A stretch of DNA of 49,111 nt from Caldilineales bacterium (GTDB lineage: Bacteria > Chloroflexota > Anaerolineae > J102): NCBI GenBank assembly GCA_013360575.1, contig JABWBG010000001.1, positions 1 through 49,111 on the forward strand, read 5' to 3'. The number at the start of each line of letters is the position of its first letter. Positions within the stretch are counted from its first letter, which is position 1. Position numbers and translations under genes: made by a program. Of this stretch, positions 1-49,111 are shown in pieces. The notes under the pieces are model-generated. The model did no database searches. It was given only the letters and a program-made list of their open reading frames with translations, and had not been told where the DNA came from.

Positions 1-326
1 GCTACTGCCGGTTTGACTTGCATGTTGGACTCCTTGTCAGGTGGAATTCTACTCTAATTTCCTCCCGCAAGTTGTCTCATTTATTATAGGCACACAGGGC
101 ACCGCAATTGATGGATGCCCAGTGGAAAGATTTTCTTGAACTTCACGAACACATGGAAGCTGTATTCAAAGCCCTGATACTCGATCCGAGACGAGAAGAC
201 TACGGCAATGTCTATCGCAAAAGTGGTGTTTCGTCTCGTTTGGTAACTTGAAGTGGCAGTAGCGGGCCACACGATTCGCCGTCATGGGCGGTTTTCGCGG
301 TTTTGCAGGGCTGGTGCTTGGGCTTT

Positions 327-434
327 GCCTAACATTGGTTCCAGCGGACGGGCCACGCAGCCCGTTATGTCAGGTCAGGGGCAACCGGCCCGCCGCTGAA
401 CGGCGGAACCGATGGTTCCGCTTGGCCGTTAGCC
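327..434 (+). repeat. attC-like site, copy A1
   Basis: R'' GCCTAAC 327-333, L'' GTTCCAGC 338-345, L' GCTGAAC 395-401, R' GTTAGCC 428-434. Same boxes as 3890-3977, but with a 20-nt insertion containing the palindrome GGAACCGATGGTTCC between L' and R'. About 48 nt upstream (279-326) is also conserved with copy A2. Confidence 0.7.
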
Positions 435-500
435 GGCGGCAGGGCGGCGAAGGCATACAAGCATTTTGTACGAAGTTCACATTTGTGATAACATAGGGGT

Positions 501-857
501 ATGCGGACTGTTATTTTCTATCGCCTCCCCAATGGTCAAGGCCCTATCGAGTCATTTTTAGACTCTCTCACAGGCAAGCAAGCGCAGAAAGTTTTATGGG
601 TATTGCAACTCATCGAAGAATTAGAGCAGATTCCTCGCCAATATTTCAAAAAACTGGTGGATAGCGATGAAATATGGGAAGTTCGTGTACAGTTCGGAAA
701 TGAGATTTTTCGGCTGTTTGGTTTCTTTGAAAACGGATCTCTGTTAATTTTGACAAACGGTTTTGTCAAGAAAACGCAAAAAACGCCCCCGCAAGAAATT
801 TCGCTTGCTATCCGTCGTAAAAATGAGTATTTGACACGGAGTAAAAAACATGAGTGA
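501..857 (+). CDS. RelE/ParE-superfamily toxin, Gp49/DUF891 (HigB-like)
   Basis: 118 aa. The pattern FYRLPNGQGPIESFLDSL...IWEVRVQFGNEIFRLFGFF..GSLLILTNGFVKKTQKTPPQEI matches the phage Gp49-like toxin family. Its 3' end overlaps the following HTH gene by 8 nt. Confidence 0.85.
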   Translation: MRTVIFYRLPNGQGPIESFLDSLTGKQAQKVLWVLQLIEELEQIPRQYFKKLVDSDEIWEVRVQFGNEIFRLFGFFENGSLLILTNGFVKKTQKTPPQEISLAIRRKNEYLTRSKKHE

Positions 858-1140
858 TGTAAAACGGTATATTCAAAATCGTGCTGAACGTGACCCAGAG
901 TTTGCGGAAAACTACGAAGTCGGCTACGCTGATTTTAAGATAGGTGTTATCTTACGCCAGGCCAGAGAAGCGGCTGGTTTAACTCAAGATGAGGTAGCAC
1001 AGAAATTACAGACGAAAAAATCTGCTATTTCTCGGATTGAAAATCACGCCGATGATGTACGGCTATCTACTATCCGGCGATATGCTGAAGCAGTAGGTGC
1101 AAATCTTCAAATACGGCTATCCAATTCGCAAAGGGCGTAG
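850..1140 (+). CDS. XRE-family helix-turn-helix antitoxin (HigA-like partner)
   Basis: 96 aa with an HTH core, LRQAREAAGLTQDEVAQKLQTKKSAISRIEN. Overlaps and is co-oriented with the upstream toxin, the classic toxin-first HigBA order. Confidence 0.85.
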   Translation: MSDVKRYIQNRAERDPEFAENYEVGYADFKIGVILRQAREAAGLTQDEVAQKLQTKKSAISRIENHADDVRLSTIRRYAEAVGANLQIRLSNSQRA

Positions 1141-1156
1141 GTTCACAAGCAAAAAC

Positions 1157-1178
1157 GCCTAACATCGCTTGCACACGG
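1157..1178 (+). repeat. attC-like 5' arm only (R''-L'' half-site); 3' arm missing
   Basis: GCCTAACATCGCTTGCACACGG lies 17 nt after the antitoxin stop and resembles GCCTAACATTGGTTCCAGCGG of copies A1/A2. No matching L'/R' follows; a foreign gene remnant starts about 25 nt later. Confidence 0.35.
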
Positions 1179-1203
1179 TCGGGCGCCGGCCCGCACCTCG
1201 CCC

Positions 1204-1317
1204 GACCAGATCACCCTATTCAAGAGCGTGGGCGTGGCCGCACAGGATGTGGCCGCGGCGGCCGTCGCCCTTGACCGCGCCGCGGCCGCCGGCTTGGGCG
1301 TTGTCGTGGCGCTGTGA
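1204..1317 (+). pseudogene. 3'-terminal remnant of an ornithine cyclodeaminase/mu-crystallin-family gene
   Basis: The in-frame translation DQITLFKSVGVAAQDVAAAAVALDRAAAAGLGVVVAL* matches the conserved C-terminal (I/L)TLFKSVG.A.QD.AAA motif of the OCD family. There is no upstream body. The segment is high-GC, unlike the neighbouring cassettes. Confidence 0.5.
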
Positions 1318-1447
1318 GAGGCGGGGAGGGGAACAGTCAACAGCCAACAGTCAACAGTCAACAGTCAACGGGCAACGGTCGGCGGTGGAGGGTTGAGCGG
1401 GTTGGACCGCCGGCTTGGGCGTTGTCGTGGCGCTGTGAGAGGCGGGG
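1286..1447 (+). repeat. 41-bp direct duplication flanking a heptamer tandem array
   Basis: 1286-1326 and 1407-1447 are identical (CCGCCGGCTTGGGCGTTGTCGTGGCGCTGTGAGAGGCGGGG). Between them are 7 consecutive 7-mers, AACAGTC/AACAGCC/AACGGGC/AACGGTC (1332-1380). The duplicated block includes the stop codon of the OCD remnant. Confidence 0.9.
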
Positions 1448-1843
1448 GGAGGCGGGGGGAGTGCGGCCATTTGCATGGTGTTTGGGAATGCGGTATATTC
1501 AGCAATATCGTCCGGGTTGCCGGACAAGGTGATTTGGTTAGCCGGTCTGGCAGCCCAAGCGTGATGCCGCTTTTTGTCCTCACGCAGGATATGATCCGGG
1601 CTGTTTCCGTGTTTGCCAGCCCATAAAGGGTGTTAGGCGGATGCCGGATACTGTCTTCTGGAGGATGAAAAAGCGGATTACGTACAATAATAGTTAGAAT
1701 TTTAGTAATTCGATACAAAATCTAAACTAAGCGTACATAAAAATCGAGAGTTTTGATTGCGGATCAAAATTTGATTCAGGTCAGACAAATTCCGGATTTC
1801 TATGGAATAACCGTTTAATCACATTCACAAAGGAGAAATCATC

Positions 1844-2323
1844 ATGACAGAAAAAGCCAAACCATCCATTGTTCGTGTCGTTCAGTCAGATTATCTGGCG
1901 GTACTTGGAATTTTGGTTCCAGTTGTATCGTTAATTATGTATGTATGTGTTGCCTATTTTGGTTACTTTCCTGGTTTTCGTGGGCGTGACCCTATTCAAG
2001 GCACTGAAGGTGCGCCGCTATTCTTTTACCTTTTCATCATCGGGCTTGTTTTTGGAATACCTCTTGCAATTTGGCGCATTCGTTCGATTCAACAGATGTT
2101 TTCAAAAAGTGTCGAAGTAGTTGGTCAAATCACGAATATTTCCTTTCACAAAGACAGGGGAAGAGTTGAATATTCGTATACCTACCAGGGTCAAAACTAT
2201 TCTGGCGGGAATGCTATTATGAAGACAAGAAAAACCCAGCAGTTACGCTCTGGAAATCAAGTAGTGCTATTGGTTAATCCAGATGAGCCAAAGCATGCTT
2301 TGATTCGAGATTTATATGTTTAA
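1844..2323 (+). CDS. DUF3592-like membrane protein
   Basis: 159 aa. SD AAAGGAG lies 7 nt upstream. Two N-terminal TM helices are followed by VVGQITNISF..GRVEYSYTYQGQNYSG...GNQVVLLVNPDEP, the DUF3592 signature. Low GC. Confidence 0.7.
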   Translation: MTEKAKPSIVRVVQSDYLAVLGILVPVVSLIMYVCVAYFGYFPGFRGRDPIQGTEGAPLFFYLFIIGLVFGIPLAIWRIRSIQQMFSKSVEVVGQITNISFHKDRGRVEYSYTYQGQNYSGGNAIMKTRKTQQLRSGNQVVLLVNPDEPKHALIRDLYV

Positions 2324-2401
2324 CGAGAAATAAAAATCTTATCTCCAGGATAAACGAGTCTTGGAGACAGAAAAGTAAGTCATGTTCCGTTTTACCAATG
2401 G

Positions 2402-2639
2402 GCGAGTCTTGTGTTCATCCAGCGATCAACACAGCGTGCTAAGAAACAGCCTCCCAGGTGCCGTTTTGAAGAAAAGGGTGTGAATCTGCTATCCTCCCCC
2501 GCAAGCCCCTCCCCTGTTTCTTCGGGCCGGAATGATGGCCCCGCCATCTGGGGCTGCTGCACCTGACGCCGCAGCGGCGGCGGTTGTTTCGTCGGACGAG
2601 TCACGGACGCTGGGGCGCAGGTGAACCGGGCCGTTGGGC
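2402..2639 (+). repeat. Cassette-boundary repeat, family B copy 1 (hairpin with attC-like 3' end)
   Basis: About 160 nt are roughly 90% identical to 4840-4998. Then inner boxes GCACCTG (2560-2566) and CAGGTG (2619-2624) enclose about 50 variable nt. Ends in GTTGGGC (2633-2639), which fits GTTRRRY. No canonical R'' was found. Confidence 0.5.
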
Positions 2640-2735
2640 CGCTGACGTAAAATCGTAAGGCTTCTTTCAAACTAGGCAAAGGTCAAACTACAATAAGGCT
2701 TACAGATCATACACGCTCTGAAAAAGTGAAAAGTT

Positions 2736-3203
2736 ATGATGAATGATTCTCTGACCCCAAAAATCCCCATATCTCCCTACCGCCCTCGAGGTATTTGGAT
2801 AATAACTATCCTAAATGTTCTCATTTCAGGGATTTTTCCTATCCTAACGGCAATTGCTTTCCTTTTTATTGAGAGTAACCCGCTGTCATCATTGGACATA
2901 TATCCTGCTTTACTCCAGGGTGGGTTAGGAATAGCAATTATATGGGTATCCATTGGAGCCTGGCAGGGTAAAGAACGTTTTAGGAAAAGGCTGTTGGTAC
3001 TACTTATTGTTTTTCATACGCTTCAAATTGTAAGTGATCTGATAATATTGCTTATTGGGGGAGTGCCCGCACAATTTATATCTCGATTCGCTGGAGCAAT
3101 TGTTCGTTCAATATTTTGGATTTGGGTCAACCTGTGGTATTTCCGGCGTTATCAGACGCTTGAGTGGTATAAAGCAATGGAGATAGCCCAGAAAAGTAGA
3201 TAA
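2736..3203 (+). CDS. Hypothetical polytopic membrane protein
   Basis: 155 aa, about 4 predicted TM helices, low GC, no recognisable family. Confidence 0.55.
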   Translation: MMNDSLTPKIPISPYRPRGIWIITILNVLISGIFPILTAIAFLFIESNPLSSLDIYPALLQGGLGIAIIWVSIGAWQGKERFRKRLLVLLIVFHTLQIVSDLIILLIGGVPAQFISRFAGAIVRSIFWIWVNLWYFRRYQTLEWYKAMEIAQKSR

Positions 3204-3508
3204 GATTTAGAAGATAATATTGATAAGATAAAACGATAAAAAGCCTGAAATAAGAAATTTAGCTCACTTAAAAAAGCGTAAGCCGGATGTGAAGATAAAC
3301 ATAAGGATATTATTTTTTGTCTTTGGGATCACTACCCGCCACATGATTTAGGTGAAGCTAAATTCCACTCGAAGTTGCCTTTTTTGCTACAAAATACGCT
3401 GTTATGTTTACAATTTCCCGCATATTTTACGATATTAGGCTAAAATTAGACCTGCCTAAACAGCATGTCGGGTAGTCAGATCTCATCCAAGAAAGCCTTG
3501 TGAAGCCC

Positions 3509-3781
3509 ATGAAACTGCACATTACGCATTGCCCAACATGTGGTAGCGACCAAATCAAACAAGTCTGCCGTGATTGGACAGGCGCTTATCGTGGTCAGAC
3601 CTATGTCGTGCCTGCGCTGACCTTCTACGAGTGTCCCGTGTGTAGCGAACGGGTCTTTGACCGTGAGGCGTTGGGCCAGATTGAGGCTGCCTCGCCTGCG
3701 TTCGTCAAACGTCGGCCAAAGGCACGCCCGTCTACGATAGCGCGTCCGCACACATCACCTCGCGTCATGCCCACGGGCTGA
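3509..3781 (+). CDS. YgiT-type (MqsA N-terminal-like) zinc-ribbon protein, no HTH domain
   Basis: HCPTCGS...x27...CPVCSERVFD is a double CxxC pattern typical of the YgiT/MqsA zinc ribbon. ATG 3509 is preferred over GTG 3500. The Pro/Arg-rich C-terminal tail runs into GC-rich DNA, so the true 3' end is uncertain. Confidence 0.6.
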   Translation: MKLHITHCPTCGSDQIKQVCRDWTGAYRGQTYVVPALTFYECPVCSERVFDREALGQIEAASPAFVKRRPKARPSTIARPHTSPRVMPTG

Positions 3782-3889
3782 TGCCTTGCCGGATACTCAC
3801 GACAGGTCTGTGCTTATGCCGCGGGTGGTCAGTACGGTTGGTCGTCATGGACGGCGGGTCGCGTTTTGCAGGGCTGGTGCTTGGGCTTT

Positions 3890-3977
3890 GCCTAACATTG
3901 GTTCCAGCGGACGGGCCACGCTGCCCGTTATGAAAGGTCAGCCGTCACCGGCCCGCGGCTGAACCTGGCCGTTAGGC
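3890..3977 (+). repeat. attC site, copy A2 (best-formed)
   Basis: 88 bp. R'' GCCTAAC 3890-3896, spacer ATTG, L'' GTTCCAGC 3901-3908, L' GCTGAAC 3958-3964, spacer CTGGCC, R' GTTAGGC 3971-3977. R''/R' are perfect reverse complements. L'' carries one extra C relative to L', the same geometry as attC-aadA7 (GTTCAAGC/GCTTAAC, recalled from memory). Confidence 0.8.
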
Positions 3978-4029
3978 TGCCCAATGAATAGCACAAACAA
4001 AGGGAGGTGCAACATGCTGTGTTTGTCAA

Positions 4030-4112
4030 TCGAAAAGTGATCCACTTGATAGTCGAAAAGTGATCCACCAGGGCGGATAGTGAGGGGAAATGATGATTGA
4101 AAAGTGATCCAC
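4030..4112 (+). promoter_or_regulatory. Three direct 16-nt repeats, T(C/T)GAAAAGTGATCCAC, upstream of hicAB
   Basis: Copies at 4030-4045, 4053-4068 and 4097-4112, with start-to-start spacing of 23 and 44 nt (about 2 and 4 helical turns). They lie 70-150 nt upstream of the hicA promoter. Confidence 0.5.
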
Positions 4113-4184
4113 TTTGGTACGAGTTTTCTTAAAAGTGAAGGGGGTGGGGCCTGGGGCGGGGGAAAGCTTTCCTTCGTCCAAAGA

Positions 4185-4212
4185 TTGACGACGTGTGTAT
4201 TATGTATATAAT
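4185..4212 (+). promoter_or_regulatory. Sigma70-type promoter of hicAB, leaderless geometry
   Basis: TTGACG (4185-4190), a 16-nt spacer, then TATAAT (4207-4212). The hicA ATG at 4220 follows 7 nt after the -10, so the transcript would start at or 1-2 nt before the start codon. Confidence 0.55.
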
Positions 4213-4219
4213 TGGAGCC

Positions 4220-4417
4220 ATGAACAGTCGCGACATCATTACCAAATTAAAAGCCGATGGTTGGGTTCTTGTCCACACACGCGGTAGTCATCACCATTTC
4301 AAGCACCCTACCAAATCTGGCAGAGTGACTGTTCCACATCCAAAACGAGATTTACCAATCGGCACAGTTCGTAGCATTTATCATCAAGCAGGCTGGCCTT
4401 GGTCAGAAAAAAAGTGA
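4220..4417 (+). CDS. hicA: HicA mRNA-interferase toxin
   Basis: MNSRDIITKLKADGWVLVHTRGSHHHFKHP is the canonical HicA/YcfA opening. The ATG at 4220 is preferred to the ORF-track GTG at 4193. Confidence 0.9.
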   Translation: MNSRDIITKLKADGWVLVHTRGSHHHFKHPTKSGRVTVPHPKRDLPIGTVRSIYHQAGWPWSEKK

Positions 4418-4423
4418 GATTCT

Positions 4424-4831
4424 ATGCGTTACCCAGTTGTCATTCACAAAGATTCAAATAGCGATTATGGCGTGACTGTGCCAGATTTATCTGGTTGTTT
4501 TAGCGCGGGTGAAACCCTTGATGAAGCGTTGCAAGAAGTCACAGAAGCCATCGAATGCCATTTGGAAGGCTTATTGATGGATGGTGAGTCTATTCCTGTT
4601 CCCCATCCAATTGAATATTATCAAAGCAAATCTGATTATGCTGATGGAATTTGGGCAATTGTCACGATAGATTTAGCAAAATTATCGGGCAAAACAAAAC
4701 GTGTTAATATTACATTGCCTGAAAGAATTTTGAATTTAATGGATAAATTCGCAGCCGCAAATGGCGAAACTCTTTCTGGGTTAATTGCACAAGCCGCAAT
4801 TGAATATATTGCCGCCCGCGAAAACGCTTAA
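4424..4831 (+). CDS. hicB: HicB antitoxin with C-terminal RHH-like DNA-binding tail
   Basis: 135 aa. YPVVIHKDSNSDYGVTVPDLSGCFSAGETLDEALQEVTEAIECHLE is the HicB N-domain. The tail KRVNITLPERILNLMD is ribbon-helix-helix-like. Starts 6 nt after hicA. Confidence 0.9.
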   Translation: MRYPVVIHKDSNSDYGVTVPDLSGCFSAGETLDEALQEVTEAIECHLEGLLMDGESIPVPHPIEYYQSKSDYADGIWAIVTIDLAKLSGKTKRVNITLPERILNLMDKFAAANGETLSGLIAQAAIEYIAARENA

Positions 4832-4839
4832 AACAATCA

Positions 4840-5078
4840 GCGAGTCTTGTACAATAAAACGCCAGCCAACACAGCGTGCTACGAAACAGTTTCCCAGGCA
4901 GCGTCTTGAAGAAGGGTCATGAATCTGCTATCCTCCCCCGCAAGCCCCTCCCCTGTTTCTTCGGGCCGGAATGATGGCCCCGCCATCTTGGGCTGTTGCA
5001 CCTGACGGCTGCGCCGGTACGATCAGGGATCATGTGAGGCGCGCCAGGCGCAGCCACAGGTGAAGCGGAACGTTAGCC
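4840..5078 (+). repeat. Cassette-boundary repeat, family B copy 2
   Basis: Homologous to 2402-2639. Inner boxes GCACCTG (4999-5005) and CAGGTG (5057-5062). Ends in GTTAGCC (5072-5078), followed by the GC-rich motif GGGCGCAGGGCGGCGAAGGC. Confidence 0.5.
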
Positions 5079-5306
5079 GGGCGCAGGGCGGCGAAGGCTG
5101 AAGCCGGACTTGCGCACTCGACCGGCAGGTGCGAGAATGAAGCAGTGTTCCGAGCCTGTTGAAGAAGTGTCGCTACGGCAGGCGAGCATCGGCCCGGTTG
5201 CGCTCCCGGCGCAGGGTGTGCGGCAGTCGTGAGCGTAACAGTGCTATTTTTTCGAAGGCTCCACCTAAAAAAGAACGTAAAAGCAAATGATGACAGGTAG
5301 GTCAAA

Positions 5307-5588
5307 ATGAGTATACAGGCCGAATGGGATGAGCAAAAAGCCAGAAGCAATCGTAAAAAACATGGAGTTAGTTTCGAGGAAGCCCGCACAGTATTCGACG
5401 ATCCACTGTTCATCATGTTTTTAGATGTGGAACACTCAACAGATCAGGAACGTTACATTACATTAGGATTATCCGTAAAAAGACGATTATTATTGATCGC
5501 ACATACTGATCGTGAAGGGATAGTCCGCATTATCAGCGCCAGAAAGGCCACTAAAAATGAGAAACGAGTCTATGAAGAATCCGAATGA
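5307..5588 (+). CDS. brnT: BrnT (DUF497) ribonuclease toxin
   Basis: 93 aa. EWDEQKARSNRKKHGVSFEEARTVFDDPL...IAHTDREGIVRIISARKATKNEKRVYE matches the BrnT/DUF497 family along its whole length. Confidence 0.9.
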   Translation: MSIQAEWDEQKARSNRKKHGVSFEEARTVFDDPLFIMFLDVEHSTDQERYITLGLSVKRRLLLIAHTDREGIVRIISARKATKNEKRVYEESE

Positions 5589-5793
5589 CGACTATGAACT
5601 AAAAGAAGAATATGATCTCTCGCAATTGCCGATTGTATCCAAAGGCCGTTACGCGCCAGAACGTCGCGTTGGAAGAAATGTTGCCATATTGGAGCCAGAT
5701 CTGGCGCAAGCATTTCCGAATGACGAAGCGGTCAACCAGGCTCTGCGAGTTGTCCTGCAGGCAGCACAGATTCCGGTAAGAATAGGGGTATAA
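5557..5793 (+). CDS. Putative antitoxin partner of BrnT (not a classical RHH BrnA)
   Basis: Overlaps the brnT 3' end; an alternative start is ATG 5572. The motif EYDLS..KGRYA..NVAILEPDLAQAFP..AVNQALR resembles small proteins I recall seeing downstream of DUF497 genes. Family assignment is from memory only. Confidence 0.55.
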   Translation: MRNESMKNPNDDYELKEEYDLSQLPIVSKGRYAPERRVGRNVAILEPDLAQAFPNDEAVNQALRVVLQAAQIPVRIGV

Positions 5794-5827
5794 ACACCAC
5801 AAAGTTCTGTCAAAACCGTGCGCAGTC

Positions 5828-5943
5828 GGCAGGGCTGCTGCTGTAAGGGTGCGGTGGACTGCCGCAACGCAAAGCCAGACCCCCCCTCGCAGACCCGCCC
5901 GCGGCCGAACCGCGGAACCGCTGGTTCCGCTTGGCCGTCAGGC
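5828..5943 (+). repeat. Cassette-boundary repeat, family A copy 3 (degenerate 5' arm)
   Basis: The 3' half, GCCGAAC-CGCGGAACCGCTGGTTCCGC-TTGGCC-GTCAGGC (5904-5943), parallels copy A1, including the same palindromic insertion. The 5' half begins GCAGGGCTGCTGC like A1/A2 but lacks a clean GCCTAAC box. Confidence 0.5.
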
Positions 5944-6011
5944 GGCCCCATGCGATTTGCGCCGTTCATAACCACATTCCTTTCAGTTGCACGCGGGACG
6001 CTAACGCGGAT

Positions 6012-6040
6012 TTGACAAACTCGAAAACCCAACGTATCTT
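6012..6040 (+). promoter_or_regulatory. Candidate promoter of mazEF
   Basis: TTGACA (6012-6017), a 17-nt spacer, then TATCTT (6035-6040). The mazE SD AAGGAGG and ATG 6071 follow. Confidence 0.4.
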
Positions 6041-6070
6041 CTATGTAGATACTAAAACAAGGAGGAATGT

Positions 6071-6313
6071 ATGCAAACCCGTGTGCAGCGTTGGGGCAAC
6101 AGCCTGGCCTTACGCATTCCCAAAGCACTGGCCGATGAAGTTGGTCTCAAAGAAAACTCACCCGTCCAGCTTTCGTTGCACGAACGGCAGTTGGTCATCG
6201 TCCCACTGCTTCAGCCCACTTTGAGCCTCGAGGCGTTACTCGCCCAAGTCACGGACAATAACCGTCACGCCGAAATGCCGACCGGCCCCGCGGTCGGGGG
6301 TGAAGCGTGGTAG
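6071..6313 (+). CDS. mazE: MazE/AbrB-fold (SpoVT/AbrB) antitoxin
   Basis: MQTRVQRWGNSLALRIPKALADEVGL is the swapped-hairpin AbrB/MazE motif. Overlaps the downstream toxin by 7 nt. Confidence 0.9.
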   Translation: MQTRVQRWGNSLALRIPKALADEVGLKENSPVQLSLHERQLVIVPLLQPTLSLEALLAQVTDNNRHAEMPTGPAVGGEAW

Positions 6314-6654
6314 CGCCGTTGGCCTACGCGCCACGGCGCGGGGATGTCGTCTGGCTCACCTTCACGCCGCAAGCGGGGCATGAGCAGGCGGGGCGTCGTC
6401 CCGCCGTGGTGTTGTCGCCGTTCTCGTACAATGCCAAAGTTGGCTTGGCGCTCTTGTGTCCGATTACCAGCGCCATTAAGGGCTATCCGTTCGAGGTGAA
6501 CTTGCCGTCTGGCTTACCAGTCAATGGCGTCATTTTGGCGGATCAGGTCAAAAGCCTGGATTGGCAAGCCCGCGCGGCGGAGTTCATCTGTGCTGTGCCA
6601 GCCGCAGTCATGCGTGAAGTTCTGCAAAAGATCAGTCTCCTGTTGGCAGAGTAA
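6307..6654 (+). CDS. mazF: MazF/PemK endoribonuclease toxin
   Basis: 115 aa with a GTG start. RRGDVVWLTFTPQAGHEQAGRRPAVVLSP...LCPITS...VILADQVKSLDW is the typical PemK/MazF pattern. Confidence 0.9.
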   Translation: MVAPLAYAPRRGDVVWLTFTPQAGHEQAGRRPAVVLSPFSYNAKVGLALLCPITSAIKGYPFEVNLPSGLPVNGVILADQVKSLDWQARAAEFICAVPAAVMREVLQKISLLLAE

Positions 6655-6716
6655 CTCTATGGTTGGTCTGTGGGTCGTGCGACGGGTTGTCAGCACGGTT
6701 CGCCCGCATGGGCGGG

Positions 6717-6809
6717 GCCTAACCCTGCTGCACCTGACATGTGGGATGCTGCAGCATTTTCGAGCATGTTCCCCGCCCGCGCCCACGCAGGTAACGCAAG
6801 CCGTCAGCC
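6717..6809 (+). repeat. attC-like site, last of the array
   Basis: 93 bp. R'' GCCTAAC 6717-6723, inner boxes GCACCTG 6730-6736 and CAGGT 6788-6792, R' GTCAGCC 6803-6809. Begins 62 nt after the mazF stop. Same inner boxes as the family-B repeats. Confidence 0.6.
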
Positions 6810-6856
6810 GGCGGCAGGGCCGCGACGACTGAAAGCCTCGTAGCCTCGGGGATAGA

Positions 6857-7132
6857 TTTGACGCGGCGGAGATGATCGTGTAGGATAGCTACCAATGGTT
6901 GGGGCAAAAGGGTCGCACGCTCTTCATTGCCTCTCGTGTGTCGCACCAAAATATGATAATAGTGGTCGAAGCCGGTGTTCCTTCGTCTGTGCTCTGGACA
7001 GGCTTTGACACGCAACCCCAGAAATCTCAAAAAGCTTTGCGGCTTTGCAGCTTTGTGAGAGATAAAAAAGGGTAGGAAACTGTTACCTCCCCTGTAGTAA
7101 TAAATCACTTCATCCAGAAAGAGGAGCAATTT
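6857..7132 (-). pseudogene. Integron-integrase-like tyrosine recombinase remnant (5'-truncated, catalytic residues lost)
   Basis: The minus-strand translation is KLLLFLDEVIYYY...FLRFLGLRVKA..GFDHYYHILVRHTRGNEERATLLPQPLVAILHDHLRRVK. It aligns, largely without gaps, to IntI1 LPVVLTPDEVVRIL...[48 protein letters not shown] (from memory). The box-I Arg and the GKGxK Lys are substituted. The N-terminal ~110 codons are absent, and the ubiD-family start abuts at 7134. Confidence 0.55.
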
Positions 7133-7133
7133 C

Positions 7134-8537
7134 ATGAAAGACATGCGAGATTTCATTGCCGAGGCCGAAGCCGTTGGAGAACTAAAACGGATCAAAGCAG
7201 AAGTGGATTGGGACCTGGAGCTCAGTCACATCGCGAAGCTCAACGAAGAACAAAGCGGCCCGGCGTTGTTGTTCGAAAACGTGAAGGGGTACACCAGCCC
7301 GGTCATTTCCAGCGTTTGCACCACCACCAACCGCCTGGCCTTGATCATGGGCATGCCGAAAAATACCAGTCTGGTCGAATTGATGCGCGAATGGGTGAAG
7401 CGCACGGCCAAACAAATGCCCCCCCAGTGGGTGGACACCGCGCCCTGCAAGGAAAACATCCTCCACGGGGACGACGTCGATCTGCTCAAGTTCCCGGTTC
7501 CTAAATTCTTTCCTAAAGACGGCGGACGCTTTTTCGGCACCGCCGTTTTTGTTATCACCAAAGACCCCGACACCGGCTGGGTCAACCTGGGCACCTACCG
7601 GCTGCAAGTCCTGGGCAAAAACCTGTTGGGAACCCAGTTCATCAAGGGCAAACACGCCGACATCATGCTCAAGGCCTATGCGGCGCGCAAGGAAAAGATG
7701 CCCGTCGTCGCCGTCGTTGGCGCCGACCCGTTGATGTTCCTGATGGGCGCGGCGCGGCTGCCCGCGTTCGAGTCCGAATATGAGTTCGCCGGCGCCATTC
7801 GCGGCTTCCCCATCGAAATCGTCAAAGGCGAGACGGTGGACCTGCCGATTCCCGCCTCCGCCGAGATCGTGGTCGAGGGCGAGGTGGACCCGGAAGCCAC
7901 CCTGCCCGAAGGCCCGTTTGGGGAATACACCGGCTACTATTCCGGCATCGGCACCACCCCGCGCAACTTCATCAAGGTCAATTGCATCACCCACCGCACC
8001 AACCCCGTCTTCTGGATCAGCACGGTCGGGCGCGCCACCACCGACACGCACATGACCATGGCCCTGACCTACGGCGCCACGCTCTGGCAGGGGTTGGAAG
8101 CGATGCGCATTCCGGGCATCAAATCGGTCTACTGCCCGCCGGAGGGCGCGGGGCGCTTCTTGGCGGTGATCTCCGTCAAACAAATGTACCCCGGCCACGC
8201 CGCCCAGGTCGGCACCGCCGCCATCTCCACCGAGATGGGCGCGTACGGCTTGAAAACCGTCATCGTTGTCGATGAAGACATCGACGCCTGGGACTGGCCG
8301 CGCGTCCTGTGGGCCCTGTCCTTCCGCTTCAACCCCTCCCGCGCCGAATTCATCAAGCGCGGCCGTTCGACGCCGCTCGACCCCTCGCTGCCCATCGAAT
8401 CCCGCGACATCACCTCGCGGCTGATCATCGATGCGACCATCCCCTACGAGTGGAAAGAGAAACCCGTCCCGATCGAACTCGACAAAGCCATCGTCAAACA
8501 GGTGCAGTCCCGCTGGCAGGAACTCGGCCTGGAGTAA
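7134..8537 (+). CDS. UbiD-family prenyl-FMN-dependent (de)carboxylase
   Basis: 467 aa. The N-terminus MKDMRDFIAEAEAVGELKRIKAEVDWDLE...GPALLFENVKGY is the canonical UbiD-family opening. Full length. SD AGAGGAG. Confidence 0.9.
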   Translation: MKDMRDFIAEAEAVGELKRIKAEVDWDLELSHIAKLNEEQSGPALLFENVKGYTSPVISSVCTTTNRLALIMGMPKNTSLVELMREWVKRTAKQMPPQWVDTAPCKENILHGDDVDLLKFPVPKFFPKDGGRFFGTAVFVITKDPDTGWVNLGTYRLQVLGKNLLGTQFIKGKHADIMLKAYAARKEKMPVVAVVGADPLMFLMGAARLPAFESEYEFAGAIRGFPIEIVKGETVDLPIPASAEIVVEGEVDPEATLPEGPFGEYTGYYSGIGTTPRNFIKVNCITHRTNPVFWISTVGRATTDTHMTMALTYGATLWQGLEAMRIPGIKSVYCPPEGAGRFLAVISVKQMYPGHAAQVGTAAISTEMGAYGLKTVIVVDEDIDAWDWPRVLWALSFRFNPSRAEFIKRGRSTPLDPSLPIESRDITSRLIIDATIPYEWKEKPVPIELDKAIVKQVQSRWQELGLE

Positions 8538-8550
8538 TCTCCGCCGACAC

Positions 8551-8595
8551 GAGGCGGAAGAGGCCGCACAATCGGCCTCTTCCGCCTCCTTTTTT
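8551..8595 (+). terminator. Strong intrinsic terminator after the UbiD-family gene
   Basis: Perfect 16-bp stem GAGGCGGAAGAGGCCG / CGGCCTCTTCCGCCTC (8551-8566 / 8573-8588), 6-nt loop, then C-T6 (8590-8595). Confidence 0.8.
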
Positions 8596-8597
8596 AT

Positions 8598-9905
8598 GTG
8601 GAGGCCGTCGTGGCGATTTTCATCATCGGAATGGTGGACGAGCGCGAGGAAGCCCTTACGCTCCTGAAGGAAAAAATCGAGCGCCGCGGGCATCGGGTGG
8701 TGCTGGCGGATGTCAGCATCGGCACCGGCGCCATCGTCCCCGCCCTGAAACCGGACCTGACCCCGGCGGAAATCGCCCAGGCAGGGGGCAGCGACATCGA
8801 AACCGTGCGCGGCCTGCTGGCGAAAGAGCGCGACAAAGCCATCGGCGTCATGGGCGCGGGCATGGCCAACCTGGCGGCGGCGCGGTACGCGGCGGGCGAG
8901 TTGGAGGGCGTGATCGCCGTCGCCGGCATGACCGGCACCGTGCTTTCCCTCACGGTGATGCGCGCCCTGCCCTTCGGCCTGCCCAAAGTATTGATCTCCA
9001 GCGTCGCCGCCATGCCGGCCTACGCCGCTAAATTCGCCGAGTATTTCGGCGTCCGCGACATCACCGTCATGCACACCGTCACCGACACGGTGGGCATGAA
9101 CGCCCTCGTGCGCCGGCTGATGCTCAACGGCGCGGGGGCCGTCTGCGGGATGGTGGAGGCCGCCGAGCCGCCCGCCGCCGCGGACAAGCCGCTGATCGCC
9201 ATGACCGAGTTCGGCTTTTGCGACAAAGGCGCGGGCTACGTGCGGGCGCGCATCCAAGACCGCTTCAACATCGTCTCGTTCCACGCCACCGGCCTGGGCG
9301 ACCGCGCCGTCGAGGACCTGGTGGGGCAGGGCTTGTTCGATGCCTTCATCGATCTGGTGCCGGCCAATTATGGCGAATACCTGCTTGGCGGCAACCGCGC
9401 CGCCGCCCCCGACCGCCTGGAAGCCGCCTGCCGCCGCGGCGTCCCCTACATCCTTTCCCCCTGCGGCTTCGACATGCTTTCCTGCGGCCCCATCGAACGC
9501 CGAGACAAAGCCGACCCGCTGTGGGTTGCCCGCAAATTGGCCGACCGCGCCTTGTTCATCCAGGATGCGATGCGCGTGCAGGCGCGCACCAGCCGTGAGG
9601 AAGTGGTCGCCATCGCCGCGGCCGTGGCCGAGAAACTGAACCGGCACCCGCGCAAAGCCCTGGTCAAGTTCCTCCTCCCGCTCGAAGGCTTCTCCTCGCT
9701 CAGCGTCGCCGGCGGCCAGCTCTACGCCCCAGAAATCGACGCCGCCTTCGCCGCGGCCTTGCGCGCCCATCTCGACCCGGCCATCGAAACGATCGCGGTG
9801 GACGCGCACATCAACACCCCGGAATTCGGCCAGGCCGCGGCCGCCGCGCTGGAAGCGTGTTTGGCCCCTCCGATCCACCACTCCGCCCACCCGACTGACC
9901 CGTGA
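8598..9905 (+). CDS. Tm-1-like ATP-binding protein (UPF0261 family)
   Basis: 435 aa. The N-terminus IIGMVDEREEALTLLKEKIERRGHRVVLADVSIG and the overall length fit UPF0261/Tm-1-like proteins. The GTG start sits 2 nt after the terminator T-run, so start choice is uncertain (alternative GTG 8610). Confidence 0.7.
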   Translation: MEAVVAIFIIGMVDEREEALTLLKEKIERRGHRVVLADVSIGTGAIVPALKPDLTPAEIAQAGGSDIETVRGLLAKERDKAIGVMGAGMANLAAARYAAGELEGVIAVAGMTGTVLSLTVMRALPFGLPKVLISSVAAMPAYAAKFAEYFGVRDITVMHTVTDTVGMNALVRRLMLNGAGAVCGMVEAAEPPAAADKPLIAMTEFGFCDKGAGYVRARIQDRFNIVSFHATGLGDRAVEDLVGQGLFDAFIDLVPANYGEYLLGGNRAAAPDRLEAACRRGVPYILSPCGFDMLSCGPIERRDKADPLWVARKLADRALFIQDAMRVQARTSREEVVAIAAAVAEKLNRHPRKALVKFLLPLEGFSSLSVAGGQLYAPEIDAAFAAALRAHLDPAIETIAVDAHINTPEFGQAAAAALEACLAPPIHHSAHPTDP

Positions 9906-10618
9906 CGAACCCGACCTCCTCCCCGTCCGCCGCGCCGGCTTTCTCCGTCCTGCTCTTCGATTTCGAAGGGACGCTGGTGGATTTCCAGTGGAAACTGCCA
10001 GAGGCGGTGCAGGAAGCCCGCGGCGAATTGCGCCGTCTCGGCTTCCAGGCGATCTCGGAGGCAGCGGATTACGCCGGCATTTACAACCAAACCATGCAAA
10101 TGGCCGCACAATTTGGCCTGGATCCACACCACTTGACAGCGCGGCTGGGCGCCATCTACGACCGCTACGACCGGGACGCGGCCACGCGTTGGTCGGTGCG
10201 GCCGGGCGCCGCCGCCCTGCTGGCGCGGTGGCAGCAGATGCACGCCGCCCGCTTCGGCCTGGTCTCGAACATTGGCCGGCGCGCGCTGGACGAAGCTCTG
10301 CCCCGCCTGGGCCTGGCCGGGTTGTTCGATGTGATTATTTCCCGCAACGAAGTGACCCTGCTCAAACCTTTCGGCGAGGGCCTCCGCCGCGCCATGCGCG
10401 GTCTCAGCGCCGCCCCGGCGCGCACCCTGTTCGTCGGCGACAGCGTTACCGATATTTTGGCCGCCAAAGATGCCGGCATCCCAGCCGCGATCATCCAGGG
10501 GGGAGAAAGCCCCTCCGCCGCCTTGGCCGCGGCAGGCCCTGCTTATTTATGGAAATCTATTGCCGACCTCGAAACTTGCCTCGACGGAGGTGCCGCCATC
10601 AGCCCATTAACAAACTAA
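9902..10618 (+). CDS. HAD-superfamily hydrolase with atypical motif I (DxE)
   Basis: 238 aa. Motif I is LLFDFEGTL (D-F-E instead of DxD), motif II is LVSN, and motif IV is FVGDSVTDILAAKDAG. GTGA start/stop overlap with the upstream gene. Confidence 0.8.
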   Translation: MTNPTSSPSAAPAFSVLLFDFEGTLVDFQWKLPEAVQEARGELRRLGFQAISEAADYAGIYNQTMQMAAQFGLDPHHLTARLGAIYDRYDRDAATRWSVRPGAAALLARWQQMHAARFGLVSNIGRRALDEALPRLGLAGLFDVIISRNEVTLLKPFGEGLRRAMRGLSAAPARTLFVGDSVTDILAAKDAGIPAAIIQGGESPSAALAAAGPAYLWKSIADLETCLDGGAAISPLTN

Positions 10619-10708
10619 CGCCTTTCTGTGTCTGCTGAACGCCTCGTGACCGTGGCCGCGTTGCGCATCCCAACCGCTTTCACCTACACACATTCAAGGA
10701 GAACGAAG

Positions 10709-12550
10709 ATGTCCCAAAAACGCTTTCCCTACGCCTGGGAAGTAAAAGTACCGAAGGAAATGGAAGGATGGGAGGAAATGTATCCAGACCATCGCCTGTT
10801 CACTTCGGACCGGCAGGACTGGGATCAAGATCAATTCTGGTACACCGATAAGATTCACGCCCCGGATCCCATGGTTCCGCTCGATGAAGTTTTTCATCAG
10901 GCATGGCAGATTGCCCTCTCCCAGCACACCACCCGCATTTTCTGCATCCCGCCTGCCCAGGGCATCGCCCACCGGATGCTGGGCTGCTACCTGTACATCA
11001 CCGCCATCGCCCCCCCGCCCTTAGAAATCATCCAGGCCAAGGCGGAAAAGTTCGGGCAGCGCACTTTTCCCGTGTTTGGACATTATGAAGAATTGTGGGG
11101 TCAATGGCGGACACGCCAGCAAGAACTTGGCCGGGAATTGCAGGCGGTCAAGGTGCCCAAAGAACTGCCGCAGTTCGTGCCCGATTTCGACTCGGCCACC
11201 ACGCTGCCGGCCATCGGCCCGGCGCAGGAACTGATCGAGGCTTTCAACCACGCCGTCAACATCATTTATCGAGGCTGGCAGTATCACTTCACCTACCTCA
11301 ACCTCTCCTACCTCGCCTATTTGATGTTTGCCGATGTGGCCCGCAAACTCTTTCCGGGCATCAGCGAAAGCGCGATTGGAAAAATGGTCGCCGGCGCCGA
11401 TGTTTCGATGTTCCGCCCCGAAGAGGAACTTTGCCGCCTGGCGCGCCTGGCCCACACCCGCGAGCGCGTCGCCAACATCCTCAAGGCCGACCGCTCCGCC
11501 AACGCCAAAATCGAGAGCCTGCGCGAGTTCGAAGACGGCCGCATGTGGCTGGAGAGCCTGAGCGAAGTCAAGGATCCCTGGTTCATGGTTTCCTGCGGCA
11601 GCGGCTGGTTCCACTACGAAGGCAGTTGGATTGACAAACTCGACGTGCCGTTCAGCTACCTCAAAGGCTATCTCGAACGCCTGGACCGCGGCGAGCGCAT
11701 CGAGCGTTCGCTGTCCGCGATCACCGACGCGCGCGACGCCATCATTGCCGAATACCGCGGCCTGATCAAATCGGACGAAGACCGCAAGACCTTCGAGGAC
11801 GCCTACAACAACACCCGCACCATCTACCGCTACGCGGAAGACCACCTGTTCTGGGTCGAACATTGGTTCCACACCATCTGGTTCGAGAAAATGCGCGAGT
11901 TCGGACGCTTGTTCGTCAAGCAAGGGGTGCTGAAAGAGACGGACGATTTCTTCATGTTCAACCGCCTCGAAATCCCCTCGCTGATCGAAGATGTCGCCAC
12001 CTCCTGGGCATTGGGCGAGAACATCCCGACGATGAAGTGGGCTGAAAAGGCTGAAAAACGCAAGAAAATCCTGGCTGCCGCCGCCCAGTGGTCGCCGCCG
12101 CCCGCCCTCGGCGTCCCGCCGGAAGTGGTCGCCGAGCCGTTCACCGTCATGCTCTGGGGCGTGACGACCGAACGCGTCACCGAGTGGCTGGAAGGTGCAT
12201 CCGGCCAGGCCGGCAGCGCCGACGAACTGAAGGGCTTCGCCTCTTCCGCCGGCGTGGTCGAGGGCAAAGCCCGCGTGCTCAAACGACTGGAAGACATCGT
12301 CACCCTGGAACAGGACGACATCATGGTCGTGCCGAACACCAACCCCGCCTGGGCGCCGATCTTCTCCAAGATCAAAGCCGCCGTCACCGACATCGGCGGC
12401 ATCACCTCCCACGCCGCCATCGTCTGCCGCGAGTACGGCGTGCCTTCGGTCACCGGCACCGGCTCGGCGACGACCGCCATCAAGACCGGGGACTGGGTCA
12501 AGGTGGACGGCGACCGGGGCCTCGTCACGATCGTGAAACGCGCCGAGTAG
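10709..12550 (+). CDS. PEP-utilising-enzyme mobile-domain protein, phenylphosphate-synthase alpha-type architecture
   Basis: 613 aa from ATG 10709, with SD AAGGAG 7 nt upstream. The C-terminal swivelling domain carries the phospho-histidine motif GGITSHAAIVCREYGVP. The long N-terminal region has no ATP-grasp domain. Confidence 0.7.
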   Translation: MSQKRFPYAWEVKVPKEMEGWEEMYPDHRLFTSDRQDWDQDQFWYTDKIHAPDPMVPLDEVFHQAWQIALSQHTTRIFCIPPAQGIAHRMLGCYLYITAIAPPPLEIIQAKAEKFGQRTFPVFGHYEELWGQWRTRQQELGRELQAVKVPKELPQFVPDFDSATTLPAIGPAQELIEAFNHAVNIIYRGWQYHFTYLNLSYLAYLMFADVARKLFPGISESAIGKMVAGADVSMFRPEEELCRLARLAHTRERVANILKADRSANAKIESLREFEDGRMWLESLSEVKDPWFMVSCGSGWFHYEGSWIDKLDVPFSYLKGYLERLDRGERIERSLSAITDARDAIIAEYRGLIKSDEDRKTFEDAYNNTRTIYRYAEDHLFWVEHWFHTIWFEKMREFGRLFVKQGVLKETDDFFMFNRLEIPSLIEDVATSWALGENIPTMKWAEKAEKRKKILAAAAQWSPPPALGVPPEVVAEPFTVMLWGVTTERVTEWLEGASGQAGSADELKGFASSAGVVEGKARVLKRLEDIVTLEQDDIMVVPNTNPAWAPIFSKIKAAVTDIGGITSHAAIVCREYGVPSVTGTGSATTAIKTGDWVKVDGDRGLVTIVKRAE

Positions 12551-12580
12551 CAGGTCTTCCCGGCGCGCCGGGTACATTCG

Positions 12581-12607
12581 AGGGGCGGCCTTCACGGCCG
12601 CCCCTTT
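12581..12607 (+). terminator. Terminator-like hairpin between the two kinase subunits (weak U-tract)
   Basis: AGGGGCGGCC-TTCAC-GGCCGCCCCT forms a 10-bp stem followed by only TTT. It could attenuate transcription or stabilise the RNA rather than terminate fully. Confidence 0.35.
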
Positions 12608-12631
12608 CGCCATTGCTAAAAAGAGGTCCCC

Positions 12632-13699
12632 ATGGTCTGCATCATTGGGTTCGAAGAACTCGATAAATCATCCCTGCCCATCGTCGGAGGCAAGAACGCC
12701 AGCCTGGGCGAATTGCTGCGGGCCGGCATCCGCGTCCCGCCGGGATTCGCAATCACCACCGATAGTTACCGCGAATTCGTCGCCGCCGCGGGCATCGGCA
12801 ATGAAATCAACCGCCTGCTGGACGAAGTCGAACCTGACGAGGTGCCCTCGCTCGATCGCACCAGCGCGGCGATTCAAGCCTTGATCCTCGAAGCGGAAAT
12901 GCCCGCCCACATCGCCGCCAACATCGAGCAGCACTATCAGGCCTTGTGCGCCCGCTGCCACACGGAAAACCTGCCCGTGGCCGTGCGCTCCAGCGCCACG
13001 GCAGAGGACCTGCCCGACGCCAGTTTCGCCGGCCAGCAGGACACCTACCTCTGGGTGCGCGGCCTGGCTGAAGTCCTGCACCGGGCGCAAAACTGCTGGG
13101 CGAGCCTGTTCACCGCCCGCGCCATCGGCTACCGCGCCCGGCTCAACTTCCCGCCCGACAAGGTGCTGATCAGCGTCGGCGTGCAAAAAATGGTCAATTC
13201 GCGCACCTCCGGCGTCATGTTCACCCTCAACCCCGTCAACGGCGACCACTCGAAGGTGGTGGTGGAAAGCAGTTGGGGCTTCGGAGAGGCAGTCGTCTCC
13301 GGCGCGGTTACGCCGGACCGCTTCGTGGTGGATAAAGTCGTGCGGGAAGTGAACGAACGCGTCATCTCGGCCAAGGCCATCGAGTGCGTCTATCTGCCCG
13401 GCGACGGCGTCGTCCATAACGACGTCCCCCCCGAACGGCAAGCCCAGCCCTCGCTGCACGACAACGAATTGCAGGAACTGGTCACGATCGCCAAACGCAT
13501 CGAAGCGCATTACGGCTGCCCGATGGATATCGAATGGGCCATCGATCACGATCTGCCTTTCCCGGAGAACGTTTTCATCGTCCAGAGCCGGCCGGAAACG
13601 GTGTGGAGCCAGCGCAAACAGGATCACTTGCTCGGCCAAAAGAGCAGTTATCAACTCCTGATGGAAAAAGCCCTCAGCCAGATCCAGGTCAAACGCTGA
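12632..13699 (+). CDS. Stand-alone PEP-synthase/PPDK N-terminal ATP-grasp protein, phenylphosphate-synthase beta-type architecture
   Basis: 355 aa. LPIVGGKNASLGEL and SSATAEDLPDASFAGQQDTYL are the conserved PPDK_N nucleotide-binding motifs. There is no swivel or PEP-binding domain. Confidence 0.75.
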   Translation: MVCIIGFEELDKSSLPIVGGKNASLGELLRAGIRVPPGFAITTDSYREFVAAAGIGNEINRLLDEVEPDEVPSLDRTSAAIQALILEAEMPAHIAANIEQHYQALCARCHTENLPVAVRSSATAEDLPDASFAGQQDTYLWVRGLAEVLHRAQNCWASLFTARAIGYRARLNFPPDKVLISVGVQKMVNSRTSGVMFTLNPVNGDHSKVVVESSWGFGEAVVSGAVTPDRFVVDKVVREVNERVISAKAIECVYLPGDGVVHNDVPPERQAQPSLHDNELQELVTIAKRIEAHYGCPMDIEWAIDHDLPFPENVFIVQSRPETVWSQRKQDHLLGQKSSYQLLMEKALSQIQVKR

Positions 13700-13718
13700 G
13701 CGGCCGGGCGGAGGATCG

Positions 13719-14225
13719 ATGGCGCACCGATATTGTCTGAACTGCGGCCAGCCGCTGGCGATTGGCTTCGTCGAGGGGCGCGAGCGCGCACACTGCCCCG
13801 CCTGTGGGTTCATCCTCTATCATAACCCGGCGCCGGTGGCGATGGCGGTGGTGGAGTACGAGGGGAAATTCCTGCTCGTGCATCGCACGATTCCCCCGCT
13901 GCAACAGTATTGGGCCCCGCCCGCCGGGCACGTCGAGTTGGGCGAGTCCGTGCCCCAGGCCGCGGTGCGCGAGGCGAAAGAAGAAACCGGCGTGGATGTC
14001 GAACTCGGCGAACTGATCGGGGTCTATTCACATCCCGAAGTGCGGGTGGTGTTGATCGTCTACCGCGCCCGCGCCGTGGGCGGACGGCCCCAGGCCGGCG
14101 ACGACGCCGGCGACGTGGGCCTGTTCGAGCGCATGCCCGATCAGCCCCCGCCCGACCCCGCCGCCGCCACCCCCACCGATCTCTGGTTCTATCAATTCTT
14201 GCAGACCCTGAAGGAGCTCCCCTGA
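13719..14225 (+). CDS. Nudix hydrolase with N-terminal CxxC...CxxC zinc ribbon
   Basis: CLNCG..x14..CPACG is followed by the Nudix box GHVELGESVPQAAVREAKEETGV. Confidence 0.85.
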   Translation: MAHRYCLNCGQPLAIGFVEGRERAHCPACGFILYHNPAPVAMAVVEYEGKFLLVHRTIPPLQQYWAPPAGHVELGESVPQAAVREAKEETGVDVELGELIGVYSHPEVRVVLIVYRARAVGGRPQAGDDAGDVGLFERMPDQPPPDPAAATPTDLWFYQFLQTLKELP

Positions 14226-14340
14226 AGATGCGACCCGTCATCGGCATGTCCGGCGCCTGCCGCGCCCTGTACGGCATTCGGCTGCGCGAGGTCAAAGGCG
14301 CCGCAACCTGGACAGGCCCCACGCCACACCGGAGCGCAGC

Positions 14341-15033
14341 ATGAGCGCGACGATTTACTTCGTGCGCCACGGCGAGGTGGAACATCACCGCGCCGATGTG
14401 GGGCTGACCGAGACCGGCCAGGCCCAGGCCCGCCGCGCCGCGGACGCGCTGGCGGCGGGCTTCCGGCCCGGCGAACCGCTTGTCATCGCCCACGCGCCGA
14501 CGCAGCGCACCTATGAAACCGCCGCCGCCATCCACAGCCGCCTGGCCGCCCACTTCCCCCTGCCCCCGCCTCAGCCAGACGAGGCGCTGGCGAACGTGCG
14601 CTTCATCCTGCACACGAACGGCTCCGCGCACCTGGCCGAGCCGTCGCTGACCTACGCCCACTTCGCCCCCGGCTCAGCCTACCTGGACAGCCAGCCGCCC
14701 GCCCGCGCCGCTTTCTTTCGCAATTTCTGGACCAGCCGCGACCCGATGGGCTACTGGCTGGCGACCCCCAGCGCGGGCGGGGCGGAACTGCCGGAGGCCG
14801 TCCTCCACCGTCTTCTGACGCGGGCGCGGGAGATTTTCGCGGCCCCGGCAGCCGACCCCTCTCATCATATTCTCGTCACGCACTCCGGCGCGCTGCGCGT
14901 GTTGCTGCGCCACGCTTTCGGCCACGACCCCGGCGAGCCGGATTTTTGCGGAATCGTCACCCTGGCCGCCGCCGCCCAACCCCGCCGCGCCCGCCTTTCC
15001 TACCGCCATGCCGCCGCCGAGGTCGAAATTTAG
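14341..15033 (+). CDS. Histidine phosphatase (phosphoglycerate-mutase-like) family protein
   Basis: 230 aa. N-terminal IYFVRHGE (RHG catalytic motif) and a late THSGALR motif. Confidence 0.8.
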   Translation: MSATIYFVRHGEVEHHRADVGLTETGQAQARRAADALAAGFRPGEPLVIAHAPTQRTYETAAAIHSRLAAHFPLPPPQPDEALANVRFILHTNGSAHLAEPSLTYAHFAPGSAYLDSQPPARAAFFRNFWTSRDPMGYWLATPSAGGAELPEAVLHRLLTRAREIFAAPAADPSHHILVTHSGALRVLLRHAFGHDPGEPDFCGIVTLAAAAQPRRARLSYRHAAAEVEI

Positions 15034-15035
15034 CC

Positions 15036-16331
15036 ATGCCCCTCTACGATCCCGCCGTCGAAACCCTGCCCCGCCCGCAACTGCGCGACCTCCAGGCCCA
15101 AAAACTGCGCGCCATGTTGGAGGAACTCTGGGAGCGCAACGCCTTCTACACCGCCAAACTGCGGGCCGCGCACCTCACCCCGGCTGATTTCGGCTCGCTG
15201 GAAGATTTGCCGCGCCTCCCGCTCACCACAAAACACGAGCTCGTCCACGATCAGCTCGCCGTCCCCCCCTTCGGCGCGAACACCACCTACCCGCTGGATG
15301 CCTACACCCGCTTCCACCAGACCTCCGGCACCACCGGCGTCCCCTTCCGGGTGCTGGACACCGCCGCCAGTTGGGAATGGTGGGGCCGCTGTTGGGCGCA
15401 TGTTCTCGCCGGCGCCGGGATGACCAGCGCCGACCGCCTGTTCATGGCCTTTTCTTTCGGCCCCTTCATCGGGTTTTGGGCCGCGGCAGACGGCGCGCGG
15501 CAGATCGGGGCGTTGATGATCCCCGGCGGCGGGCGCAACTCGTTGCAGCGGCTGGAACTGATGCGCGATACCGGCGCCACCGCGCTTTGCTGCACGCCCA
15601 CCTACGCCCTGCGCCTGGCCGAGGTCGCCCGCGAGAGCCATTTCGATTTGCGCCAGATTCCCATCCGCGCCACCATTCACGCCGGCGAGCCGGGCGCCAG
15701 CATCCCCGCCACCAAGCAGCGCATCGAGGCCGCCTGGAACGCCAAATGTTACGATCACGCCGGGGCGTCGGAGGTCGGCGCGCATTCCTTCGAGTGCGAA
15801 GCCCAGCCGGGCGGGACGCACGTGATCGAGAGTGAATTCATCGTGGAGGTGCTGAATCCGCAGACCGGCGCGGCGGTTCCCCCCGGCGAGCGGGGGGAAC
15901 TCGTGATCACGAATCTGGGCCGCTGGGGATTTCCCATCCTCCGCTATCGCACCGGCGATCTGGTCGAACTCGACCCGACGCCGTGCGTCTGCGGCCGCAC
16001 ATTTGCCCGTTTTCAGGGCGGCATCCTCGGCCGCGCCGACGACATGGTCACCGTGCGCGGTGTGAACGTCTTCCCCAGCGCGGTGGAGAACATCATCCGC
16101 CGCTTCGATCAGGTGGACGAATTTCGCGTGACGGTGCGCACCCTCCGGCGCATGGACGAGATGGAGATCGAACTCGAACTCACCCACGGGGCCGATCCTT
16201 CCCTGGTCGAGGCGGTGGCCTCCGCGTTGGACTCGGCGCTTTCCTTCCGCCCGATCGTCCGCGTCGTCGAGCGCGACGCCCTGCCGCGCTTCGAACTCAA
16301 GGCCAAACGCTTCCACGTCCTCCGCGAGTAG
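15036..16331 (+). CDS. Phenylacetate-CoA ligase (PaaK)/F390-synthetase family adenylating enzyme
   Basis: 431 aa from ATG 15036. MPLYDPAVETLPRPQLRDLQAQKLRAML...LEDLPRLPLTTKHEL and TSGTTG fit PaaK-type ligases. The ORF-track start at 14946 is upstream read-through in another gene's tail. Confidence 0.85.
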   Translation: MPLYDPAVETLPRPQLRDLQAQKLRAMLEELWERNAFYTAKLRAAHLTPADFGSLEDLPRLPLTTKHELVHDQLAVPPFGANTTYPLDAYTRFHQTSGTTGVPFRVLDTAASWEWWGRCWAHVLAGAGMTSADRLFMAFSFGPFIGFWAAADGARQIGALMIPGGGRNSLQRLELMRDTGATALCCTPTYALRLAEVARESHFDLRQIPIRATIHAGEPGASIPATKQRIEAAWNAKCYDHAGASEVGAHSFECEAQPGGTHVIESEFIVEVLNPQTGAAVPPGERGELVITNLGRWGFPILRYRTGDLVELDPTPCVCGRTFARFQGGILGRADDMVTVRGVNVFPSAVENIIRRFDQVDEFRVTVRTLRRMDEMEIELELTHGADPSLVEAVASALDSALSFRPIVRVVERDALPRFELKAKRFHVLRE

Positions 16332-16371
16332 CCGCCCCGTGTGCCAACCTGGACTTGCTCATTTCCCAGCC

Positions 16372-16412
16372 CGCTTGCCCGCAAGCGACGCTTGCCAGCA
16401 AGCGACGCTTGC
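16372..16412 (+). promoter_or_regulatory. Twin 15-bp palindromes (candidate operator)
   Basis: GCAAGCGACGCTTGC occurs at 16381-16395 and 16398-16412 (17-bp period), preceded by CGCTTGC (16372-16378). This gives five alternating GCTTGC/GCAAGC half-sites in the 122-nt gap before the SnoaL-like gene. Confidence 0.4.
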
Positions 16413-16453
16413 CAACAGGCGGCGCAGGCCCCACCCTCAATACGGAGTCGAAG

Positions 16454-16879
16454 ATGAACATCCAAACATTCATGCAGGGCTACAAGGCTGCCTGGGAAGC
16501 CCGCGATCCGGCCCTGTTTGCCGCGCTCTTCCACGCAGATGGCGTGTACCACAACACGCCGTTCCAGGTGCAAACAGGCAGGGCCGCGCTGGTCGAGTAC
16601 TGGAAACGTGTCCAACTGCAAGAAGATGTGCAGGTCGCCTTCACAGTCCTGGCCGATCAAGGCGACGCAGGCCTCGCGCACTGGCACGTGACCTACCAGG
16701 TGGCGTCTGAAGAGCTCTTCCAGATCTGGGCGCGTTCTACGGGAACAGGCCTGCCGGCCAGAAAGCCGGGAGAACCCTTGCCACGCATGGTGTTGGATGG
16801 CGTTCTGCAGGCCACGTTTGCACAGGGTCTGTGCGCCGAGGCGCGCATCTGGTGGCACAGCATGCCCCAAGTGGCCTGA
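16454..16879 (+). CDS. SnoaL-like/NTF2-fold protein
   Basis: 141 aa. MNIQTFMQGYKAAWEARDPALFAALFHADGVYHNTPF is the typical SnoaL_2 opening. Only the last 141 codons of ORF 15983..16879 are taken as the gene. Confidence 0.7.
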   Translation: MNIQTFMQGYKAAWEARDPALFAALFHADGVYHNTPFQVQTGRAALVEYWKRVQLQEDVQVAFTVLADQGDAGLAHWHVTYQVASEELFQIWARSTGTGLPARKPGEPLPRMVLDGVLQATFAQGLCAEARIWWHSMPQVA

Positions 16880-16955
16880 GTCGCTCAGTGGCCCGGTCAC
16901 CGGGCGCCGAACGCAGGAGGCGCAAGCTAAAGGCCTGACTTGCGGACTCAAACAG

Positions 16956-17050
16956 CAGGCGCGAAAATGGGGGGGTCGTTACGATAGGCCGGCATCGACC
17001 AGATGGCTGCCGCCGGCGCAGGGTGCAGAGTCCGGGTTCTCGCTTGCGGC
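16956..17050 (+). repeat. Dispersed GC-rich repeat, copy 1 (second copy at 31924-32016)
   Basis: CAGGCGCGAAAATGGGGG..TACGA.AGGCC...GCCGCCGGC...GGGTTCT is shared with 31924-32016 over about 95 nt. It contains the GCAGGG(C/T)G core also seen next to the island repeats. Confidence 0.7.
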
Positions 17051-17190
17051 AAGAGGCCCGCCGAACCACCCTTTGCATTGCGGGGCTGCCGCCCACAGTT
17101 CAGGACCTGGCCGAATTGTTTGCACTTTGGACGGGGCGCTGACCCACCCGGCACGCACAAACCAACGTCGATTTTGCAAGGAGTTTGCTC

Positions 17191-18741
17191 ATGAGGGCGA
17201 TCACACACCGAACCGACCACTACAATGCCAGCGCGGTGCTGGATCACAATCTCGCCGAAGGGCGCGGCGACAAAGTCGCCATCTACACCCGCGACCAGGC
17301 CTACACCTACCAGCAACTCGGCGAGCTGGCCAACCGGGCCGGCAACGCCCTGAAGGAACTGGGCGTGGAACAGGAGCAGCGAGTCTTGATGCTCTTGCTC
17401 GACACGCCGCAGTTCCCGGCCACCTTTTTCGGCGCCATCAAAATCGGCGCTGTGCCCATCCCCACCAACACGGTGATGCAGTCCGCCGATTACGCCTACT
17501 TTCTGAACGACAGCCGCGCCAGAGTGGCAGTGGTGAGCGGGCCGCTGTACAAACTCATCGAACCGATCCGGGCCACCTGCAAGTACCTCAAACAGGTGAT
17601 CGTGGTCGATGGCGATGACGCGCCCGGCGTGATTGACTGGCAGACATGGGTGGACGCCGCCTCGCCCAGCCTGGACCCGGCGGACACCTCGCCCGACGAC
17701 ATCGCCTTCTGGCTGTACAGTTCCGGCTCGACCGGCTTCCCCAAAGGCGCGGTGCACCTGCAGCACGACATCGCCTTCACGGTCGAGAACTACGCGCGCG
17801 GCGTGATCCACATGACCGAGAACGATCTGTGCTTCTCCGGCTCGAAACTGTTTCACGCCTACGGCCTGGGCAACAACATGACCTTCCCCTACGGCGTCGG
17901 CGCAAGCTCCGTGCTCTTCCCCGGACGCCCCACCCCCGACGCGCTGTTCGGGATCATCACGCGCTTTCATCCCACACTCTTCTTCTCGGTGCCGACGATG
18001 TACGCGGCGATGCTGGCCGCGCCCGAAGCCGAGAAAAAATACGACCTGAGTTCGGTGCGGCTGTGCGTCTCGGCGGCCGAGGCGCTGCCGGCAGAGATTT
18101 ATCGGCAGTGGAAAGAAAAGTTCGGGGTGGAAATCCTCGACGGCATCGGCTCGACCGAGATGCTGCACATCTTCATCTCCAACTATCCGGGACGCGTGCG
18201 AGCAGGGTCAAGCGGGCAACTTGTGCCCGGCTATACCGCCAGACTCACCGACGAGAATGGGCGAGAAGTCCCGGCAGGCGAGATCGGCGACCTGCTGATC
18301 AGCGGCGACAGCGCCGCGCCCTTCTACTGGAACAAGCACGAAAAGAGCAAATACACCATGCGCGGCGAGTGGATGTTCACCGGCGACAAATACCACATGG
18401 ACGCCGACGGCTATTTCTGGTACGACGGGCGCTCGGACGACATGCTGAAGGTGGGCGGGGCCTGGGTCTCGCCGATTGAGGTGGAGAGCGCGCTGATCGA
18501 ACATCCGGCGGTGCTGGAGAGCGCGGTGGTGGGCACCAAAGATGAGGCGGGATTGGTCAAAGCCAAAGCCTTCGTGGTTTTGCAAGAGGGCGTCAAGGGA
18601 TCGCCGGAGCTGGTCAAAGAGCTGCAGGAGTTCGTCAAAGCCCGCATCGCCCCCTACAAATATCCGCGCATGATCGAATTCGTGCCAGATTTGCCGAAGA
18701 CGGTCACCGGGAAGATTCAGCGGTACAAGTTACGCCAGTAG
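17191..18741 (+). CDS. Benzoate-CoA ligase family (benzoate/4-hydroxybenzoate-type aromatic acid CoA ligase)
   Basis: 516 aa from ATG 17191, with SD AAGGAG 7 nt upstream. YNASAVLDHNLAEGRGDKVAIY...DTPQFPATFFGAIKIGAVPIPTNT..ADYAYFLNDSRARVAVVS closely follows the benzoate-CoA ligase family pattern. AMP-binding SSGSTGFPKG is present. Confidence 0.85.
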   Translation: MRAITHRTDHYNASAVLDHNLAEGRGDKVAIYTRDQAYTYQQLGELANRAGNALKELGVEQEQRVLMLLLDTPQFPATFFGAIKIGAVPIPTNTVMQSADYAYFLNDSRARVAVVSGPLYKLIEPIRATCKYLKQVIVVDGDDAPGVIDWQTWVDAASPSLDPADTSPDDIAFWLYSSGSTGFPKGAVHLQHDIAFTVENYARGVIHMTENDLCFSGSKLFHAYGLGNNMTFPYGVGASSVLFPGRPTPDALFGIITRFHPTLFFSVPTMYAAMLAAPEAEKKYDLSSVRLCVSAAEALPAEIYRQWKEKFGVEILDGIGSTEMLHIFISNYPGRVRAGSSGQLVPGYTARLTDENGREVPAGEIGDLLISGDSAAPFYWNKHEKSKYTMRGEWMFTGDKYHMDADGYFWYDGRSDDMLKVGGAWVSPIEVESALIEHPAVLESAVVGTKDEAGLVKAKAFVVLQEGVKGSPELVKELQEFVKARIAPYKYPRMIEFVPDLPKTVTGKIQRYKLRQ

Positions 18742-18976
18742 CCAGTCGGGCGCAGGGCGCTGCGCAGAAAGGATGCTGAGCCACCCATGACCTACTTTTT
18801 GAAGGCGCGGCGCTTTCACGTTCAGCCGTGAAGGAGGTGAAACGACAACGAACTTTTATAGACGCCCTGTGCATGATCGGATTGTTTAGGAGTACGCTGG
18901 CCCTGCCACGTGCACGCAATCGGATGCTGTGACCCGGTCAGCCTTTCCACCACCCACACGAACATTGGAGGAAACG

Positions 18977-20269
18977 ATGAATACGCCCCTTGGGCATCTG
19001 CCAGCCAAGCTGGCGCGACTTGCCCTCTTGTTTGCGGTGTGCAGCCTGGTGCTCGCGGCCTGCGCCACACCCCCCCCCACCTCGCCGCCCGCGGCCACGG
19101 CGGCCCCGCCCACAGCAGTCCCGCCCACAGCGGTCCCGCCCACCCCCGTCCCGGCGGAACCGATCAAAATCGGCACGCTGACCGACCTGACCAGTTCCTT
19201 CACCCCCTGGGGCGTGCAGGCCCGCGACGGGATGGCGCTGGCAGCCAAGGAAATCAACGAAGCCGGCGGCGTGGATGGCCGCATGATCGAGATCATCGTC
19301 CAAGACACGGAAAACAACGCCGACATCGGCGTCGACCGCTTCGAGCGGCTCGTCGAGGACGGCGTGGTCGCGGTTGGCGGCATCATTTCCAGCGGCGTCG
19401 GCGTGCCGGTTGCCGCCGCGGCCGAACAGGCAAAGATGCCGCTCTTCCTGGTCAAATCCGGCACCCAGGCCGCCCTCACCCGGAACAGCCGCTACACCTT
19501 CCGCACCTGTCTGCCGGCGGCGCCGATGGACGCCGCGCCGGTGCTACAGTACGCCCGCGAGAAAGGGTTCACCAAGGTCGGGGGCATCGTGGCCGACTAC
19601 CCGTGGGGGCAAGCCATGAAGGCCGCCATCGAGAACACATTCAAGGACTCCGGCATTGAATTCACCATCGAAGTGGCGCCGGTGCCGCCAACCACCGACT
19701 TCACCCCCTTTGTGCGGGCGATGGCCGACTTTGGCGCGCAGATGATCGTGGGCACCGGCCATCCGCCGGGCAACTCGGCCATCGTCGCCCTATCAGCCGA
19801 CCTGGCCGGGAACGTGCCGGTCACCGGCTCGTGGGTGCCGCCAACTCTGGCCGTCGGCGGCTTGCAGGAGCTGGCCATCGGGCGCTTTAGCGATTTCGCC
19901 TGCGCCGACTACTTCAGCGACAGTTACGCCGATCTGGCCAAGCGCTACCTGGCCTTCTCCGATAATAAGCTGATGTCGGACGACGCCGTGGCCGGCTATG
20001 CCATCGTGCAAATCGTCGCCCGGGCAGTCAAGGCGGTTGGCGACGACCCGGCAGCCATCGCCGCGTATGTCCATGCCAACTCCTTCGACATGCCGGGCTA
20101 TGGCCACACGCTGAGCTGGACCGAGTGGGGCGAGATGGCCGAGGCCCGGCCACTCTTCACCATCATCAGCGCAGGCCCCGCGCCCGCGGGCTTGAATGAA
20201 GCCGGAGACTGGTGGTTCGAGTTGCTGACCCATTCCGACCCGCTCGAACCCTACATGCCGGAGCAATAG
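18977..20269 (+). CDS. LivK-type ABC substrate-binding lipoprotein with long Pro/Thr/Ala linker
   Basis: Signal peptide with lipobox LAAC, then ATPPPTSPPAATAAPPTAVPPTAVPPTPVPAEP, then the periplasmic-binding fold (IKIGTLTDLTS...). ATG 18977 has SD GGAGG. Confidence 0.85.
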   Translation: MNTPLGHLPAKLARLALLFAVCSLVLAACATPPPTSPPAATAAPPTAVPPTAVPPTPVPAEPIKIGTLTDLTSSFTPWGVQARDGMALAAKEINEAGGVDGRMIEIIVQDTENNADIGVDRFERLVEDGVVAVGGIISSGVGVPVAAAAEQAKMPLFLVKSGTQAALTRNSRYTFRTCLPAAPMDAAPVLQYAREKGFTKVGGIVADYPWGQAMKAAIENTFKDSGIEFTIEVAPVPPTTDFTPFVRAMADFGAQMIVGTGHPPGNSAIVALSADLAGNVPVTGSWVPPTLAVGGLQELAIGRFSDFACADYFSDSYADLAKRYLAFSDNKLMSDDAVAGYAIVQIVARAVKAVGDDPAAIAAYVHANSFDMPGYGHTLSWTEWGEMAEARPLFTIISAGPAPAGLNEAGDWWFELLTHSDPLEPYMPEQ

Positions 20270-20275
20270 CGCCCC

Positions 20276-21016
20276 ATGGCCCTACTCGAGCTGGATCAGG
20301 TGCACAAGCACTTTGGCGGTCTGGCCGCGGTCAATGGCGTGAACGTGCGGGCCGACGATGGCGAGATCCTGGCCATCGTCGGCCCCAACGGCGCCGGCAA
20401 GAGCACGCTGCTCAAGCTGATCGTCGGCCTCGAAACGCCGACCCGAGGCGCCATCCGGTTCGCCGGCCAGGAGATCACCCAGGCCCCGCCCCACCGCGTG
20501 CGCCAGATGGGAATCGCCATGGTGCAACAGACGCCCCGCCACTTTGCCTCGATGACCGCGCTGGAGAATGTGGCGCTGGGCGCGCTCTTTGGCCGGGCAG
20601 GCGCGCATCGCCAGGAAGAGCAGGCCCTGGAGCTGGCCGGCGAGGCGCTGTCGTTCGTCGGCCTGGCCGACCGCCGCCACGACCTCGTCGGGCATCTCAA
20701 CTTGCACGAGCAGCGCTTCCTGGAACTGGCCCGGGCCATCGCCGGAGGCCCCCGGCTGTTGGCGCTGGATGAAGTGATGGCCGGCCTCAACGATACCGAG
20801 CTGGAGGCCTCCATCGCCATCATCCGAGCGATCCGTGATCAGTTCAACATGACCATCATCTGGGTGGAGCACGTCATGAAGGCGGTGATGAGCCTGGCGG
20901 AACGGGTGGTGGTGCTCGATTTCGGAACTATCCTCACCGAGGGACTGCCCGCAGAGGTGATGCGCCACCCGGCAGTCGTCAAGGCCTATCTGGGCCAGGA
21001 GATGAATCATGCTTGA
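20276..21016 (+). CDS. ABC transporter ATP-binding protein (LivG-type)
   Basis: Walker A GPNGAGKST, with signature and Walker B regions present. 246 aa. Confidence 0.9.
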   Translation: MALLELDQVHKHFGGLAAVNGVNVRADDGEILAIVGPNGAGKSTLLKLIVGLETPTRGAIRFAGQEITQAPPHRVRQMGIAMVQQTPRHFASMTALENVALGALFGRAGAHRQEEQALELAGEALSFVGLADRRHDLVGHLNLHEQRFLELARAIAGGPRLLALDEVMAGLNDTELEASIAIIRAIRDQFNMTIIWVEHVMKAVMSLAERVVVLDFGTILTEGLPAEVMRHPAVVKAYLGQEMNHA

Positions 21017-21707
21017 GGTGGCGGGGTTCTCGGCCGGATACCAGGGCAACGATGTGCTCCACGCTGTGGCCTTTCGGGTCGATGCCGGTGAGGCGGTGAT
21101 GATCATTGGCTCGAACGGCGCCGGCAAGACAACGCTGTTCCGGGCGATGTGCGGGCTGCTCTCGCCCTCTGCCGGTCAGGTTCGCTTCGAGGGGAATGAC
21201 ATCACCCGGCTGCCGGCGGAACGCATCGCCCGACTGGGGCTGCGGTTTGTCTCCGCGGAGCGGCATCTGTTCCCCCGCATGACCGTGCAGGAAAACCTGC
21301 TGCTGGGCGCCTATCCCCACCGGCCCGATCCCCAGACCCTGTCGACCGTGCTGGAGTTATTTCCCCGTCTGGCCGAGCGGCGGCGGCAGCACGCCGGAAC
21401 GATGAGCGGCGGCGAGCAACAGATGCTGGCCGTGGGGCGGGCGCTGATGTCCAAACCCCGCCTTCTCGTGCTGGACGAGCCAAGCACAGGACTGGCCCCT
21501 TTGCTGGCTCAGGCCACGTACAAGGCCCTCAGGGTGCTGCGCAAACAGGGGCTGACCGTGCTGGTGGCCGAGCAGCAGGTGCCGCTGGCCATGGCCTTCA
21601 GCGATCGGGGGTACGTCCTCGAAAACGGTTTCATCCGGCTGCAGGGCACGACCGCAGAACTGGCGGCCCATCCCGGCATCCGCAGCGCTTATTTAGGAGT
21701 GACATGA
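21009..21707 (+). CDS. ABC transporter ATP-binding protein (LivF-type)
   Basis: Walker A GSNGAGKTT, signature MSGGEQQML, Walker B LLVLDEP. 8-nt overlap with the upstream gene. Confidence 0.9.
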   Translation: MLEVAGFSAGYQGNDVLHAVAFRVDAGEAVMIIGSNGAGKTTLFRAMCGLLSPSAGQVRFEGNDITRLPAERIARLGLRFVSAERHLFPRMTVQENLLLGAYPHRPDPQTLSTVLELFPRLAERRRQHAGTMSGGEQQMLAVGRALMSKPRLLVLDEPSTGLAPLLAQATYKALRVLRKQGLTVLVAEQQVPLAMAFSDRGYVLENGFIRLQGTTAELAAHPGIRSAYLGVT

Positions 21708-22561
21708 TAGCCAACATCCTTGACGGGATCGTGCTCGGGCTGCAATTCGGCCTGCTGGCCGTGGGGCTTACCCTGGTCTACGGCCTGGGCGGTGTGCTCA
21801 ACCTGGCCCACGGGCAGATGGCAGTCGCCGCGGCCATGGTGGTGGCGCTGGCCCAGGCCGCCGGCCTGCCCATCTGGCTTGCAGCCGGGCTGGGCCTGCT
21901 CGCCGGCGGCCTGATGGGCCTGATTCTGGATCTAACGATCCTGCGCCCGGTGTACCGCTTGCGCGGCGAGGCGCGGGTGCTGCTCAGTCTGCTGCTCACG
22001 CTGGGCGTGTCTTTCACCGTCGAAGGCTTCCTCAACTGGCGCTATGCACTGGGCGCCCTGAGCCTGCGCATCGGGGGTGGGGCGGTCGAGATTCTGGGCG
22101 TGCCCATGCGACGGGGCAGCCTGGCCGCTTCGGCGATCACGCTCGCCACCTTTGCAGCCCTCTTCCTTTTCTTCCGCTACACCTCCCTGGGCCGGGCAGT
22201 GCGTTCGGTGATCGAAGATCAGGAGGGCGCCCGCCTGGTCGGCATCTATCCCCACCGGATGCTGCGCCTGATCCTGGTGCTGAGCGGCGTCCTGGCGGCG
22301 CTGGTGGCGATCACCCGCGCCATGGTCACCCCGATCGATGTGCACTCCGGCCTTTCCATCACCACCTTCGCGCTCATCGTCACCGTGGTGGGGGGGCTGG
22401 GCAACGTGGCCGGGGCCTTGCTGGCAGGGCTCATTCTGGGGATCGTGAACGCCGTCGCCGCCGACCTCATCGGCACCTATATCTCGCTGATCATCCTGCT
22501 GGGGGCCGCGGCGCTGACCATCCTCACCCGCCCGGCCGGGTTGTTGGGGGTGCGGGAATGA
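21704..22561 (+). CDS. Branched-chain-type ABC permease (LivH-type)
   Basis: 285 aa, polytopic. The N-terminus ILDGIVLGLQFGLLAVGLTLVYG is typical. ATGA overlap with the upstream gene. Confidence 0.85.
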   Translation: MIANILDGIVLGLQFGLLAVGLTLVYGLGGVLNLAHGQMAVAAAMVVALAQAAGLPIWLAAGLGLLAGGLMGLILDLTILRPVYRLRGEARVLLSLLLTLGVSFTVEGFLNWRYALGALSLRIGGGAVEILGVPMRRGSLAASAITLATFAALFLFFRYTSLGRAVRSVIEDQEGARLVGIYPHRMLRLILVLSGVLAALVAITRAMVTPIDVHSGLSITTFALIVTVVGGLGNVAGALLAGLILGIVNAVAADLIGTYISLIILLGAAALTILTRPAGLLGVRE

Positions 22562-23577
22562 GTGATCGCCCCACCCACAGCGCCGGCGCCTTCTCGCTCG
22601 GAGGGGTCGAGGCGCACGCCTCCCGATCGCTCCCTCGTCTGCTCCTACCGATTGCCGCGGTGGGCGCGGGGCTGGCTCTGCTGCCCCTCTGGCTCGGCCA
22701 TTCGCGGGTGCTCATGGGCGTCGCCGTCCTGGGGCTGGCCTATGTCTGTTACACCATCGCCTTCAACGTGATCTTCGGCAGCACCGGGCAGTTGTTCCTG
22801 TGCGTTGGCGCGCTCGCCGGCATCGGCGGTTACGGCGGCGCCATCCTGGCCGACAGCGCGGGATGGCCAATCGCCGCGAGCATCCTGGCCGCCACCCTCG
22901 CCGCCACCCTGACCGGCGGACTGCTCAGTTTCGTGGCGGTGCGGCGCTCTCTGGGGGTGATCTTCACCGGCATCATCACCCTCATCTTCTCGTTATCGTT
23001 CGATGCCCTGGTGCTGGGGCTGGGCGAACTGACGGGTGGAGATACGGGGCGGCTGATCACGTCCGGCGCGGGCACATTGCTGCGCGACAAGATCCCGCCC
23101 TACTATCTGATGCTGGCCCTCGCGCTCCTCTTTCTGCTGGTGCACGGGCTGCTGCGGCGCTCCCATGTCGGCTGGGCCTTCCGCGCCCTGCGCGACGACG
23201 AAGTCGCCGCCGAGCTGGCCGGTGTGGATGTCGCCCGTTACCGGGTCTACGCCGCGCTGGTCGGGGCAGCGATGCTGGGCCTGGCCGGCTCGACCTACGC
23301 TTTCACCGAGGGCCGCATCAGCCCGACAACTTTCGGCTTCGGCGAAGTCGATATCGTCGTATTGGTGATGCTGGGCTTCGGCGGCATCGGCGCCCTGTTC
23401 GGCCCCATCGTGGGCGCGGTCACCTTCACCATCGTCGACGAGATCCTGATCGATTTCGGACAGTTGCGGCATGTGGCCTACGGGATGCTGATCATTCTGC
23501 TGTTTCTGCGGCTGCCGCGCGGCGCCATCCCCACCCTGGCCGGGCTGTGGCAGCGCAGGCGCAGGCCGAAAGGCTAG
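22558..23577 (+). CDS. Branched-chain-type ABC permease (LivM-type)
   Basis: 339 aa, polytopic. ATGA overlap with the upstream permease. The motif RALRDDEVAAELAGVDV is typical of LivM. Confidence 0.85.
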   Translation: MSDRPTHSAGAFSLGGVEAHASRSLPRLLLPIAAVGAGLALLPLWLGHSRVLMGVAVLGLAYVCYTIAFNVIFGSTGQLFLCVGALAGIGGYGGAILADSAGWPIAASILAATLAATLTGGLLSFVAVRRSLGVIFTGIITLIFSLSFDALVLGLGELTGGDTGRLITSGAGTLLRDKIPPYYLMLALALLFLLVHGLLRRSHVGWAFRALRDDEVAAELAGVDVARYRVYAALVGAAMLGLAGSTYAFTEGRISPTTFGFGEVDIVVLVMLGFGGIGALFGPIVGAVTFTIVDEILIDFGQLRHVAYGMLIILLFLRLPRGAIPTLAGLWQRRRRPKG

Positions 23578-23747
23578 GCGCGACGACTGAAGCAGTTCAG
23601 ATGCCTGTAAAAAAAGTATTTTTTTTCAACGTATCGTCGAAGATACGCAAGCGCTACTTGCGGAAATAGTACATCGCCGCCCCTGAGTCACCTGCCGACT
23701 AACGGCTCACATGGCCGAACAGGTATCTTTGGGCTTTTTTTTGATCA

Positions 23748-23756
23748 TGGTACAAT
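23748..23756 (+). promoter_or_regulatory. Extended -10 promoter for the trpF block, near-leaderless geometry
   Basis: TGgTACAAT (23748-23756). The trpF ATG at 23766 follows 9 nt after the -10, and no SD can fit. Confidence 0.45.
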
Positions 23757-23765
23757 GCCCGACCC

Positions 23766-24413
23766 ATGACCTTGGTTAAGATATGTGGGATCACGCATGT
23801 GGCCGATGCTGAGGTCGCCCTTGCAGCAGGCGCCGATATGCTCGGTTTTATCTGTTATGCGAAATCACCCCGTTATCTCACGCTGCACGAGATCATCGCC
23901 ATCCTATCGGAATTGCGCCCTTTGCCTCCCGATCGGCGAACAGTGGGGGTGTTTGTGAATGAATCGGTCGATTCGGTACGAAACATTCTGGCGTGGACGG
24001 GGCTGGATCTGGCGCAATTGCACGGGGATGAAAGCCCTGCGCTGCTGCAACAGCTTGATAACCGGGCGTTCAAGGCCCTACGCTGCTCAGACCAGGCCGC
24101 AGCCGCAATCGGCGCCGACCGTTTTGGCCATCTCGGCCCCCCTGCCGGCCCCGACCTTCTGCTCGATGCCTACCATCCGCACGCCTACGGTGGCACCGGC
24201 CAACGCGCCGACTGGCGCATCGCCGCAGCTATCGCCCGCAAGCACCGCTTGTTGCTGGCGGGCGGCCTGACCCCGGACAACGTTGCCGAGGCCATCACGC
24301 AGGTGCAGCCTTGGGGCGTGGACGTTAGCAGCGGCGTCGAGCGCGAACCTGGCCGCAAGGATCATGAAGCTGTGCGAGCATTCATCGCCGCCGCCAAACA
24401 ACTGTCGCCATAG
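23766..24413 (+). CDS. trpF: Phosphoribosylanthranilate isomerase
   Basis: 215 aa. VKICGIT...GADMLGFI...QLHGDE is the pattern of the PRAI family. Confidence 0.9.
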   Translation: MTLVKICGITHVADAEVALAAGADMLGFICYAKSPRYLTLHEIIAILSELRPLPPDRRTVGVFVNESVDSVRNILAWTGLDLAQLHGDESPALLQQLDNRAFKALRCSDQAAAAIGADRFGHLGPPAGPDLLLDAYHPHAYGGTGQRADWRIAAAIARKHRLLLAGGLTPDNVAEAITQVQPWGVDVSSGVEREPGRKDHEAVRAFIAAAKQLSP

Positions 24414-24430
24414 ACAAGGAGAATACTTCG

Positions 24431-24919
24431 ATGCTACAAAATACCCCACCCCAAACGCTCACATTCGCCATCGGGCCCGGCGCAACCGCAGACGCCAACA
24501 TCGGCCTCGGCTGTTCGATCGCCATCATGGATGACGCCGGGAGGCTGTTGCTGCAAAAACGCATGGATGGCGATTGGTGGTGTCTGCCCGGCGGCGGCGT
24601 CGAAGCTGGCGATACGTTCACAAGCGCCGTCATCCGCGAAGCCTGGGAGGAGACAGGGTTGGAGGTCGAGGTTATCAGGTTGTTGGGGTGTTACACCTAT
24701 CCCGACATCTGCGCGGTCTATCCCGACGGCAGGCGCGTTCAAGTCGCGTCCCTCAACTTTCTTGGCCGCGTCGTCGGCGGCGCGATGATCGAATCCAATG
24801 AGGAAACCGCGGCATTGCGCTGGTTTGCCCGGCATGAACTACCTGATAACATCATCCCCACACATGCAGAACGCATTGTCGATGTTTTCAATTCCGATCA
24901 CGAATTGCGCATCTCCTGA
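24431..24919 (+). CDS. Nudix hydrolase embedded in the trp block
   Basis: Nudix box [24 protein letters not shown]. 162 aa. Confidence 0.85.
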
Positions 24920-24936
24920 AAAATAACAACGATTTC

Positions 24937-26142
24937 ATGTCTATCCCATTCATAACCGATCTTCCCGATGCTCACGGTCGTTTTGGGCCGTATGGCGGCC
25001 AGTTTGTGCCCGAAACGCTGATGCCGGCTCTTGCCGAACTCACAGAGGCCTATCACATCGCCCAGAACGATCCCGACTTCTGGAACGAATTCCACAGGCT
25101 GATGCGCGATTTTGTGGGCCGGCCCACGCCGATCACACATGCCCGGCGTTTGAGCGAGCATCTGGGCGGGGCGCAGATTTATCTTAAAAGAGAGGATTTG
25201 GCCCACTCCGGCGCGCACAAAATCAACAACGCCCTGGGGCAGGCTTTGCTGGTGCAGCGCATGGGCAAGCAACGCATCGTGGCCGAAACCGGGGCCGGGC
25301 AACATGGCGTCGCCACCGCCACGGCTGCTGCTCTGCTCGGCATCCAATGCGTGGTTTACATGGGCACGGTTGACATGGCCCGGCAGCGGCCCAATGTCTT
25401 CCGCATGCAACTGCTGGGCGCGGAGGTGCGCGGGGTCGATTCCGGCAGCAAAACCCTGAAAGATGCCATCAACGAAGCCATCCGCGACTGGGTGACGCAT
25501 GTGGCGGACACGCATTATCTGCTCGGCTCGGCCCTGGGGCCGCACCCGTATCCGGCCATGGTGCGCGATTTCCAGCGCGTCATCGGCGTCGAAGCCCGCC
25601 AACAAATGCTGGAGCGTGTCGGACGTTTGCCCGATACCATTGTGGCCTGTGTGGGCGGCGGCTCCAATGCCATCGGCATTTTCCACCCCTTTTTGGCAGA
25701 CGAGGACGTGCGCTTGCTCGGCGTCGAGGCCGGCGGGCGCGGCATCGCCAGCGGCGAGCACGCCGCCCGTTTTGCCGATCCGAAGATCGCGCGCATCGGT
25801 GTGTTACATGGCACGAAATCGTATGTAATGCAGGATGCCGACGGCCAGATCGCCCTCACCCACAGCATCAGCGCCGGATTGGATTACGCTTCAGTCGGGC
25901 CTGAACATGCTTATCTGCGCGATATCGGGCGGACAGCCTACACCTACTGCACGGATGAACAGGCGCTGGCCGGATTCAAGGCGCTGTGCGCGTACGAAGG
26001 CATCCTCCCGGCGCTGGAAAGCGCTCACGCCGTGGGGCATGTCTTGGAACTGGCGCCGACTTTGCCTAAAGAACACATTCTCCTCCTCAACCTTTCAGGG
26101 CGAGGCGACAAAGATTTGGATACGGTGATGGGAGCGATCTGA
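24937..26142 (+). CDS. trpB: Tryptophan synthase beta chain
   Basis: 401 aa with the PLP-lysine motif [11 protein letters not shown]. Full-length TrpB pattern. Confidence 0.95.
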
Positions 26143-26143
26143 C

Positions 26144-26953
26144 ATGACCGGAATCAAGCGTATTCAAAGAGCTTTTGCAAACGCCAAGGGATCAACCGCT
26201 TTCATGCCCTACCTGCCCGTGGGCTACCCCGATCTGGCTACCAGCATCGACCTGATCCAGGCGCTGGCCGCAACAGGCGCGGATCTGATCGAGGTAGGTG
26301 TACCATTTTCCGACCCATTGGCCGATGGCCCCACCATCCAGGCGGCGGCCCAACAAGCGCTTGCCAACGGCGTCACCTCGTCTGCTTGCCTGGCCGCGGT
26401 GCGCACATTGCGCGGGCGCGGTGTGCAAACGCCGCTGCTGCTGATGGGGTATGTCAATCCCATCCTCGCCTATGGCGTCGAACGCTATGTTGCAGATGCC
26501 GCAGACGCCGGCGCGGATGGCTTCATCGTGCCCGATCTGCCCCCCGACGAAGCCGCAGAGATGGCAGCCGCCTGCGCCGAGTACGGGCTGGCGCTGATCT
26601 TTTTAGTCGCGCCGACCAGCCCGGACAAGCGCCTGCGTTTGGCGGCGGAGCACAGCAAAAGCTTTCTCTATCTCGTGAGCGTGGCCGGCGTTACCGGCGA
26701 ACGCCGCGAATTGCCGCCGCATCTAGCCGATTTCATCGCCAGAGTGCGCGCACACACCGATTTACCGCTGGCCGTGGGGTTCGGCATCAGCACACCCGAA
26801 CAGGCCGCGGCCGTAGCAGCTTTGTGCGATGGTGTGGTTGTGGGCAGCGCCCTTGTCAGGCTGGCCGGCGAAACCAGGCCCGCGGCCAAAGTCAGCGCTT
26901 TATCGTCATTGCTGTCAGCAGCCGTGCACGATACGACAATGATTAATCATTAA
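26144..26953 (+). CDS. trpA: Tryptophan synthase alpha chain
   Basis: 269 aa. FMPYLPVGYPD..IEVGVPFSDPLADGPTIQ is the TrpA signature. The last four codons (MINH) and the stop lie inside the AT palindrome ATGATTAATCAT-TAA. Confidence 0.95.
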   Translation: MTGIKRIQRAFANAKGSTAFMPYLPVGYPDLATSIDLIQALAATGADLIEVGVPFSDPLADGPTIQAAAQQALANGVTSSACLAAVRTLRGRGVQTPLLLMGYVNPILAYGVERYVADAADAGADGFIVPDLPPDEAAEMAAACAEYGLALIFLVAPTSPDKRLRLAAEHSKSFLYLVSVAGVTGERRELPPHLADFIARVRAHTDLPLAVGFGISTPEQAAAVAALCDGVVVGSALVRLAGETRPAAKVSALSSLLSAAVHDTTMINH

Positions 26954-27235
26954 CCATTTGTATGTATTCAATAATTGGTAATGAAGCGATTTTTGCTAAA
27001 AATGTTTGTCGAATGAATTTGGCGTCTGATACAAGTGCTGCTGATGGGTTACTCGCAATGACAAAATAAGGTAAATTGTTACAAACTGGTTTTTAACAAA
27101 GTTATCATGCCAATAACAACCTGCTTTAGCAGGTTTCTGGTATCAGACCGTGAATTCATTCACGGGGTTGCTAACACGTATTTTTGAGAAGATACAACGA
27201 TCTCTCGATCCGCGATCGGTTGCAAACGCAAAAAG

Positions 27236-27283
27236 CCATCGTCCATCGTCCCATCGTCCCATCGTCCTTCGTCCATCATCCCA
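27236..27283 (+). repeat. Tandem CCATCGT(C) 7/8-mers upstream of the T-box promoter
   Basis: CCATCGTCCATCGTCCCATCGTCCCATCGTCCTTCGTCCATCATCCC is a G-poor tandem array ending about 48 nt before the -35 element. Confidence 0.85.
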
Positions 27284-27330
27284 GCACCGCAGCCTTCACG
27301 CCACTACATCGGCCCCCCGCCGCGCGCCAC

Positions 27331-27360
27331 TTGACACCCTTTCCCAACCCATGCTATAGT
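27331..27360 (+). promoter_or_regulatory. Sigma70-type promoter of the trpE T-box leader
   Basis: TTGACA (27331-27336), an 18-nt spacer, then TATAGT (27355-27360). Confidence 0.65.
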
Positions 27361-27366
27361 CCCCAT

Positions 27367-27736
27367 CCAATAACAAACTACACAGGCTGTGAACCGGAAA
27401 AGTATCTGTCAAAGCGAGATCCAGAGAGCCGGCGGTTGCTGCGAAGCCGGCATCAGCGCCGACAGTGAATGGGCCGGGGAGCCAACGGTCGAACAATAAA
27501 AATTAATCATAAATCATTAATTTTTAATCATTAGACCTGTTCGGAGACGCCACCGTTACCAGGGCGCAGAGTATCGCCGCGAAAAATCGGCCGTACTTGT
27601 TGAGTGAGACTGGCTTGGACATGCGCCCATCGTCATCACGATGGGTTTTTGTTTGCACAGTCTAACGAGGGTGGTACCACGGATTGACCCCACGAAATTC
27701 GTCCCTCACGTCGCTATCGGCGTGGGGGATTTTTTT
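27367..27736 (+). promoter_or_regulatory. T-box riboswitch leader, tryptophan specifier (UGG)
   Basis: Stem I elements: AGUA, AGAGAG (27423-27428), distal loop GGUUGCUGCGAA, and specifier GAA-UGG-G (UGG 27470-27472). T-box sequence AACGAGGGTGGTACCACGG (27664-27682). The antiterminator GAGGG..CCCTC competes with the terminator at 27703-27736. Confidence 0.85.
27703..27736 (+). terminator. T-box expression-platform terminator
   Basis: CCCTCACG (27703-27710) pairs with CGTGGGGG (27721-27728), allowing one G-U pair, and is followed by A-T7 (27730-27736). Confidence 0.8.
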
Positions 27737-27780
27737 AGTACTCGGTTCGCAGTTGCCAGCAAGCAGCGCACTGACCCCTG

Positions 27781-27831
27781 ACCACTGAATACTGACCACT
27801 GAATACTGACCACTGAATACTGACCACTGAA
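27781..27831 (+). repeat. 14-nt tandem repeat (ACCACTGAATACTG x3.6) forming the trpE 5' UTR
   Basis: Copies at 27781, 27795 and 27809 plus a partial copy at 27823. It ends 1 nt before the trpE ATG (27833). No SD-like purine run is present. Confidence 0.9.
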
Positions 27832-27832
27832 A

Positions 27833-29332
27833 ATGCACCATCCCACCCTCGAAGAAGTCCGTCAACTGGCCCCACAGGGCAACCTCATCCCCATCTACCG
27901 CGTCCTCCCCGCCGATCTGGAAACGCCCGTCTCGGTCTATCTCAAGCTGCGCAGGGCGGGACACCCCTCCTTTCTGCTCGAATCGGTGGAAAAGGGCGAG
28001 CAGATGGGCCGCTATTCGTTCATTGGCGTCGATCCGCCCCTGAGCCTGAGCGTGAACGGACGGCGGGCGACCCTCAGCGGCACAGGCGGCGCCGTATTAG
28101 AATCATTCGAGCACGATCGGCCGCTGGACGAACTGGCCCGACTGTTGCACCGCCGCCGCCCCATCGCTTTGCCCGGCCTGCCCGCCTTCACGGGCGGGGC
28201 CGTGGGCTATTGGGGCTATGATGTCGTACGGCACTTCGAACGCCTGCCCGACGCCGCCAAAACCGTGCTCGATGCGCCCGAGGCCCTCTTCCTGTTGGCC
28301 GATAATCTCGTAATCTTCGATCATGTCAAACACCGGCTGCTGGTGCTGGCCAACGCCCGCCTCGGCGCTGCCGACGGCGACGAGCACGCCTTCACTGCCA
28401 GCTACGCCGATGCTGTCGCCCGCATCGAGAACATCGTGCGGCGCCTGGCCCAGCCGTTGGTCCCGCCCCGCCTGCGCGATGTGAGCAATGGCGAGGGGTG
28501 GGTCTCGAACAAAAGCCAGCGTGACTACGAAGGGATGGTGCAGACGGCCAAGGCCTACATCGCCGCCGGCGACGTCTTCCAGGTCGTGCCCAGCCAGCGT
28601 CTCAGCAAACGCACTCAGGCCGATCCCTTCGCCATCTACCGCGCCCTGCGCATGACCAACCCCAGCCCCTACATGTTCTTCCTCGACCTGCCCGGCGATC
28701 TCCGCCTGATCGGCGCCAGCCCAGAGATGCACGTGCGGCTGGCAGGCCGGCGCGCCCAGGTGCACCCCATCGCCGGCACACGTTGGCGCGGCGAAACGCC
28801 CGCCGAAGATGCGCGCCTGGCCGAAGAACTATTGGCCGACCCCAAAGAACGGGCCGAACACATCATGCTGGTCGATCTCGGTCGCAACGATCTGGGCCGC
28901 GTCAGCGCCTATGGCAGCGTCAGCGTGCCCACGATGATGGCCGTCGAACGCTATAGCCATGTCATGCACATCGTCAGCGATGTGATCGGCGAGTTGCGAG
29001 AGGGCGTCGACGCCTTCGATCTGCTGGCGGCCACCTTCCCGGCCGGCACCGTCAGCGGGGCGCCGAAAGTGCGGGCAATGGAGATCATCGAAGAACTGGA
29101 GGGGGAGCGCCGCGGCATCTACGCCGGCGCCGTCGGCTGGATCGGTTATGATGGCAACATGGACACCTGCATCGCCATCCGCACCATCGTCATGAAGGGC
29201 GACCTGTGCTACGTGCAGGCCGGCGGCGGCGTGGTGGCCGATTCGGATCCAACCTACGAATTCAACGAGACCCACAACAAAGCCCGCGCCCTGGCCGTCG
29301 CCGTCGAACGGGCAGAGAAAGGCTTGTTGTAA
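27833..29332 (+). CDS. trpE: Anthranilate synthase component I
   Basis: 499 aa with a chorismate-binding domain (SPEMHVR..., GTVSGAPKVRAMEIIEELE, GGGVVADS). Confidence 0.95.
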   Translation: MHHPTLEEVRQLAPQGNLIPIYRVLPADLETPVSVYLKLRRAGHPSFLLESVEKGEQMGRYSFIGVDPPLSLSVNGRRATLSGTGGAVLESFEHDRPLDELARLLHRRRPIALPGLPAFTGGAVGYWGYDVVRHFERLPDAAKTVLDAPEALFLLADNLVIFDHVKHRLLVLANARLGAADGDEHAFTASYADAVARIENIVRRLAQPLVPPRLRDVSNGEGWVSNKSQRDYEGMVQTAKAYIAAGDVFQVVPSQRLSKRTQADPFAIYRALRMTNPSPYMFFLDLPGDLRLIGASPEMHVRLAGRRAQVHPIAGTRWRGETPAEDARLAEELLADPKERAEHIMLVDLGRNDLGRVSAYGSVSVPTMMAVERYSHVMHIVSDVIGELREGVDAFDLLAATFPAGTVSGAPKVRAMEIIEELEGERRGIYAGAVGWIGYDGNMDTCIAIRTIVMKGDLCYVQAGGGVVADSDPTYEFNETHNKARALAVAVERAEKGLL

Positions 29333-29364
29333 TCCTCTGTCATCACTCAGCACTTTTAGCAATC

Positions 29365-29928
29365 ATGATTGCCGTTATCGACAACTACGACTCCTTCACG
29401 TACAATCTTGTGCAGTATCTGGGCGAATTGGGCGCCGATCTGCGCGTGTGGCGCAACGACGAGATCACGGTCGCGGCGCTGCGGGAACTGAACCCCACCC
29501 ACATCGTGATCTCGCCCGGCCCCGGCGCCCCCAGCGACGCCGGCGTTTCGAATGATGTGATCCGCGTTTTTTATGAAACGACGCCGATCCTGGGCGTTTG
29601 CCTGGGGCACCAGTGCCTGGGGCAGGTGTTCGGCGGGGTCGTGGCCCGGGCGCCTCGCCTGATGCACGGCAAAGTCAGTCCCGTCTATCACACCGGCGAC
29701 GCCCTGTTCAATGGCCTCCCCACACCCTTCCCGGCCACGCGCTACCACTCCCTCATCGTCGAAGAACCCCTGCCCGCTGCGTTGGTCATGACTGCCTTCA
29801 CCGCCGAGGGTGAAATCATGGCCATGAAACACCGGCGCCATCCCGCCTACGGCGTGCAATTCCATCCGGAAAGCATTCTCACCGAAGGCGGCAAACAGTT
29901 GCTGGCGAACTTTTTGCTGCTGAAGTAA
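29365..29928 (+). CDS. trpG: Anthranilate synthase component II (glutamine amidotransferase)
   Basis: MIAVIDNYDSFTYNLVQYL with catalytic GVCLGHQ. ATG 29365 lies within the longer ORF-track frame. Confidence 0.95.
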   Translation: MIAVIDNYDSFTYNLVQYLGELGADLRVWRNDEITVAALRELNPTHIVISPGPGAPSDAGVSNDVIRVFYETTPILGVCLGHQCLGQVFGGVVARAPRLMHGKVSPVYHTGDALFNGLPTPFPATRYHSLIVEEPLPAALVMTAFTAEGEIMAMKHRRHPAYGVQFHPESILTEGGKQLLANFLLLK

Positions 29929-29967
29929 CGAAGCAAGTTCACGCCCTCCCTCACCCATCATCCCACC

Positions 29968-30990
29968 ATGAACATCCAGGACGCTATTGCCCATGTCATT
30001 GCCGGGCAACACCTCGGCGAAGATGCAGCTTACGCCGTGATGATGGCCATCATGCGCGGCGAATGCACACCTGCGCAGATCGGCGGTTATCTGGTCGGAC
30101 TGGCGGCCAAAGGCGAAACCATCGCCGAGATCGCCGGCAGCGCCCGCGCCATGCGCGAACAGGCCATCGCCGTCCGTCACGCCTATGACGGCTGGCTGGT
30201 CGATACCTGCGGCACCGGCGGCGATCACTCCGGCACATTCAACATCTCCACGACCAGCGCCTTTGTCATCGCCGGATGCGGCGTGCCCGTCGCCAAGCAT
30301 GGCAATCGCTCGGTCACATCCAAAGCGGGCAGCGCCGATGTGCTCAAGGCTCTGGGCGTCAACCTCGATCTCACGCCCGAACAGGTGGGGGCATGCATCG
30401 ACGAGGTCGGCATAGGTTTCCTCTACGCCGTGCACCATCACCCGGCCATGAAACACGCCAGCGCCCCCCGCCGTGAACTCAGAGCCCGCACGATCTTCAA
30501 TATCCTCGGCCCCCTTACCAACCCTGCCAGCGCCACGCATCAGATCGTTGGCGTATTCGATCTGGCCCTGACCGAGCCGCTGGCGCGGGTGCTAGGGCGC
30601 CTGGGCACGCGCGCGGCTTTTGTGATGCACGGGGCCGACGGCCTGGACGAGTTCAGCACCACCGGCGTCAATCGCATCAGCCATCTGCGTGGGGGGACCG
30701 TGACCACGTTCGATCTAGACCCGCTCGACCTCGGCTTTCCTCGCGCCCATCTCTCTGACCTCCTTGGCGGCTCGCCGGAGGAGAATGCCGGCATGCTGCG
30801 CGCGATCCTCGCGGGGGAAGAACAAGGGCCCAAACGCCAGGTCGTCATCCTCAATGCCGCCGCCGCCCTTGCCGTGGAAGATGGCAATTGGGAAGCCGCC
30901 ATCGCCCGCACGCGCGCCAGCATCGATTCGGGCGCGGCCCTGGCGAAGCTGACGGCGCTGATCGAGAAATCGCAGGTATTTGCATCATGA
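29968..30990 (+). CDS. trpD: Anthranilate phosphoribosyltransferase
   Basis: 340 aa. CGTGGDHSGTFNIST and KHGNRSVTSKAGSADVL motifs. Confidence 0.95.
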   Translation: MNIQDAIAHVIAGQHLGEDAAYAVMMAIMRGECTPAQIGGYLVGLAAKGETIAEIAGSARAMREQAIAVRHAYDGWLVDTCGTGGDHSGTFNISTTSAFVIAGCGVPVAKHGNRSVTSKAGSADVLKALGVNLDLTPEQVGACIDEVGIGFLYAVHHHPAMKHASAPRRELRARTIFNILGPLTNPASATHQIVGVFDLALTEPLARVLGRLGTRAAFVMHGADGLDEFSTTGVNRISHLRGGTVTTFDLDPLDLGFPRAHLSDLLGGSPEENAGMLRAILAGEEQGPKRQVVILNAAAALAVEDGNWEAAIARTRASIDSGAALAKLTALIEKSQVFAS

Positions 30991-31820
30991 AACGCCAACA
31001 ACGCCTGCTCGCGCAGGGCAAACTCCTCGACGAAATCATGCGCTGGAAACGGCAGGAAGTGCCGCGGCAAAAGGCTGAACTGCCCGAAGCCAGCCTGCGC
31101 GCCCTGGTTGCCTTCACCCCGCCGCCGCTCGATTTCGCCGCCGCCCTCGCCGGCCCTGGCGTCAGCCTCATCGCCGAAGTCAAACGGGCTTCGCCGAGCA
31201 AAGGCTTGCTGTGCAAAGATTTCGATGCGGTCAAACTGGCCCTCACCTACGCCGCCGGCGGTGCTGCTGCCATCTCCTGTCTGACCGACGCCAAATTCTT
31301 TCAGGGCCAGCTCGAATTTATCACCGCCATCAAAGAGGCATTCCGGCAGCGCAAAATCACCCTGCCCGTGCTGCGCAAAGACTTTATTTTTGATCCCTAT
31401 CAAGTGTTGCAGGCCCGCGTAGCCGGGGCCGACGCCCTGTTGCTGATTATGGCTGTGTTAAGCCCTGCCGAGTACCGCGACCTGTTGGCCTACACGCACG
31501 AGCTGGGGATGACCGCCCTGGTCGAAGTGCATGACGAAGGCGAATTGGCGCGAGCGCTGAAGGAATCACCGCGTGTGGTGGGGGTCAACAACCGCGATCT
31601 GCGCACTTTTACCGTGGATCTGCACACGACCGCTCGCTTACGTTTGCAAATACCTGATGAGGTTCTCCTCGTCAGCGAAAGCGGCATCGGCAACGCTGAA
31701 GATGTGCGGGCGTTGCAGAAAATGGGCGCCGATGCCATGCTGGTAGGCGAAAGCCTGGTGAAGGTTGGGCAGAGGGAGCGAGAGCAAAAGTTGAAGGAAT
31801 TGGTAGAAGCGGGAAAATAG
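30987..31820 (+). CDS. trpC: Indole-3-glycerol-phosphate synthase
   Basis: ATGA overlap with the trpD stop. LIAEVKRASPSKG and VGVNNRDLRTF motifs. Confidence 0.95.
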   Translation: MKRQQRLLAQGKLLDEIMRWKRQEVPRQKAELPEASLRALVAFTPPPLDFAAALAGPGVSLIAEVKRASPSKGLLCKDFDAVKLALTYAAGGAAAISCLTDAKFFQGQLEFITAIKEAFRQRKITLPVLRKDFIFDPYQVLQARVAGADALLLIMAVLSPAEYRDLLAYTHELGMTALVEVHDEGELARALKESPRVVGVNNRDLRTFTVDLHTTARLRLQIPDEVLLVSESGIGNAEDVRALQKMGADAMLVGESLVKVGQREREQKLKELVEAGK

Positions 31821-31923
31821 AGGGGGCGATCTCCCCATTTGCCTTCAAATTCGTCATCGCTTGCCTGACCGTTCGGCGGGCAGGGCCGCGCAGGCCGCAG
31901 GCCGCGCTTGCGCGCCCAGCCGG

Positions 31924-32016
31924 CAGGCGCGAAAATGGGGGTGTGACTACGACAGGCCAACAGCAGCCAGCTTGCCGCCGCCGGCTGGTAACCGTGACGG
32001 GTTCTTTTTGTCACGC
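31924..32016 (+). repeat. Dispersed GC-rich repeat, copy 2
   Basis: Homologous to 16956-17050. Preceded by GCCTGAC-CGTTC-GGCGGGCAGGGCCGCG (31863-31891), which resembles the 6803-6826 attC flank. Confidence 0.7.
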
Positions 32017-32084
32017 ATGAACACAGATTTCGCGGATTTTCCATGCCGATCTGTGCAAACCCGCGGAATCTGCGTCCATTCCTG

Positions 32085-32162
32085 CCCCCCCCACCCACCC
32101 ACCCAACCAACCACCCAACCAACCAACCACCCAACCAACTAACCAACTTCCCCCACACACAC
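32085..32162 (+). repeat. C-tract plus CCAACCAA-type tandem repeats forming the 5' UTR of the FAD oxidoreductase gene
   Basis: C8-A-CCC-A-CCC-A-CCC, then CAACCAACCACC units up to 2 nt before ATG 32164. No SD. Confidence 0.9.
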
Positions 32163-32163
32163 C

Positions 32164-33315
32164 ATGCCCACTGCTGACATCGTCATCATCGGCGGCGGGG
32201 TGATGGGCGTCAGCGCCGCGTATCACCTTGCCCGCAGACAGGCAGGCCGCGTCCTCCTGCTCGAAAAAGCCCCCTTCTTTGGCCAGGGCGCCACCGGAAC
32301 CTGCGCCGGCGGCATCCGCCACCAATTCTCCACCGCGGTCAACATCCACCTCAGCACCCTCAGCATCGCCATGCTCGAACGCTTCGCCGAGGAGATGGAG
32401 CAGGAGATCGATCTGCGCCTGGTCGGCTACCTCTTCTTGCTGAGCAATGAAGCCGACATCGCCGCGTTCGAGCGCAACGTGCAATTGCAGCGCCAGATGG
32501 GCATCGCCACCGAATGGCTGGACAGGGCCGAGATCGCCCGCCGCGCGCCCTTGCTCGACCTGGACGCCGAACCGGCCATCCTGGCCGGCACCAACTACCA
32601 CCGCGACGGTTTGGCCGACCCGCATTCCGTGGTGCAGGGCTATGTGAAACAGGCGCGACGGCTGGGCGCGCACTTGCTCACCGGGGCCGGCGCCCGGCGC
32701 ATCCTGGTCGCGGGAGACAAAGTGGTGGGCGTGGAGAGCGAGATCGGCCAGATCGCGACCGAAACCGTGTTGCTGGCCGCGGGGCCATGGTCGGGGCCGC
32801 TGGCCGCCACCGCCGGCGTGCCCCTGCCCGTCATTCCCCTGCGCCGCCAGATCGCCGTCACCCGGCCCCTCGGCATCCCCCGCCACATGCCCTTTTTGAT
32901 CGACTTCGCCCAAAGCCTCTATTTTCACTACGAAACCGGCGGCATCCTCACCGGCATGTCCAACCCGCACGAAACCCCCGGCGAAAAGCTGGATGTGGAT
33001 GCCGACTGGACCCTGACCCATTTCGAACACGCCATCGCCCGCATGCCCCTGCTGGAACAGGCGCAATTGCTGACGCAATGGGCCGGGCTGTACGAGGTCA
33101 CGCCCGACCACCAGCCGATCATCGGGCCGCTGCCGCTGCGAGGGCTGACCACCTGCACCGGGTTCAGCGGGCATGGCTTCATGCAAGGCCCGATCTGCGG
33201 GCAGTTGATGGCCGAAGAGATCCTCGACGGCGCCGCGCACACCGTCGATCTCAGCGAATTGCGCTACGACCGCTTTGCCGCCGGCGCCCTGGCCCCGGAG
33301 AAAAACGTGGTCTGA
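32164..33315 (+). CDS. FAD-dependent oxidoreductase (DAO family; sarcosine-oxidase-beta/glycine-oxidase-like)
   Basis: 383 aa with the Rossmann motif DIVIIGGGVMGVSAAYHLA and a DAO-family body. Confidence 0.85.
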   Translation: MPTADIVIIGGGVMGVSAAYHLARRQAGRVLLLEKAPFFGQGATGTCAGGIRHQFSTAVNIHLSTLSIAMLERFAEEMEQEIDLRLVGYLFLLSNEADIAAFERNVQLQRQMGIATEWLDRAEIARRAPLLDLDAEPAILAGTNYHRDGLADPHSVVQGYVKQARRLGAHLLTGAGARRILVAGDKVVGVESEIGQIATETVLLAAGPWSGPLAATAGVPLPVIPLRRQIAVTRPLGIPRHMPFLIDFAQSLYFHYETGGILTGMSNPHETPGEKLDVDADWTLTHFEHAIARMPLLEQAQLLTQWAGLYEVTPDHQPIIGPLPLRGLTTCTGFSGHGFMQGPICGQLMAEEILDGAAHTVDLSELRYDRFAAGALAPEKNVV

Positions 33316-33318
33316 GTC

Positions 33319-33431
33319 GTAGATATTGGATAGTAGATAGTGGATAGTGGATAGTGTAACGCGTCACAAGAGATAGATTTTAATCATTCACTACCCAATA
33401 TCGAATATCCAATACCCAATACCCAATAACC
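33319..33431 (+). repeat. Intergenic punctuation module: GATAGTG/GATATTG tandem arm, AT centre, CAATACC/CAATATC tandem arm
   Basis: The left arm 33319-33356 starts 3 nt after the stop. The right arm 33389-33431 is its approximate reverse complement. The centre contains TTTTAATCATT. The argG SD and ATG follow. Confidence 0.9.
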
Positions 33432-33451
33432 ATCATTCATTCGGAGTTTTC

Positions 33452-34726
33452 ATGTCTACCAAAAAACCCAAACCCACCGTCAACAAAGTCGTTCTGGCCT
33501 ATTCCGGCGGCCTCGATACCAGCGTGATCGTGCCCTGGCTGCGCAACAATTACGGCTGCGAAGTCATCTGCTTCTGCGCCAATCTCGGCCAGGAGGAGGA
33601 ACTGTCCGGCCTGGAGGCCAAGGCCATCGCTTCCGGCGCCAGCAAATGCTACATCGAAGACCTGCGGCTCGAATTCTTCAGCGATTTCATCCTCCCCACC
33701 ATCCAGGCCGGGGCAGTGTACGAACGCAAATACCTGCTGGGCACCTCCTTTGCCCGCCCACTGATCGCCAAACGCCTGGTCGAGATCGCCGAAATGGAGG
33801 GCGCGGACGCGGTAGCCCACGGCGCCACCGGCAAGGGCAATGATCAGGTGCGCTTCGAACTGACGATCATGGCCCTGAATCCCAAGCTGCGCATCATCGC
33901 CCCCTGGCGCGAATGGACGATCCGCGGGCGCAAGGACGCGCTCGACTACGCGGCCGAGCATAACGTGCCCGTGACCGCCACCGAGAAGTCGATCTACAGC
34001 CGCGACCGCAATCTCTTCCACATGAGCCACGAAGGCGGCCTGCTGGAAAACCCCTGGAACGAGCCGGAAGAGGTGATGTACACCCTCACCACCGCGCCGG
34101 AAGCCGCGCCCGACACCCCCGAATACCTGGAGATCGACTTCAAAGAGGGCGCGCCGGTGCGGGTCAATGGCGTGGCCTACGGGCTGCTGGGGATCATGGA
34201 AACGCTGAACGCCATCGGGGCCAAACACGGCATCGGCCGCATCGATCTGGTGGAAAACCGGCTGGTGGGGATGAAATCGCACGGGGTGTACGAGACGCCC
34301 GGCGGCACCCTGCTGCACGAGGCGCACGCCGCCCTGGAACAACTCTGCCTGGACAAAGACACGTTGCATTACAAACAGCAGGTCGGCCTGCGCTACGCCG
34401 AGCTGGTCTACAACGGCCAGTGGTTCACGCCCCTGCGCGAGGCGCTGGACGCGTTCGTGCAGAACACAGAAAAGAACCTCACCGGCTCGGTGCGCTTCAA
34501 GCTGTACAAAGGCAACGCCATCCTCGTGGGCCGCAAATCGCCCCACAGCCTCTATCGCGAAGATTATGTCACCTTCGATGAGGATGACGTGTACAACCAG
34601 CAGGACGCCGAAGGCTTCATCAAACTCTTTGGACTGCCGCTGAAGGTGCAGGCCATGCTCGAAATCGAGGGCAAAGGCGTCTCGCGCTACCGCTCCCCCG
34701 ACTTCAGCGCCTTCAAACGAGATTGA
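33452..34726 (+). CDS. argG: Argininosuccinate synthase
   Basis: 424 aa. [11 protein letters not shown] and [15 protein letters not shown] motifs. Confidence 0.95.
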
Positions 34727-34760
34727 CGCGACGCGCCGTCTCCTCTCCTCCACACTGCCC

Positions 34761-35984
34761 ATGAACCTTCCCTCCGGTTTCTCCTTCGGCGGCGTTGCCT
34801 GCGGCATCAAAAAGAACGGCGACCCCGACCTGGCCCTGGCCCTGAGCGAGACGCCCTGCACCGCGGCCGCGCTGTTCACGCAAAACCGTTTCGCCGCCGC
34901 GCCCGTGCAGTATGATCGCCAACTGCTCAGCCTGAATCCCGGCGGCGTACAAGCCGCGCTGATCAACAGCGGCAACGCCAACGCCGCCACCGGCGCCGCC
35001 GGGCTGGCCGCGACCCGGCGCAGCGCCGAGGCGGTCGAAACCATCTTCGGGCTGCCGCCCTGGTCGACTCTGGTCATGTCCACCGGCGTGATCGGCCAGC
35101 CCCTGCCGGTCGCACGCATCGAGACAGCGCTGCCCGGCCTGTTCCATAGCCTGCGGGCCGGCGTCGACGGGTTCCAGGCCGCGGCCCGCGCCATCATGAC
35201 CACCGACACCCACCCCAAGCTCGCCACGCAGCGCGTCGATCTGGGGGATGGCGTCATCACCCTGGCCGGGATCGCCAAAGGCGCGGGCATGATCCACCCA
35301 AACATGGCCACGATGCTGGCCCTGATCCTCACCGACGCCGCCCTGCCCCCCGACCTGTTGCACCTGGCCCTGCGCCAGGCCGCGGATCGCAGCTTCAACC
35401 GCATCAGCGTGGATGGCGACACCAGCACCAACGATACGCTGGCCCTGCTGGCCAACGGCGCCGCCGGATACACCATCACCGCCGCCGCCGCCCCCGCGTT
35501 CCAGGCCTTCACCGCCGGCCTGACCGCGGTCTGCACCGAACTGGCCCTGGCCATCGTGGCGGATGGCGAAGGCGCCACCAAACGGGCAACGATCCGCGTC
35601 TCTGGCCTGGCAGATGAGGCGCAGGCGCACCGCGTGGCCAACGCCATCGCCATCTCCCCCCTGGTCAAGACCGCCATCTACGGCGGCGACGCCAACTGGG
35701 GCCGCATCCTGGCCGCGGCAGGGAACAGCGGCGTCCCCTTCGCGGCGGAGCAGGCGCAGTTGTGGATTTCGGGCGGGGCCAGCGCCGCGGAGATGCTGCC
35801 CGCCCTGCAACTGGTCGCCGGCGGCGCGCCCCTGCCCTTTGCCGAGACAGAATCCACCCGGCGCTTTGCCCAGCCCGAACTGCTCATCGACCTGCGCCTG
35901 GGCGACGGCCCCGGCCAGGCGACGATGTGGACCTGCGACCTCAGCCACGACTACGTCACCATCAACGGCATGTACCGCACCTGA
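34761..35984 (+). CDS. argJ: Bifunctional glutamate N-acetyltransferase/amino-acid acetyltransferase
   Basis: 407 aa. GFSFGGVACGIKK, with autoprocessing site HPNMATML. Confidence 0.95.
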   Translation: MNLPSGFSFGGVACGIKKNGDPDLALALSETPCTAAALFTQNRFAAAPVQYDRQLLSLNPGGVQAALINSGNANAATGAAGLAATRRSAEAVETIFGLPPWSTLVMSTGVIGQPLPVARIETALPGLFHSLRAGVDGFQAAARAIMTTDTHPKLATQRVDLGDGVITLAGIAKGAGMIHPNMATMLALILTDAALPPDLLHLALRQAADRSFNRISVDGDTSTNDTLALLANGAAGYTITAAAAPAFQAFTAGLTAVCTELALAIVADGEGATKRATIRVSGLADEAQAHRVANAIAISPLVKTAIYGGDANWGRILAAAGNSGVPFAAEQAQLWISGGASAAEMLPALQLVAGGAPLPFAETESTRRFAQPELLIDLRLGDGPGQATMWTCDLSHDYVTINGMYRT

Positions 35985-36070
35985 AGCGAAAGCAGTTCGG
36001 CGGGGCAGCGGCCTGCTTGGTCTGCCCTGCGCCGGCGTGTATAATGCACGGCTAATCTTCTCATCCGAGG

Positions 36071-37069
36071 TTGCGAGTGAATCCCCAAGAAACACTGCGG
36101 TGCAGCGTCTGCATCACCGCCTATAACGAAGAGGCCAACATCGGCCCCCTGCTGGCCGCGATCACCGACCAACATCTGCACCAGGTCGAGATCAGCGAGA
36201 TCGTGGTCGTGGCCAGCGCCTGCACCGACCGCACCGTGCCGATCGTGCGGGAGTGGATGGCCAAGGATGCTCGCATCCAGTTGATCGAACAGCCGCGGCG
36301 AGAGGGCAAAACCGCCGCGGTCAACGCCTTTCTGCGCGTGGCGCGGGAGGAGGTCTGCGTGCTGGAAAGCGGCGACACGCTGCCGCACGAGTCCGCCATC
36401 GAGCATCTGGTGCGCATGTTTCACGACCCCGCGGTGGGTATGACCGGCGCGCACAAGGTGCCGGTGAACACGCCCGACCATCTCGCCGGCGTCTTCACCT
36501 ATCTGCGCTTGCAGATGGAGCATGAACTCTGCCTGGAGATCCCCCGGCTGGGCGAATTGATCGCGTTCCGCCGCGTGTTCGACCAGATCCCGGCGGATGT
36601 GGCCATGGACGAAGCGTTTGTGGAGGCGATCATCGTGGAGCGGGGCATGCAGGTGCGGTATGCGCCCGACGCCGTCGTCTACAACACCGGCCCCAGCACG
36701 ATCAGCGATTTCGTGCGCCAGCGCCGGCGCAACCATGCCGGCCATCTCTATCTGAAGCAGAAATATGGCTACAAAGTCAGCAGCCTGCGCAAACGCAAGG
36801 TGGCGCGGGTGGCGTTTCGCCAGGTCTGGCAGGCGGTGTGGGGCGCGGTGCGGTTGTTCTGGGTGGTAGGGCTGCTGGCGGTGCTCGAAGGCTGGGCCCG
36901 TCTGCTGGGCTGGTATGATTTCGCCCTGCGCGGGGAACGGCATGTCGTCTGGGATATGGCCTGGTCGCAGAAGGCGGATGTGGGCAGCGAGCGCGCCCGG
37001 CGGGCGCAAGCAGGCGGCGAAGGCCCGGCCAAACCCGCGCCAGTGGCCGCGAACAAGCCGCAGGGTTGA
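36071..37069 (+). CDS. Family 2 glycosyltransferase
   Basis: CSVCITAYNEEANIGPLL and a later acidic motif. The start is uncertain (TTG 36071 or GTG 36077). Confidence 0.8.
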   Translation: MRVNPQETLRCSVCITAYNEEANIGPLLAAITDQHLHQVEISEIVVVASACTDRTVPIVREWMAKDARIQLIEQPRREGKTAAVNAFLRVAREEVCVLESGDTLPHESAIEHLVRMFHDPAVGMTGAHKVPVNTPDHLAGVFTYLRLQMEHELCLEIPRLGELIAFRRVFDQIPADVAMDEAFVEAIIVERGMQVRYAPDAVVYNTGPSTISDFVRQRRRNHAGHLYLKQKYGYKVSSLRKRKVARVAFRQVWQAVWGAVRLFWVVGLLAVLEGWARLLGWYDFALRGERHVVWDMAWSQKADVGSERARRAQAGGEGPAKPAPVAANKPQG

Positions 37070-37070
37070 G

Positions 37071-38033
37071 ATGCGCTCTCCCCGCGCTGCCCTTTACCTG
37101 CGTCTGGCGGTCAGTCTGGGGCTGATCGCGCTGGTCATCTACCTCTTCCGCGATCGCTGGCGCGAGGTGGCGACGAATCTGCTGCGCGCCCACCCCTGGC
37201 TGCTGGCCCTGGGCGTGCTGCTATTTCTGATCGCCATGGTGATCAACGCCCTGAAGTGGTGGGTGCTGCTACGGGCGCAGGAGATCGCCATCCCCTTCCG
37301 GGCGGTGCTGAACTACACCTTTGTCGGCTTTTTCTTCAATAATCTATTGCCGGCCAACATCGGCGGGGATGTGATGCGCGGGGTGGGCGTGGCGTATCAC
37401 ACCGAGCGGGCCGCGCAGGCTGCGGCCTCGGTGGTGCTCGACCGCATCATCGGCCTCTCGGCCTACATGAGTGTGGCCGCGCTGGCTTCGGGGATCACGG
37501 TTTTCGTCACCGGGCGCAGCGACCTGCAAGTGCTGGTGCTGGTGGCTGTGGTAGCCACTGCGGCCCTGGCCGTGGTGGCGGCAGTTTTGCTCAGCCGGCG
37601 GGTGCGGGCGCTTGTGGGGCGGGTCATCGCGGCCACGCCGTTGCGCCCCCTGCACGCGATCTGGGAATCTCTATCCACCGCGTTCGAGGCCTACCGCTAC
37701 CGCTATCGCTCTTTATTGCTGGCCTATGGCATCGGGCTGGGGGGCATCCTCTCCACCTCGTGGGTCAATTTCGTCCTGTCCGAGAGCCTGGGCGGGGGGA
37801 TTTCATTGCTGCACATTTTGCTGTTCACCCCTCTGACCGCGCTGGTGCTGATCATCCCCATTTCCATCGGCGGCCTGGGCCTGAACCAGGTGGCCTATCC
37901 CTTTTTCTACGGACTGGTGGGCACGCCCGCCCCGCACGCGCTGGCCCTGAGTCTGTTCATTCAGGCCACACAGGTGCTGTGCAGCCTGCCCGGCGGCCTG
38001 CTCTGGCTGCGCTGGCGGCGAGAAAAACGTTAG
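37071..38033 (+). CDS. Flippase-like/UPF0104 (lysyl-PG-synthase TM-region family) membrane protein
   Basis: ATG 37071 lies 1 nt after the upstream stop. Polytopic, with the motif FFNNLLPANIGGDVMRG. Confidence 0.75.
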   Translation: MRSPRAALYLRLAVSLGLIALVIYLFRDRWREVATNLLRAHPWLLALGVLLFLIAMVINALKWWVLLRAQEIAIPFRAVLNYTFVGFFFNNLLPANIGGDVMRGVGVAYHTERAAQAAASVVLDRIIGLSAYMSVAALASGITVFVTGRSDLQVLVLVAVVATAALAVVAAVLLSRRVRALVGRVIAATPLRPLHAIWESLSTAFEAYRYRYRSLLLAYGIGLGGILSTSWVNFVLSESLGGGISLLHILLFTPLTALVLIIPISIGGLGLNQVAYPFFYGLVGTPAPHALALSLFIQATQVLCSLPGGLLWLRWRREKR

Positions 38034-38036
38034 GAT

Positions 38037-38181
38037 GGGTATTGGATATTGGATATTGGATATTGTTCGATCGTTAATGATTAGCGATTGATGATTAATC
38101 ATTAATACCCAATATCAAATATCAAATATCTAATGCCTAATACCTAATACCCAATATCAAATATCAAATATCAAATACCCC
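38037..38181 (+). repeat. Intergenic punctuation module: TATTGGA tandem arm, TTAATGATTA...TAATCATTAA centre, AATATCA/CCTAATA tandem arm
   Basis: The left arm 38037-38065 starts 3 nt after the stop. The AT hairpin arms are 38074-38083 and 38096-38105. The right arm 38108-38181 runs to the base before ATG 38182. Confidence 0.9.
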
Positions 38182-38829
38182 ATGCCTCTCCCCGCCATCA
38201 CCGCAGAACAAGCGCAGGCCCTGTACGGGCAGGATGACGCCGCCCATGCCTTCGACCATGTGCTGCGGGTGACGCGGCTGGCCGTGCATATCGCCGCAGC
38301 CGAGGGCGCGGATGTGCACGTGGTGCGCACCGCCGGCCTGTTGCACGATTGCGCCCGCAACGAGCCAGATCACCATCTGGCCGGGGCCAGGCAGGCGCGG
38401 GCCTTGCTGGCTGCCGAACCGCAGTCCTTTGTGGACGCGGTGGCGCACTGCATCGAGGCCCACCGTTTCAGCGTGGCGCCCCATCCCCAAACCCTGGAGG
38501 CGCGCTGCCTGTGCGACGCCGACCGCCTGGATGCCATCGGCGCCATTGGCGTGGCCAGGGCCTTCGCCTTTGCCGGGCGTCAGCGCAGCCACCTGTGGAG
38601 CGCGCCTCTGGCCACGCTGCGGCCAGAGATCGGCGCGGATGTGGCTGCCTATCGCCGGCAGTTCGGCGGCGCGCCGGCCTACACGCCCGGCCACGAGTTC
38701 ATCTGCAAACTGGAAGGGTTGGCTGCTGAGTTGTACACCGCCACGGCCCAGGCCATAGCTGCAGAGCGGGCACGCTTCATGGCCGAGTTCTTCGCCCGTC
38801 TGGATGCCGAAGCGCTGGGCGAGGTATGA
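38182..38829 (+). CDS. HD-domain phosphohydrolase
   Basis: 215 aa. H..HVLRV, LLHDCAR and DADRLDAIGAIG motifs. Confidence 0.85.
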   Translation: MPLPAITAEQAQALYGQDDAAHAFDHVLRVTRLAVHIAAAEGADVHVVRTAGLLHDCARNEPDHHLAGARQARALLAAEPQSFVDAVAHCIEAHRFSVAPHPQTLEARCLCDADRLDAIGAIGVARAFAFAGRQRSHLWSAPLATLRPEIGADVAAYRRQFGGAPAYTPGHEFICKLEGLAAELYTATAQAIAAERARFMAEFFARLDAEALGEV

Positions 38830-38830
38830 G

Positions 38831-39096
38831 TTTTTTTAACGCAAAGGAACGCAAAGATTTTTAACGCAAAGACGCAGAGATTCGCAGAGGTTCGCAGAGG
38901 TTTTTGTATGATGATTAATTATTAATAGAAATTTTTTATTGAATATTTTACTACTTTATTTCTATTCTGCGAAAAATCTTATAAATTATTAAAAAAACCT
39001 CTGCGCCCCTCTGCGAACCTCTGCGTCTTTGCGTTAAAAAACTCTGCGTTCCTCCGCGCCTTTGCGTTAAAAAACTCTGCATCTTTGCGTTAAAAA
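38831..39096. repeat. Large imperfect palindrome between convergent genes (tandem TTTTTAACGCAAAG / GCAGAGG units, AT-rich centre)
   Basis: The left arm 38831-38905 and right arm 38992-39096 are approximate reverse complements sharing AAAAACCTCTGCG, TCTTTGCGTTAAAAA and TTTGCGTTAAAAA. An 86-nt AT-rich centre contains GATTAATTATTAAT. Confidence 0.9.
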
Positions 39097-39110
39097 TCCC
39101 CGCGTCCCTC

Positions 39111-39641
39111 TCACCCCGCGCCAGGGTCGAGGAAATCGCCGGCGACCCAGCCTTCGCCGATGCTGCCATCCTCCCGCTCAAAACGGATGCCCCACCAGGT
39201 GTAGGTATCGGCGCGCTGCGGGCCGTCATACACCTCGACGATGGCGCCCAAAGGCAGGGTAATGACCGGATCGAAATTGGTGCCGGGGCCGCTGCGCACA
39301 CGCAGGCCCGATTCAGCGTTGACCGTAGCCTCGATGCCGACGCGCAGCACATCGGCTACCGCCGGCGTGGGCGTGGGCGGCTCTGGCGTGGGCGTGGGCG
39401 GCTGCGGTGTGGGCGTGGGCGGTTCCGGCGTGGGCGTGGCAGTGGGAGGCAAGGCCGCGACCAGAGTCGCGGTGGGCGGAACCGGCGTGGGCGAGGCCAG
39501 GACGCCCGGTTCCAGCATGTTGGCGAAGGTATAGAACAGGCCACCGGTGATGAGGATGGCTGCAAAGGGGATGAGCAGGGCGACCCAGGGCGAACGTGGC
39601 CGCTGCTGTCGCCGCCGCCCCTGATAACGTCGTGGTGTCAT
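39111..39641 (-). CDS. Membrane-anchored SH3b-domain protein with PT-repeat linker
   Basis: Start taken at MTPRRYQ.. (39641). It has a TM helix, an (E/Q)PPTPTP x3 linker, and a C-terminal SH3b-like SGLRVRSGPGTNFDPVITLPLGAIVEV. Confidence 0.75.
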   Translation of the reverse strand: MTPRRYQGRRRQQRPRSPWVALLIPFAAILITGGLFYTFANMLEPGVLASPTPVPPTATLVAALPPTATPTPEPPTPTPQPPTPTPEPPTPTPAVADVLRVGIEATVNAESGLRVRSGPGTNFDPVITLPLGAIVEVYDGPQRADTYTWWGIRFEREDGSIGEGWVAGDFLDPGAG

Positions 39642-39824
39642 GCGTGCTCCGACTGGGTGTGTAGGATGGGGCAAGTATACCATGTTCCCGCGGCCGCGGG
39701 GCAATGCCGGCGCAGGCGTTTGCAGCAGGAGGATATCCCAAGACAACGCTGCGCCTGCCGGCAAAATAACCCAAATTTATCCCAAGGTTTTCCCAAATCC
39801 ATCCGCCGCGGCCATCTCCGGCGC

Positions 39825-40310
39825 TCAGGACTCATTGGCGGCGGTCAGGGCCAGCACATATTTGTCGGGCACTTGCACGGCCACCACCTGCCCCCGCACC
39901 GTCACCTCCTCCCCGGCCAGCAGGACGACATCCACCACAACTTTGCGGCCTTTGATCTCGGCGATGCGCCCGCGCAGCACCAGTTCCGGCCCCAGGGGCG
40001 TGGGTTTGAGGTAATCGACATGCAGGGATGCGGTGAGATAGCGCAGGGCCGGCTCCGTGTCCATCTCGCGGCCTTCGGCGCGGTAGGCCGCGGCCGCGGC
40101 TGAGCCGGTGCTATGACAATCGACCAGCGAAGCCAGCAGGCCGCCGTAGACATAGCCGGGGATGGCCTTGTGCTGCGGGCTGGGTGTGAAACGTGTCACC
40201 GTCTCTTCCCCATCCCAAAAGGTCTTGATCTGATAGCCCTGGTCGTTGAGACGTCCGCAGCCGTAGCAATGCGCCAGGTGATCCGGGTAGTAATCTTGGA
40301 AAGCTTTCAT
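39825..40310 (-). CDS. PaaI-family hotdog-fold thioesterase
   Basis: 161 aa. CYGCG zinc-like N-terminus, GYVYGGLLASLVD and a hotdog core. Confidence 0.8.
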   Translation of the reverse strand: MKAFQDYYPDHLAHCYGCGRLNDQGYQIKTFWDGEETVTRFTPSPQHKAIPGYVYGGLLASLVDCHSTGSAAAAAYRAEGREMDTEPALRYLTASLHVDYLKPTPLGPELVLRGRIAEIKGRKVVVDVVLLAGEEVTVRGQVVAVQVPDKYVLALTAANES

Positions 40311-40503
40311 GGGGTGGGGGGGGGGTGGTTGGTTGGTTAGTTGGTTAGTTGGTTAGTTGGTTGGTTGGTTGGTTGGTTGGTTGGTAGATTGGTAGATTGG
40401 TAAATTGGTAGATTGGTAAATTGGTAGATTGGTCGTGAATTAGGAGAAATCATCACGCACCACGCACCACGCCCCACGCACCACGCATCACGCATCACGC
40501 ATC
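40311..40503. repeat. Three consecutive tandem arrays between GDPD stop and thioesterase start
   Basis: The plus strand reads: G-tract, (A/G)GTTGGTT 8-mers, GGTA(G/A)ATT 8-mers x6, an AT-rich centre, then CACGCA(C/T) 7-mers x8. In gene sense (minus strand) this is GT-rich after the stop and CA-rich plus a C-tract before the ATG. Confidence 0.9.
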
Positions 40504-40508
40504 ACGCT

Positions 40509-41387
40509 CTATCTTTGTAAAATGGCGAGTAAACGATCGGGATAGTCGGTGATGATGCCGTCGACGCCGAGGTCGATCAGCCGCTGCATGTGATCAGGAT
40601 CGTTGATCGTCCAGGCTTCTACCTGCATGTTGCGGCCATGCGTGGCGCGCACGAAGCCGCGCGTCAAGATCTCGATGCCGCTACGGCTCTGCGGCACCTG
40701 CACGGCGTGGGCCTGCGGACGGTAGAGCCAGCCCAATCCCACTTTGCTGAGCAGCACCAGGGGCAGCAGCTCATCCTCGGCCCCCGAGGTGGCGATCTCG
40801 GGGCAGGTCTGGCGGAAGGATTGCATGCGTTCGTCGTGGAAAGAGGCCACCAGCACCTCGGTTTGCTTGCCGAACTGCCGGATCAGGGCGCAGAAAGGCT
40901 CAGCCATATCCCGCTCACTCTTCTTGATCTCGATGTTCATGGGCATGCCGGGGAAGGCGGTGAACACCTCGTGCAGCGTGGGCACGGTGATGCCCTGCCC
41001 GCGGAAAGGAAAGGTCTGGCCATTGTCAGGCGACCAGTCGTAGCCCGCGTCCAGGTTTTTCAGCGCGGCCAGGGTCATGGCCTCGATCGGGCCGCTGCCA
41101 TCGGTGGTGCGGTCCACAGTCTCATCGTGCATCAACACCAGCACGCCATCCGCGGTGATGTGCAGATCCATCTCCAGCACATCCACGCCCAGCGCTGCAG
41201 CCCGCTCGAAGGCGAAAAGGGTGTCGCCTGGCCACAGGCCATCTCCGCCCTGATGGGCAATGACCAGGGGCCGCTGCGCGAAGCGGGCATAGTAGGGATG
41301 ATCGGCGATGGGGCGAGCAAACAGGGCGGTGACGCCCAAAATGGCGATCAGCAAGAGCAGCAGGGTGAGGAGGATACGTCGGCGCAT
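40509..41387 (-). CDS. Glycerophosphodiester phosphodiesterase with N-terminal signal/anchor
   Basis: Start at MRRRILLTLLLLL (41387). VIAHQGGDG and HDETVDRTT motifs. The longer ORF-track frame upstream is not coding. Confidence 0.9.
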   Translation of the reverse strand: MRRRILLTLLLLLIAILGVTALFARPIADHPYYARFAQRPLVIAHQGGDGLWPGDTLFAFERAAALGVDVLEMDLHITADGVLVLMHDETVDRTTDGSGPIEAMTLAALKNLDAGYDWSPDNGQTFPFRGQGITVPTLHEVFTAFPGMPMNIEIKKSERDMAEPFCALIRQFGKQTEVLVASFHDERMQSFRQTCPEIATSGAEDELLPLVLLSKVGLGWLYRPQAHAVQVPQSRSGIEILTRGFVRATHGRNMQVEAWTINDPDHMQRLIDLGVDGIITDYPDRLLAILQR

Positions 41388-41493
41388 GGCAAGGGGTGGG
41401 GGGGGGCGGGGTGGGGCAGGAACGGTGCGCGCTATTGTAGCAGGCGGGGGCGGGAAGTTGACAAACGCCGGGAAGGATAGGGACAATGGCGGC

Positions 41494-42477
41494 ATGACCG
41501 CCATTTCGCTGATCTGCACGGTGTACAACGAGGGCGCAGCGATCCACCGTCTGCTGGAAAGCATCGCCGGCCAGACCCTGCTGCCCGATGAGGTGCTATT
41601 CGTGGATGGCGGGTCCAGCGATGACACCGTGGCGCAGATCGAGGCATACGCGGATCGGCTGCCGCTGCGCGTGCTGGTGGCGCCGGGCGCGAATATCTCG
41701 CGGGGGCGCAACCTCGCCATTGCCGCGGCCGCGGGGGAAATCATCGCCGTGACCGATGCCGGCGTGCGGCTGGCGCCGGTTTGGCTGGAGGAGATCACCT
41801 GGCCCCTGCGCCAGAACGCGGAACTGCCGGCGGTGGCCGGTTGGTTCGAGGTGGATGCGGCCACGCCCTTCGAGGCGGCGATGGGCGCCACCGTGCTGCC
41901 CACTGTCAGCGAGATCGATCCGGCGCGCTTTCTGCCCTCCAGCCGCTCGCTGGCGGTGCGCAAATCAGCCTGGGCCGCGGCGGGGGGCTATCCCGAATGG
42001 CTGGATTATTGCGAAGATCTGGTGTTCGACTTTGCTTTACGCCAGCAGGGCGGTCTGGGCTGGGCGCCAGAGGCGGTGGCGCATTTTCGCCCGCGCGGGT
42101 CGTTGCCGGCCTTTTTCCGGCAGTATTACCGCTACAGCCGCGGGGATGGCAAGGCGGATCTGTGGCGCAAGCGACATGCCCTGCGTTACGCCGCCTATCT
42201 GTGGATTGGGCCGGGGTTGCTGTGGCTGGCGATGGCGGCGCATCCGCTTTTTCTGCTCCTGCTGGCGGCAGGGTTCGCCCTCTATTGCCGCACGCCCTAT
42301 CGCCGGCTGCTGGCGGCATGGGCGCGGCCCCTGACCTCGGGCCGGCGGCTGACGCGGGCCGAGAAGCTGGCCACCCTGCTGCTGGTACCCTTGATCCGCG
42401 TGGTGGGGGACGTGGCCAAGATGGTGGGGTATCCGGCAGGCGTGTGGTGGCGGTACAAACCAATGATTAATGATTAA
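41494..42477 (+). CDS. Family 2 glycosyltransferase with C-terminal TM segments
   Basis: ISLICTVYNEGAAI..VDGGSSDDT. TTGACA (41458-41463), 18 nt, GACAAT (41482-41487), then ATG 6 nt later suggests a leaderless start. The last codons MIND* lie in the AT palindrome. Confidence 0.85.
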   Translation: MTAISLICTVYNEGAAIHRLLESIAGQTLLPDEVLFVDGGSSDDTVAQIEAYADRLPLRVLVAPGANISRGRNLAIAAAAGEIIAVTDAGVRLAPVWLEEITWPLRQNAELPAVAGWFEVDAATPFEAAMGATVLPTVSEIDPARFLPSSRSLAVRKSAWAAAGGYPEWLDYCEDLVFDFALRQQGGLGWAPEAVAHFRPRGSLPAFFRQYYRYSRGDGKADLWRKRHALRYAAYLWIGPGLLWLAMAAHPLFLLLLAAGFALYCRTPYRRLLAAWARPLTSGRRLTRAEKLATLLLVPLIRVVGDVAKMVGYPAGVWWRYKPMIND

Positions 42478-42501
42478 TAATCAATCATTAATCATTAATC
42501 A
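42464..42501. repeat. Perfect 15-bp AT hairpin overlapping the stop codon
   Basis: TGATTAATGATTAAT (42464-42478) / ATTAATCATTAATCA (42487-42501), with an 8-nt loop. The stop TAA is at 42475-42477, inside the left arm. Confidence 0.95.
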
Positions 42502-42554
42502 TCATCCTTTAACTACTGTTTCGGTGATGCGGCGAACGACTGTTGCCGCCTCTG

Positions 42555-42584
42555 TTGGACGCTGCCCCTCTCTGCCGATATAAT
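42555..42584 (+). promoter_or_regulatory. Candidate recJ promoter
   Basis: TTGGAC (42555-42560), an 18-nt spacer, then TATAAT (42579-42584). A short leader carries AGAGGA before ATG 42605. Confidence 0.45.
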
Positions 42585-42604
42585 GAGGGCCAGAGGATAC
42601 CCCT

Positions 42605-44338
42605 ATGCCCACTCCGACCATTCGCTGGGAAGTGCCGCCGCCGGCACCGCCCGCCATCCATGCCCGCCTCAGCCACCTCCACCCCATCATCGTGCAGGTG
42701 CTCTACAATCGCGGGCTGGCCGATGTCGAAGATGTGGCCGAATTCTTCGGCCAGCGCCGGCGCCCCGATGATCCCTTCCGCATCAAAGGTGTGAGTCAGG
42801 CTGTCACCCGCCTGCGTCAGGCCATCCGCCGTCAGGAGCCGATCGCGGTCTACGGCGATTTTGACGCGGACGGCGTCACGGCCACCGCCCTGATGGTGCA
42901 AACCCTCGCCGCCTTCGGGGCCGACGTCATGCCCTACATCCCCCACCGCGTGGATGAAGGCTACGGCCTCAACAACGAAGCCCTGAAATGGCTGCACGAT
43001 CAGGGCGTGCGCGTGGTGCTCACCGTCGATTGCGGCATCCGCGCGGTAGCCGAAGCGACCTACGCCGCCAACCTGGGCCTGGAGATGATCATTTCCGACC
43101 ATCACTCCATCGGCCCCACCCTGCCCCCGGCCCTGGCCGTGATCAACCCCCGGCAAGCAGACTGCTCCTATCATTTCGACGCCTTCGCCGGCGTGGGTGT
43201 GGCCTTCAAGCTGGCCCAGGCCCTGCTGCGGGCCGAGGCCGCCGCCCCGATCGCCGCCGCGCCGGTGCAACTGGTCGAGGAAGACCTGCTCGATCTGGCG
43301 GCGGTGGGCACGGTGGCCGATATCATGCCCCTGCGCGGGGAGAACCGGCTGCTGGTGCAGCGGGGACTGATCGAGTTGCAACGGGGCCGGCGGCCCGGCC
43401 TGCGCGCCCTGGCCAAACAGGCCCGCACCCCCCTGGAAAAGATCGACGCCGCCGCCATTGGCTTCCGCCTGGGGCCGCGGCTGAATGCAGCCGGACGCCT
43501 GCACAGCGCCGTCCTGGCCTACGACCTGCTCATGGCCGCGGACGACCAGACAGCCGAGCCGCTGGCCCATCAATTGGACGCCCTCAACCAGGAACGCCAA
43601 CGCCTGACGCAAGAGGCGGTGAAATGGGCCGAGACCGAGTTGGGCGACAACCCGGCCGAGAATGTGCTCCTCGTGGCCCGCGCCGGCCTGAACCCCGGCA
43701 TCGTCGGCCTGATCGCCAGCCGCCTGAAGGAGCAGTACTATCGCCCCGCCCTCGTCGTCGATCTGGGCGAAGAGGAGGCGCGCGGCTCGGCCCGCAGCAT
43801 TCCCGCCTTCCACATCACCGAGGCCCTGGATCAGTGCGCGGACTTGCTGACGCGCTACGGCGGCCACGCTGCGGCCGCGGGTTTCACCCTGCACCGCCGC
43901 CACCTGCCCGCCCTGCGCCAGCGCCTCAACGCCATCGCCGCCGAACGCCTGGCCCCCGACACGCGGGTGCAACACCTACCGGTTGACGCGGTCGTACACT
44001 TCAAAGATCTTGATTTCGCGCTGCTGGCCAGGCTGCGCGAGCTGGAACCGACCGGAGCCGAAAACCCTCCCCCCACCTTCGCCGCCGCCGACCTGCTGGT
44101 GCAGGGCTTCCGCCGCGTGGGCGGCGACGCCAGCCACCTCAAGATCAAACTCTCCGACGGCCAGATCACCTACGAGGGCATCGGCTTTGGCCTGGGCGAA
44201 CGCGCCCTCGACCTGCCCATGCGCGTCGATGTGGCCTTCGAATTGAACGAAAATGTGTGGAATACCCACCGATCCCTGGAATTGATGATCAAAGATATTC
44301 AGCCCGCGGGCAGAGGAATCCCCCATGAATCTGTTTAG
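42605..44338 (+). CDS. recJ: Single-stranded-DNA-specific exonuclease RecJ
   Basis: 577 aa. DHH-family motifs VYGDFDADGVT, DCG and ISDHHS, plus the DHHA1 region. Confidence 0.95.
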   Translation: MPTPTIRWEVPPPAPPAIHARLSHLHPIIVQVLYNRGLADVEDVAEFFGQRRRPDDPFRIKGVSQAVTRLRQAIRRQEPIAVYGDFDADGVTATALMVQTLAAFGADVMPYIPHRVDEGYGLNNEALKWLHDQGVRVVLTVDCGIRAVAEATYAANLGLEMIISDHHSIGPTLPPALAVINPRQADCSYHFDAFAGVGVAFKLAQALLRAEAAAPIAAAPVQLVEEDLLDLAAVGTVADIMPLRGENRLLVQRGLIELQRGRRPGLRALAKQARTPLEKIDAAAIGFRLGPRLNAAGRLHSAVLAYDLLMAADDQTAEPLAHQLDALNQERQRLTQEAVKWAETELGDNPAENVLLVARAGLNPGIVGLIASRLKEQYYRPALVVDLGEEEARGSARSIPAFHITEALDQCADLLTRYGGHAAAAGFTLHRRHLPALRQRLNAIAAERLAPDTRVQHLPVDAVVHFKDLDFALLARLRELEPTGAENPPPTFAAADLLVQGFRRVGGDASHLKIKLSDGQITYEGIGFGLGERALDLPMRVDVAFELNENVWNTHRSLELMIKDIQPAGRGIPHESV

Positions 44339-44546
44339 ACGCCTTCACGGCCCCCTGAAAGCGGGCGTCATCGCCGCGCTGCTGGGCATGGCGCTGGCCA
44401 TCATCGGCATCCTGCGCGGCAATGTGCCCCTGAACCTCCTCAGCATCTTCATGGCCCTGGCGATCAGCGGCCTGGCCTGGGGCGTAGTCACCTGGGCCAT
44501 TGCCACCGCCGCCTGCGACGTGGAAAACGACCTCGAAGACGCCTGA
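44325..44546 (+). CDS. Small two-TM membrane protein
   Basis: 73 aa with two hydrophobic helices. Overlaps the recJ 3' end by 14 nt. No family recognised. Confidence 0.5.
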   Translation: MNLFRRLHGPLKAGVIAALLGMALAIIGILRGNVPLNLLSIFMALAISGLAWGVVTWAIATAACDVENDLEDA

Positions 44547-44551
44547 AACCC

Positions 44552-45346
44552 ATGTCCCCTTCCCCCCGCCTCGCCCTGCCCTACCACGCCTGGCTGATCG
44601 ATATGGACGGCGTGATCTACCGCGGGCGGCAGGCGCTGCCCGCGGCCGCGGCGTTCATCCACGCCCTGCAAGCCGGCGATCATCCCTTTCTATTCCTCAC
44701 CAACAACGCCACCAAGACGCCGGCCCAAAACGCGCAGCATCTGGCGCAGATCGGCATCCACGTCCCCCCCGCCAGCATCTTCACCGCCGCCCTGGCCGCC
44801 GCCGCCTACCTGCAACAGCAGCTGCCCCCCCCCGCCCGCGTGCTGATCATCGGCGGGAAGGGCATCCAGCAAGCCCTGCCGGCCGCGGGCTATGAGGTTG
44901 TCACCCAGGCCGACGCCGCCGAGATCGTGGTCAGCGGGCTGGATCAGCAGGTGTGCTACGCGCAGCTGGCCGAAGCCGCGCTGGCCATCCGCCGCGGCTG
45001 CCCCTGGATCGCCACCAACCCCGACCCCACCCTGCCCAGCGAGCGCGGGGAACTGCCCGGCGCCGGCGCGCTGCTGGCCTTTCTGGCCGCGGCCAGCGGA
45101 CGCACGCCCCTGATTATCGGCAAGCCGGAGCCGCCGATCTTTGCCATGGCCCTGGCCCGGCTGGGCGCAGACGCGCCGCAGACGGTCATCGTCGGCGATC
45201 GCCTGGAAACCGACATCCGCGGCGGCCAGAACGCGGGCCTGCACACCATCTGCGTGCTCACCGGCGTCAGTTCCGCCGCCGACGCCGCCGCCTTCACCCC
45301 CCCACCCGACCACATCCTCCCCGACCTGCGAGCGTTGCTGACGTGA
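44552..45346 (+). CDS. HAD-IIA family hydrolase (NagD-like)
   Basis: [13 protein letters not shown] and [11 protein letters not shown] motifs. Confidence 0.85.
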
Positions 45347-46425
45347 TCCCTCTTCTCGACCTCACCCGCGCCGGTGTGCGCGACCTGCTTGCCACCTGGG
45401 GCGAGCCTGTGTACCGCGGCGACCAGATCTACGACTGGCTGCACAAAAGCCTGGTCACCGACCCGGAGCAGATGACGAACCTGCCCAAAACCCTGCGCGC
45501 CCGTCTCGCCGCCGAGACCCACATCACCCCCCTCAGCTTGATCACGCAGATCGATAGCCGCGACCGCCTGACACGCAAGGCGCTGTTTGGCCTGCGCGAT
45601 GGCGCCACGATCGAGACGGTGCTGATGCTCTACAACCAGCGGCGCACGCTCTGCATCTCCACACAGGTGGGCTGCGCCATGGGCTGCACCTTTTGCGCCA
45701 CGGCCCAGGGCGGGCTGCTGCGCAATCTCAGCCCCGGCGAGATCCTGGCCCAGGCGCACTGGTTCGAACGCTGGCTGCGGCAGGAAGAGGACGCGGCCGC
45801 GCCCTTGCGCGTGCCGCGGCCCAGCCACCTCACCAACATCGTGGTCATGGGCATGGGCGAGCCGCTGGCCAACTACAACGCCCTCATGCAGGCCCTGCGC
45901 GGCCTGGCCGACCCGGAGACCTTTGCCCTCTCGGCCCGCAGCATCACCCTTTCCACCGTTGGCCTCGTGCCGATGATCGATCGCCTGGCCGCCGAAGATC
46001 TGCCTGTGCGCCTGGCCATCTCTCTGCACGCGGCCAGCAACCGCCTGCGCGGCCAGCTGGTGCCGATCAACAAACATTATCCCCTGGAGGCGCTGATCGC
46101 GGCCTGCCATCGCTATCAAACGCAGACCCACCGCCGCATCACCTTCGAATATGCCCTGATGCAGGGCATCAACGACGCCCCCGATCAGGCCGCGGCCCTG
46201 GCCGACCTGCTGGTGGGCCTGCGCTGTCATGTCAACCTCATCCCCCTCAACCCCATCCCCAACTCGCCCTACCAACCCACCAGCCCCGAAGCCGCGGCCC
46301 GTTTTCAACAGGTTTTGCTCGACGCCAACATCCCCACCACGGTGCGCCTGCGCCGCGGCATCGAGATCAACGCCGGCTGCGGCCAATTGCGCCAGGCCGA
46401 ACAACAGGTAATGATTAAAAATTAA
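45343..46425 (+). CDS. rlmN: 23S rRNA/tRNA adenine-C2 methyltransferase (radical SAM)
   Basis: The GTG start overlaps the upstream TGA. Radical-SAM [10 protein letters not shown] and the GEPLAN motif are present. The last codons MIKN* lie in the AT-rich repeat. Confidence 0.9.
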
Positions 46426-46472
46426 TGATTAATGATTAAAAAATTCCCCATACAACGCTTTAATCATTAATC
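46421..46472. repeat. AT-rich hairpin of the TTAATGATTAA family
   Basis: GATTAATGATTAAA (46427-46440) pairs with TTTAATCATTAATC (46459-46472), with an 18-nt loop. The left arm begins inside the rlmN stop codon. Confidence 0.9.
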
Positions 46473-46501
46473 TTCAATCATCGATCAACAAAACCGGAAC
46501 C

Positions 46502-47953
46502 GTGACTCGCACCCTGTTCATGGGCACGCCCGATTTCGCCGTGCCCAGCCTGCAAGCCCTGCTCGACCATCCCCAGATCGAAGTAATCGGCGTGGTCACC
46601 CAGCCTGACCGCGCCGCGGGCCGCGGGCGCGCGGTGCAGGTCTCGCCGGTGAAGGAACTGGCCCTGGCCCATGGCCTGGCGGTGCAGCAGCCGCAGCGCC
46701 TGCGCGATCCCGAAGCCTTTGCCGCCCTGGCCGCGCTGCAACCGGAACTGATCGTGGTGGCCGCGTTTGGGCAGATCCTGCGCCCGCAGGTGCTGGAACT
46801 GCCCCGCCACGGCTGTCTCAACGTCCACGCCTCTCTGCTGCCCCGCTGGCGAGGGGCCGCGCCGGTGGCTGCCGCGCTCCTGGCCGGCGACGCCCTCACC
46901 GGCAGCACGATCATGCGCCTGGACGCAGGCATGGACACCGGCCCCCTCCTGGCCCAGGCCGCGGAAGTGATCCGAACGGAGGACACCGCGGCCAGTCTCA
47001 GCGCCCGCCTGGCCCGCCAGGGCGCCGACTTGCTGGCCGCCATCCTGCCCTGCTACCTGGCCGGCCAACTCCCCGCCCGCCCGCAAGACCATGAGCAGGC
47101 CGCCCTCTGCCGGCCCCTGCAAAAAGAGCAGGCCCGCATCGACTGGACCCTGCCCGCGGCGCAGATCGAACGCATGACGCGCGCCTACGATCCCTGGCCC
47201 GGCGCCTTCACCTTCTGGGCGGGCCAGCATCTCAAGATCGGCGCGGCGCGGGTCGTGGCCGGCGAAGCCGCGCCGGGGCAAGTCGTGGCCTGGGAGGACA
47301 GGGCAGCCGTGGGCACAGGCGCGGGGCTGCTCATCCTCGACCGCCTGCAACTGGCCGGCAAACGCATGCTCGACAGCGCCGAGGAGCTGATCAGCGAGAA
47401 GGGCTTCGCGGACGTGCCGGTGGCGGAGATCGCGCGGCGGGCGGGCTTCTCGGTCGGCGCGGTCTACGCCCGCTTCCGGGACAAGGACGCGCTCCTCCGC
47501 TGCCTCGAGGACCGGCTGATCCAGGAGACCCGCGCCACCGCCGATGCCGCCCTCGATCCGGCGCGCTGGAAGGGCGCCTCGATCGCCGAGATCGCCGAGG
47601 AGCTGATCGCCTTCCTGGTGCAGATCCACCGGGAACGGCTCGGCATCCTGCGCGAGCTCCTGGGCCGTGCGCACGCCGAGCCGGAGGCGGGAGTGCAGAT
47701 CGAGCAGACGATCGCCTACATCTGCGAGCGCCTGCACGCGCTCCTGCTCGCGCGCCCGGAGGAGATCCATCATCCGGAGCCGGCGCTGGCCGCGCGCTTC
47801 GCCGGCCACCTGGTGCTCGGCGCGCTGAACGAGGCGGTGCTCTTCTCCGGGCCCGGCGCCTCCGGCGTGCCGCGATCCGACGAGAAGCTGGCCCGCGAGC
47901 TGACGCGCGCCTTCCTGGGCTACCTCGGTGTGAGGGAGCCCGCGGTCCCCTGA
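46502..47953 (+). CDS. fmt: Methionyl-tRNA formyltransferase (C-terminally truncated) fused in frame to a TetR-like HTH domain
   Basis: Residues 1-288 are Fmt (MGTPDFAVPSL, HASLLPRWRGAAP, ..LQLAGKR). From ATG 47366 onward the sequence MLDSAEELISEKGFADVPVAEIARRAGFSVGAVYARFRDKDAL is a TetR N-terminal HTH followed by a ligand-domain-length tail. No stop codon separates the two parts. Confidence 0.7.
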   Translation: MTRTLFMGTPDFAVPSLQALLDHPQIEVIGVVTQPDRAAGRGRAVQVSPVKELALAHGLAVQQPQRLRDPEAFAALAALQPELIVVAAFGQILRPQVLELPRHGCLNVHASLLPRWRGAAPVAAALLAGDALTGSTIMRLDAGMDTGPLLAQAAEVIRTEDTAASLSARLARQGADLLAAILPCYLAGQLPARPQDHEQAALCRPLQKEQARIDWTLPAAQIERMTRAYDPWPGAFTFWAGQHLKIGAARVVAGEAAPGQVVAWEDRAAVGTGAGLLILDRLQLAGKRMLDSAEELISEKGFADVPVAEIARRAGFSVGAVYARFRDKDALLRCLEDRLIQETRATADAALDPARWKGASIAEIAEELIAFLVQIHRERLGILRELLGRAHAEPEAGVQIEQTIAYICERLHALLLARPEEIHHPEPALAARFAGHLVLGALNEAVLFSGPGASGVPRSDEKLARELTRAFLGYLGVREPAVP

Positions 47954-47983
47954 TCGACCCCAGCGAAACGGAGCACACGAGCC

Positions 47984-48421
47984 ATGGCGTTCAAGTTCCC
48001 GTCTCTCGACTTCTTCCGCGAGCTGGCCCGCCGCATGAACGCGGACCGGGCCACCTTCGAGAAGCTCGGCTTCTGCGACACCGTGATGGGGGTGCGGGTG
48101 CAGGGCCCGACGCCGCACCTCTACGCGCTGACCTTCGAGGTGTTCGACTGCAGCGACGTCCGTGAGATCGGCGACGCGCGCGAGGCCGAGCTCGACTTCA
48201 CGCTCGAGGCCCCCCTGGACCTGTGGCGCGCGATGCTCGAGTCGATCCGCGAGCACGGCCGGCCCGCGCCCGAGTACACGCTGAACAGCCTCTCGCACCT
48301 CGGCAACCGCATGCGCGTGGTCTACGACGACCCCGAGGGCCACGACAAGCTGTACCGCTTCATGGCGACCCTGCAGGCCTACTTCGACAACGCTCGCGAT
48401 CTCGAGATCGAGTGGGCCTGA
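47984..48421 (+). CDS. SCP2-like sterol/lipid-carrier-fold protein
   Basis: 145 aa. FPSLDFFRELARRMN...FTLEAPLDLWRAMLE...YRFMATLQAYF resembles SCP2-domain proteins. GC3 is very high. Confidence 0.5.
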   Translation: MAFKFPSLDFFRELARRMNADRATFEKLGFCDTVMGVRVQGPTPHLYALTFEVFDCSDVREIGDAREAELDFTLEAPLDLWRAMLESIREHGRPAPEYTLNSLSHLGNRMRVVYDDPEGHDKLYRFMATLQAYFDNARDLEIEWA

Positions 48422-48445
48422 GCCCACTTCGGAGGTGACGACGAG

Positions 48446-49111
48446 ATGAGCTACTACGGCACCAACGACTACGCCTACAACTCGGACTTCTCGCTCCGCG
48501 TCCGTGACATGAAGAAGGGAAACCTCGACCTCGGCTGGCTCGAGCAGGCGCGCGAGCGGGTCGAGGTGCGTCCGCGCGATCGCCGGCGCGGCCTCGAGAT
48601 CTCCGACTGCGAGGTGGGCCCCTACGCGATCGACGCGCTCGACGACGTCGTGCGCGACAACCGCGGCCTGGCGCCGCGGGGAGCGATCCTCCCGGCCGGC
48701 TACCAGCCCGACCTCGGACCCGACCTGAACAAGCGGACCGACGTCTGGGCCTACCGCGTCCAGCGCTACTGGGAAGAGGCCGTGAGCCGGCAGTGGAACG
48801 TCTCGACCGACGTTCCCTGGCGGGACCTCGCGAAGTACGAGATCCCGCTCGAGCTGGAGATCGCCTTCTGCCAGCTCTGCACGCTGCTGTCCGAGGTGGA
48901 GATGATCGCCACGGACCTGCCGGCGAAGTGGAGCCACCACATGAACAGCTACTTCCAGGAGGTGAAGGGCTTCATCGCCAGCCAGTGCATCGACGAGGCG
49001 CGGCACAGCGAGGTGTTCCGGAAGCGCGCCCTGGCCAACGGCGTCGGCCTGCTCAAGGCGAGCGTCCGCAGCGAGCACGCGCTCAAGGGCATCCTCGAGG
49101 CGGACAGCTAC
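48446..49111 (+). CDS. Ferritin-like di-iron-carboxylate protein (partial; runs off the window end)
   Basis: SD GGAGGTG lies 8 nt before ATG 48446, followed by 222 codons with no stop. It is not in the ORF track because it is open-ended. Motifs W..STDVPW, LLSEVEMIA and CIDEARHSEVF (E...ExxH-type) are present. Confidence 0.6.
   Translation, partial: MSYYGTNDYAYNSDFSLRVRDMKKGNLDLGWLEQARERVEVRPRDRRRGLEISDCEVGPYAIDALDDVVRDNRGLAPRGAILPAGYQPDLGPDLNKRTDVWAYRVQRYWEEAVSRQWNVSTDVPWRDLAKYEIPLELEIAFCQLCTLLSEVEMIATDLPAKWSHHMNSYFQEVKGFIASQCIDEARHSEVFRKRALANGVGLLKASVRSEHALKGILEADSY

Follow-up and report, generated by a model that had tools for sequence, protein, structure and literature searches.

The closest described relatives of the gene cluster reported here are the 'phe' cluster of Desulfatiglans anilini (H567DRAFT_02049-02059) and the pps-ppcB clusters of Geobacter metallireducens and Syntrophorhabdus (PMC6114531, PMC1924859, PMC5946492). 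This published type has a single ppcB and is without ppcA, ppcC, ppcD or ppsC in the cluster. D. anilini grown on phenol induces exactly the same gene set, with ppcB only; in single-PpcB systems, phenylphosphate carboxylase activity has never been shown in extracts. The cluster of Thauera aromatica and Azoarcus sp. KH32C (NC_020548.1), organized as ppsABC-ppcBDAG(C)-ubiD-ubiX-DUF120-nudix-ligase, follows the same logic. The D. anilini 'ani' cluster combines the phenylphosphoamidate synthase PasAB with two PpcB-like UbiD subunits (PMC7500099).

The window analysed here is a stretch of 49,111 nucleotides from an uncultured wastewater bacterium of the Anaerolineae; the host is indeed Chloroflexota, a possibility that the initial annotation had considered. 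Every gene of the earlier list was recovered with Pfam and NCBIfam profiles; all lie on the + strand and are tightly spaced, with intergenic gaps of -8 to 305 nt. With a probability of about 0.7, we read the region 7134-16331 as the single-PpcB pathway of strict anaerobes, leading from phenol or a close phenolic analogue to 4-hydroxybenzoyl-CoA. The core of the earlier interpretation (phosphorylation, carboxylation and CoA activation) is supported by homology and phylogeny, by the cut-offs of curated HMMs and by the conserved gene context.

The window shares ppsA, ppsB, a single ppcB-like UbiD, a PaaK-type ligase and UPF0261 with the phe, Geobacter and Syntrophorhabdus clusters, a gene set that is phenol-induced in D. 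anilini. They are also alike in the absence of ppcA, ppcC and ppcD and in their strictly anaerobic hosts. The window differs from them in its Chloroflexota host, in the absence of ubiX, hcrABC and a regulator gene, in a DERE-subtype UPF0261 gene that is placed immediately after UbiD and is not paired with a DHB-AMP-ligase-type ligase, and in additional genes for a DxE HAD protein, a Nudix hydrolase and a histidine phosphatase. Five proteins have orthologues in the Azoarcus cluster: PpsA (40%), PpsB (54%), PpcB (50%), Nudix (47%) and the PaaK-type ligase (69%). Compared with the Thauera/Azoarcus type, the window lacks PpsC (CBS), PpcA, PpcC/gamma, the KdsC-like PpcD, PpcX, UbiX and DUF120, and carries UPF0261, a DxE HAD of type IA and a histidine phosphatase instead. 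The claim that the composition departs from described systems therefore holds for Thauera, but not for Geobacter, D. anilini and Syntrophorhabdus. The ani cluster resembles the window in its split dikinase, PpcB-like UbiD, acyl-CoA synthetase and UPF0261 protein (03869), and its genes are induced together; however, it depends on two UbiD paralogues with 52% identity to each other, against the one UbiD of the window, and its PasA is only 27 per cent identical to the PpsA of D. anilini (PMC7500099).

Searches by tblastn with the canonical Azoarcus proteins revealed no PpcA-type second UbiD, PpcC/gamma, PpcD, PpsC or UbiX in the 49-kb window, in agreement with the absence of small carboxylase subunits, a third synthase subunit and ubiX that had been noted before. 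Genes for hcrABC and benzoyl-CoA reductase were likewise not found within the window; the genes for dehydroxylation (HcrABC) and for reduction of the ring must lie beyond its limits.

The gene at 7134-8537 (+ strand) codes for a PpcB-like carboxylase of the prFMN-dependent UbiD family (467 aa), with all three UbiD domains. The protein scores 514.8 bits with TIGR02724, the NCBI equivalog for phenylphosphate carboxylase beta (cut-off 468.95), and is far under the cut-offs of the E. coli-type UbiD, VdcC and PpcA models. Its identity is 49.7 per cent to Azoarcus PpcB and 33 per cent to PpcA, and the motifs NLGTYR, SEYEFAG and PEGPFGEYTGYY are intact. In the UbiD tree it lies in an 84-row clade of strict anaerobes whose sister is the PpcB clade; it thus groups with PpcB, apart from PpcA, E. 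coli UbiD and PpcX. This enzyme would carboxylate the ring para to the oxygen as the phosphate leaves. The clustering with ubiquinone UbiD that the initial annotation had named as a possible objection is not seen, since the tree separates them and NF008175, with its cut-off of 788, gives 272.7 bits (TIGR03701: 291 against 496). These scores also weigh against a non-catabolic role, in which a UbiD decarboxylase would serve quinone biosynthesis or detoxification and the dikinase would be a relative of PEP synthase or antibiotic phosphotransferases. UbiD enzymes are reversible and many of the orthologues are annotated by JGI as 4-hydroxy-3-polyprenylbenzoate decarboxylase, which would suit such a role, but the conserved context of aryl-CoA ligase, Hcr-like and UbiX genes does not fit it.

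In the gap that separates the UbiD gene from the UPF0261 gene, a terminator scan and folding identified a strong hairpin (8551-8588, + strand; 16-bp stem, -35 kcal/mol) with a T-run. It is likely to be a partial terminator or an mRNA-stabilizing element: contigs from RNA runs continue through it, and four related loci (L009, L010, L011 and L020) have strong hairpins at the equivalent site, with sequences unrelated to that of the window.

The phenol-activating step is represented by a split dikinase. The PpsA-like subunit (10709-12550, + strand), preceded by an AAGGAG Shine-Dalgarno sequence ahead of its ATG, consists of a substrate-binding N-terminal region and a phospho-His swivel domain. It reaches 805.8 bits with NF006153 (cut-off 578), and Pfam recognizes only the C-terminal PEP-utilizers mobile domain (PF00391). 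The phospho-His is His568, within the intact motif GGITSHAAI. The PpsB-like ATP-grasp subunit (12632-13699, + strand) matches PF01326 (PPDK_N) with 402 bits. Identity to the Azoarcus proteins is 40.4 per cent for PpsA (614 aa) and 53.8 per cent for PpsB. Because this full-length identity is to the canonical synthase, we infer that PpsB charges His568 of PpsA, from which the phosphoryl group would pass to the phenolic hydroxyl to give aryl phosphate, AMP and Pi. Through its ATP-grasp part, PpsB does reach 398-406 bits with models of PEP synthase; however, both subunits stay far under the cut-offs, with 398 and 94 bits for PEP synthase (TIGR01418, cut-off 740) and 294 and 95 bits for rifampicin phosphotransferase (cut-off 999), and the pair, PpsA included, has no PEP/pyruvate-binding TIM-barrel domain. 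The earlier concern that the kinases might be of these types is thereby answered, and the non-catabolic role is already contradicted by these findings and highly improbable.

The same enzymology could serve a substrate other than phenol, namely another phenolic or an aniline-type compound such as a cresol, catechol, hydroquinone, aniline or a hydroxylated aromatic of wastewater. In trees that exclude the experimentally studied D. anilini proteins, the window PpsA falls in clade A, sister to the canonical clade B; it is thus outside the clade of the canonical phenol enzyme, to which it is about 40 per cent identical, and its phenolic substrate could therefore differ. Moreover, the UbiD partners of four PpsA-like clades are nearly identical, two loci (L001 and L002) have two PpsA paralogues for one PpsB, and D. 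anilini employs the same enzyme types for aniline (PMC7500099). The second ligase of the window most resembles anthranilate- and benzoate-CoA ligases, and the window is without hcr genes. We nevertheless consider another substrate unlikely. UbiD keeps 72-87 per cent identity whatever its context, which speaks for a single carboxylation substrate shared by all, and in Desulfobacterota, the Desulfatiglandales among them, clade A PpsA is the type that accompanies Hcr-like genes. As to aniline, D. anilini PasA is only 27 per cent identical to PpsA of the same organism, so an aniline enzyme should fall outside clades A to D.

The reading as a phenol pathway also draws on the recurrence of the cluster. 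At least 80 other species have the same genes in the surroundings of a UbiD orthologue (72-87% identity). These are the 80 species-representative genomes kept from 535 encoding a relative, and recurrence on this scale places the shared gene set far beyond chance. The loci hold genes for PpsA, PpsB, UPF0261, aryl-CoA ligase, UbiX and 4-hydroxybenzoyl-CoA-reductase-like proteins; the best model for HcrA of locus L002 is TIGR03194 (886 bits). Their hosts include Desulfatiglandales and Syntrophorhabdus, whose members are key syntrophic phenol degraders.

The UPF0261/Tm-1-like protein (8598-9905, + strand; N- and C-terminal domains PF06792 and PF23189) belongs to a 'DERE' subtype. It had been regarded as an extra, but is present in nearly all clusters of this type: a UPF0261 gene lies beside this UbiD in 27 of the 31 well-flanked loci, and four Chloroflexota loci have none nearby. 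The sole characterized member of UPF0261 is the ATP-dependent phenolic kinase MarK ('multiple aromatic kinase', Saro_1862) of Novosphingobium aromaticivorans (PMC12624787), which is also the closest solved relative of the window protein (PDB 9MPY). Both have the two-domain fold of the family and occur in aromatic-catabolic contexts. His219 of MarK, which hydrogen-bonds the phenolic oxygen, corresponds to His229 in the window, and the adjacent Gly195 to Gly206. However, the similarity is only 154 bits, the ATP-site Lys16 is replaced by Arg16, and the ketone-binding His348 and stacking His304 of MarK are missing; the Arg and the conserved His are invariant in all 17 proteins of the DERE subtype. 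MarK acts aerobically, upstream of a biotin carboxylase, whereas the window protein sits with a UbiD enzyme (PMC12624787). The conserved residues make the protein a candidate aryl (phenolic) phosphotransferase, and the loss of the needed Lys and of His304 and His348 would count against a MarK-like role. Its substrates might be the same phenol/phenylphosphate pair, on which it would work as an additional, ADP-forming kinase or, alternatively, as a component of the carboxylase. In D. anilini, growth on phenol raises the abundance of UPF0261 protein 02057 about 50-fold, and 03869 was seen only on aniline or 4-aminobenzoate, an induction never discussed in the proteome papers.

The HAD-IA hydrolase (9902-10618, + strand; Pfam and NCBIfam) has a GTG start that overlaps the UPF0261 stop, indicating translational coupling. 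Its DxE motif I reads DFEGT, and 10 orthologues encoded in clusters of Chloroflexota and Desulfobacterota all have D[FL]EGT there. It is not a homologue of the KdsC-like PpcD, which belongs to a different HAD subfamily. The protein is a candidate phosphatase partner of the carboxylase and may take the phosphate-removing role of PpcD as its functional analogue.

The zinc-ribbon Nudix hydrolase (13719-14225, + strand; PF14803, PF00293) and the PaaK-type ligase (15036-16331, + strand) had likewise been listed as extras, and are orthologues of genes of the canonical Azoarcus sp. KH32C pps-ppc cluster. The Nudix protein is 47 per cent identical (E 8e-46) to the one encoded after UbiX-DUF120, and the ligase (ORF14 type) is 69.3 per cent identical over 430 aa to the product of the AMP-binding gene. 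The branch 1 histidine phosphatase (14341-15033, + strand; PF00300, His_Phos_1) lies between them; its RHGE motif and the Nudix box are intact by reading of the sequences. Nudix adjoins UbiX in L001-L003 and L069, where histidine phosphatase, Nudix and UbiX are contiguous, and the phosphatase follows UbiX in L013 and L014. Because of this recurrent adjacency to ubiX, both proteins may serve the supply of the prFMN precursor, with UbiX encoded elsewhere. The ligase most likely starts at ATG 15036, 2 nt past the phosphatase stop. [quoted passage not shown]

Assemblies of wastewater and bioreactor RNA runs contain the cluster in greater abundance than its neighbours, contigs being a poor quantitative measure. 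Two runs (X8 and X9) gave single contigs of 6.4-8.7 kb that cover the genes from UbiD as far as PpsB or the histidine phosphatase. In an activated-sludge run (X10), contig depth was 22-58 from UbiD to PpsB, compared with 2.5-4 over the cassettes upstream and 0-1 over the trp genes next to the cluster. Co-expression, on which the earlier proposal depended, is thus borne out at the level of assembled contigs, where the core genes occur together at similar depth.

An attached, window-specific module (16454-23577) would provide aromatic-acid uptake and CoA activation. It begins with a SnoaL/NTF2-like protein (16454-16879, + strand; 141 aa, PF12680, 54 bits), to which the gene call was corrected from a spurious 123-aa ORF at 16339-16710. 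No homologue was found in other loci by tblastn, and a SnoaL_2 gene upstream of UbiD in L091 is unrelated. The benzoate/anthranilate/4-hydroxybenzoate-type ligase (17185-18741, + strand) scores 675 bits with TIGR02262, the benzoate-CoA ligase family (cut-off 375); in the PDB it best matches 4WV3, an anthranilate-CoA ligase, and 2V7B and 4EAT, both benzoate-CoA ligases (about 480-514 bits). The LivK-type importer noted before is present with its five genes (LivK/G/F/H/M: binding protein, two ATPases, two permeases; 18929-23577, + strand, Pfam) and is probably for aromatic acids; its binding protein has only weak similarity (at most 64 bits) to solved ones. The chances are even that the span is two unrelated units, the phenol-activation operon 7134-16331 and an independent operon 16454-23577 for external benzoate, 4-hydroxybenzoate or anthranilate. 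The SnoaL-like, ligase and importer genes are found in the window and in none of the 87 related loci, gaps of 122, 305 and 187 nt lie in between, and the depth profile in RNA assemblies differs, the LivK gene being much the highest. Yet the modules adjoin on the same strand, both feed one aryl-CoA pool, and L080 has a benzoate-type ligase near its cluster. This alternative touches no more than the question of whether the span forms one unit, and the phenol pathway at 7134-16331 can hold alongside it.

The single-carboxylase type of phenol activation, known from strict anaerobes, is thus found here in the Anaerolineae. Peculiar to this Anaerolineae variant are the translational coupling of a DERE-type UPF0261 to a HAD with conserved DxE and the absence of ubiX and hcr from the window. 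The most interesting part of the cluster is UPF0261 itself, a conserved kinase-like gene whose role in the phenol pathway has never been assigned.

The cluster at positions 7134–23577 of the window is genuine, conserved and expressed, and belongs to the phenol-type activation pathway of strict anaerobes. Every gene named in the initial annotation was recovered on the + strand; the start of the PaaK-type ligase and the frame of the SnoaL-like gene had to be corrected. On the basis of Pfam and NCBIfam models, the cluster opens with a UbiD gene (7134–8537), followed after 60 nt by a UPF0261 (Tm-1-like) gene (8598–9905; PF06792 and PF23189) and a type IA HAD gene (9902–10618). The start of the HAD gene overlaps the UPF0261 stop, and these two genes are translationally coupled. 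Next come the genes for a PpsA-like protein of 613 aa (10709–12550), a PpsB-like stand-alone ATP-grasp protein (12632–13699; PPDK_N, PF01326), a zinc-ribbon Nudix protein (13719–14225), a branch-1 histidine phosphatase (14341–15033) and the PaaK-type ligase (15036–16331). The right-hand module comprises the SnoaL-like gene (16454–16879), a gene for a benzoate-CoA-ligase-family enzyme (17185–18741) and five genes of a Liv-type ABC importer (18929–23577). Intergenic gaps across the cluster range from −8 to 305 nt. An ORF of 123 aa (16339–16710) was discarded: it matches no family, is rich in Arg and Pro and overlaps the true SnoaL-like frame.

The UbiD protein scores 514.8 bits with TIGR02724, the NCBI equivalog model of phenylphosphate carboxylase beta (cut-off 468.95). 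The canonical annotated reference used here is the plasmid pAZKH of Azoarcus sp. KH32C, found in PLSDB; the window protein is 49.7% identical to its PpcB and 33% identical to its PpcA. The closest solved relative is PhdA (PDB 7PDA). The motifs NLGTYR, SEYEFAG and PEGPFGEYTGYY are intact; on the Fdc1/UbiD literature, we take them to be the metal/prFMN and Glu-Arg-Glu sites. The alternative of a decarboxylase of ubiquinone (UbiD) or menaquinone (MqnL type) synthesis was rejected: the protein reaches 272.7 bits with NF008175 (E. coli-type UbiD; cut-off 788) and 291.3 bits with TIGR03701 (menaquinone decarboxylase; cut-off 495.9), and falls far under the cut-offs of the VdcC and PpcA models. In a quick tree with long outgroup branches, it belongs to a Chloroflexota subclade of a tight clade of strict anaerobes (84 rows), sister to the Azoarcus PpcB clade; PpcA, E. 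coli UbiD, PpcX and a phthaloyl-CoA-decarboxylase-like protein fall outside. Scores and tree thus both separate it from the ubiquinone enzyme, with which it might have clustered. The experimentally studied proteins of D. anilini are absent from this tree and from the PpsA tree; none of the PpsA- or UbiD-like proteins in the analysed sets corresponds to peptides back-translated from the published D. anilini RT-PCR primers. A homologue search started from a Desulfatiglandaceae UbiD yielded unnamed or MAG proteins only.

Two of the compared loci, L029 (1444–6201) and L059 (4072–7070), carry two tandem UbiD paralogues, about 75% and about 50% identical to that of the window, the second of which groups with Azoarcus PpcB. 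This arrangement recalls D. anilini, where two PpcB-like subunits, 52% identical, are required for aniline carboxylation. Hairpins of −31 to −41 kcal/mol, unrelated in sequence, lie directly 3′ of the UbiD stop in the window (8551–8588) and in four Anaerolineae relatives (L009, 11405–11496; L010, 1828–1912; L020, 2831–2912; L011, 5953–6052). A T-run follows the hairpin in the window copy only, and contigs from RNA runs read through it. The hairpin may set the ratio of UbiD to downstream expression or stabilize the transcript.

The two kinase genes have the split architecture proposed initially. In the 640-aa PpsA ORF the swivel domain (PF00391), the sole recognised domain, is C-terminal and confined to residues 561–631, and PF01326 spans the 355 aa of PpsB. 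This is the layout of the Thauera-type synthase, with an alpha chain of about 610 aa carrying the swivel and a beta chain of about 355 aa carrying the ATP-grasp. The same two-gene layout is found in Azoarcus, with full-length homology (40.4% identity, 614 aa, for PpsA; 53.8%, 333 aa, for PpsB). The catalytic histidine of PpsA is His568, within GGITSHAAI, and the protein passes the NF006153 cut-off. Identity as a PEP synthase or a rifampicin phosphotransferase, which the initial annotation had raised as a possible objection, was rejected. The two chains reach 398 and 94 bits with TIGR01418 (PEP synthase; cut-off 740) and 294 and 95 bits with NF041857 (rifampicin phosphotransferase; cut-off 999), and neither chain matches the PEP/pyruvate-binding TIM barrel PF02896 in Pfam. 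The PpsA-like proteins linked to this type of UbiD form four clades. Clade A, the largest, contains the window protein along with others from Desulfobacterota and Anaerolineae, whereas Azoarcus PpsA, the canonical enzyme, groups with Syntrophorhabdus in the sister clade B.

In L001/L002 (13353–17138), from a Chloroflexota genome, UbiD and HAD genes are followed by two tandem divergent PpsA paralogues and a single PpsB, which suggests two phenolic substrates served by one common ATP-grasp subunit. Transposases and a large integrase both interrupt and flank the L001 cluster, suggesting cluster mobility.

The gene content was compared with that of the described systems. The order on pAZKH is ppsA-ppsB-ppsC(CBS)-ppcB-ppcD-ppcA-ppcG-UbiD family-UbiX-DUF120-NUDIX-AMP-binding. 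With Azoarcus queries, tblastn detected in the window no second UbiD (PpcA), no PpcC/gamma (PpcG) and no KdsC-like PpcD, and no match to the CBS-domain gamma subunit PpsC across the 49 kb; neither ubiX nor hcr genes are present in the same 49 kb. The single UbiD and the lack of small carboxylase subunits, third synthase subunit and ubiX, as first described, therefore stand for the window. The composition had on these grounds been called non-canonical, which holds only against the Thauera type, for the missing PpsC, PpcA, PpcC, PpcD and UbiX. Two of the supposedly extra genes are ordinary members of canonical clusters, since the Nudix protein and the PaaK-type ligase are 47% and 69% identical to their Azoarcus counterparts.

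The window shares with the Thauera-type synthase the alpha/beta split, the homology and the catalytic histidine, and with the Thauera-type carboxylase a PpcB-type UbiD; it differs in having no PpsC, present in both Thauera and Azoarcus, and no PpcA, PpcC/gamma or KdsC-like PpcD (the Thauera subunits as summarized in the D. anilini papers). The gamma subunit of the Thauera synthase is only stimulatory (cited in PMC6114531). Beyond Thauera, the suggestion that the composition differs from the described systems was not borne out, because D. anilini, G. metallireducens and Syntrophorhabdus share the same single-ppcB set. The phenol-induced cluster of D. anilini has ppc-beta as its only ppc gene, together with pps-alpha and pps-beta and genes for a PaaK-like ligase, Hcr and UbiX; ppc-gamma is missing from the genome, carboxylase activity could not be demonstrated, and the situation in G. 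metallireducens is the same (PMC6114531). The Geobacter genome paper reports only a putative operon, Gmet_2100-2102 (PMC1924859), and Syntrophorhabdus shares PpsAB, PpcB and a UbiX-like gene (PMC5946492). In the aniline route of D. anilini, PasAB acts with two PpcB-like proteins (PMC7500099). With this group the window has in common ppsA, ppsB, one ppcB-like UbiD and an aryl-CoA ligase on one strand, as well as the accompanying UPF0261 gene. It differs by lacking over 49 kb the ubiX and hcr genes found in or near those clusters. Among the papers searched, none describes a single-PpcB phenol pathway in Anaerolineae.

Relatives of the UbiD protein number in the thousands; the best 120, from metagenomes of Chloroflexi and Desulfobacterota, show 75–98% identity. 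There are 535 species-representative stretches encoding a relative. The best 80 of the 535 (72–87% identity) span Anaerolineae, Syntrophorhabdaceae, Desulfatiglandales, Desulfobacterales, Syntrophaceae and others; all of these 80 are MAGs, with no cultured reference among them. Identity to Syntrophorhabdus, Desulfatiglandales and Desulfobacteraceae MAGs is 72–78%. Gene maps of 88 loci reveal two layouts: PpsA-PpsB-UbiD-(response regulator)-AMP ligase-UPF0261-UbiX-HcrB/C/A in Desulfobacterota, and UbiD-UPF0261-HAD-PpsA-PpsB-histidine phosphatase/Nudix in the closest Anaerolineae (L009/L091, L010 and L020). In the 31 non-redundant loci that are flanked by 6 kb or more on either side, the genes present within 8 kb include PpsA (30 of 31), an aryl-CoA ligase (25), UbiX (19) and Hcr-like genes (16); the top model for the Hcr-like large subunit is 4-hydroxybenzoyl-CoA reductase alpha. 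After the L091 cluster, on the opposite strand (18158–21404), are genes for a 4Fe-4S protein, a protein of 621 aa from the aldehyde:ferredoxin-oxidoreductase family, which may be a BamB-like ring reductase and matches the AOR model only partially (209 bits; cut-off 868), and a pyridine-nucleotide-disulfide oxidoreductase.

The UPF0261 gene is a near-constant companion of this UbiD: it lies within 2.5 kb of UbiD in 27 of the 31 well-flanked loci (also 27 within 8 kb), and the remaining four are Chloroflexota with a different, NagD-like HAD directly after UbiD. Three subtypes were distinguished across the loci: DERE, named after its D-E-R-E motif with Arg and placed after UbiD as in the window; D-S/T-K; and D-T-K, always placed after an AMP ligase. 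The first enzymatic activity in the family was reported in 2025 for MarK (Saro_1862) of Novosphingobium aromaticivorans, which uses ATP to phosphorylate a phenolic hydroxyl, releasing ADP (structure PDB 9MPY; PMC12624787). The window protein matches MarK with 154 bits and keeps both ligands of the phenolic oxygen (MarK His219 and Gly195; here His229 and Gly206), which are invariant in the DERE subtype; MarK His304 and His348 are missing. At the contact with the ATP alpha-phosphate, a lysine (K16 in MarK, K20 in Tm-1) is needed for MarK activity (PMC12624787). This residue is Arg16 in the window, Arg in 17 of 17 DERE-subtype proteins and Lys in the other two subtypes.

The link between UPF0261 and anaerobic phenol and aniline clusters is readable from published proteome tables (PMC7500099, Table_1). 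H567DRAFT_02057, the UPF0261 protein of the D. anilini phenol cluster, has areas of 2.5e9 on phenol, 5.0e7 on aniline, 5.3e7 on benzoate and 0 on 4-aminobenzoate; for H567DRAFT_03869, of the aniline cluster, the areas are 5.4e9 on 4-aminobenzoate, 6.5e8 on aniline and 0 on both benzoate and phenol. Each gene adjoins an acyl-CoA/AMP ligase gene (02058 and 03870, respectively). The main texts of the D. anilini papers term 02058 ‘function unknown’, and the UPF0261 family is unmentioned in the main texts of both.

The HAD protein is of type IA with a DxE motif, does not belong to TIGR02726 and is unrelated to the KdsC-like PpcD. Its motif I, D[FL]EGT, is invariant in ten clusters from two phyla, and we infer that it fills the phosphatase role of PpcD. 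The enolase-phosphatase E1 also has DxE and acts on an enol phosphate, an analogy that may serve as a lead only. A second HAD gene, of the type IIA NagD-like group, lies at 44552–45346, distant from the cluster; its product is 36% identical to the HAD directly 3′ of UbiD in the Chloroflexota loci without UPF0261.

In Chloroflexota, UbiX, Nudix and histidine phosphatase fill the slot after ppsB in varying mixes. The latter two genes adjoin ubiX in four loci (L001–L003 and L069), and in Azoarcus the Nudix gene alone does so; this adjacency supports a role of both proteins in cofactor supply. UbiX requires dimethylallyl phosphate, which Nudix enzymes are able to produce from the diphosphate. In the window sequences both the Nudix box and the RHGE motif are intact. 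On the Azoarcus plasmid (NC_020548.1; locus L094, 15977–17575), UbiX, DUF120 and NUDIX genes are consecutive within the canonical phenol cluster. DUF120 is a CTP-dependent riboflavin-kinase family, and the trio looks like a small prFMN-supply module with a Nudix orthologous to that of the window.

The right-hand module was found in the window only, among the mapped loci. The nearest relatives of its benzoate-type ligase are anthranilate- and benzoate-CoA ligases, and the Liv binding protein is only weakly similar to any solved one. The Anaerolineae variant is new in that a DERE UPF0261 is coupled to a DxE HAD, ubiX and hcr are not local, and the core is joined to a module of uptake and ligase genes for aromatic acids.

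The GC content is 47–49% at the left end of the window and 56–70% from about 6.9 kb on, and the 5′ flank of the cluster is a cassette region rich in toxin–antitoxin genes. The sole sigma-70-like promoter match 5′ of UbiD (within 6858–7133) is at 6858–6886. There is no regulator gene with the cluster in the window; relatives carry IclR, LysR or response-regulator genes. The 3′ flank consists of trpF-nudix-trpB-trpA, a T-box leader and trpEGDC, followed by housekeeping genes. A functional tie to this trp operon, with an indole or anthranilate substrate, was dismissed: L091, which is the nearest of the relatives whose 3′ flank is long, has no trp genes there (the flanks of L010 and L020 being annotated for cluster families only), and in RNA assemblies the depth of the trp block is far below that of the cluster.

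The assembly collection contains an identical UbiD protein in 119 blocks, and 85–98% of the words of 7134–16331 are found in more than 12 RNA runs from wastewater, bioreactors and activated sludge. On the basis of this wide occurrence, the host seems to be a cosmopolitan treatment-plant member of the Anaerolineae. Expression was gauged by assembled-contig depth, a crude measure. In RNA run X10 it is 22–58 for UbiD to PpsB, 7–18 for Nudix to PaaK, 2.5–4 for the upstream cassettes and 0–1 for trp; runs X8 and X9 give the same ranking, with single contigs running from UbiD through PpsB or beyond. LivK has the highest depth in the RNA assemblies. Run X1, flat at about 102 over everything and probably DNA-bearing, was set aside. 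By this crude measure the core genes occur together in RNA runs, as expected of co-expressed genes.

Anaerobic phenol degradation is well understood for the Thauera enzyme only. In strict anaerobes, namely iron reducers, sulfate reducers and syntrophs, the make-up of the carboxylase has been a puzzle since 2009–2018, given ppcB alone and no activity in extracts. The compact order UbiD-UPF0261-HAD points to concrete candidate partners. We infer phenol or a close analogue as the substrate, and the UPF0261, HAD, Nudix and histidine phosphatase proteins presumably have roles in the pathway. A bolder proposal, to which we give about one chance in five, is that the aryl-phosphate carboxylase of strict anaerobes would consist of a PpcB-like prFMN UbiD, a UPF0261 phosphotransferase (here of the DERE/Arg subtype) and, in Anaerolineae, a DxE HAD, with UPF0261 handling the phosphoryl group at the carboxylase. 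UPF0261 might form phenylphosphate with conversion of one ATP to ADP, which would be cheaper than the AMP-forming dikinase; or it might return the phosphoryl group to ADP at the moment when phenolate moves into the prFMN site, so that ATP would be recovered. Xie and Müller explicitly raised the question of how the cells can afford to carboxylate phenol and activate hydroxybenzoate, at a cost of up to four ATP equivalents (PMC6114531). Such a three-part machine, if real, would explain why single-PpcB systems have yet to yield a reconstituted carboxylase activity and how energy-limited anaerobes pay for phenol activation. If the ordinary reading alone is true, the value is modest: Anaerolineae of treatment plants would be better annotated as potential phenol degraders. 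With this cluster, a lineage of Chloroflexota (Anaerolineae) joins the carriers of the strict-anaerobe pathway, in an organism common in wastewater and bioreactor samples, where the cluster is transcribed.

Follow-up and report, generated by a model that had tools for sequence, protein, structure and literature searches.

Short tandem arrays at gene junctions of a Caldilineales-like Chloroflexota genome probably match known STRR satellites, not a new terminator-plus-promoter device

Introduction

In filamentous cyanobacteria, arrays of STRR heptamers form hairpins between genes (PMC2670836, PMC3488679), including those at hupS-hupL and upstream of hoxW (PMC2670836), and a heptamer hairpin is present in P6b of the Nostoc tRNA-Leu intron (PMC3488679). 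Intergenic direct repeats of TAACTGA in marine Beggiatoaceae, Cyanobacteria and Bacteroidetes are start-proximal and mostly lack an accompanying Shine-Dalgarno sequence (MacGregor 2015, PMC4679880). For the (ATCTTTC)n hairpin in the 5′-UTR of H. influenzae hmw, RNase III cleavage and an effect on expression have been demonstrated (PMC12721329), and (GATAGRA)n heptamer satellites are known from Chloroflexus aurantiacus (Subirana and Messeguer 2019, PMC6749651).

The window analysed here, a 49111-nt stretch of a Caldilineales bacterium genome, carries short tandem arrays between its genes. A sequence-only reading had assigned these to no described element class, but intergenic heptamer hairpins and start-proximal heptamers are already on record in the first two systems above. 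Tandem repeats of variable copy number also occupy the spacers within operons, right up against stop and start codons, in the mycobacterial MIRU-VNTR, which differ from the window modules in their 40-100 bp direct units, their small ORFs preserving translational coupling and the absence of hairpin pairs. Small dispersed repeats were reportedly treated by Elhai in 2008.

Array architecture

TRF detected arrays in all five spacers in which they had been noticed, and gene boundaries were taken from Pfam and from gene calls made independently on identical contigs. Upstream of the DAO gene (32164-33315, plus strand), a lone plus-strand C/A arm occupies 32091-32147 with a period of 4/16 (CCAA/CCAACCACCCAACCAA, read as (CCAA/CCAACCAC)n); it contains no G and is separated by 16 nt from the ATG (32164), without a Shine-Dalgarno sequence. 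Between DAO (stop codon 33313-33315) and argG (33452-34726), a C-free 5′ arm of (GATAGTG/GATATTG)5 at 33319-33356 begins 3 nt past the stop, the centre or loop at 33357-33391 contains TTTAATCATTCA, and the 3′ arm at 33392-33432 (TRF units CCAATAT/TACCCAA, (CCAATAY)n; composition G1/C14) has GGAG (33443-33446) and then the argG ATG (33452) downstream, all on the plus strand. The plus-strand module between LPG_synthase_TM (37071-38033) and HD (38182-38829, plus strand) consists of a C-free (TGGATAT)4.3 arm at 38036-38065, beginning 2 nt past the LPG_synthase stop, a nested inner pair (TAATGAT)n|(ATCATTA) at 38066-38103 (inverted repeat I9), and a 3′ arm at 38104-38179 (TRF AATATCA/AATACC, 9.6 copies; (AATATCA/AATACCY)n) that stops 2 nt short of the HD ATG at 38182 and is unpaired over its last ~40 nt in the predicted fold.

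The largest module (38832-39109), to which no strand applies, has an outer unit TTTTTAACGCAAAG, an inner unit CGCAGAGGTT and a complementary arm at 38990-39109; TRF returned AACGCAAAG/CGCAGAGGTT and their complements at 38833-38902 and 38996-39080, and the 81-nt loop (38909-38989) is about 15% GC. Arrays had been said to lie 1-6 nt after a stop and 0-20 nt before a start. These distances hold, but 38831-39096 is not a stop-to-start spacer, since it lies between the convergent stop codons of HD (plus strand) and SH3 (39111-39641, minus strand). In the fifth spacer, between GDPD (40509-41389) and 4HBT (39825-40310; ATG 40310-40308), both on the minus strand, the 4HBT leader arm at 40311-40433 reads (CCAATCTA)n, (CCAA)n, (CTAACCAA)n, a C-run and ATG on the minus strand (TRF at 40326-40433: TGGT, 19 copies, plus TTGGTAGA, 9.6 copies) and is G-free (G0/C33). 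A minus-strand G/T arm, (GTGCGTG/GTGATGC)7.7 at 40454-40507 (TRF CACGCAC, 7.7 copies), begins 1 nt past the GDPD stop; it and the C/A arm are not complementary. The module is often the entire spacer.

The same design was found at at least five further window sites (26938-26955, 27236-27283, 27495-27533, 27769-27831, 42462-42505, 46409-46481 and 1332-1380). On the plus strand, TRF located (CCATCGT)6 at 27236-27283, ahead of the T-box promoter, (CTGACCACTGAATA)4 in the trpE leader (27769-27831), the GT2/recJ pair (ATGATTA)2|(AATCATT)3 (42462-42505), which overlaps the GT2 stop codon (42475-42477) and lies upstream of a recJ promoter-like site at 42556, the rlmN/fmt arrays (46409-46481), in which (TAATGAT)4 over the rlmN stop is followed by (TTAATCA)3, whose end is 20 nt from the fmt GTG (46502), and (AACAGTC)7 (1332-1380). 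The cmscan alignment placed a plus-strand (TTAATCA)-type array within the T-box leader stem-loop (27495-27533). Read by eye, a direct repeat of ~37 nt flanks (AACAGTC)7 (about 1289-1326 and 1410-1445). A period of 7 (or 14) was returned by TRF at 33322, 33395, 38036, 38111, 40454, 42462, 46409, 27236, 27769 and 1332, with 4, 8 and 16 elsewhere. A CRISPR array was ruled out, the units being 4-16 nt long and contiguous as opposed to 24-48-nt repeats with unique spacers.

The window contains 19 arrays compared with 0.7 in block-shuffled sequence, 15 of them in 8.5 kb of non-coding and four in 40.6 kb of coding DNA. The census by position and strand that had been proposed genome-wide was run on the window and its relatives, where it revealed both a non-coding bias and a C>G bias close to start codons. 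Array density across ~264 kb of clade sequence was 46 bases/kb in non-coding and 5.8 bases/kb in coding DNA (about 8-fold), from an array sample of about 30 and with the gene maps of contigs L007-L012 drawn by a GC3 heuristic. Periods of coding arrays were nearly all multiples of 3 (6-18), compared with 7, 8, 14, 16 and 4 in non-coding DNA. Units that are not a multiple of 3 would probably not survive in coding DNA, and their loss there would concentrate arrays precisely in the gaps that run from a stop to the following start.

Folding and polarity

As had been suggested, three array pairs are predicted to fold as hairpins (inverted-repeat search and folding). The inverted arms 38840-38908 and 38990-39058 (I1; 69 nt, 88% complementary) belong to the 38832-39109 module, with an MFE of -115 kcal/mol and z = -14. 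Against dinucleotide shuffles, the 38037 pair gave z = -4.7, and the fold of the 33316 pair, with inverted arms 33313-33352 and 33386-33425 (I4; 40 nt, 75% complementary), was weaker (z = -2.3). The GT2/recJ pair forms a perfect 16-bp stem (z = -6.9) and the rlmN/fmt arrays fold with z = -4.1. The arms of 40311-40508 are indeed not complementary, as the sequence-only reading implied (sense-strand fold, z about -2 (-2.1)). For most pairs z was between -4 and -17 and similar on both strands, predicted stems were 16-45 bp, and hairpin stability showed no sense-strand G-U bias. The AT palindrome, previously taken for a separate centre, dissolved into the junction of a nested heptamer pair, (TAATGAT)n|(ATCATTA)n, which reads TTAATSATTAA (seven in the window, 0 expected); TTAATCA sequence is found inside the T-box stem-loop and over stop codons as well.

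A G/T-first, C/A-last polarity in gene sense is informative for the single arms and the 40311-40508 pair but not for complementary pairs: because a complementary G-arm...C-arm pair has the same sequence on both strands, gene sense is reported only by single or non-complementary arms. The strong bias towards a G/purine arm first and a C/pyrimidine arm second is also present in the convergent spacer (38832-39109), which leads into no start codon, so selection on the start region may be only part of the explanation. We know of no description of a consistent G-arm-first polarity for STRR.

Transcription and the start region

The T-box (27380-27709; 101.9 bits, cmscan) has a promoter TTGACA-18-TATAGT at 27331 and a terminator at 27701-27737 (terminator scan). 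The 27495-27533 array forms a 30-nt insertion in its leader stem-loop (cmscan alignment), and the trpE leader array comes after the T-box terminator and before the trpE ATG (27833). The relative L090 has a T-box (90.5 bits), and a whole array pair separates its terminator from the pheS start. The positions in two leaders indicate that modules are part of the mRNA, not separate transcription units, and this is probably so for the rest.

The idea that the hairpin is a self-contained terminator was not supported. The scan found no intrinsic terminator (GC-rich stem then U-tract) in the modules, matching only at the T-box, and two stems (window 38832 and L088 9854) have the opposite polarity, with the T-run 5′ and the A-run 3′. 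Canonical hairpins with a T-run were read by eye elsewhere in the window (8551-8597 and about 12580-12610). Nor was the AT centre supported as an internal promoter: no centre had sigma-70-type -35/-10 hexamers at 16-18 nt spacing on the sense strand, the only matches being weak and antisense (9/12), and sigma-70-like matches of 10-11/12 lay outside the modules (27331 and 42556).

The third proposed part, an unstructured C/A leader, fared better, with support from composition and from folding in silico. Arrays ≤30 nt upstream of a start had C>G in 12/13 cases (window and relatives; p = 0.0017), and all seven single or non-complementary start-proximal arms, counted by hand, were C-rich in gene sense. 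A Shine-Dalgarno sequence was absent from about nine of these as read from the sequences, and from all five window genes with array-to-start gaps of 1 (trpE), 2 (HD), 15 (4HBT, a C-run), 16 (DAO) and 20 nt (fmt). In 6/6 window cases the start region was predicted to be 0.57-0.86 unpaired with the native arm (0.86 for 4HBT) vs 0.23-0.60 with the arm reverse-complemented, suggesting that flipping the array would bury the start codon; in full read-through modules the predicted value was 0.42-0.76. Window genes that have no array likewise show C-rich leaders without a Shine-Dalgarno sequence.

Strain variation and age

Among six strain contigs at 99.7-99.98% identity, three distinct indels were seen four times, all three inside arrays and no others. 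A 16-nt unit (32103-32118, DAO-leader arm) is missing from L001, a 7-nt unit (38111-38117, HD-proximal arm) from L001 and L005, and a 1-nt indel at 27250 in L002 falls within (CCATCGT)6. Unit-number variation between strains, proposed earlier as a check, took the form of whole-unit deletions of 16 and 7 nt. Arrays change by gaining or losing entire units, as is characteristic of slipped-strand mispairing. Short-read contigs end inside arrays, and unit variants form gradients along them.

At the LPG_synthase/HD junction the genes overlap as ATGccTGA in five relatives (L087, L089, L090, L092 and L094) and are 12 nt apart in L093; the window has its TATTGGA module there, and L088 and L091 an unrelated CACGAAT module. 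Among relatives, array density was between 0 and about 5 for every 13-20 kb. These orthologous junctions and densities indicate that the modules are evolutionarily young and dispensable. The closest relatives of ArgJ and HD are in Caldilineales, Promineifilum and Ardenticatenaceae MAGs.

Discussion

We favour, with measured confidence, the reading that the modules are STRR-type satellites of 7-nt (also 4-, 8-, 9-, 14- and 16-nt) units in non-coding DNA of a Caldilineales-like Chloroflexota lineage, grown by slippage and carried in mRNA as a hairpin plus an open C/A tail before the start. As with STRR, tandem 7-nt units are intergenic or intercistronic at many loci, complementary arrays are predicted to pair into hairpins, strains differ in copy number, and peripheral stem-loops of structured RNAs carry array insertions. 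The window (AACAGTC)7 and a (CAATCCC)15 array in L093 are presumably identical to the STRR1/STRR3 units. Here, however, the host is a 65% GC Chloroflexota and not a filamentous (heterocystous) cyanobacterium, the taxon for which STRR was coined, within 20 kb there are many unrelated unit families, 4-, 8- and 16-nt units are present too, and the centres hold nested AT-rich (TTAATCA)n arrays. Like TAACTGA repeats, the heptamers are oriented to the downstream gene, end a few nt before its start codon mostly without a Shine-Dalgarno sequence, show 7-nt indels between strains and have a lineage-specific abundance. Unlike them, they comprise many units in place of one dominant unit (the nearest are ACTGAAT/ACTGACC at 27769-27831 and TACTGAA in L011), and inverted pairs are common whereas no folding was predicted there. 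Chloroflexus aurantiacus, of the same phylum but a different class, has many intergenic heptamer-derived satellites, and its (GATAGRA)n is close to the window GATAGTG/GATAGTA; that report is a census and does not describe how the arrays are built, their polarity or their placement relative to stops and starts (PMC6749651).

It is rather unlikely that the modules are an adaptive post-transcriptional device, in which RNase III would cut the dsRNA hairpin, uncouple the cistrons and leave the downstream mRNA a C/A leader, with copy number tuning expression. The predicted stem lengths, the transcription of modules in leaders, the strain-to-strain copy-number variation and the module in place of translational coupling at the LPG/HD junction would all suit it, and one hairpin of heptamer repeats has been shown to work in this way (PMC12721329). 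The hmw repeat likewise lies in a transcribed 5′-UTR, with a long hairpin, a G-rich partner arm and variable copy number, but it is the single contingency locus of a pathogen, its array is a pyrimidine-rich left arm, and its cleavage by RNase III is demonstrated whereas the window offers predicted dsRNA stems. Against such a device, most relatives do without a module at orthologous junctions, array density spreads widely between close genomes, stability lacks the sense-strand G-U bias, and some modules (40311-40508) have non-complementary arms.

Mobile palindromic elements (MITE-, SDR- or REPIN-like), inserting at gene junctions or hairpin loops before slippage remodels their arms, are improbable, although several features recall them (PMC3116915): the modules are palindromic, intergenic, present or absent at one orthologous junction, and nested, including the insertion in the T-box loop. 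Segments of 31 nt are near-identical at two loci (27503-27533 and 46409-46439, 97%; the 27495-27533 array is 97% complementary to 46409-46439, I17), and the 33319 and 38037 modules have related arms (33369-33428, 60 nt, vs 38083-38142, 72% identical; 33396-33425 vs 38036-38065, 93% complementary). The 97% and 93% matches, which are not periodic and connect distant sites, hint at dispersal and not purely local slippage. In another organism, (TAATGAT)n...(ATCATTA)n lies within the terminal inverted repeats of a ~210-nt dispersed element found in about 20 contexts. The window modules nevertheless have no demonstrable conserved family sequence, no target-site duplications and no conserved or common termini in this 49 kb of genome, the unit differs in almost every module, strain-level changes are unit-sized, and the window contains no transposase or RAYT-like gene.

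The composite put forward by the sequence-only reading, a hairpin terminator with an AT-centre promoter and a C/A leader, is very improbable as a whole. Hairpins directly after stops, AT-rich centres in a 65% GC genome and the supported leader part speak for it. Set against these are the missing U-tracts with two stems of reversed polarity, the centres devoid of a sense-strand promoter match while canonical promoters and terminators stand elsewhere, and the TTAATCA arrays inside a T-box stem. Moreover, arrays and whole modules lie downstream of riboswitch terminators within leaders, where a terminator-promoter unit would abolish riboswitch control. Multivalent sites for a heptamer-reading protein (a cold-shock-domain or S1-like RNA binder, or a DNA-binding protein) are scarcely credible, despite the dominant 7-nt period, the same proposal for TAACTGA repeats (PMC4679880) and the resemblance of xxACTGA units at trpE and L011 to TAACTGA, because units differ from module to module and no single sequence-specific reader fits.

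Returning to the slippage-grown STRR-type satellites, the partner arm may arise, and keep matching, by intrastrand template switching across the hairpin, and new arrays may be born in the loops of older pairs. That identical heptamers turn up again in other phyla would not be expected from neutral slippage by itself. Effects on mRNA stability, RNase III processing or copy-number tuning of expression are speculative, and any of them would be secondary. For the organism, a paired module is predicted to yield a long intercistronic or leader hairpin followed by a single-stranded C/A-rich tail before the start codon. Selection for an open start region would keep the G-poor arm next to start codons, and, judging from composition and folding, this tail may be the usual Shine-Dalgarno-less translation-initiation region of the organism.

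Distribution of tandem arrays in the window

The window comes from an uncultured member of the Chloroflexota and has a GC content of ~65% from 7 kb onward. In a genome-collection search, the matches listed for its ArgJ, from Caldilineaceae, Promineifilum and Ardenticatenaceae MAGs, did not exceed 54% identity. Its HD protein was 74% identical to a Caldilineales MAG protein. The same species was present in many public assemblies at 99.7–100% identity and turned up in 128 blocks of a sequence index (SRR30756391 and SRR21689238, for example). Gene calls on those same-species contigs, combined with Pfam, placed trpBA at 24937-26953, trpEGDC at 27833-31820, a DAO oxidoreductase gene at 32164-33315, argG at 33452-34726, argJ at 34761-35984, and genes for GT2 (36077-37069), LPG_synthase_TM (37071-38033) and HD (38182-38829) proteins. 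These are followed on the minus strand by SH3 (39111-39641), 4HBT (39825-40310) and GDPD (40509-41389) genes, then by a second GT2 gene ending at 42477, recJ (42605-44338), rlmN ending at 46425 and fmt starting at 46502.

All of the arrays listed in a sequence-only reading were recovered by TRF at their positions, starting 1–6 nt past stop codons and finishing 0–20 nt ahead of start codons. Further arrays lie outside the region first described, at 1332-1380, 26938-26955 (over the trpA stop), 27236-27283, 27495-27533, 27769-27831, 42462-42505 and 46409-46481. The window holds 19 arrays, compared with 0.7 after block shuffling; 15 of the 19 lie in non-coding DNA, which totals 8.5 kb, and four in the 40.6 kb that is coding. 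The two arms are reverse-complementary in the three pairs 33319/33392, 38036/38104 and 38832/39109, although the last of these, taken initially for a stop-to-start spacer, really lies between two convergent stop codons; the arms at 40311-40508 are not complementary to each other. An assembly artefact was rejected, since the same arrays recur in more than ten independent assemblies, as were G-quadruplexes, most of the G-containing arms (GATAGTG, TGGATAT, TAATGAT and GTGATGC) having no G-runs. Within the SH3-domain gene there is a coding array with a period that is a multiple of three, a 21-nt in-frame repeat of 3.7 copies (39362-39439).

The AT palindrome TTAATSATTAA is present, seven times against 0 expected, but it is not a palindromic centre in its own right. 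It is an array pair, (TAATGAT)n then (ATCATTA)n, which yields the motif at every unit boundary. This pair makes up the entire module at 42462 and at 46409, is nested within the centres of other pairs at 38066-38103 and 38908-38925, and an array of its type lies inside a T-box stem-loop at 27495-27533. The pairs hosting the two nested arrays are presumably older than the inserts.

Other repeats and atypical stretches were also seen. Positions 1-7000 are of low GC (45–54%) and carry small toxin–antitoxin-like ORFs, named HigBA-, HicAB-, BrnTA- and MazEF-like from their translations by eye alone, which are spaced by recurring GC-rich elements of ~90–100 nt with GCCTAAC...GTTAGGC ends (300-401 and 3863-3964, 92% identical; 2481-2568 and 4920-5007, 98%). 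Judged by this layout, the stretch resembles the cassette array of a chromosomal integron, the GC-rich elements being its attC sites, although the window contains no integrase gene. A 98-nt GC-rich repeat (16920-17017 and 31888-31985, 73% identity) lies 3' of two unrelated genes, its second copy directly after trpC; it had no match in Rfam and may be either an unknown small RNA or something REP-like. A 280-nt AT-rich island (26954-27235), by eye well under the 65% GC of the genome, separates trpA from the T-box promoter and has neither an ORF nor an array.

The arrays are probably slippage satellites added recently to gene junctions

Over ~264 kb, made up of the window plus 14 loci from the clade, array density was 46 bases/kb in non-coding DNA compared with 5.8 bases/kb in coding DNA, and the periods were nearly all multiples of 3 in coding arrays and 7, 8, 14, 16 or 4 in non-coding ones. 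Three distinct indels separate six strain-level contigs from the window, and all three fall within arrays: one 16-nt unit is lost at 32103-32118, one 7-nt unit at 38111-38117 (two contigs) and one base at 27250. Comparison of related strains, which had been proposed as a check for unit-number variation, thus showed whole units lost inside arrays. In the 4HBT leader the units shift gradually, from CCAATCTA through CCAA and CTAACCAA to a C-run, a gradient typical of satellites that evolve locally. The arrays are probably slippage satellites. They would also be good VNTR-style strain markers, because they break the short-read assemblies of this organism, in which contigs terminate within arrays at 27804, 32110, 38123 and 40346.

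Several individual cases touch on the boundary between arrays and genes. At 1289-1445, a direct repeat of ~37 nt of a gene 3' end including its TGA brackets, by eye, (AACAGTC)7 plus ~35 nt; this resembles a ~121-nt tandem duplication that is partial, and may exemplify how a spacer for an array is created. In one strain (contig L132), a T>C change at the position of window 38827 turns the HD stop codon TGA into CGA, and the called product, of 247 residues rather than 215, runs into the repeat module. In a relative (L090, 6381-6414), (AACAGTC)4.4 begins at an aminotransferase ATG and reads as codons, three units being 21 nt, so heptamer arrays are able to enter the 5' ends of coding sequences.

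The LPG_synthase/HD junction gave a clean before-and-after case. In five relatives (L087, L089, L090, L092 and L094) the two genes overlap by 8 nt (ATGccTGA), and in a sixth (L093) the gap is 12 nt, whereas the window carries a TATTGGA module of 148 nt and two further relatives (L088 and L091) carry modules of 147 and 113 nt with the unit CACGAAT, unrelated to TATTGGA. The module is therefore the entire spacer, added to a translationally coupled junction, and the comparison of the 8-nt overlap with modules of 113–148 nt built from two unrelated units in three genomes shows modules to be recent additions and not conserved regulators. On this comparative evidence, the modules appear to be young and dispensable. 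Modules of like architecture with other units were found in L010, L088, L090, L092 and L093, and three more relatives show the design as well: TAG-(GGGGATC)3, a real A-tract/stem/T-tract hairpin and (GATCCCC)8 in L008; TAA-(GAATGAC)n-loop-(TCGTCAT)n-ATG, whole within 89 nt, in L009; and TAG-(AGTAATC)n...(TACTGAA)n-AAAGGAG-ATG in L011. Density was highest in L008, L010 and L093 (~5 arrays per 13–20 kb); arrays were absent from the loci examined in the relatives L089, L094, L012 and L018, and none such were found in the examined loci of Acidobacteriota, Nitrospira and Dehalococcoidia.

Arrays in T-box leaders and their probable transcription

The trpEGDC operon is preceded by a T-box leader (27380-27709; Rfam, 101.9 bits), with a near-consensus promoter (TTGACA-18-TATAGT) upstream at 27331; its terminator spans 27701-27737. 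A TTAATCA array forms a 30-nt insertion within one stem-loop of this T-box, and the (CTGACCACTGAATA)4 array occupies the gap from the terminator to the trpE ATG. Similarly, in L090 a full pair, (CGTATTG)4...(ACGCAAY)4, lies between a T-box (90.5 bits, E = 1.8e-20; slightly below the gathering score) and the pheS ATG. A terminator or promoter role does not fit these arrays, because either one there would defeat the riboswitch. T-box leaders serve as natural markers of array transcription. Besides the TTAATCA array, the window T-box has a second lineage-specific insertion, a hairpin at 27625-27646 built on CCATCGT, the unit of the 27236-27283 array.

The post-stop hairpin had been proposed to act as a terminator and the AT centre as an internal promoter. 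Neither proposal held: a terminator scan found none within the modules, and no AT centre gave a sense-strand match to a sigma-70-like promoter. In two stems (window 38832 and L088 9854) the T-run is 5' and the A-run 3', the opposite of terminator polarity; hairpin-plus-T-run sequences were seen by eye elsewhere in the window, at 8551-8597 and ~12580-12610. Taken at sequence level, the modules are probably transcribed and are probably not terminator–promoter units. The observation itself is confirmed, and the leader function proposed for the C/A-rich arm is supported.

Polarity, folding and the start-proximal arm

A G/T-rich arm following the stop and a C/A-rich arm preceding the start, in gene sense, had been named as a shared feature. 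A complementary pair, however, is its own reverse complement and reads G-first whichever strand is taken, so that only single arms and the non-complementary pair test gene sense. By our own count, these start-proximal arms were C-rich in gene sense in 7/7 cases (the DAO and 4HBT leaders, both G-free, the trpE leader, and arms at L087 7948, L088 20324, L093 17402 and L007 17728 in relatives), and C exceeded G in 12 of the 13 arrays that lie no more than 30 nt from a start (p = 0.0017). The claim stands for such start-proximal arms, and complementary pairs are uninformative. An objective hairpin scan found G>C in the 5' arm of every heptamer-array pair, and in the CRCARAG family (8–10-mers) the purine arm always came first; the only pair that is clearly C-first, at L008 11230, is flanked by genes that are convergent by our heuristic. 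A testable rule emerges: the start-adjacent arm is G-poor, and pairs are G-first and strand-symmetric.

In silico folding supported the view of the C/A arm as an unstructured leader, with the native orientation predicted to keep the start region open in 6/6 folds. The unpaired fraction from -15 to +12 was 0.57–0.86 with the native arm and 0.23–0.60 with the arm reverse-complemented, and the flip deepened the predicted structure from -3 to -21 kcal/mol to -21 to -43 kcal/mol, again in all six cases; the start region closes because a leader rich in G can base-pair with the C-rich coding strand. When whole modules are folded as read-through RNA, the hairpin is predicted to close upstream, leaving the start 0.42–0.76 unpaired. 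Genes without arrays, such as trpD, argJ, GDPD and one at 9902, likewise have C-rich leaders without a Shine–Dalgarno sequence. Selection on translation initiation would explain arm orientation before starts; it does not account for the G-first polarity at convergent spacers.

Most pairs folded far beyond shuffles on both strands. Mononucleotide shuffles served for the set of 15 modules (z = -14 for the 38832/39109 pair) and dinucleotide shuffles for four modules (z = -2.3 for 33319/33392 and -4.7 for 38036/38104). Comparing sense with antisense folds of the 15 modules revealed neither a sense-specific G-U enrichment nor a consistent sense advantage, and sense-specific selection was dropped as evidence for an RNA-level function. 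Folding on two strands would fit inverted repeats maintained at the DNA level, where template switching across the hairpin could keep the arms matched. Beside such maintenance, the hairpins may have a role in RNA. In Haemophilus influenzae, transcripts of hmw carry a heptamer repeat that folds into a long hairpin in the 5'-UTR and undergoes processing by RNase III (PMC12721329); by analogy, cleavage by RNase III or tuning through copy number would be plausible here.

Less probably, the modules were dispersed, for example by a mobile element. Positions 27503-27533 and 46409-46439 are 97% complementary across 31 bases without periodicity, and arm sequence is common to the modules at 33319 and 38037. 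A dispersed ~210-nt element of another organism has (TAATGAT)n...(ATCATTA)n within its terminal inverted repeats; the modules of the window, however, lack both target duplications and common termini. A metagenome scan with the non-periodic 22-mer AATCATTAATTTTTAATCATTA gave 35 loci, 0 from this organism, and uncovered an unrelated MITE-like family. That element (~210 nt) occurs in ~20 copies in differing contexts in an organism of 55–61% GC (JAEEGL01 contigs: L098, L099, L101, L103, L104, L106, L111-L113, L115-L117, L120, L121, L123-L125 and L129), with terminal inverted repeats aaatttcagtttatcgc...(TAATGAT)n and (ATCATTA)n...gcgataaactgaaattt around a core that contains a gcggctttagccgc hairpin.

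Relation to known heptamer repeats

Several array units equal or almost equal heptamers known from other phyla. We take (CAATCCC)15 of L093 (17402-17508) to be CCCCART, the unit of STRR1, one of the short tandemly repeated repetitive (STRR) heptamer sequences of filamentous cyanobacteria, and (AACAGTC)n (window 1332-1380 and L090 6384-6414) to be STRR3, CAACAGT; TTGGTCG (L010 4636-4663) is presumably near STRR2, TTGGTCA, and GGGGATC (L008 12255-12311) near the Nostoc unit GGGGAYT. To our knowledge, the function of STRR-type arrays has been open since ~1990.

The design had been thought to match no described element class, but heptamer-array designs are already published (PMC2670836, PMC3488679, PMC4679880). 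In filamentous cyanobacteria, STRR arrays form intergenic hairpins between hupS and hupL and upstream of hoxW, with suggested but unproven roles in transcript stability, translational coupling and termination (PMC2670836), and in the Nostoc tRNA-Leu intron degenerate heptamer repeats of varying copy number base-pair into the P6b hairpin (PMC3488679). TAACTGA repeats adjoin start codons without a Shine–Dalgarno sequence in Beggiatoaceae, Cyanobacteria and Bacteroidetes, and strains differ in them by indels of 7 nt (PMC4679880). Chloroflexus aurantiacus has the most satellites among the bacteria tabulated in a survey of representative species, 22 of them derived from (GATAGRA)n (PMC6749651). We place the window arrays in this STRR-like class of heptamer satellites; what may be new is that they occur in Caldilineales-like Chloroflexota, together with the variety of their units, the nesting of AT-rich arrays and the rule on polarity.

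We think it improbable that strand-symmetric palindromic heptamer arrays (purine/G first, pyrimidine/C second) are an operon punctuation shared by filamentous bacteria from four or more phyla (Chloroflexota, Cyanobacteria, Beggiatoaceae and Bacteroidetes), with a common vocabulary (CCCCAAT, CAACAGT, xxACTGA and GGGGATY) and a conserved trans-acting reader or a tiny mobile element targeting hairpin loops, in which arrays would take the place of translational coupling and of Shine–Dalgarno-dependent initiation at the junctions they invade, with expression tuned by copy number. As STRR-like satellites, the arrays extend the STRR-type phenomenon to high-GC filamentous Chloroflexota that are common in metagenomes.
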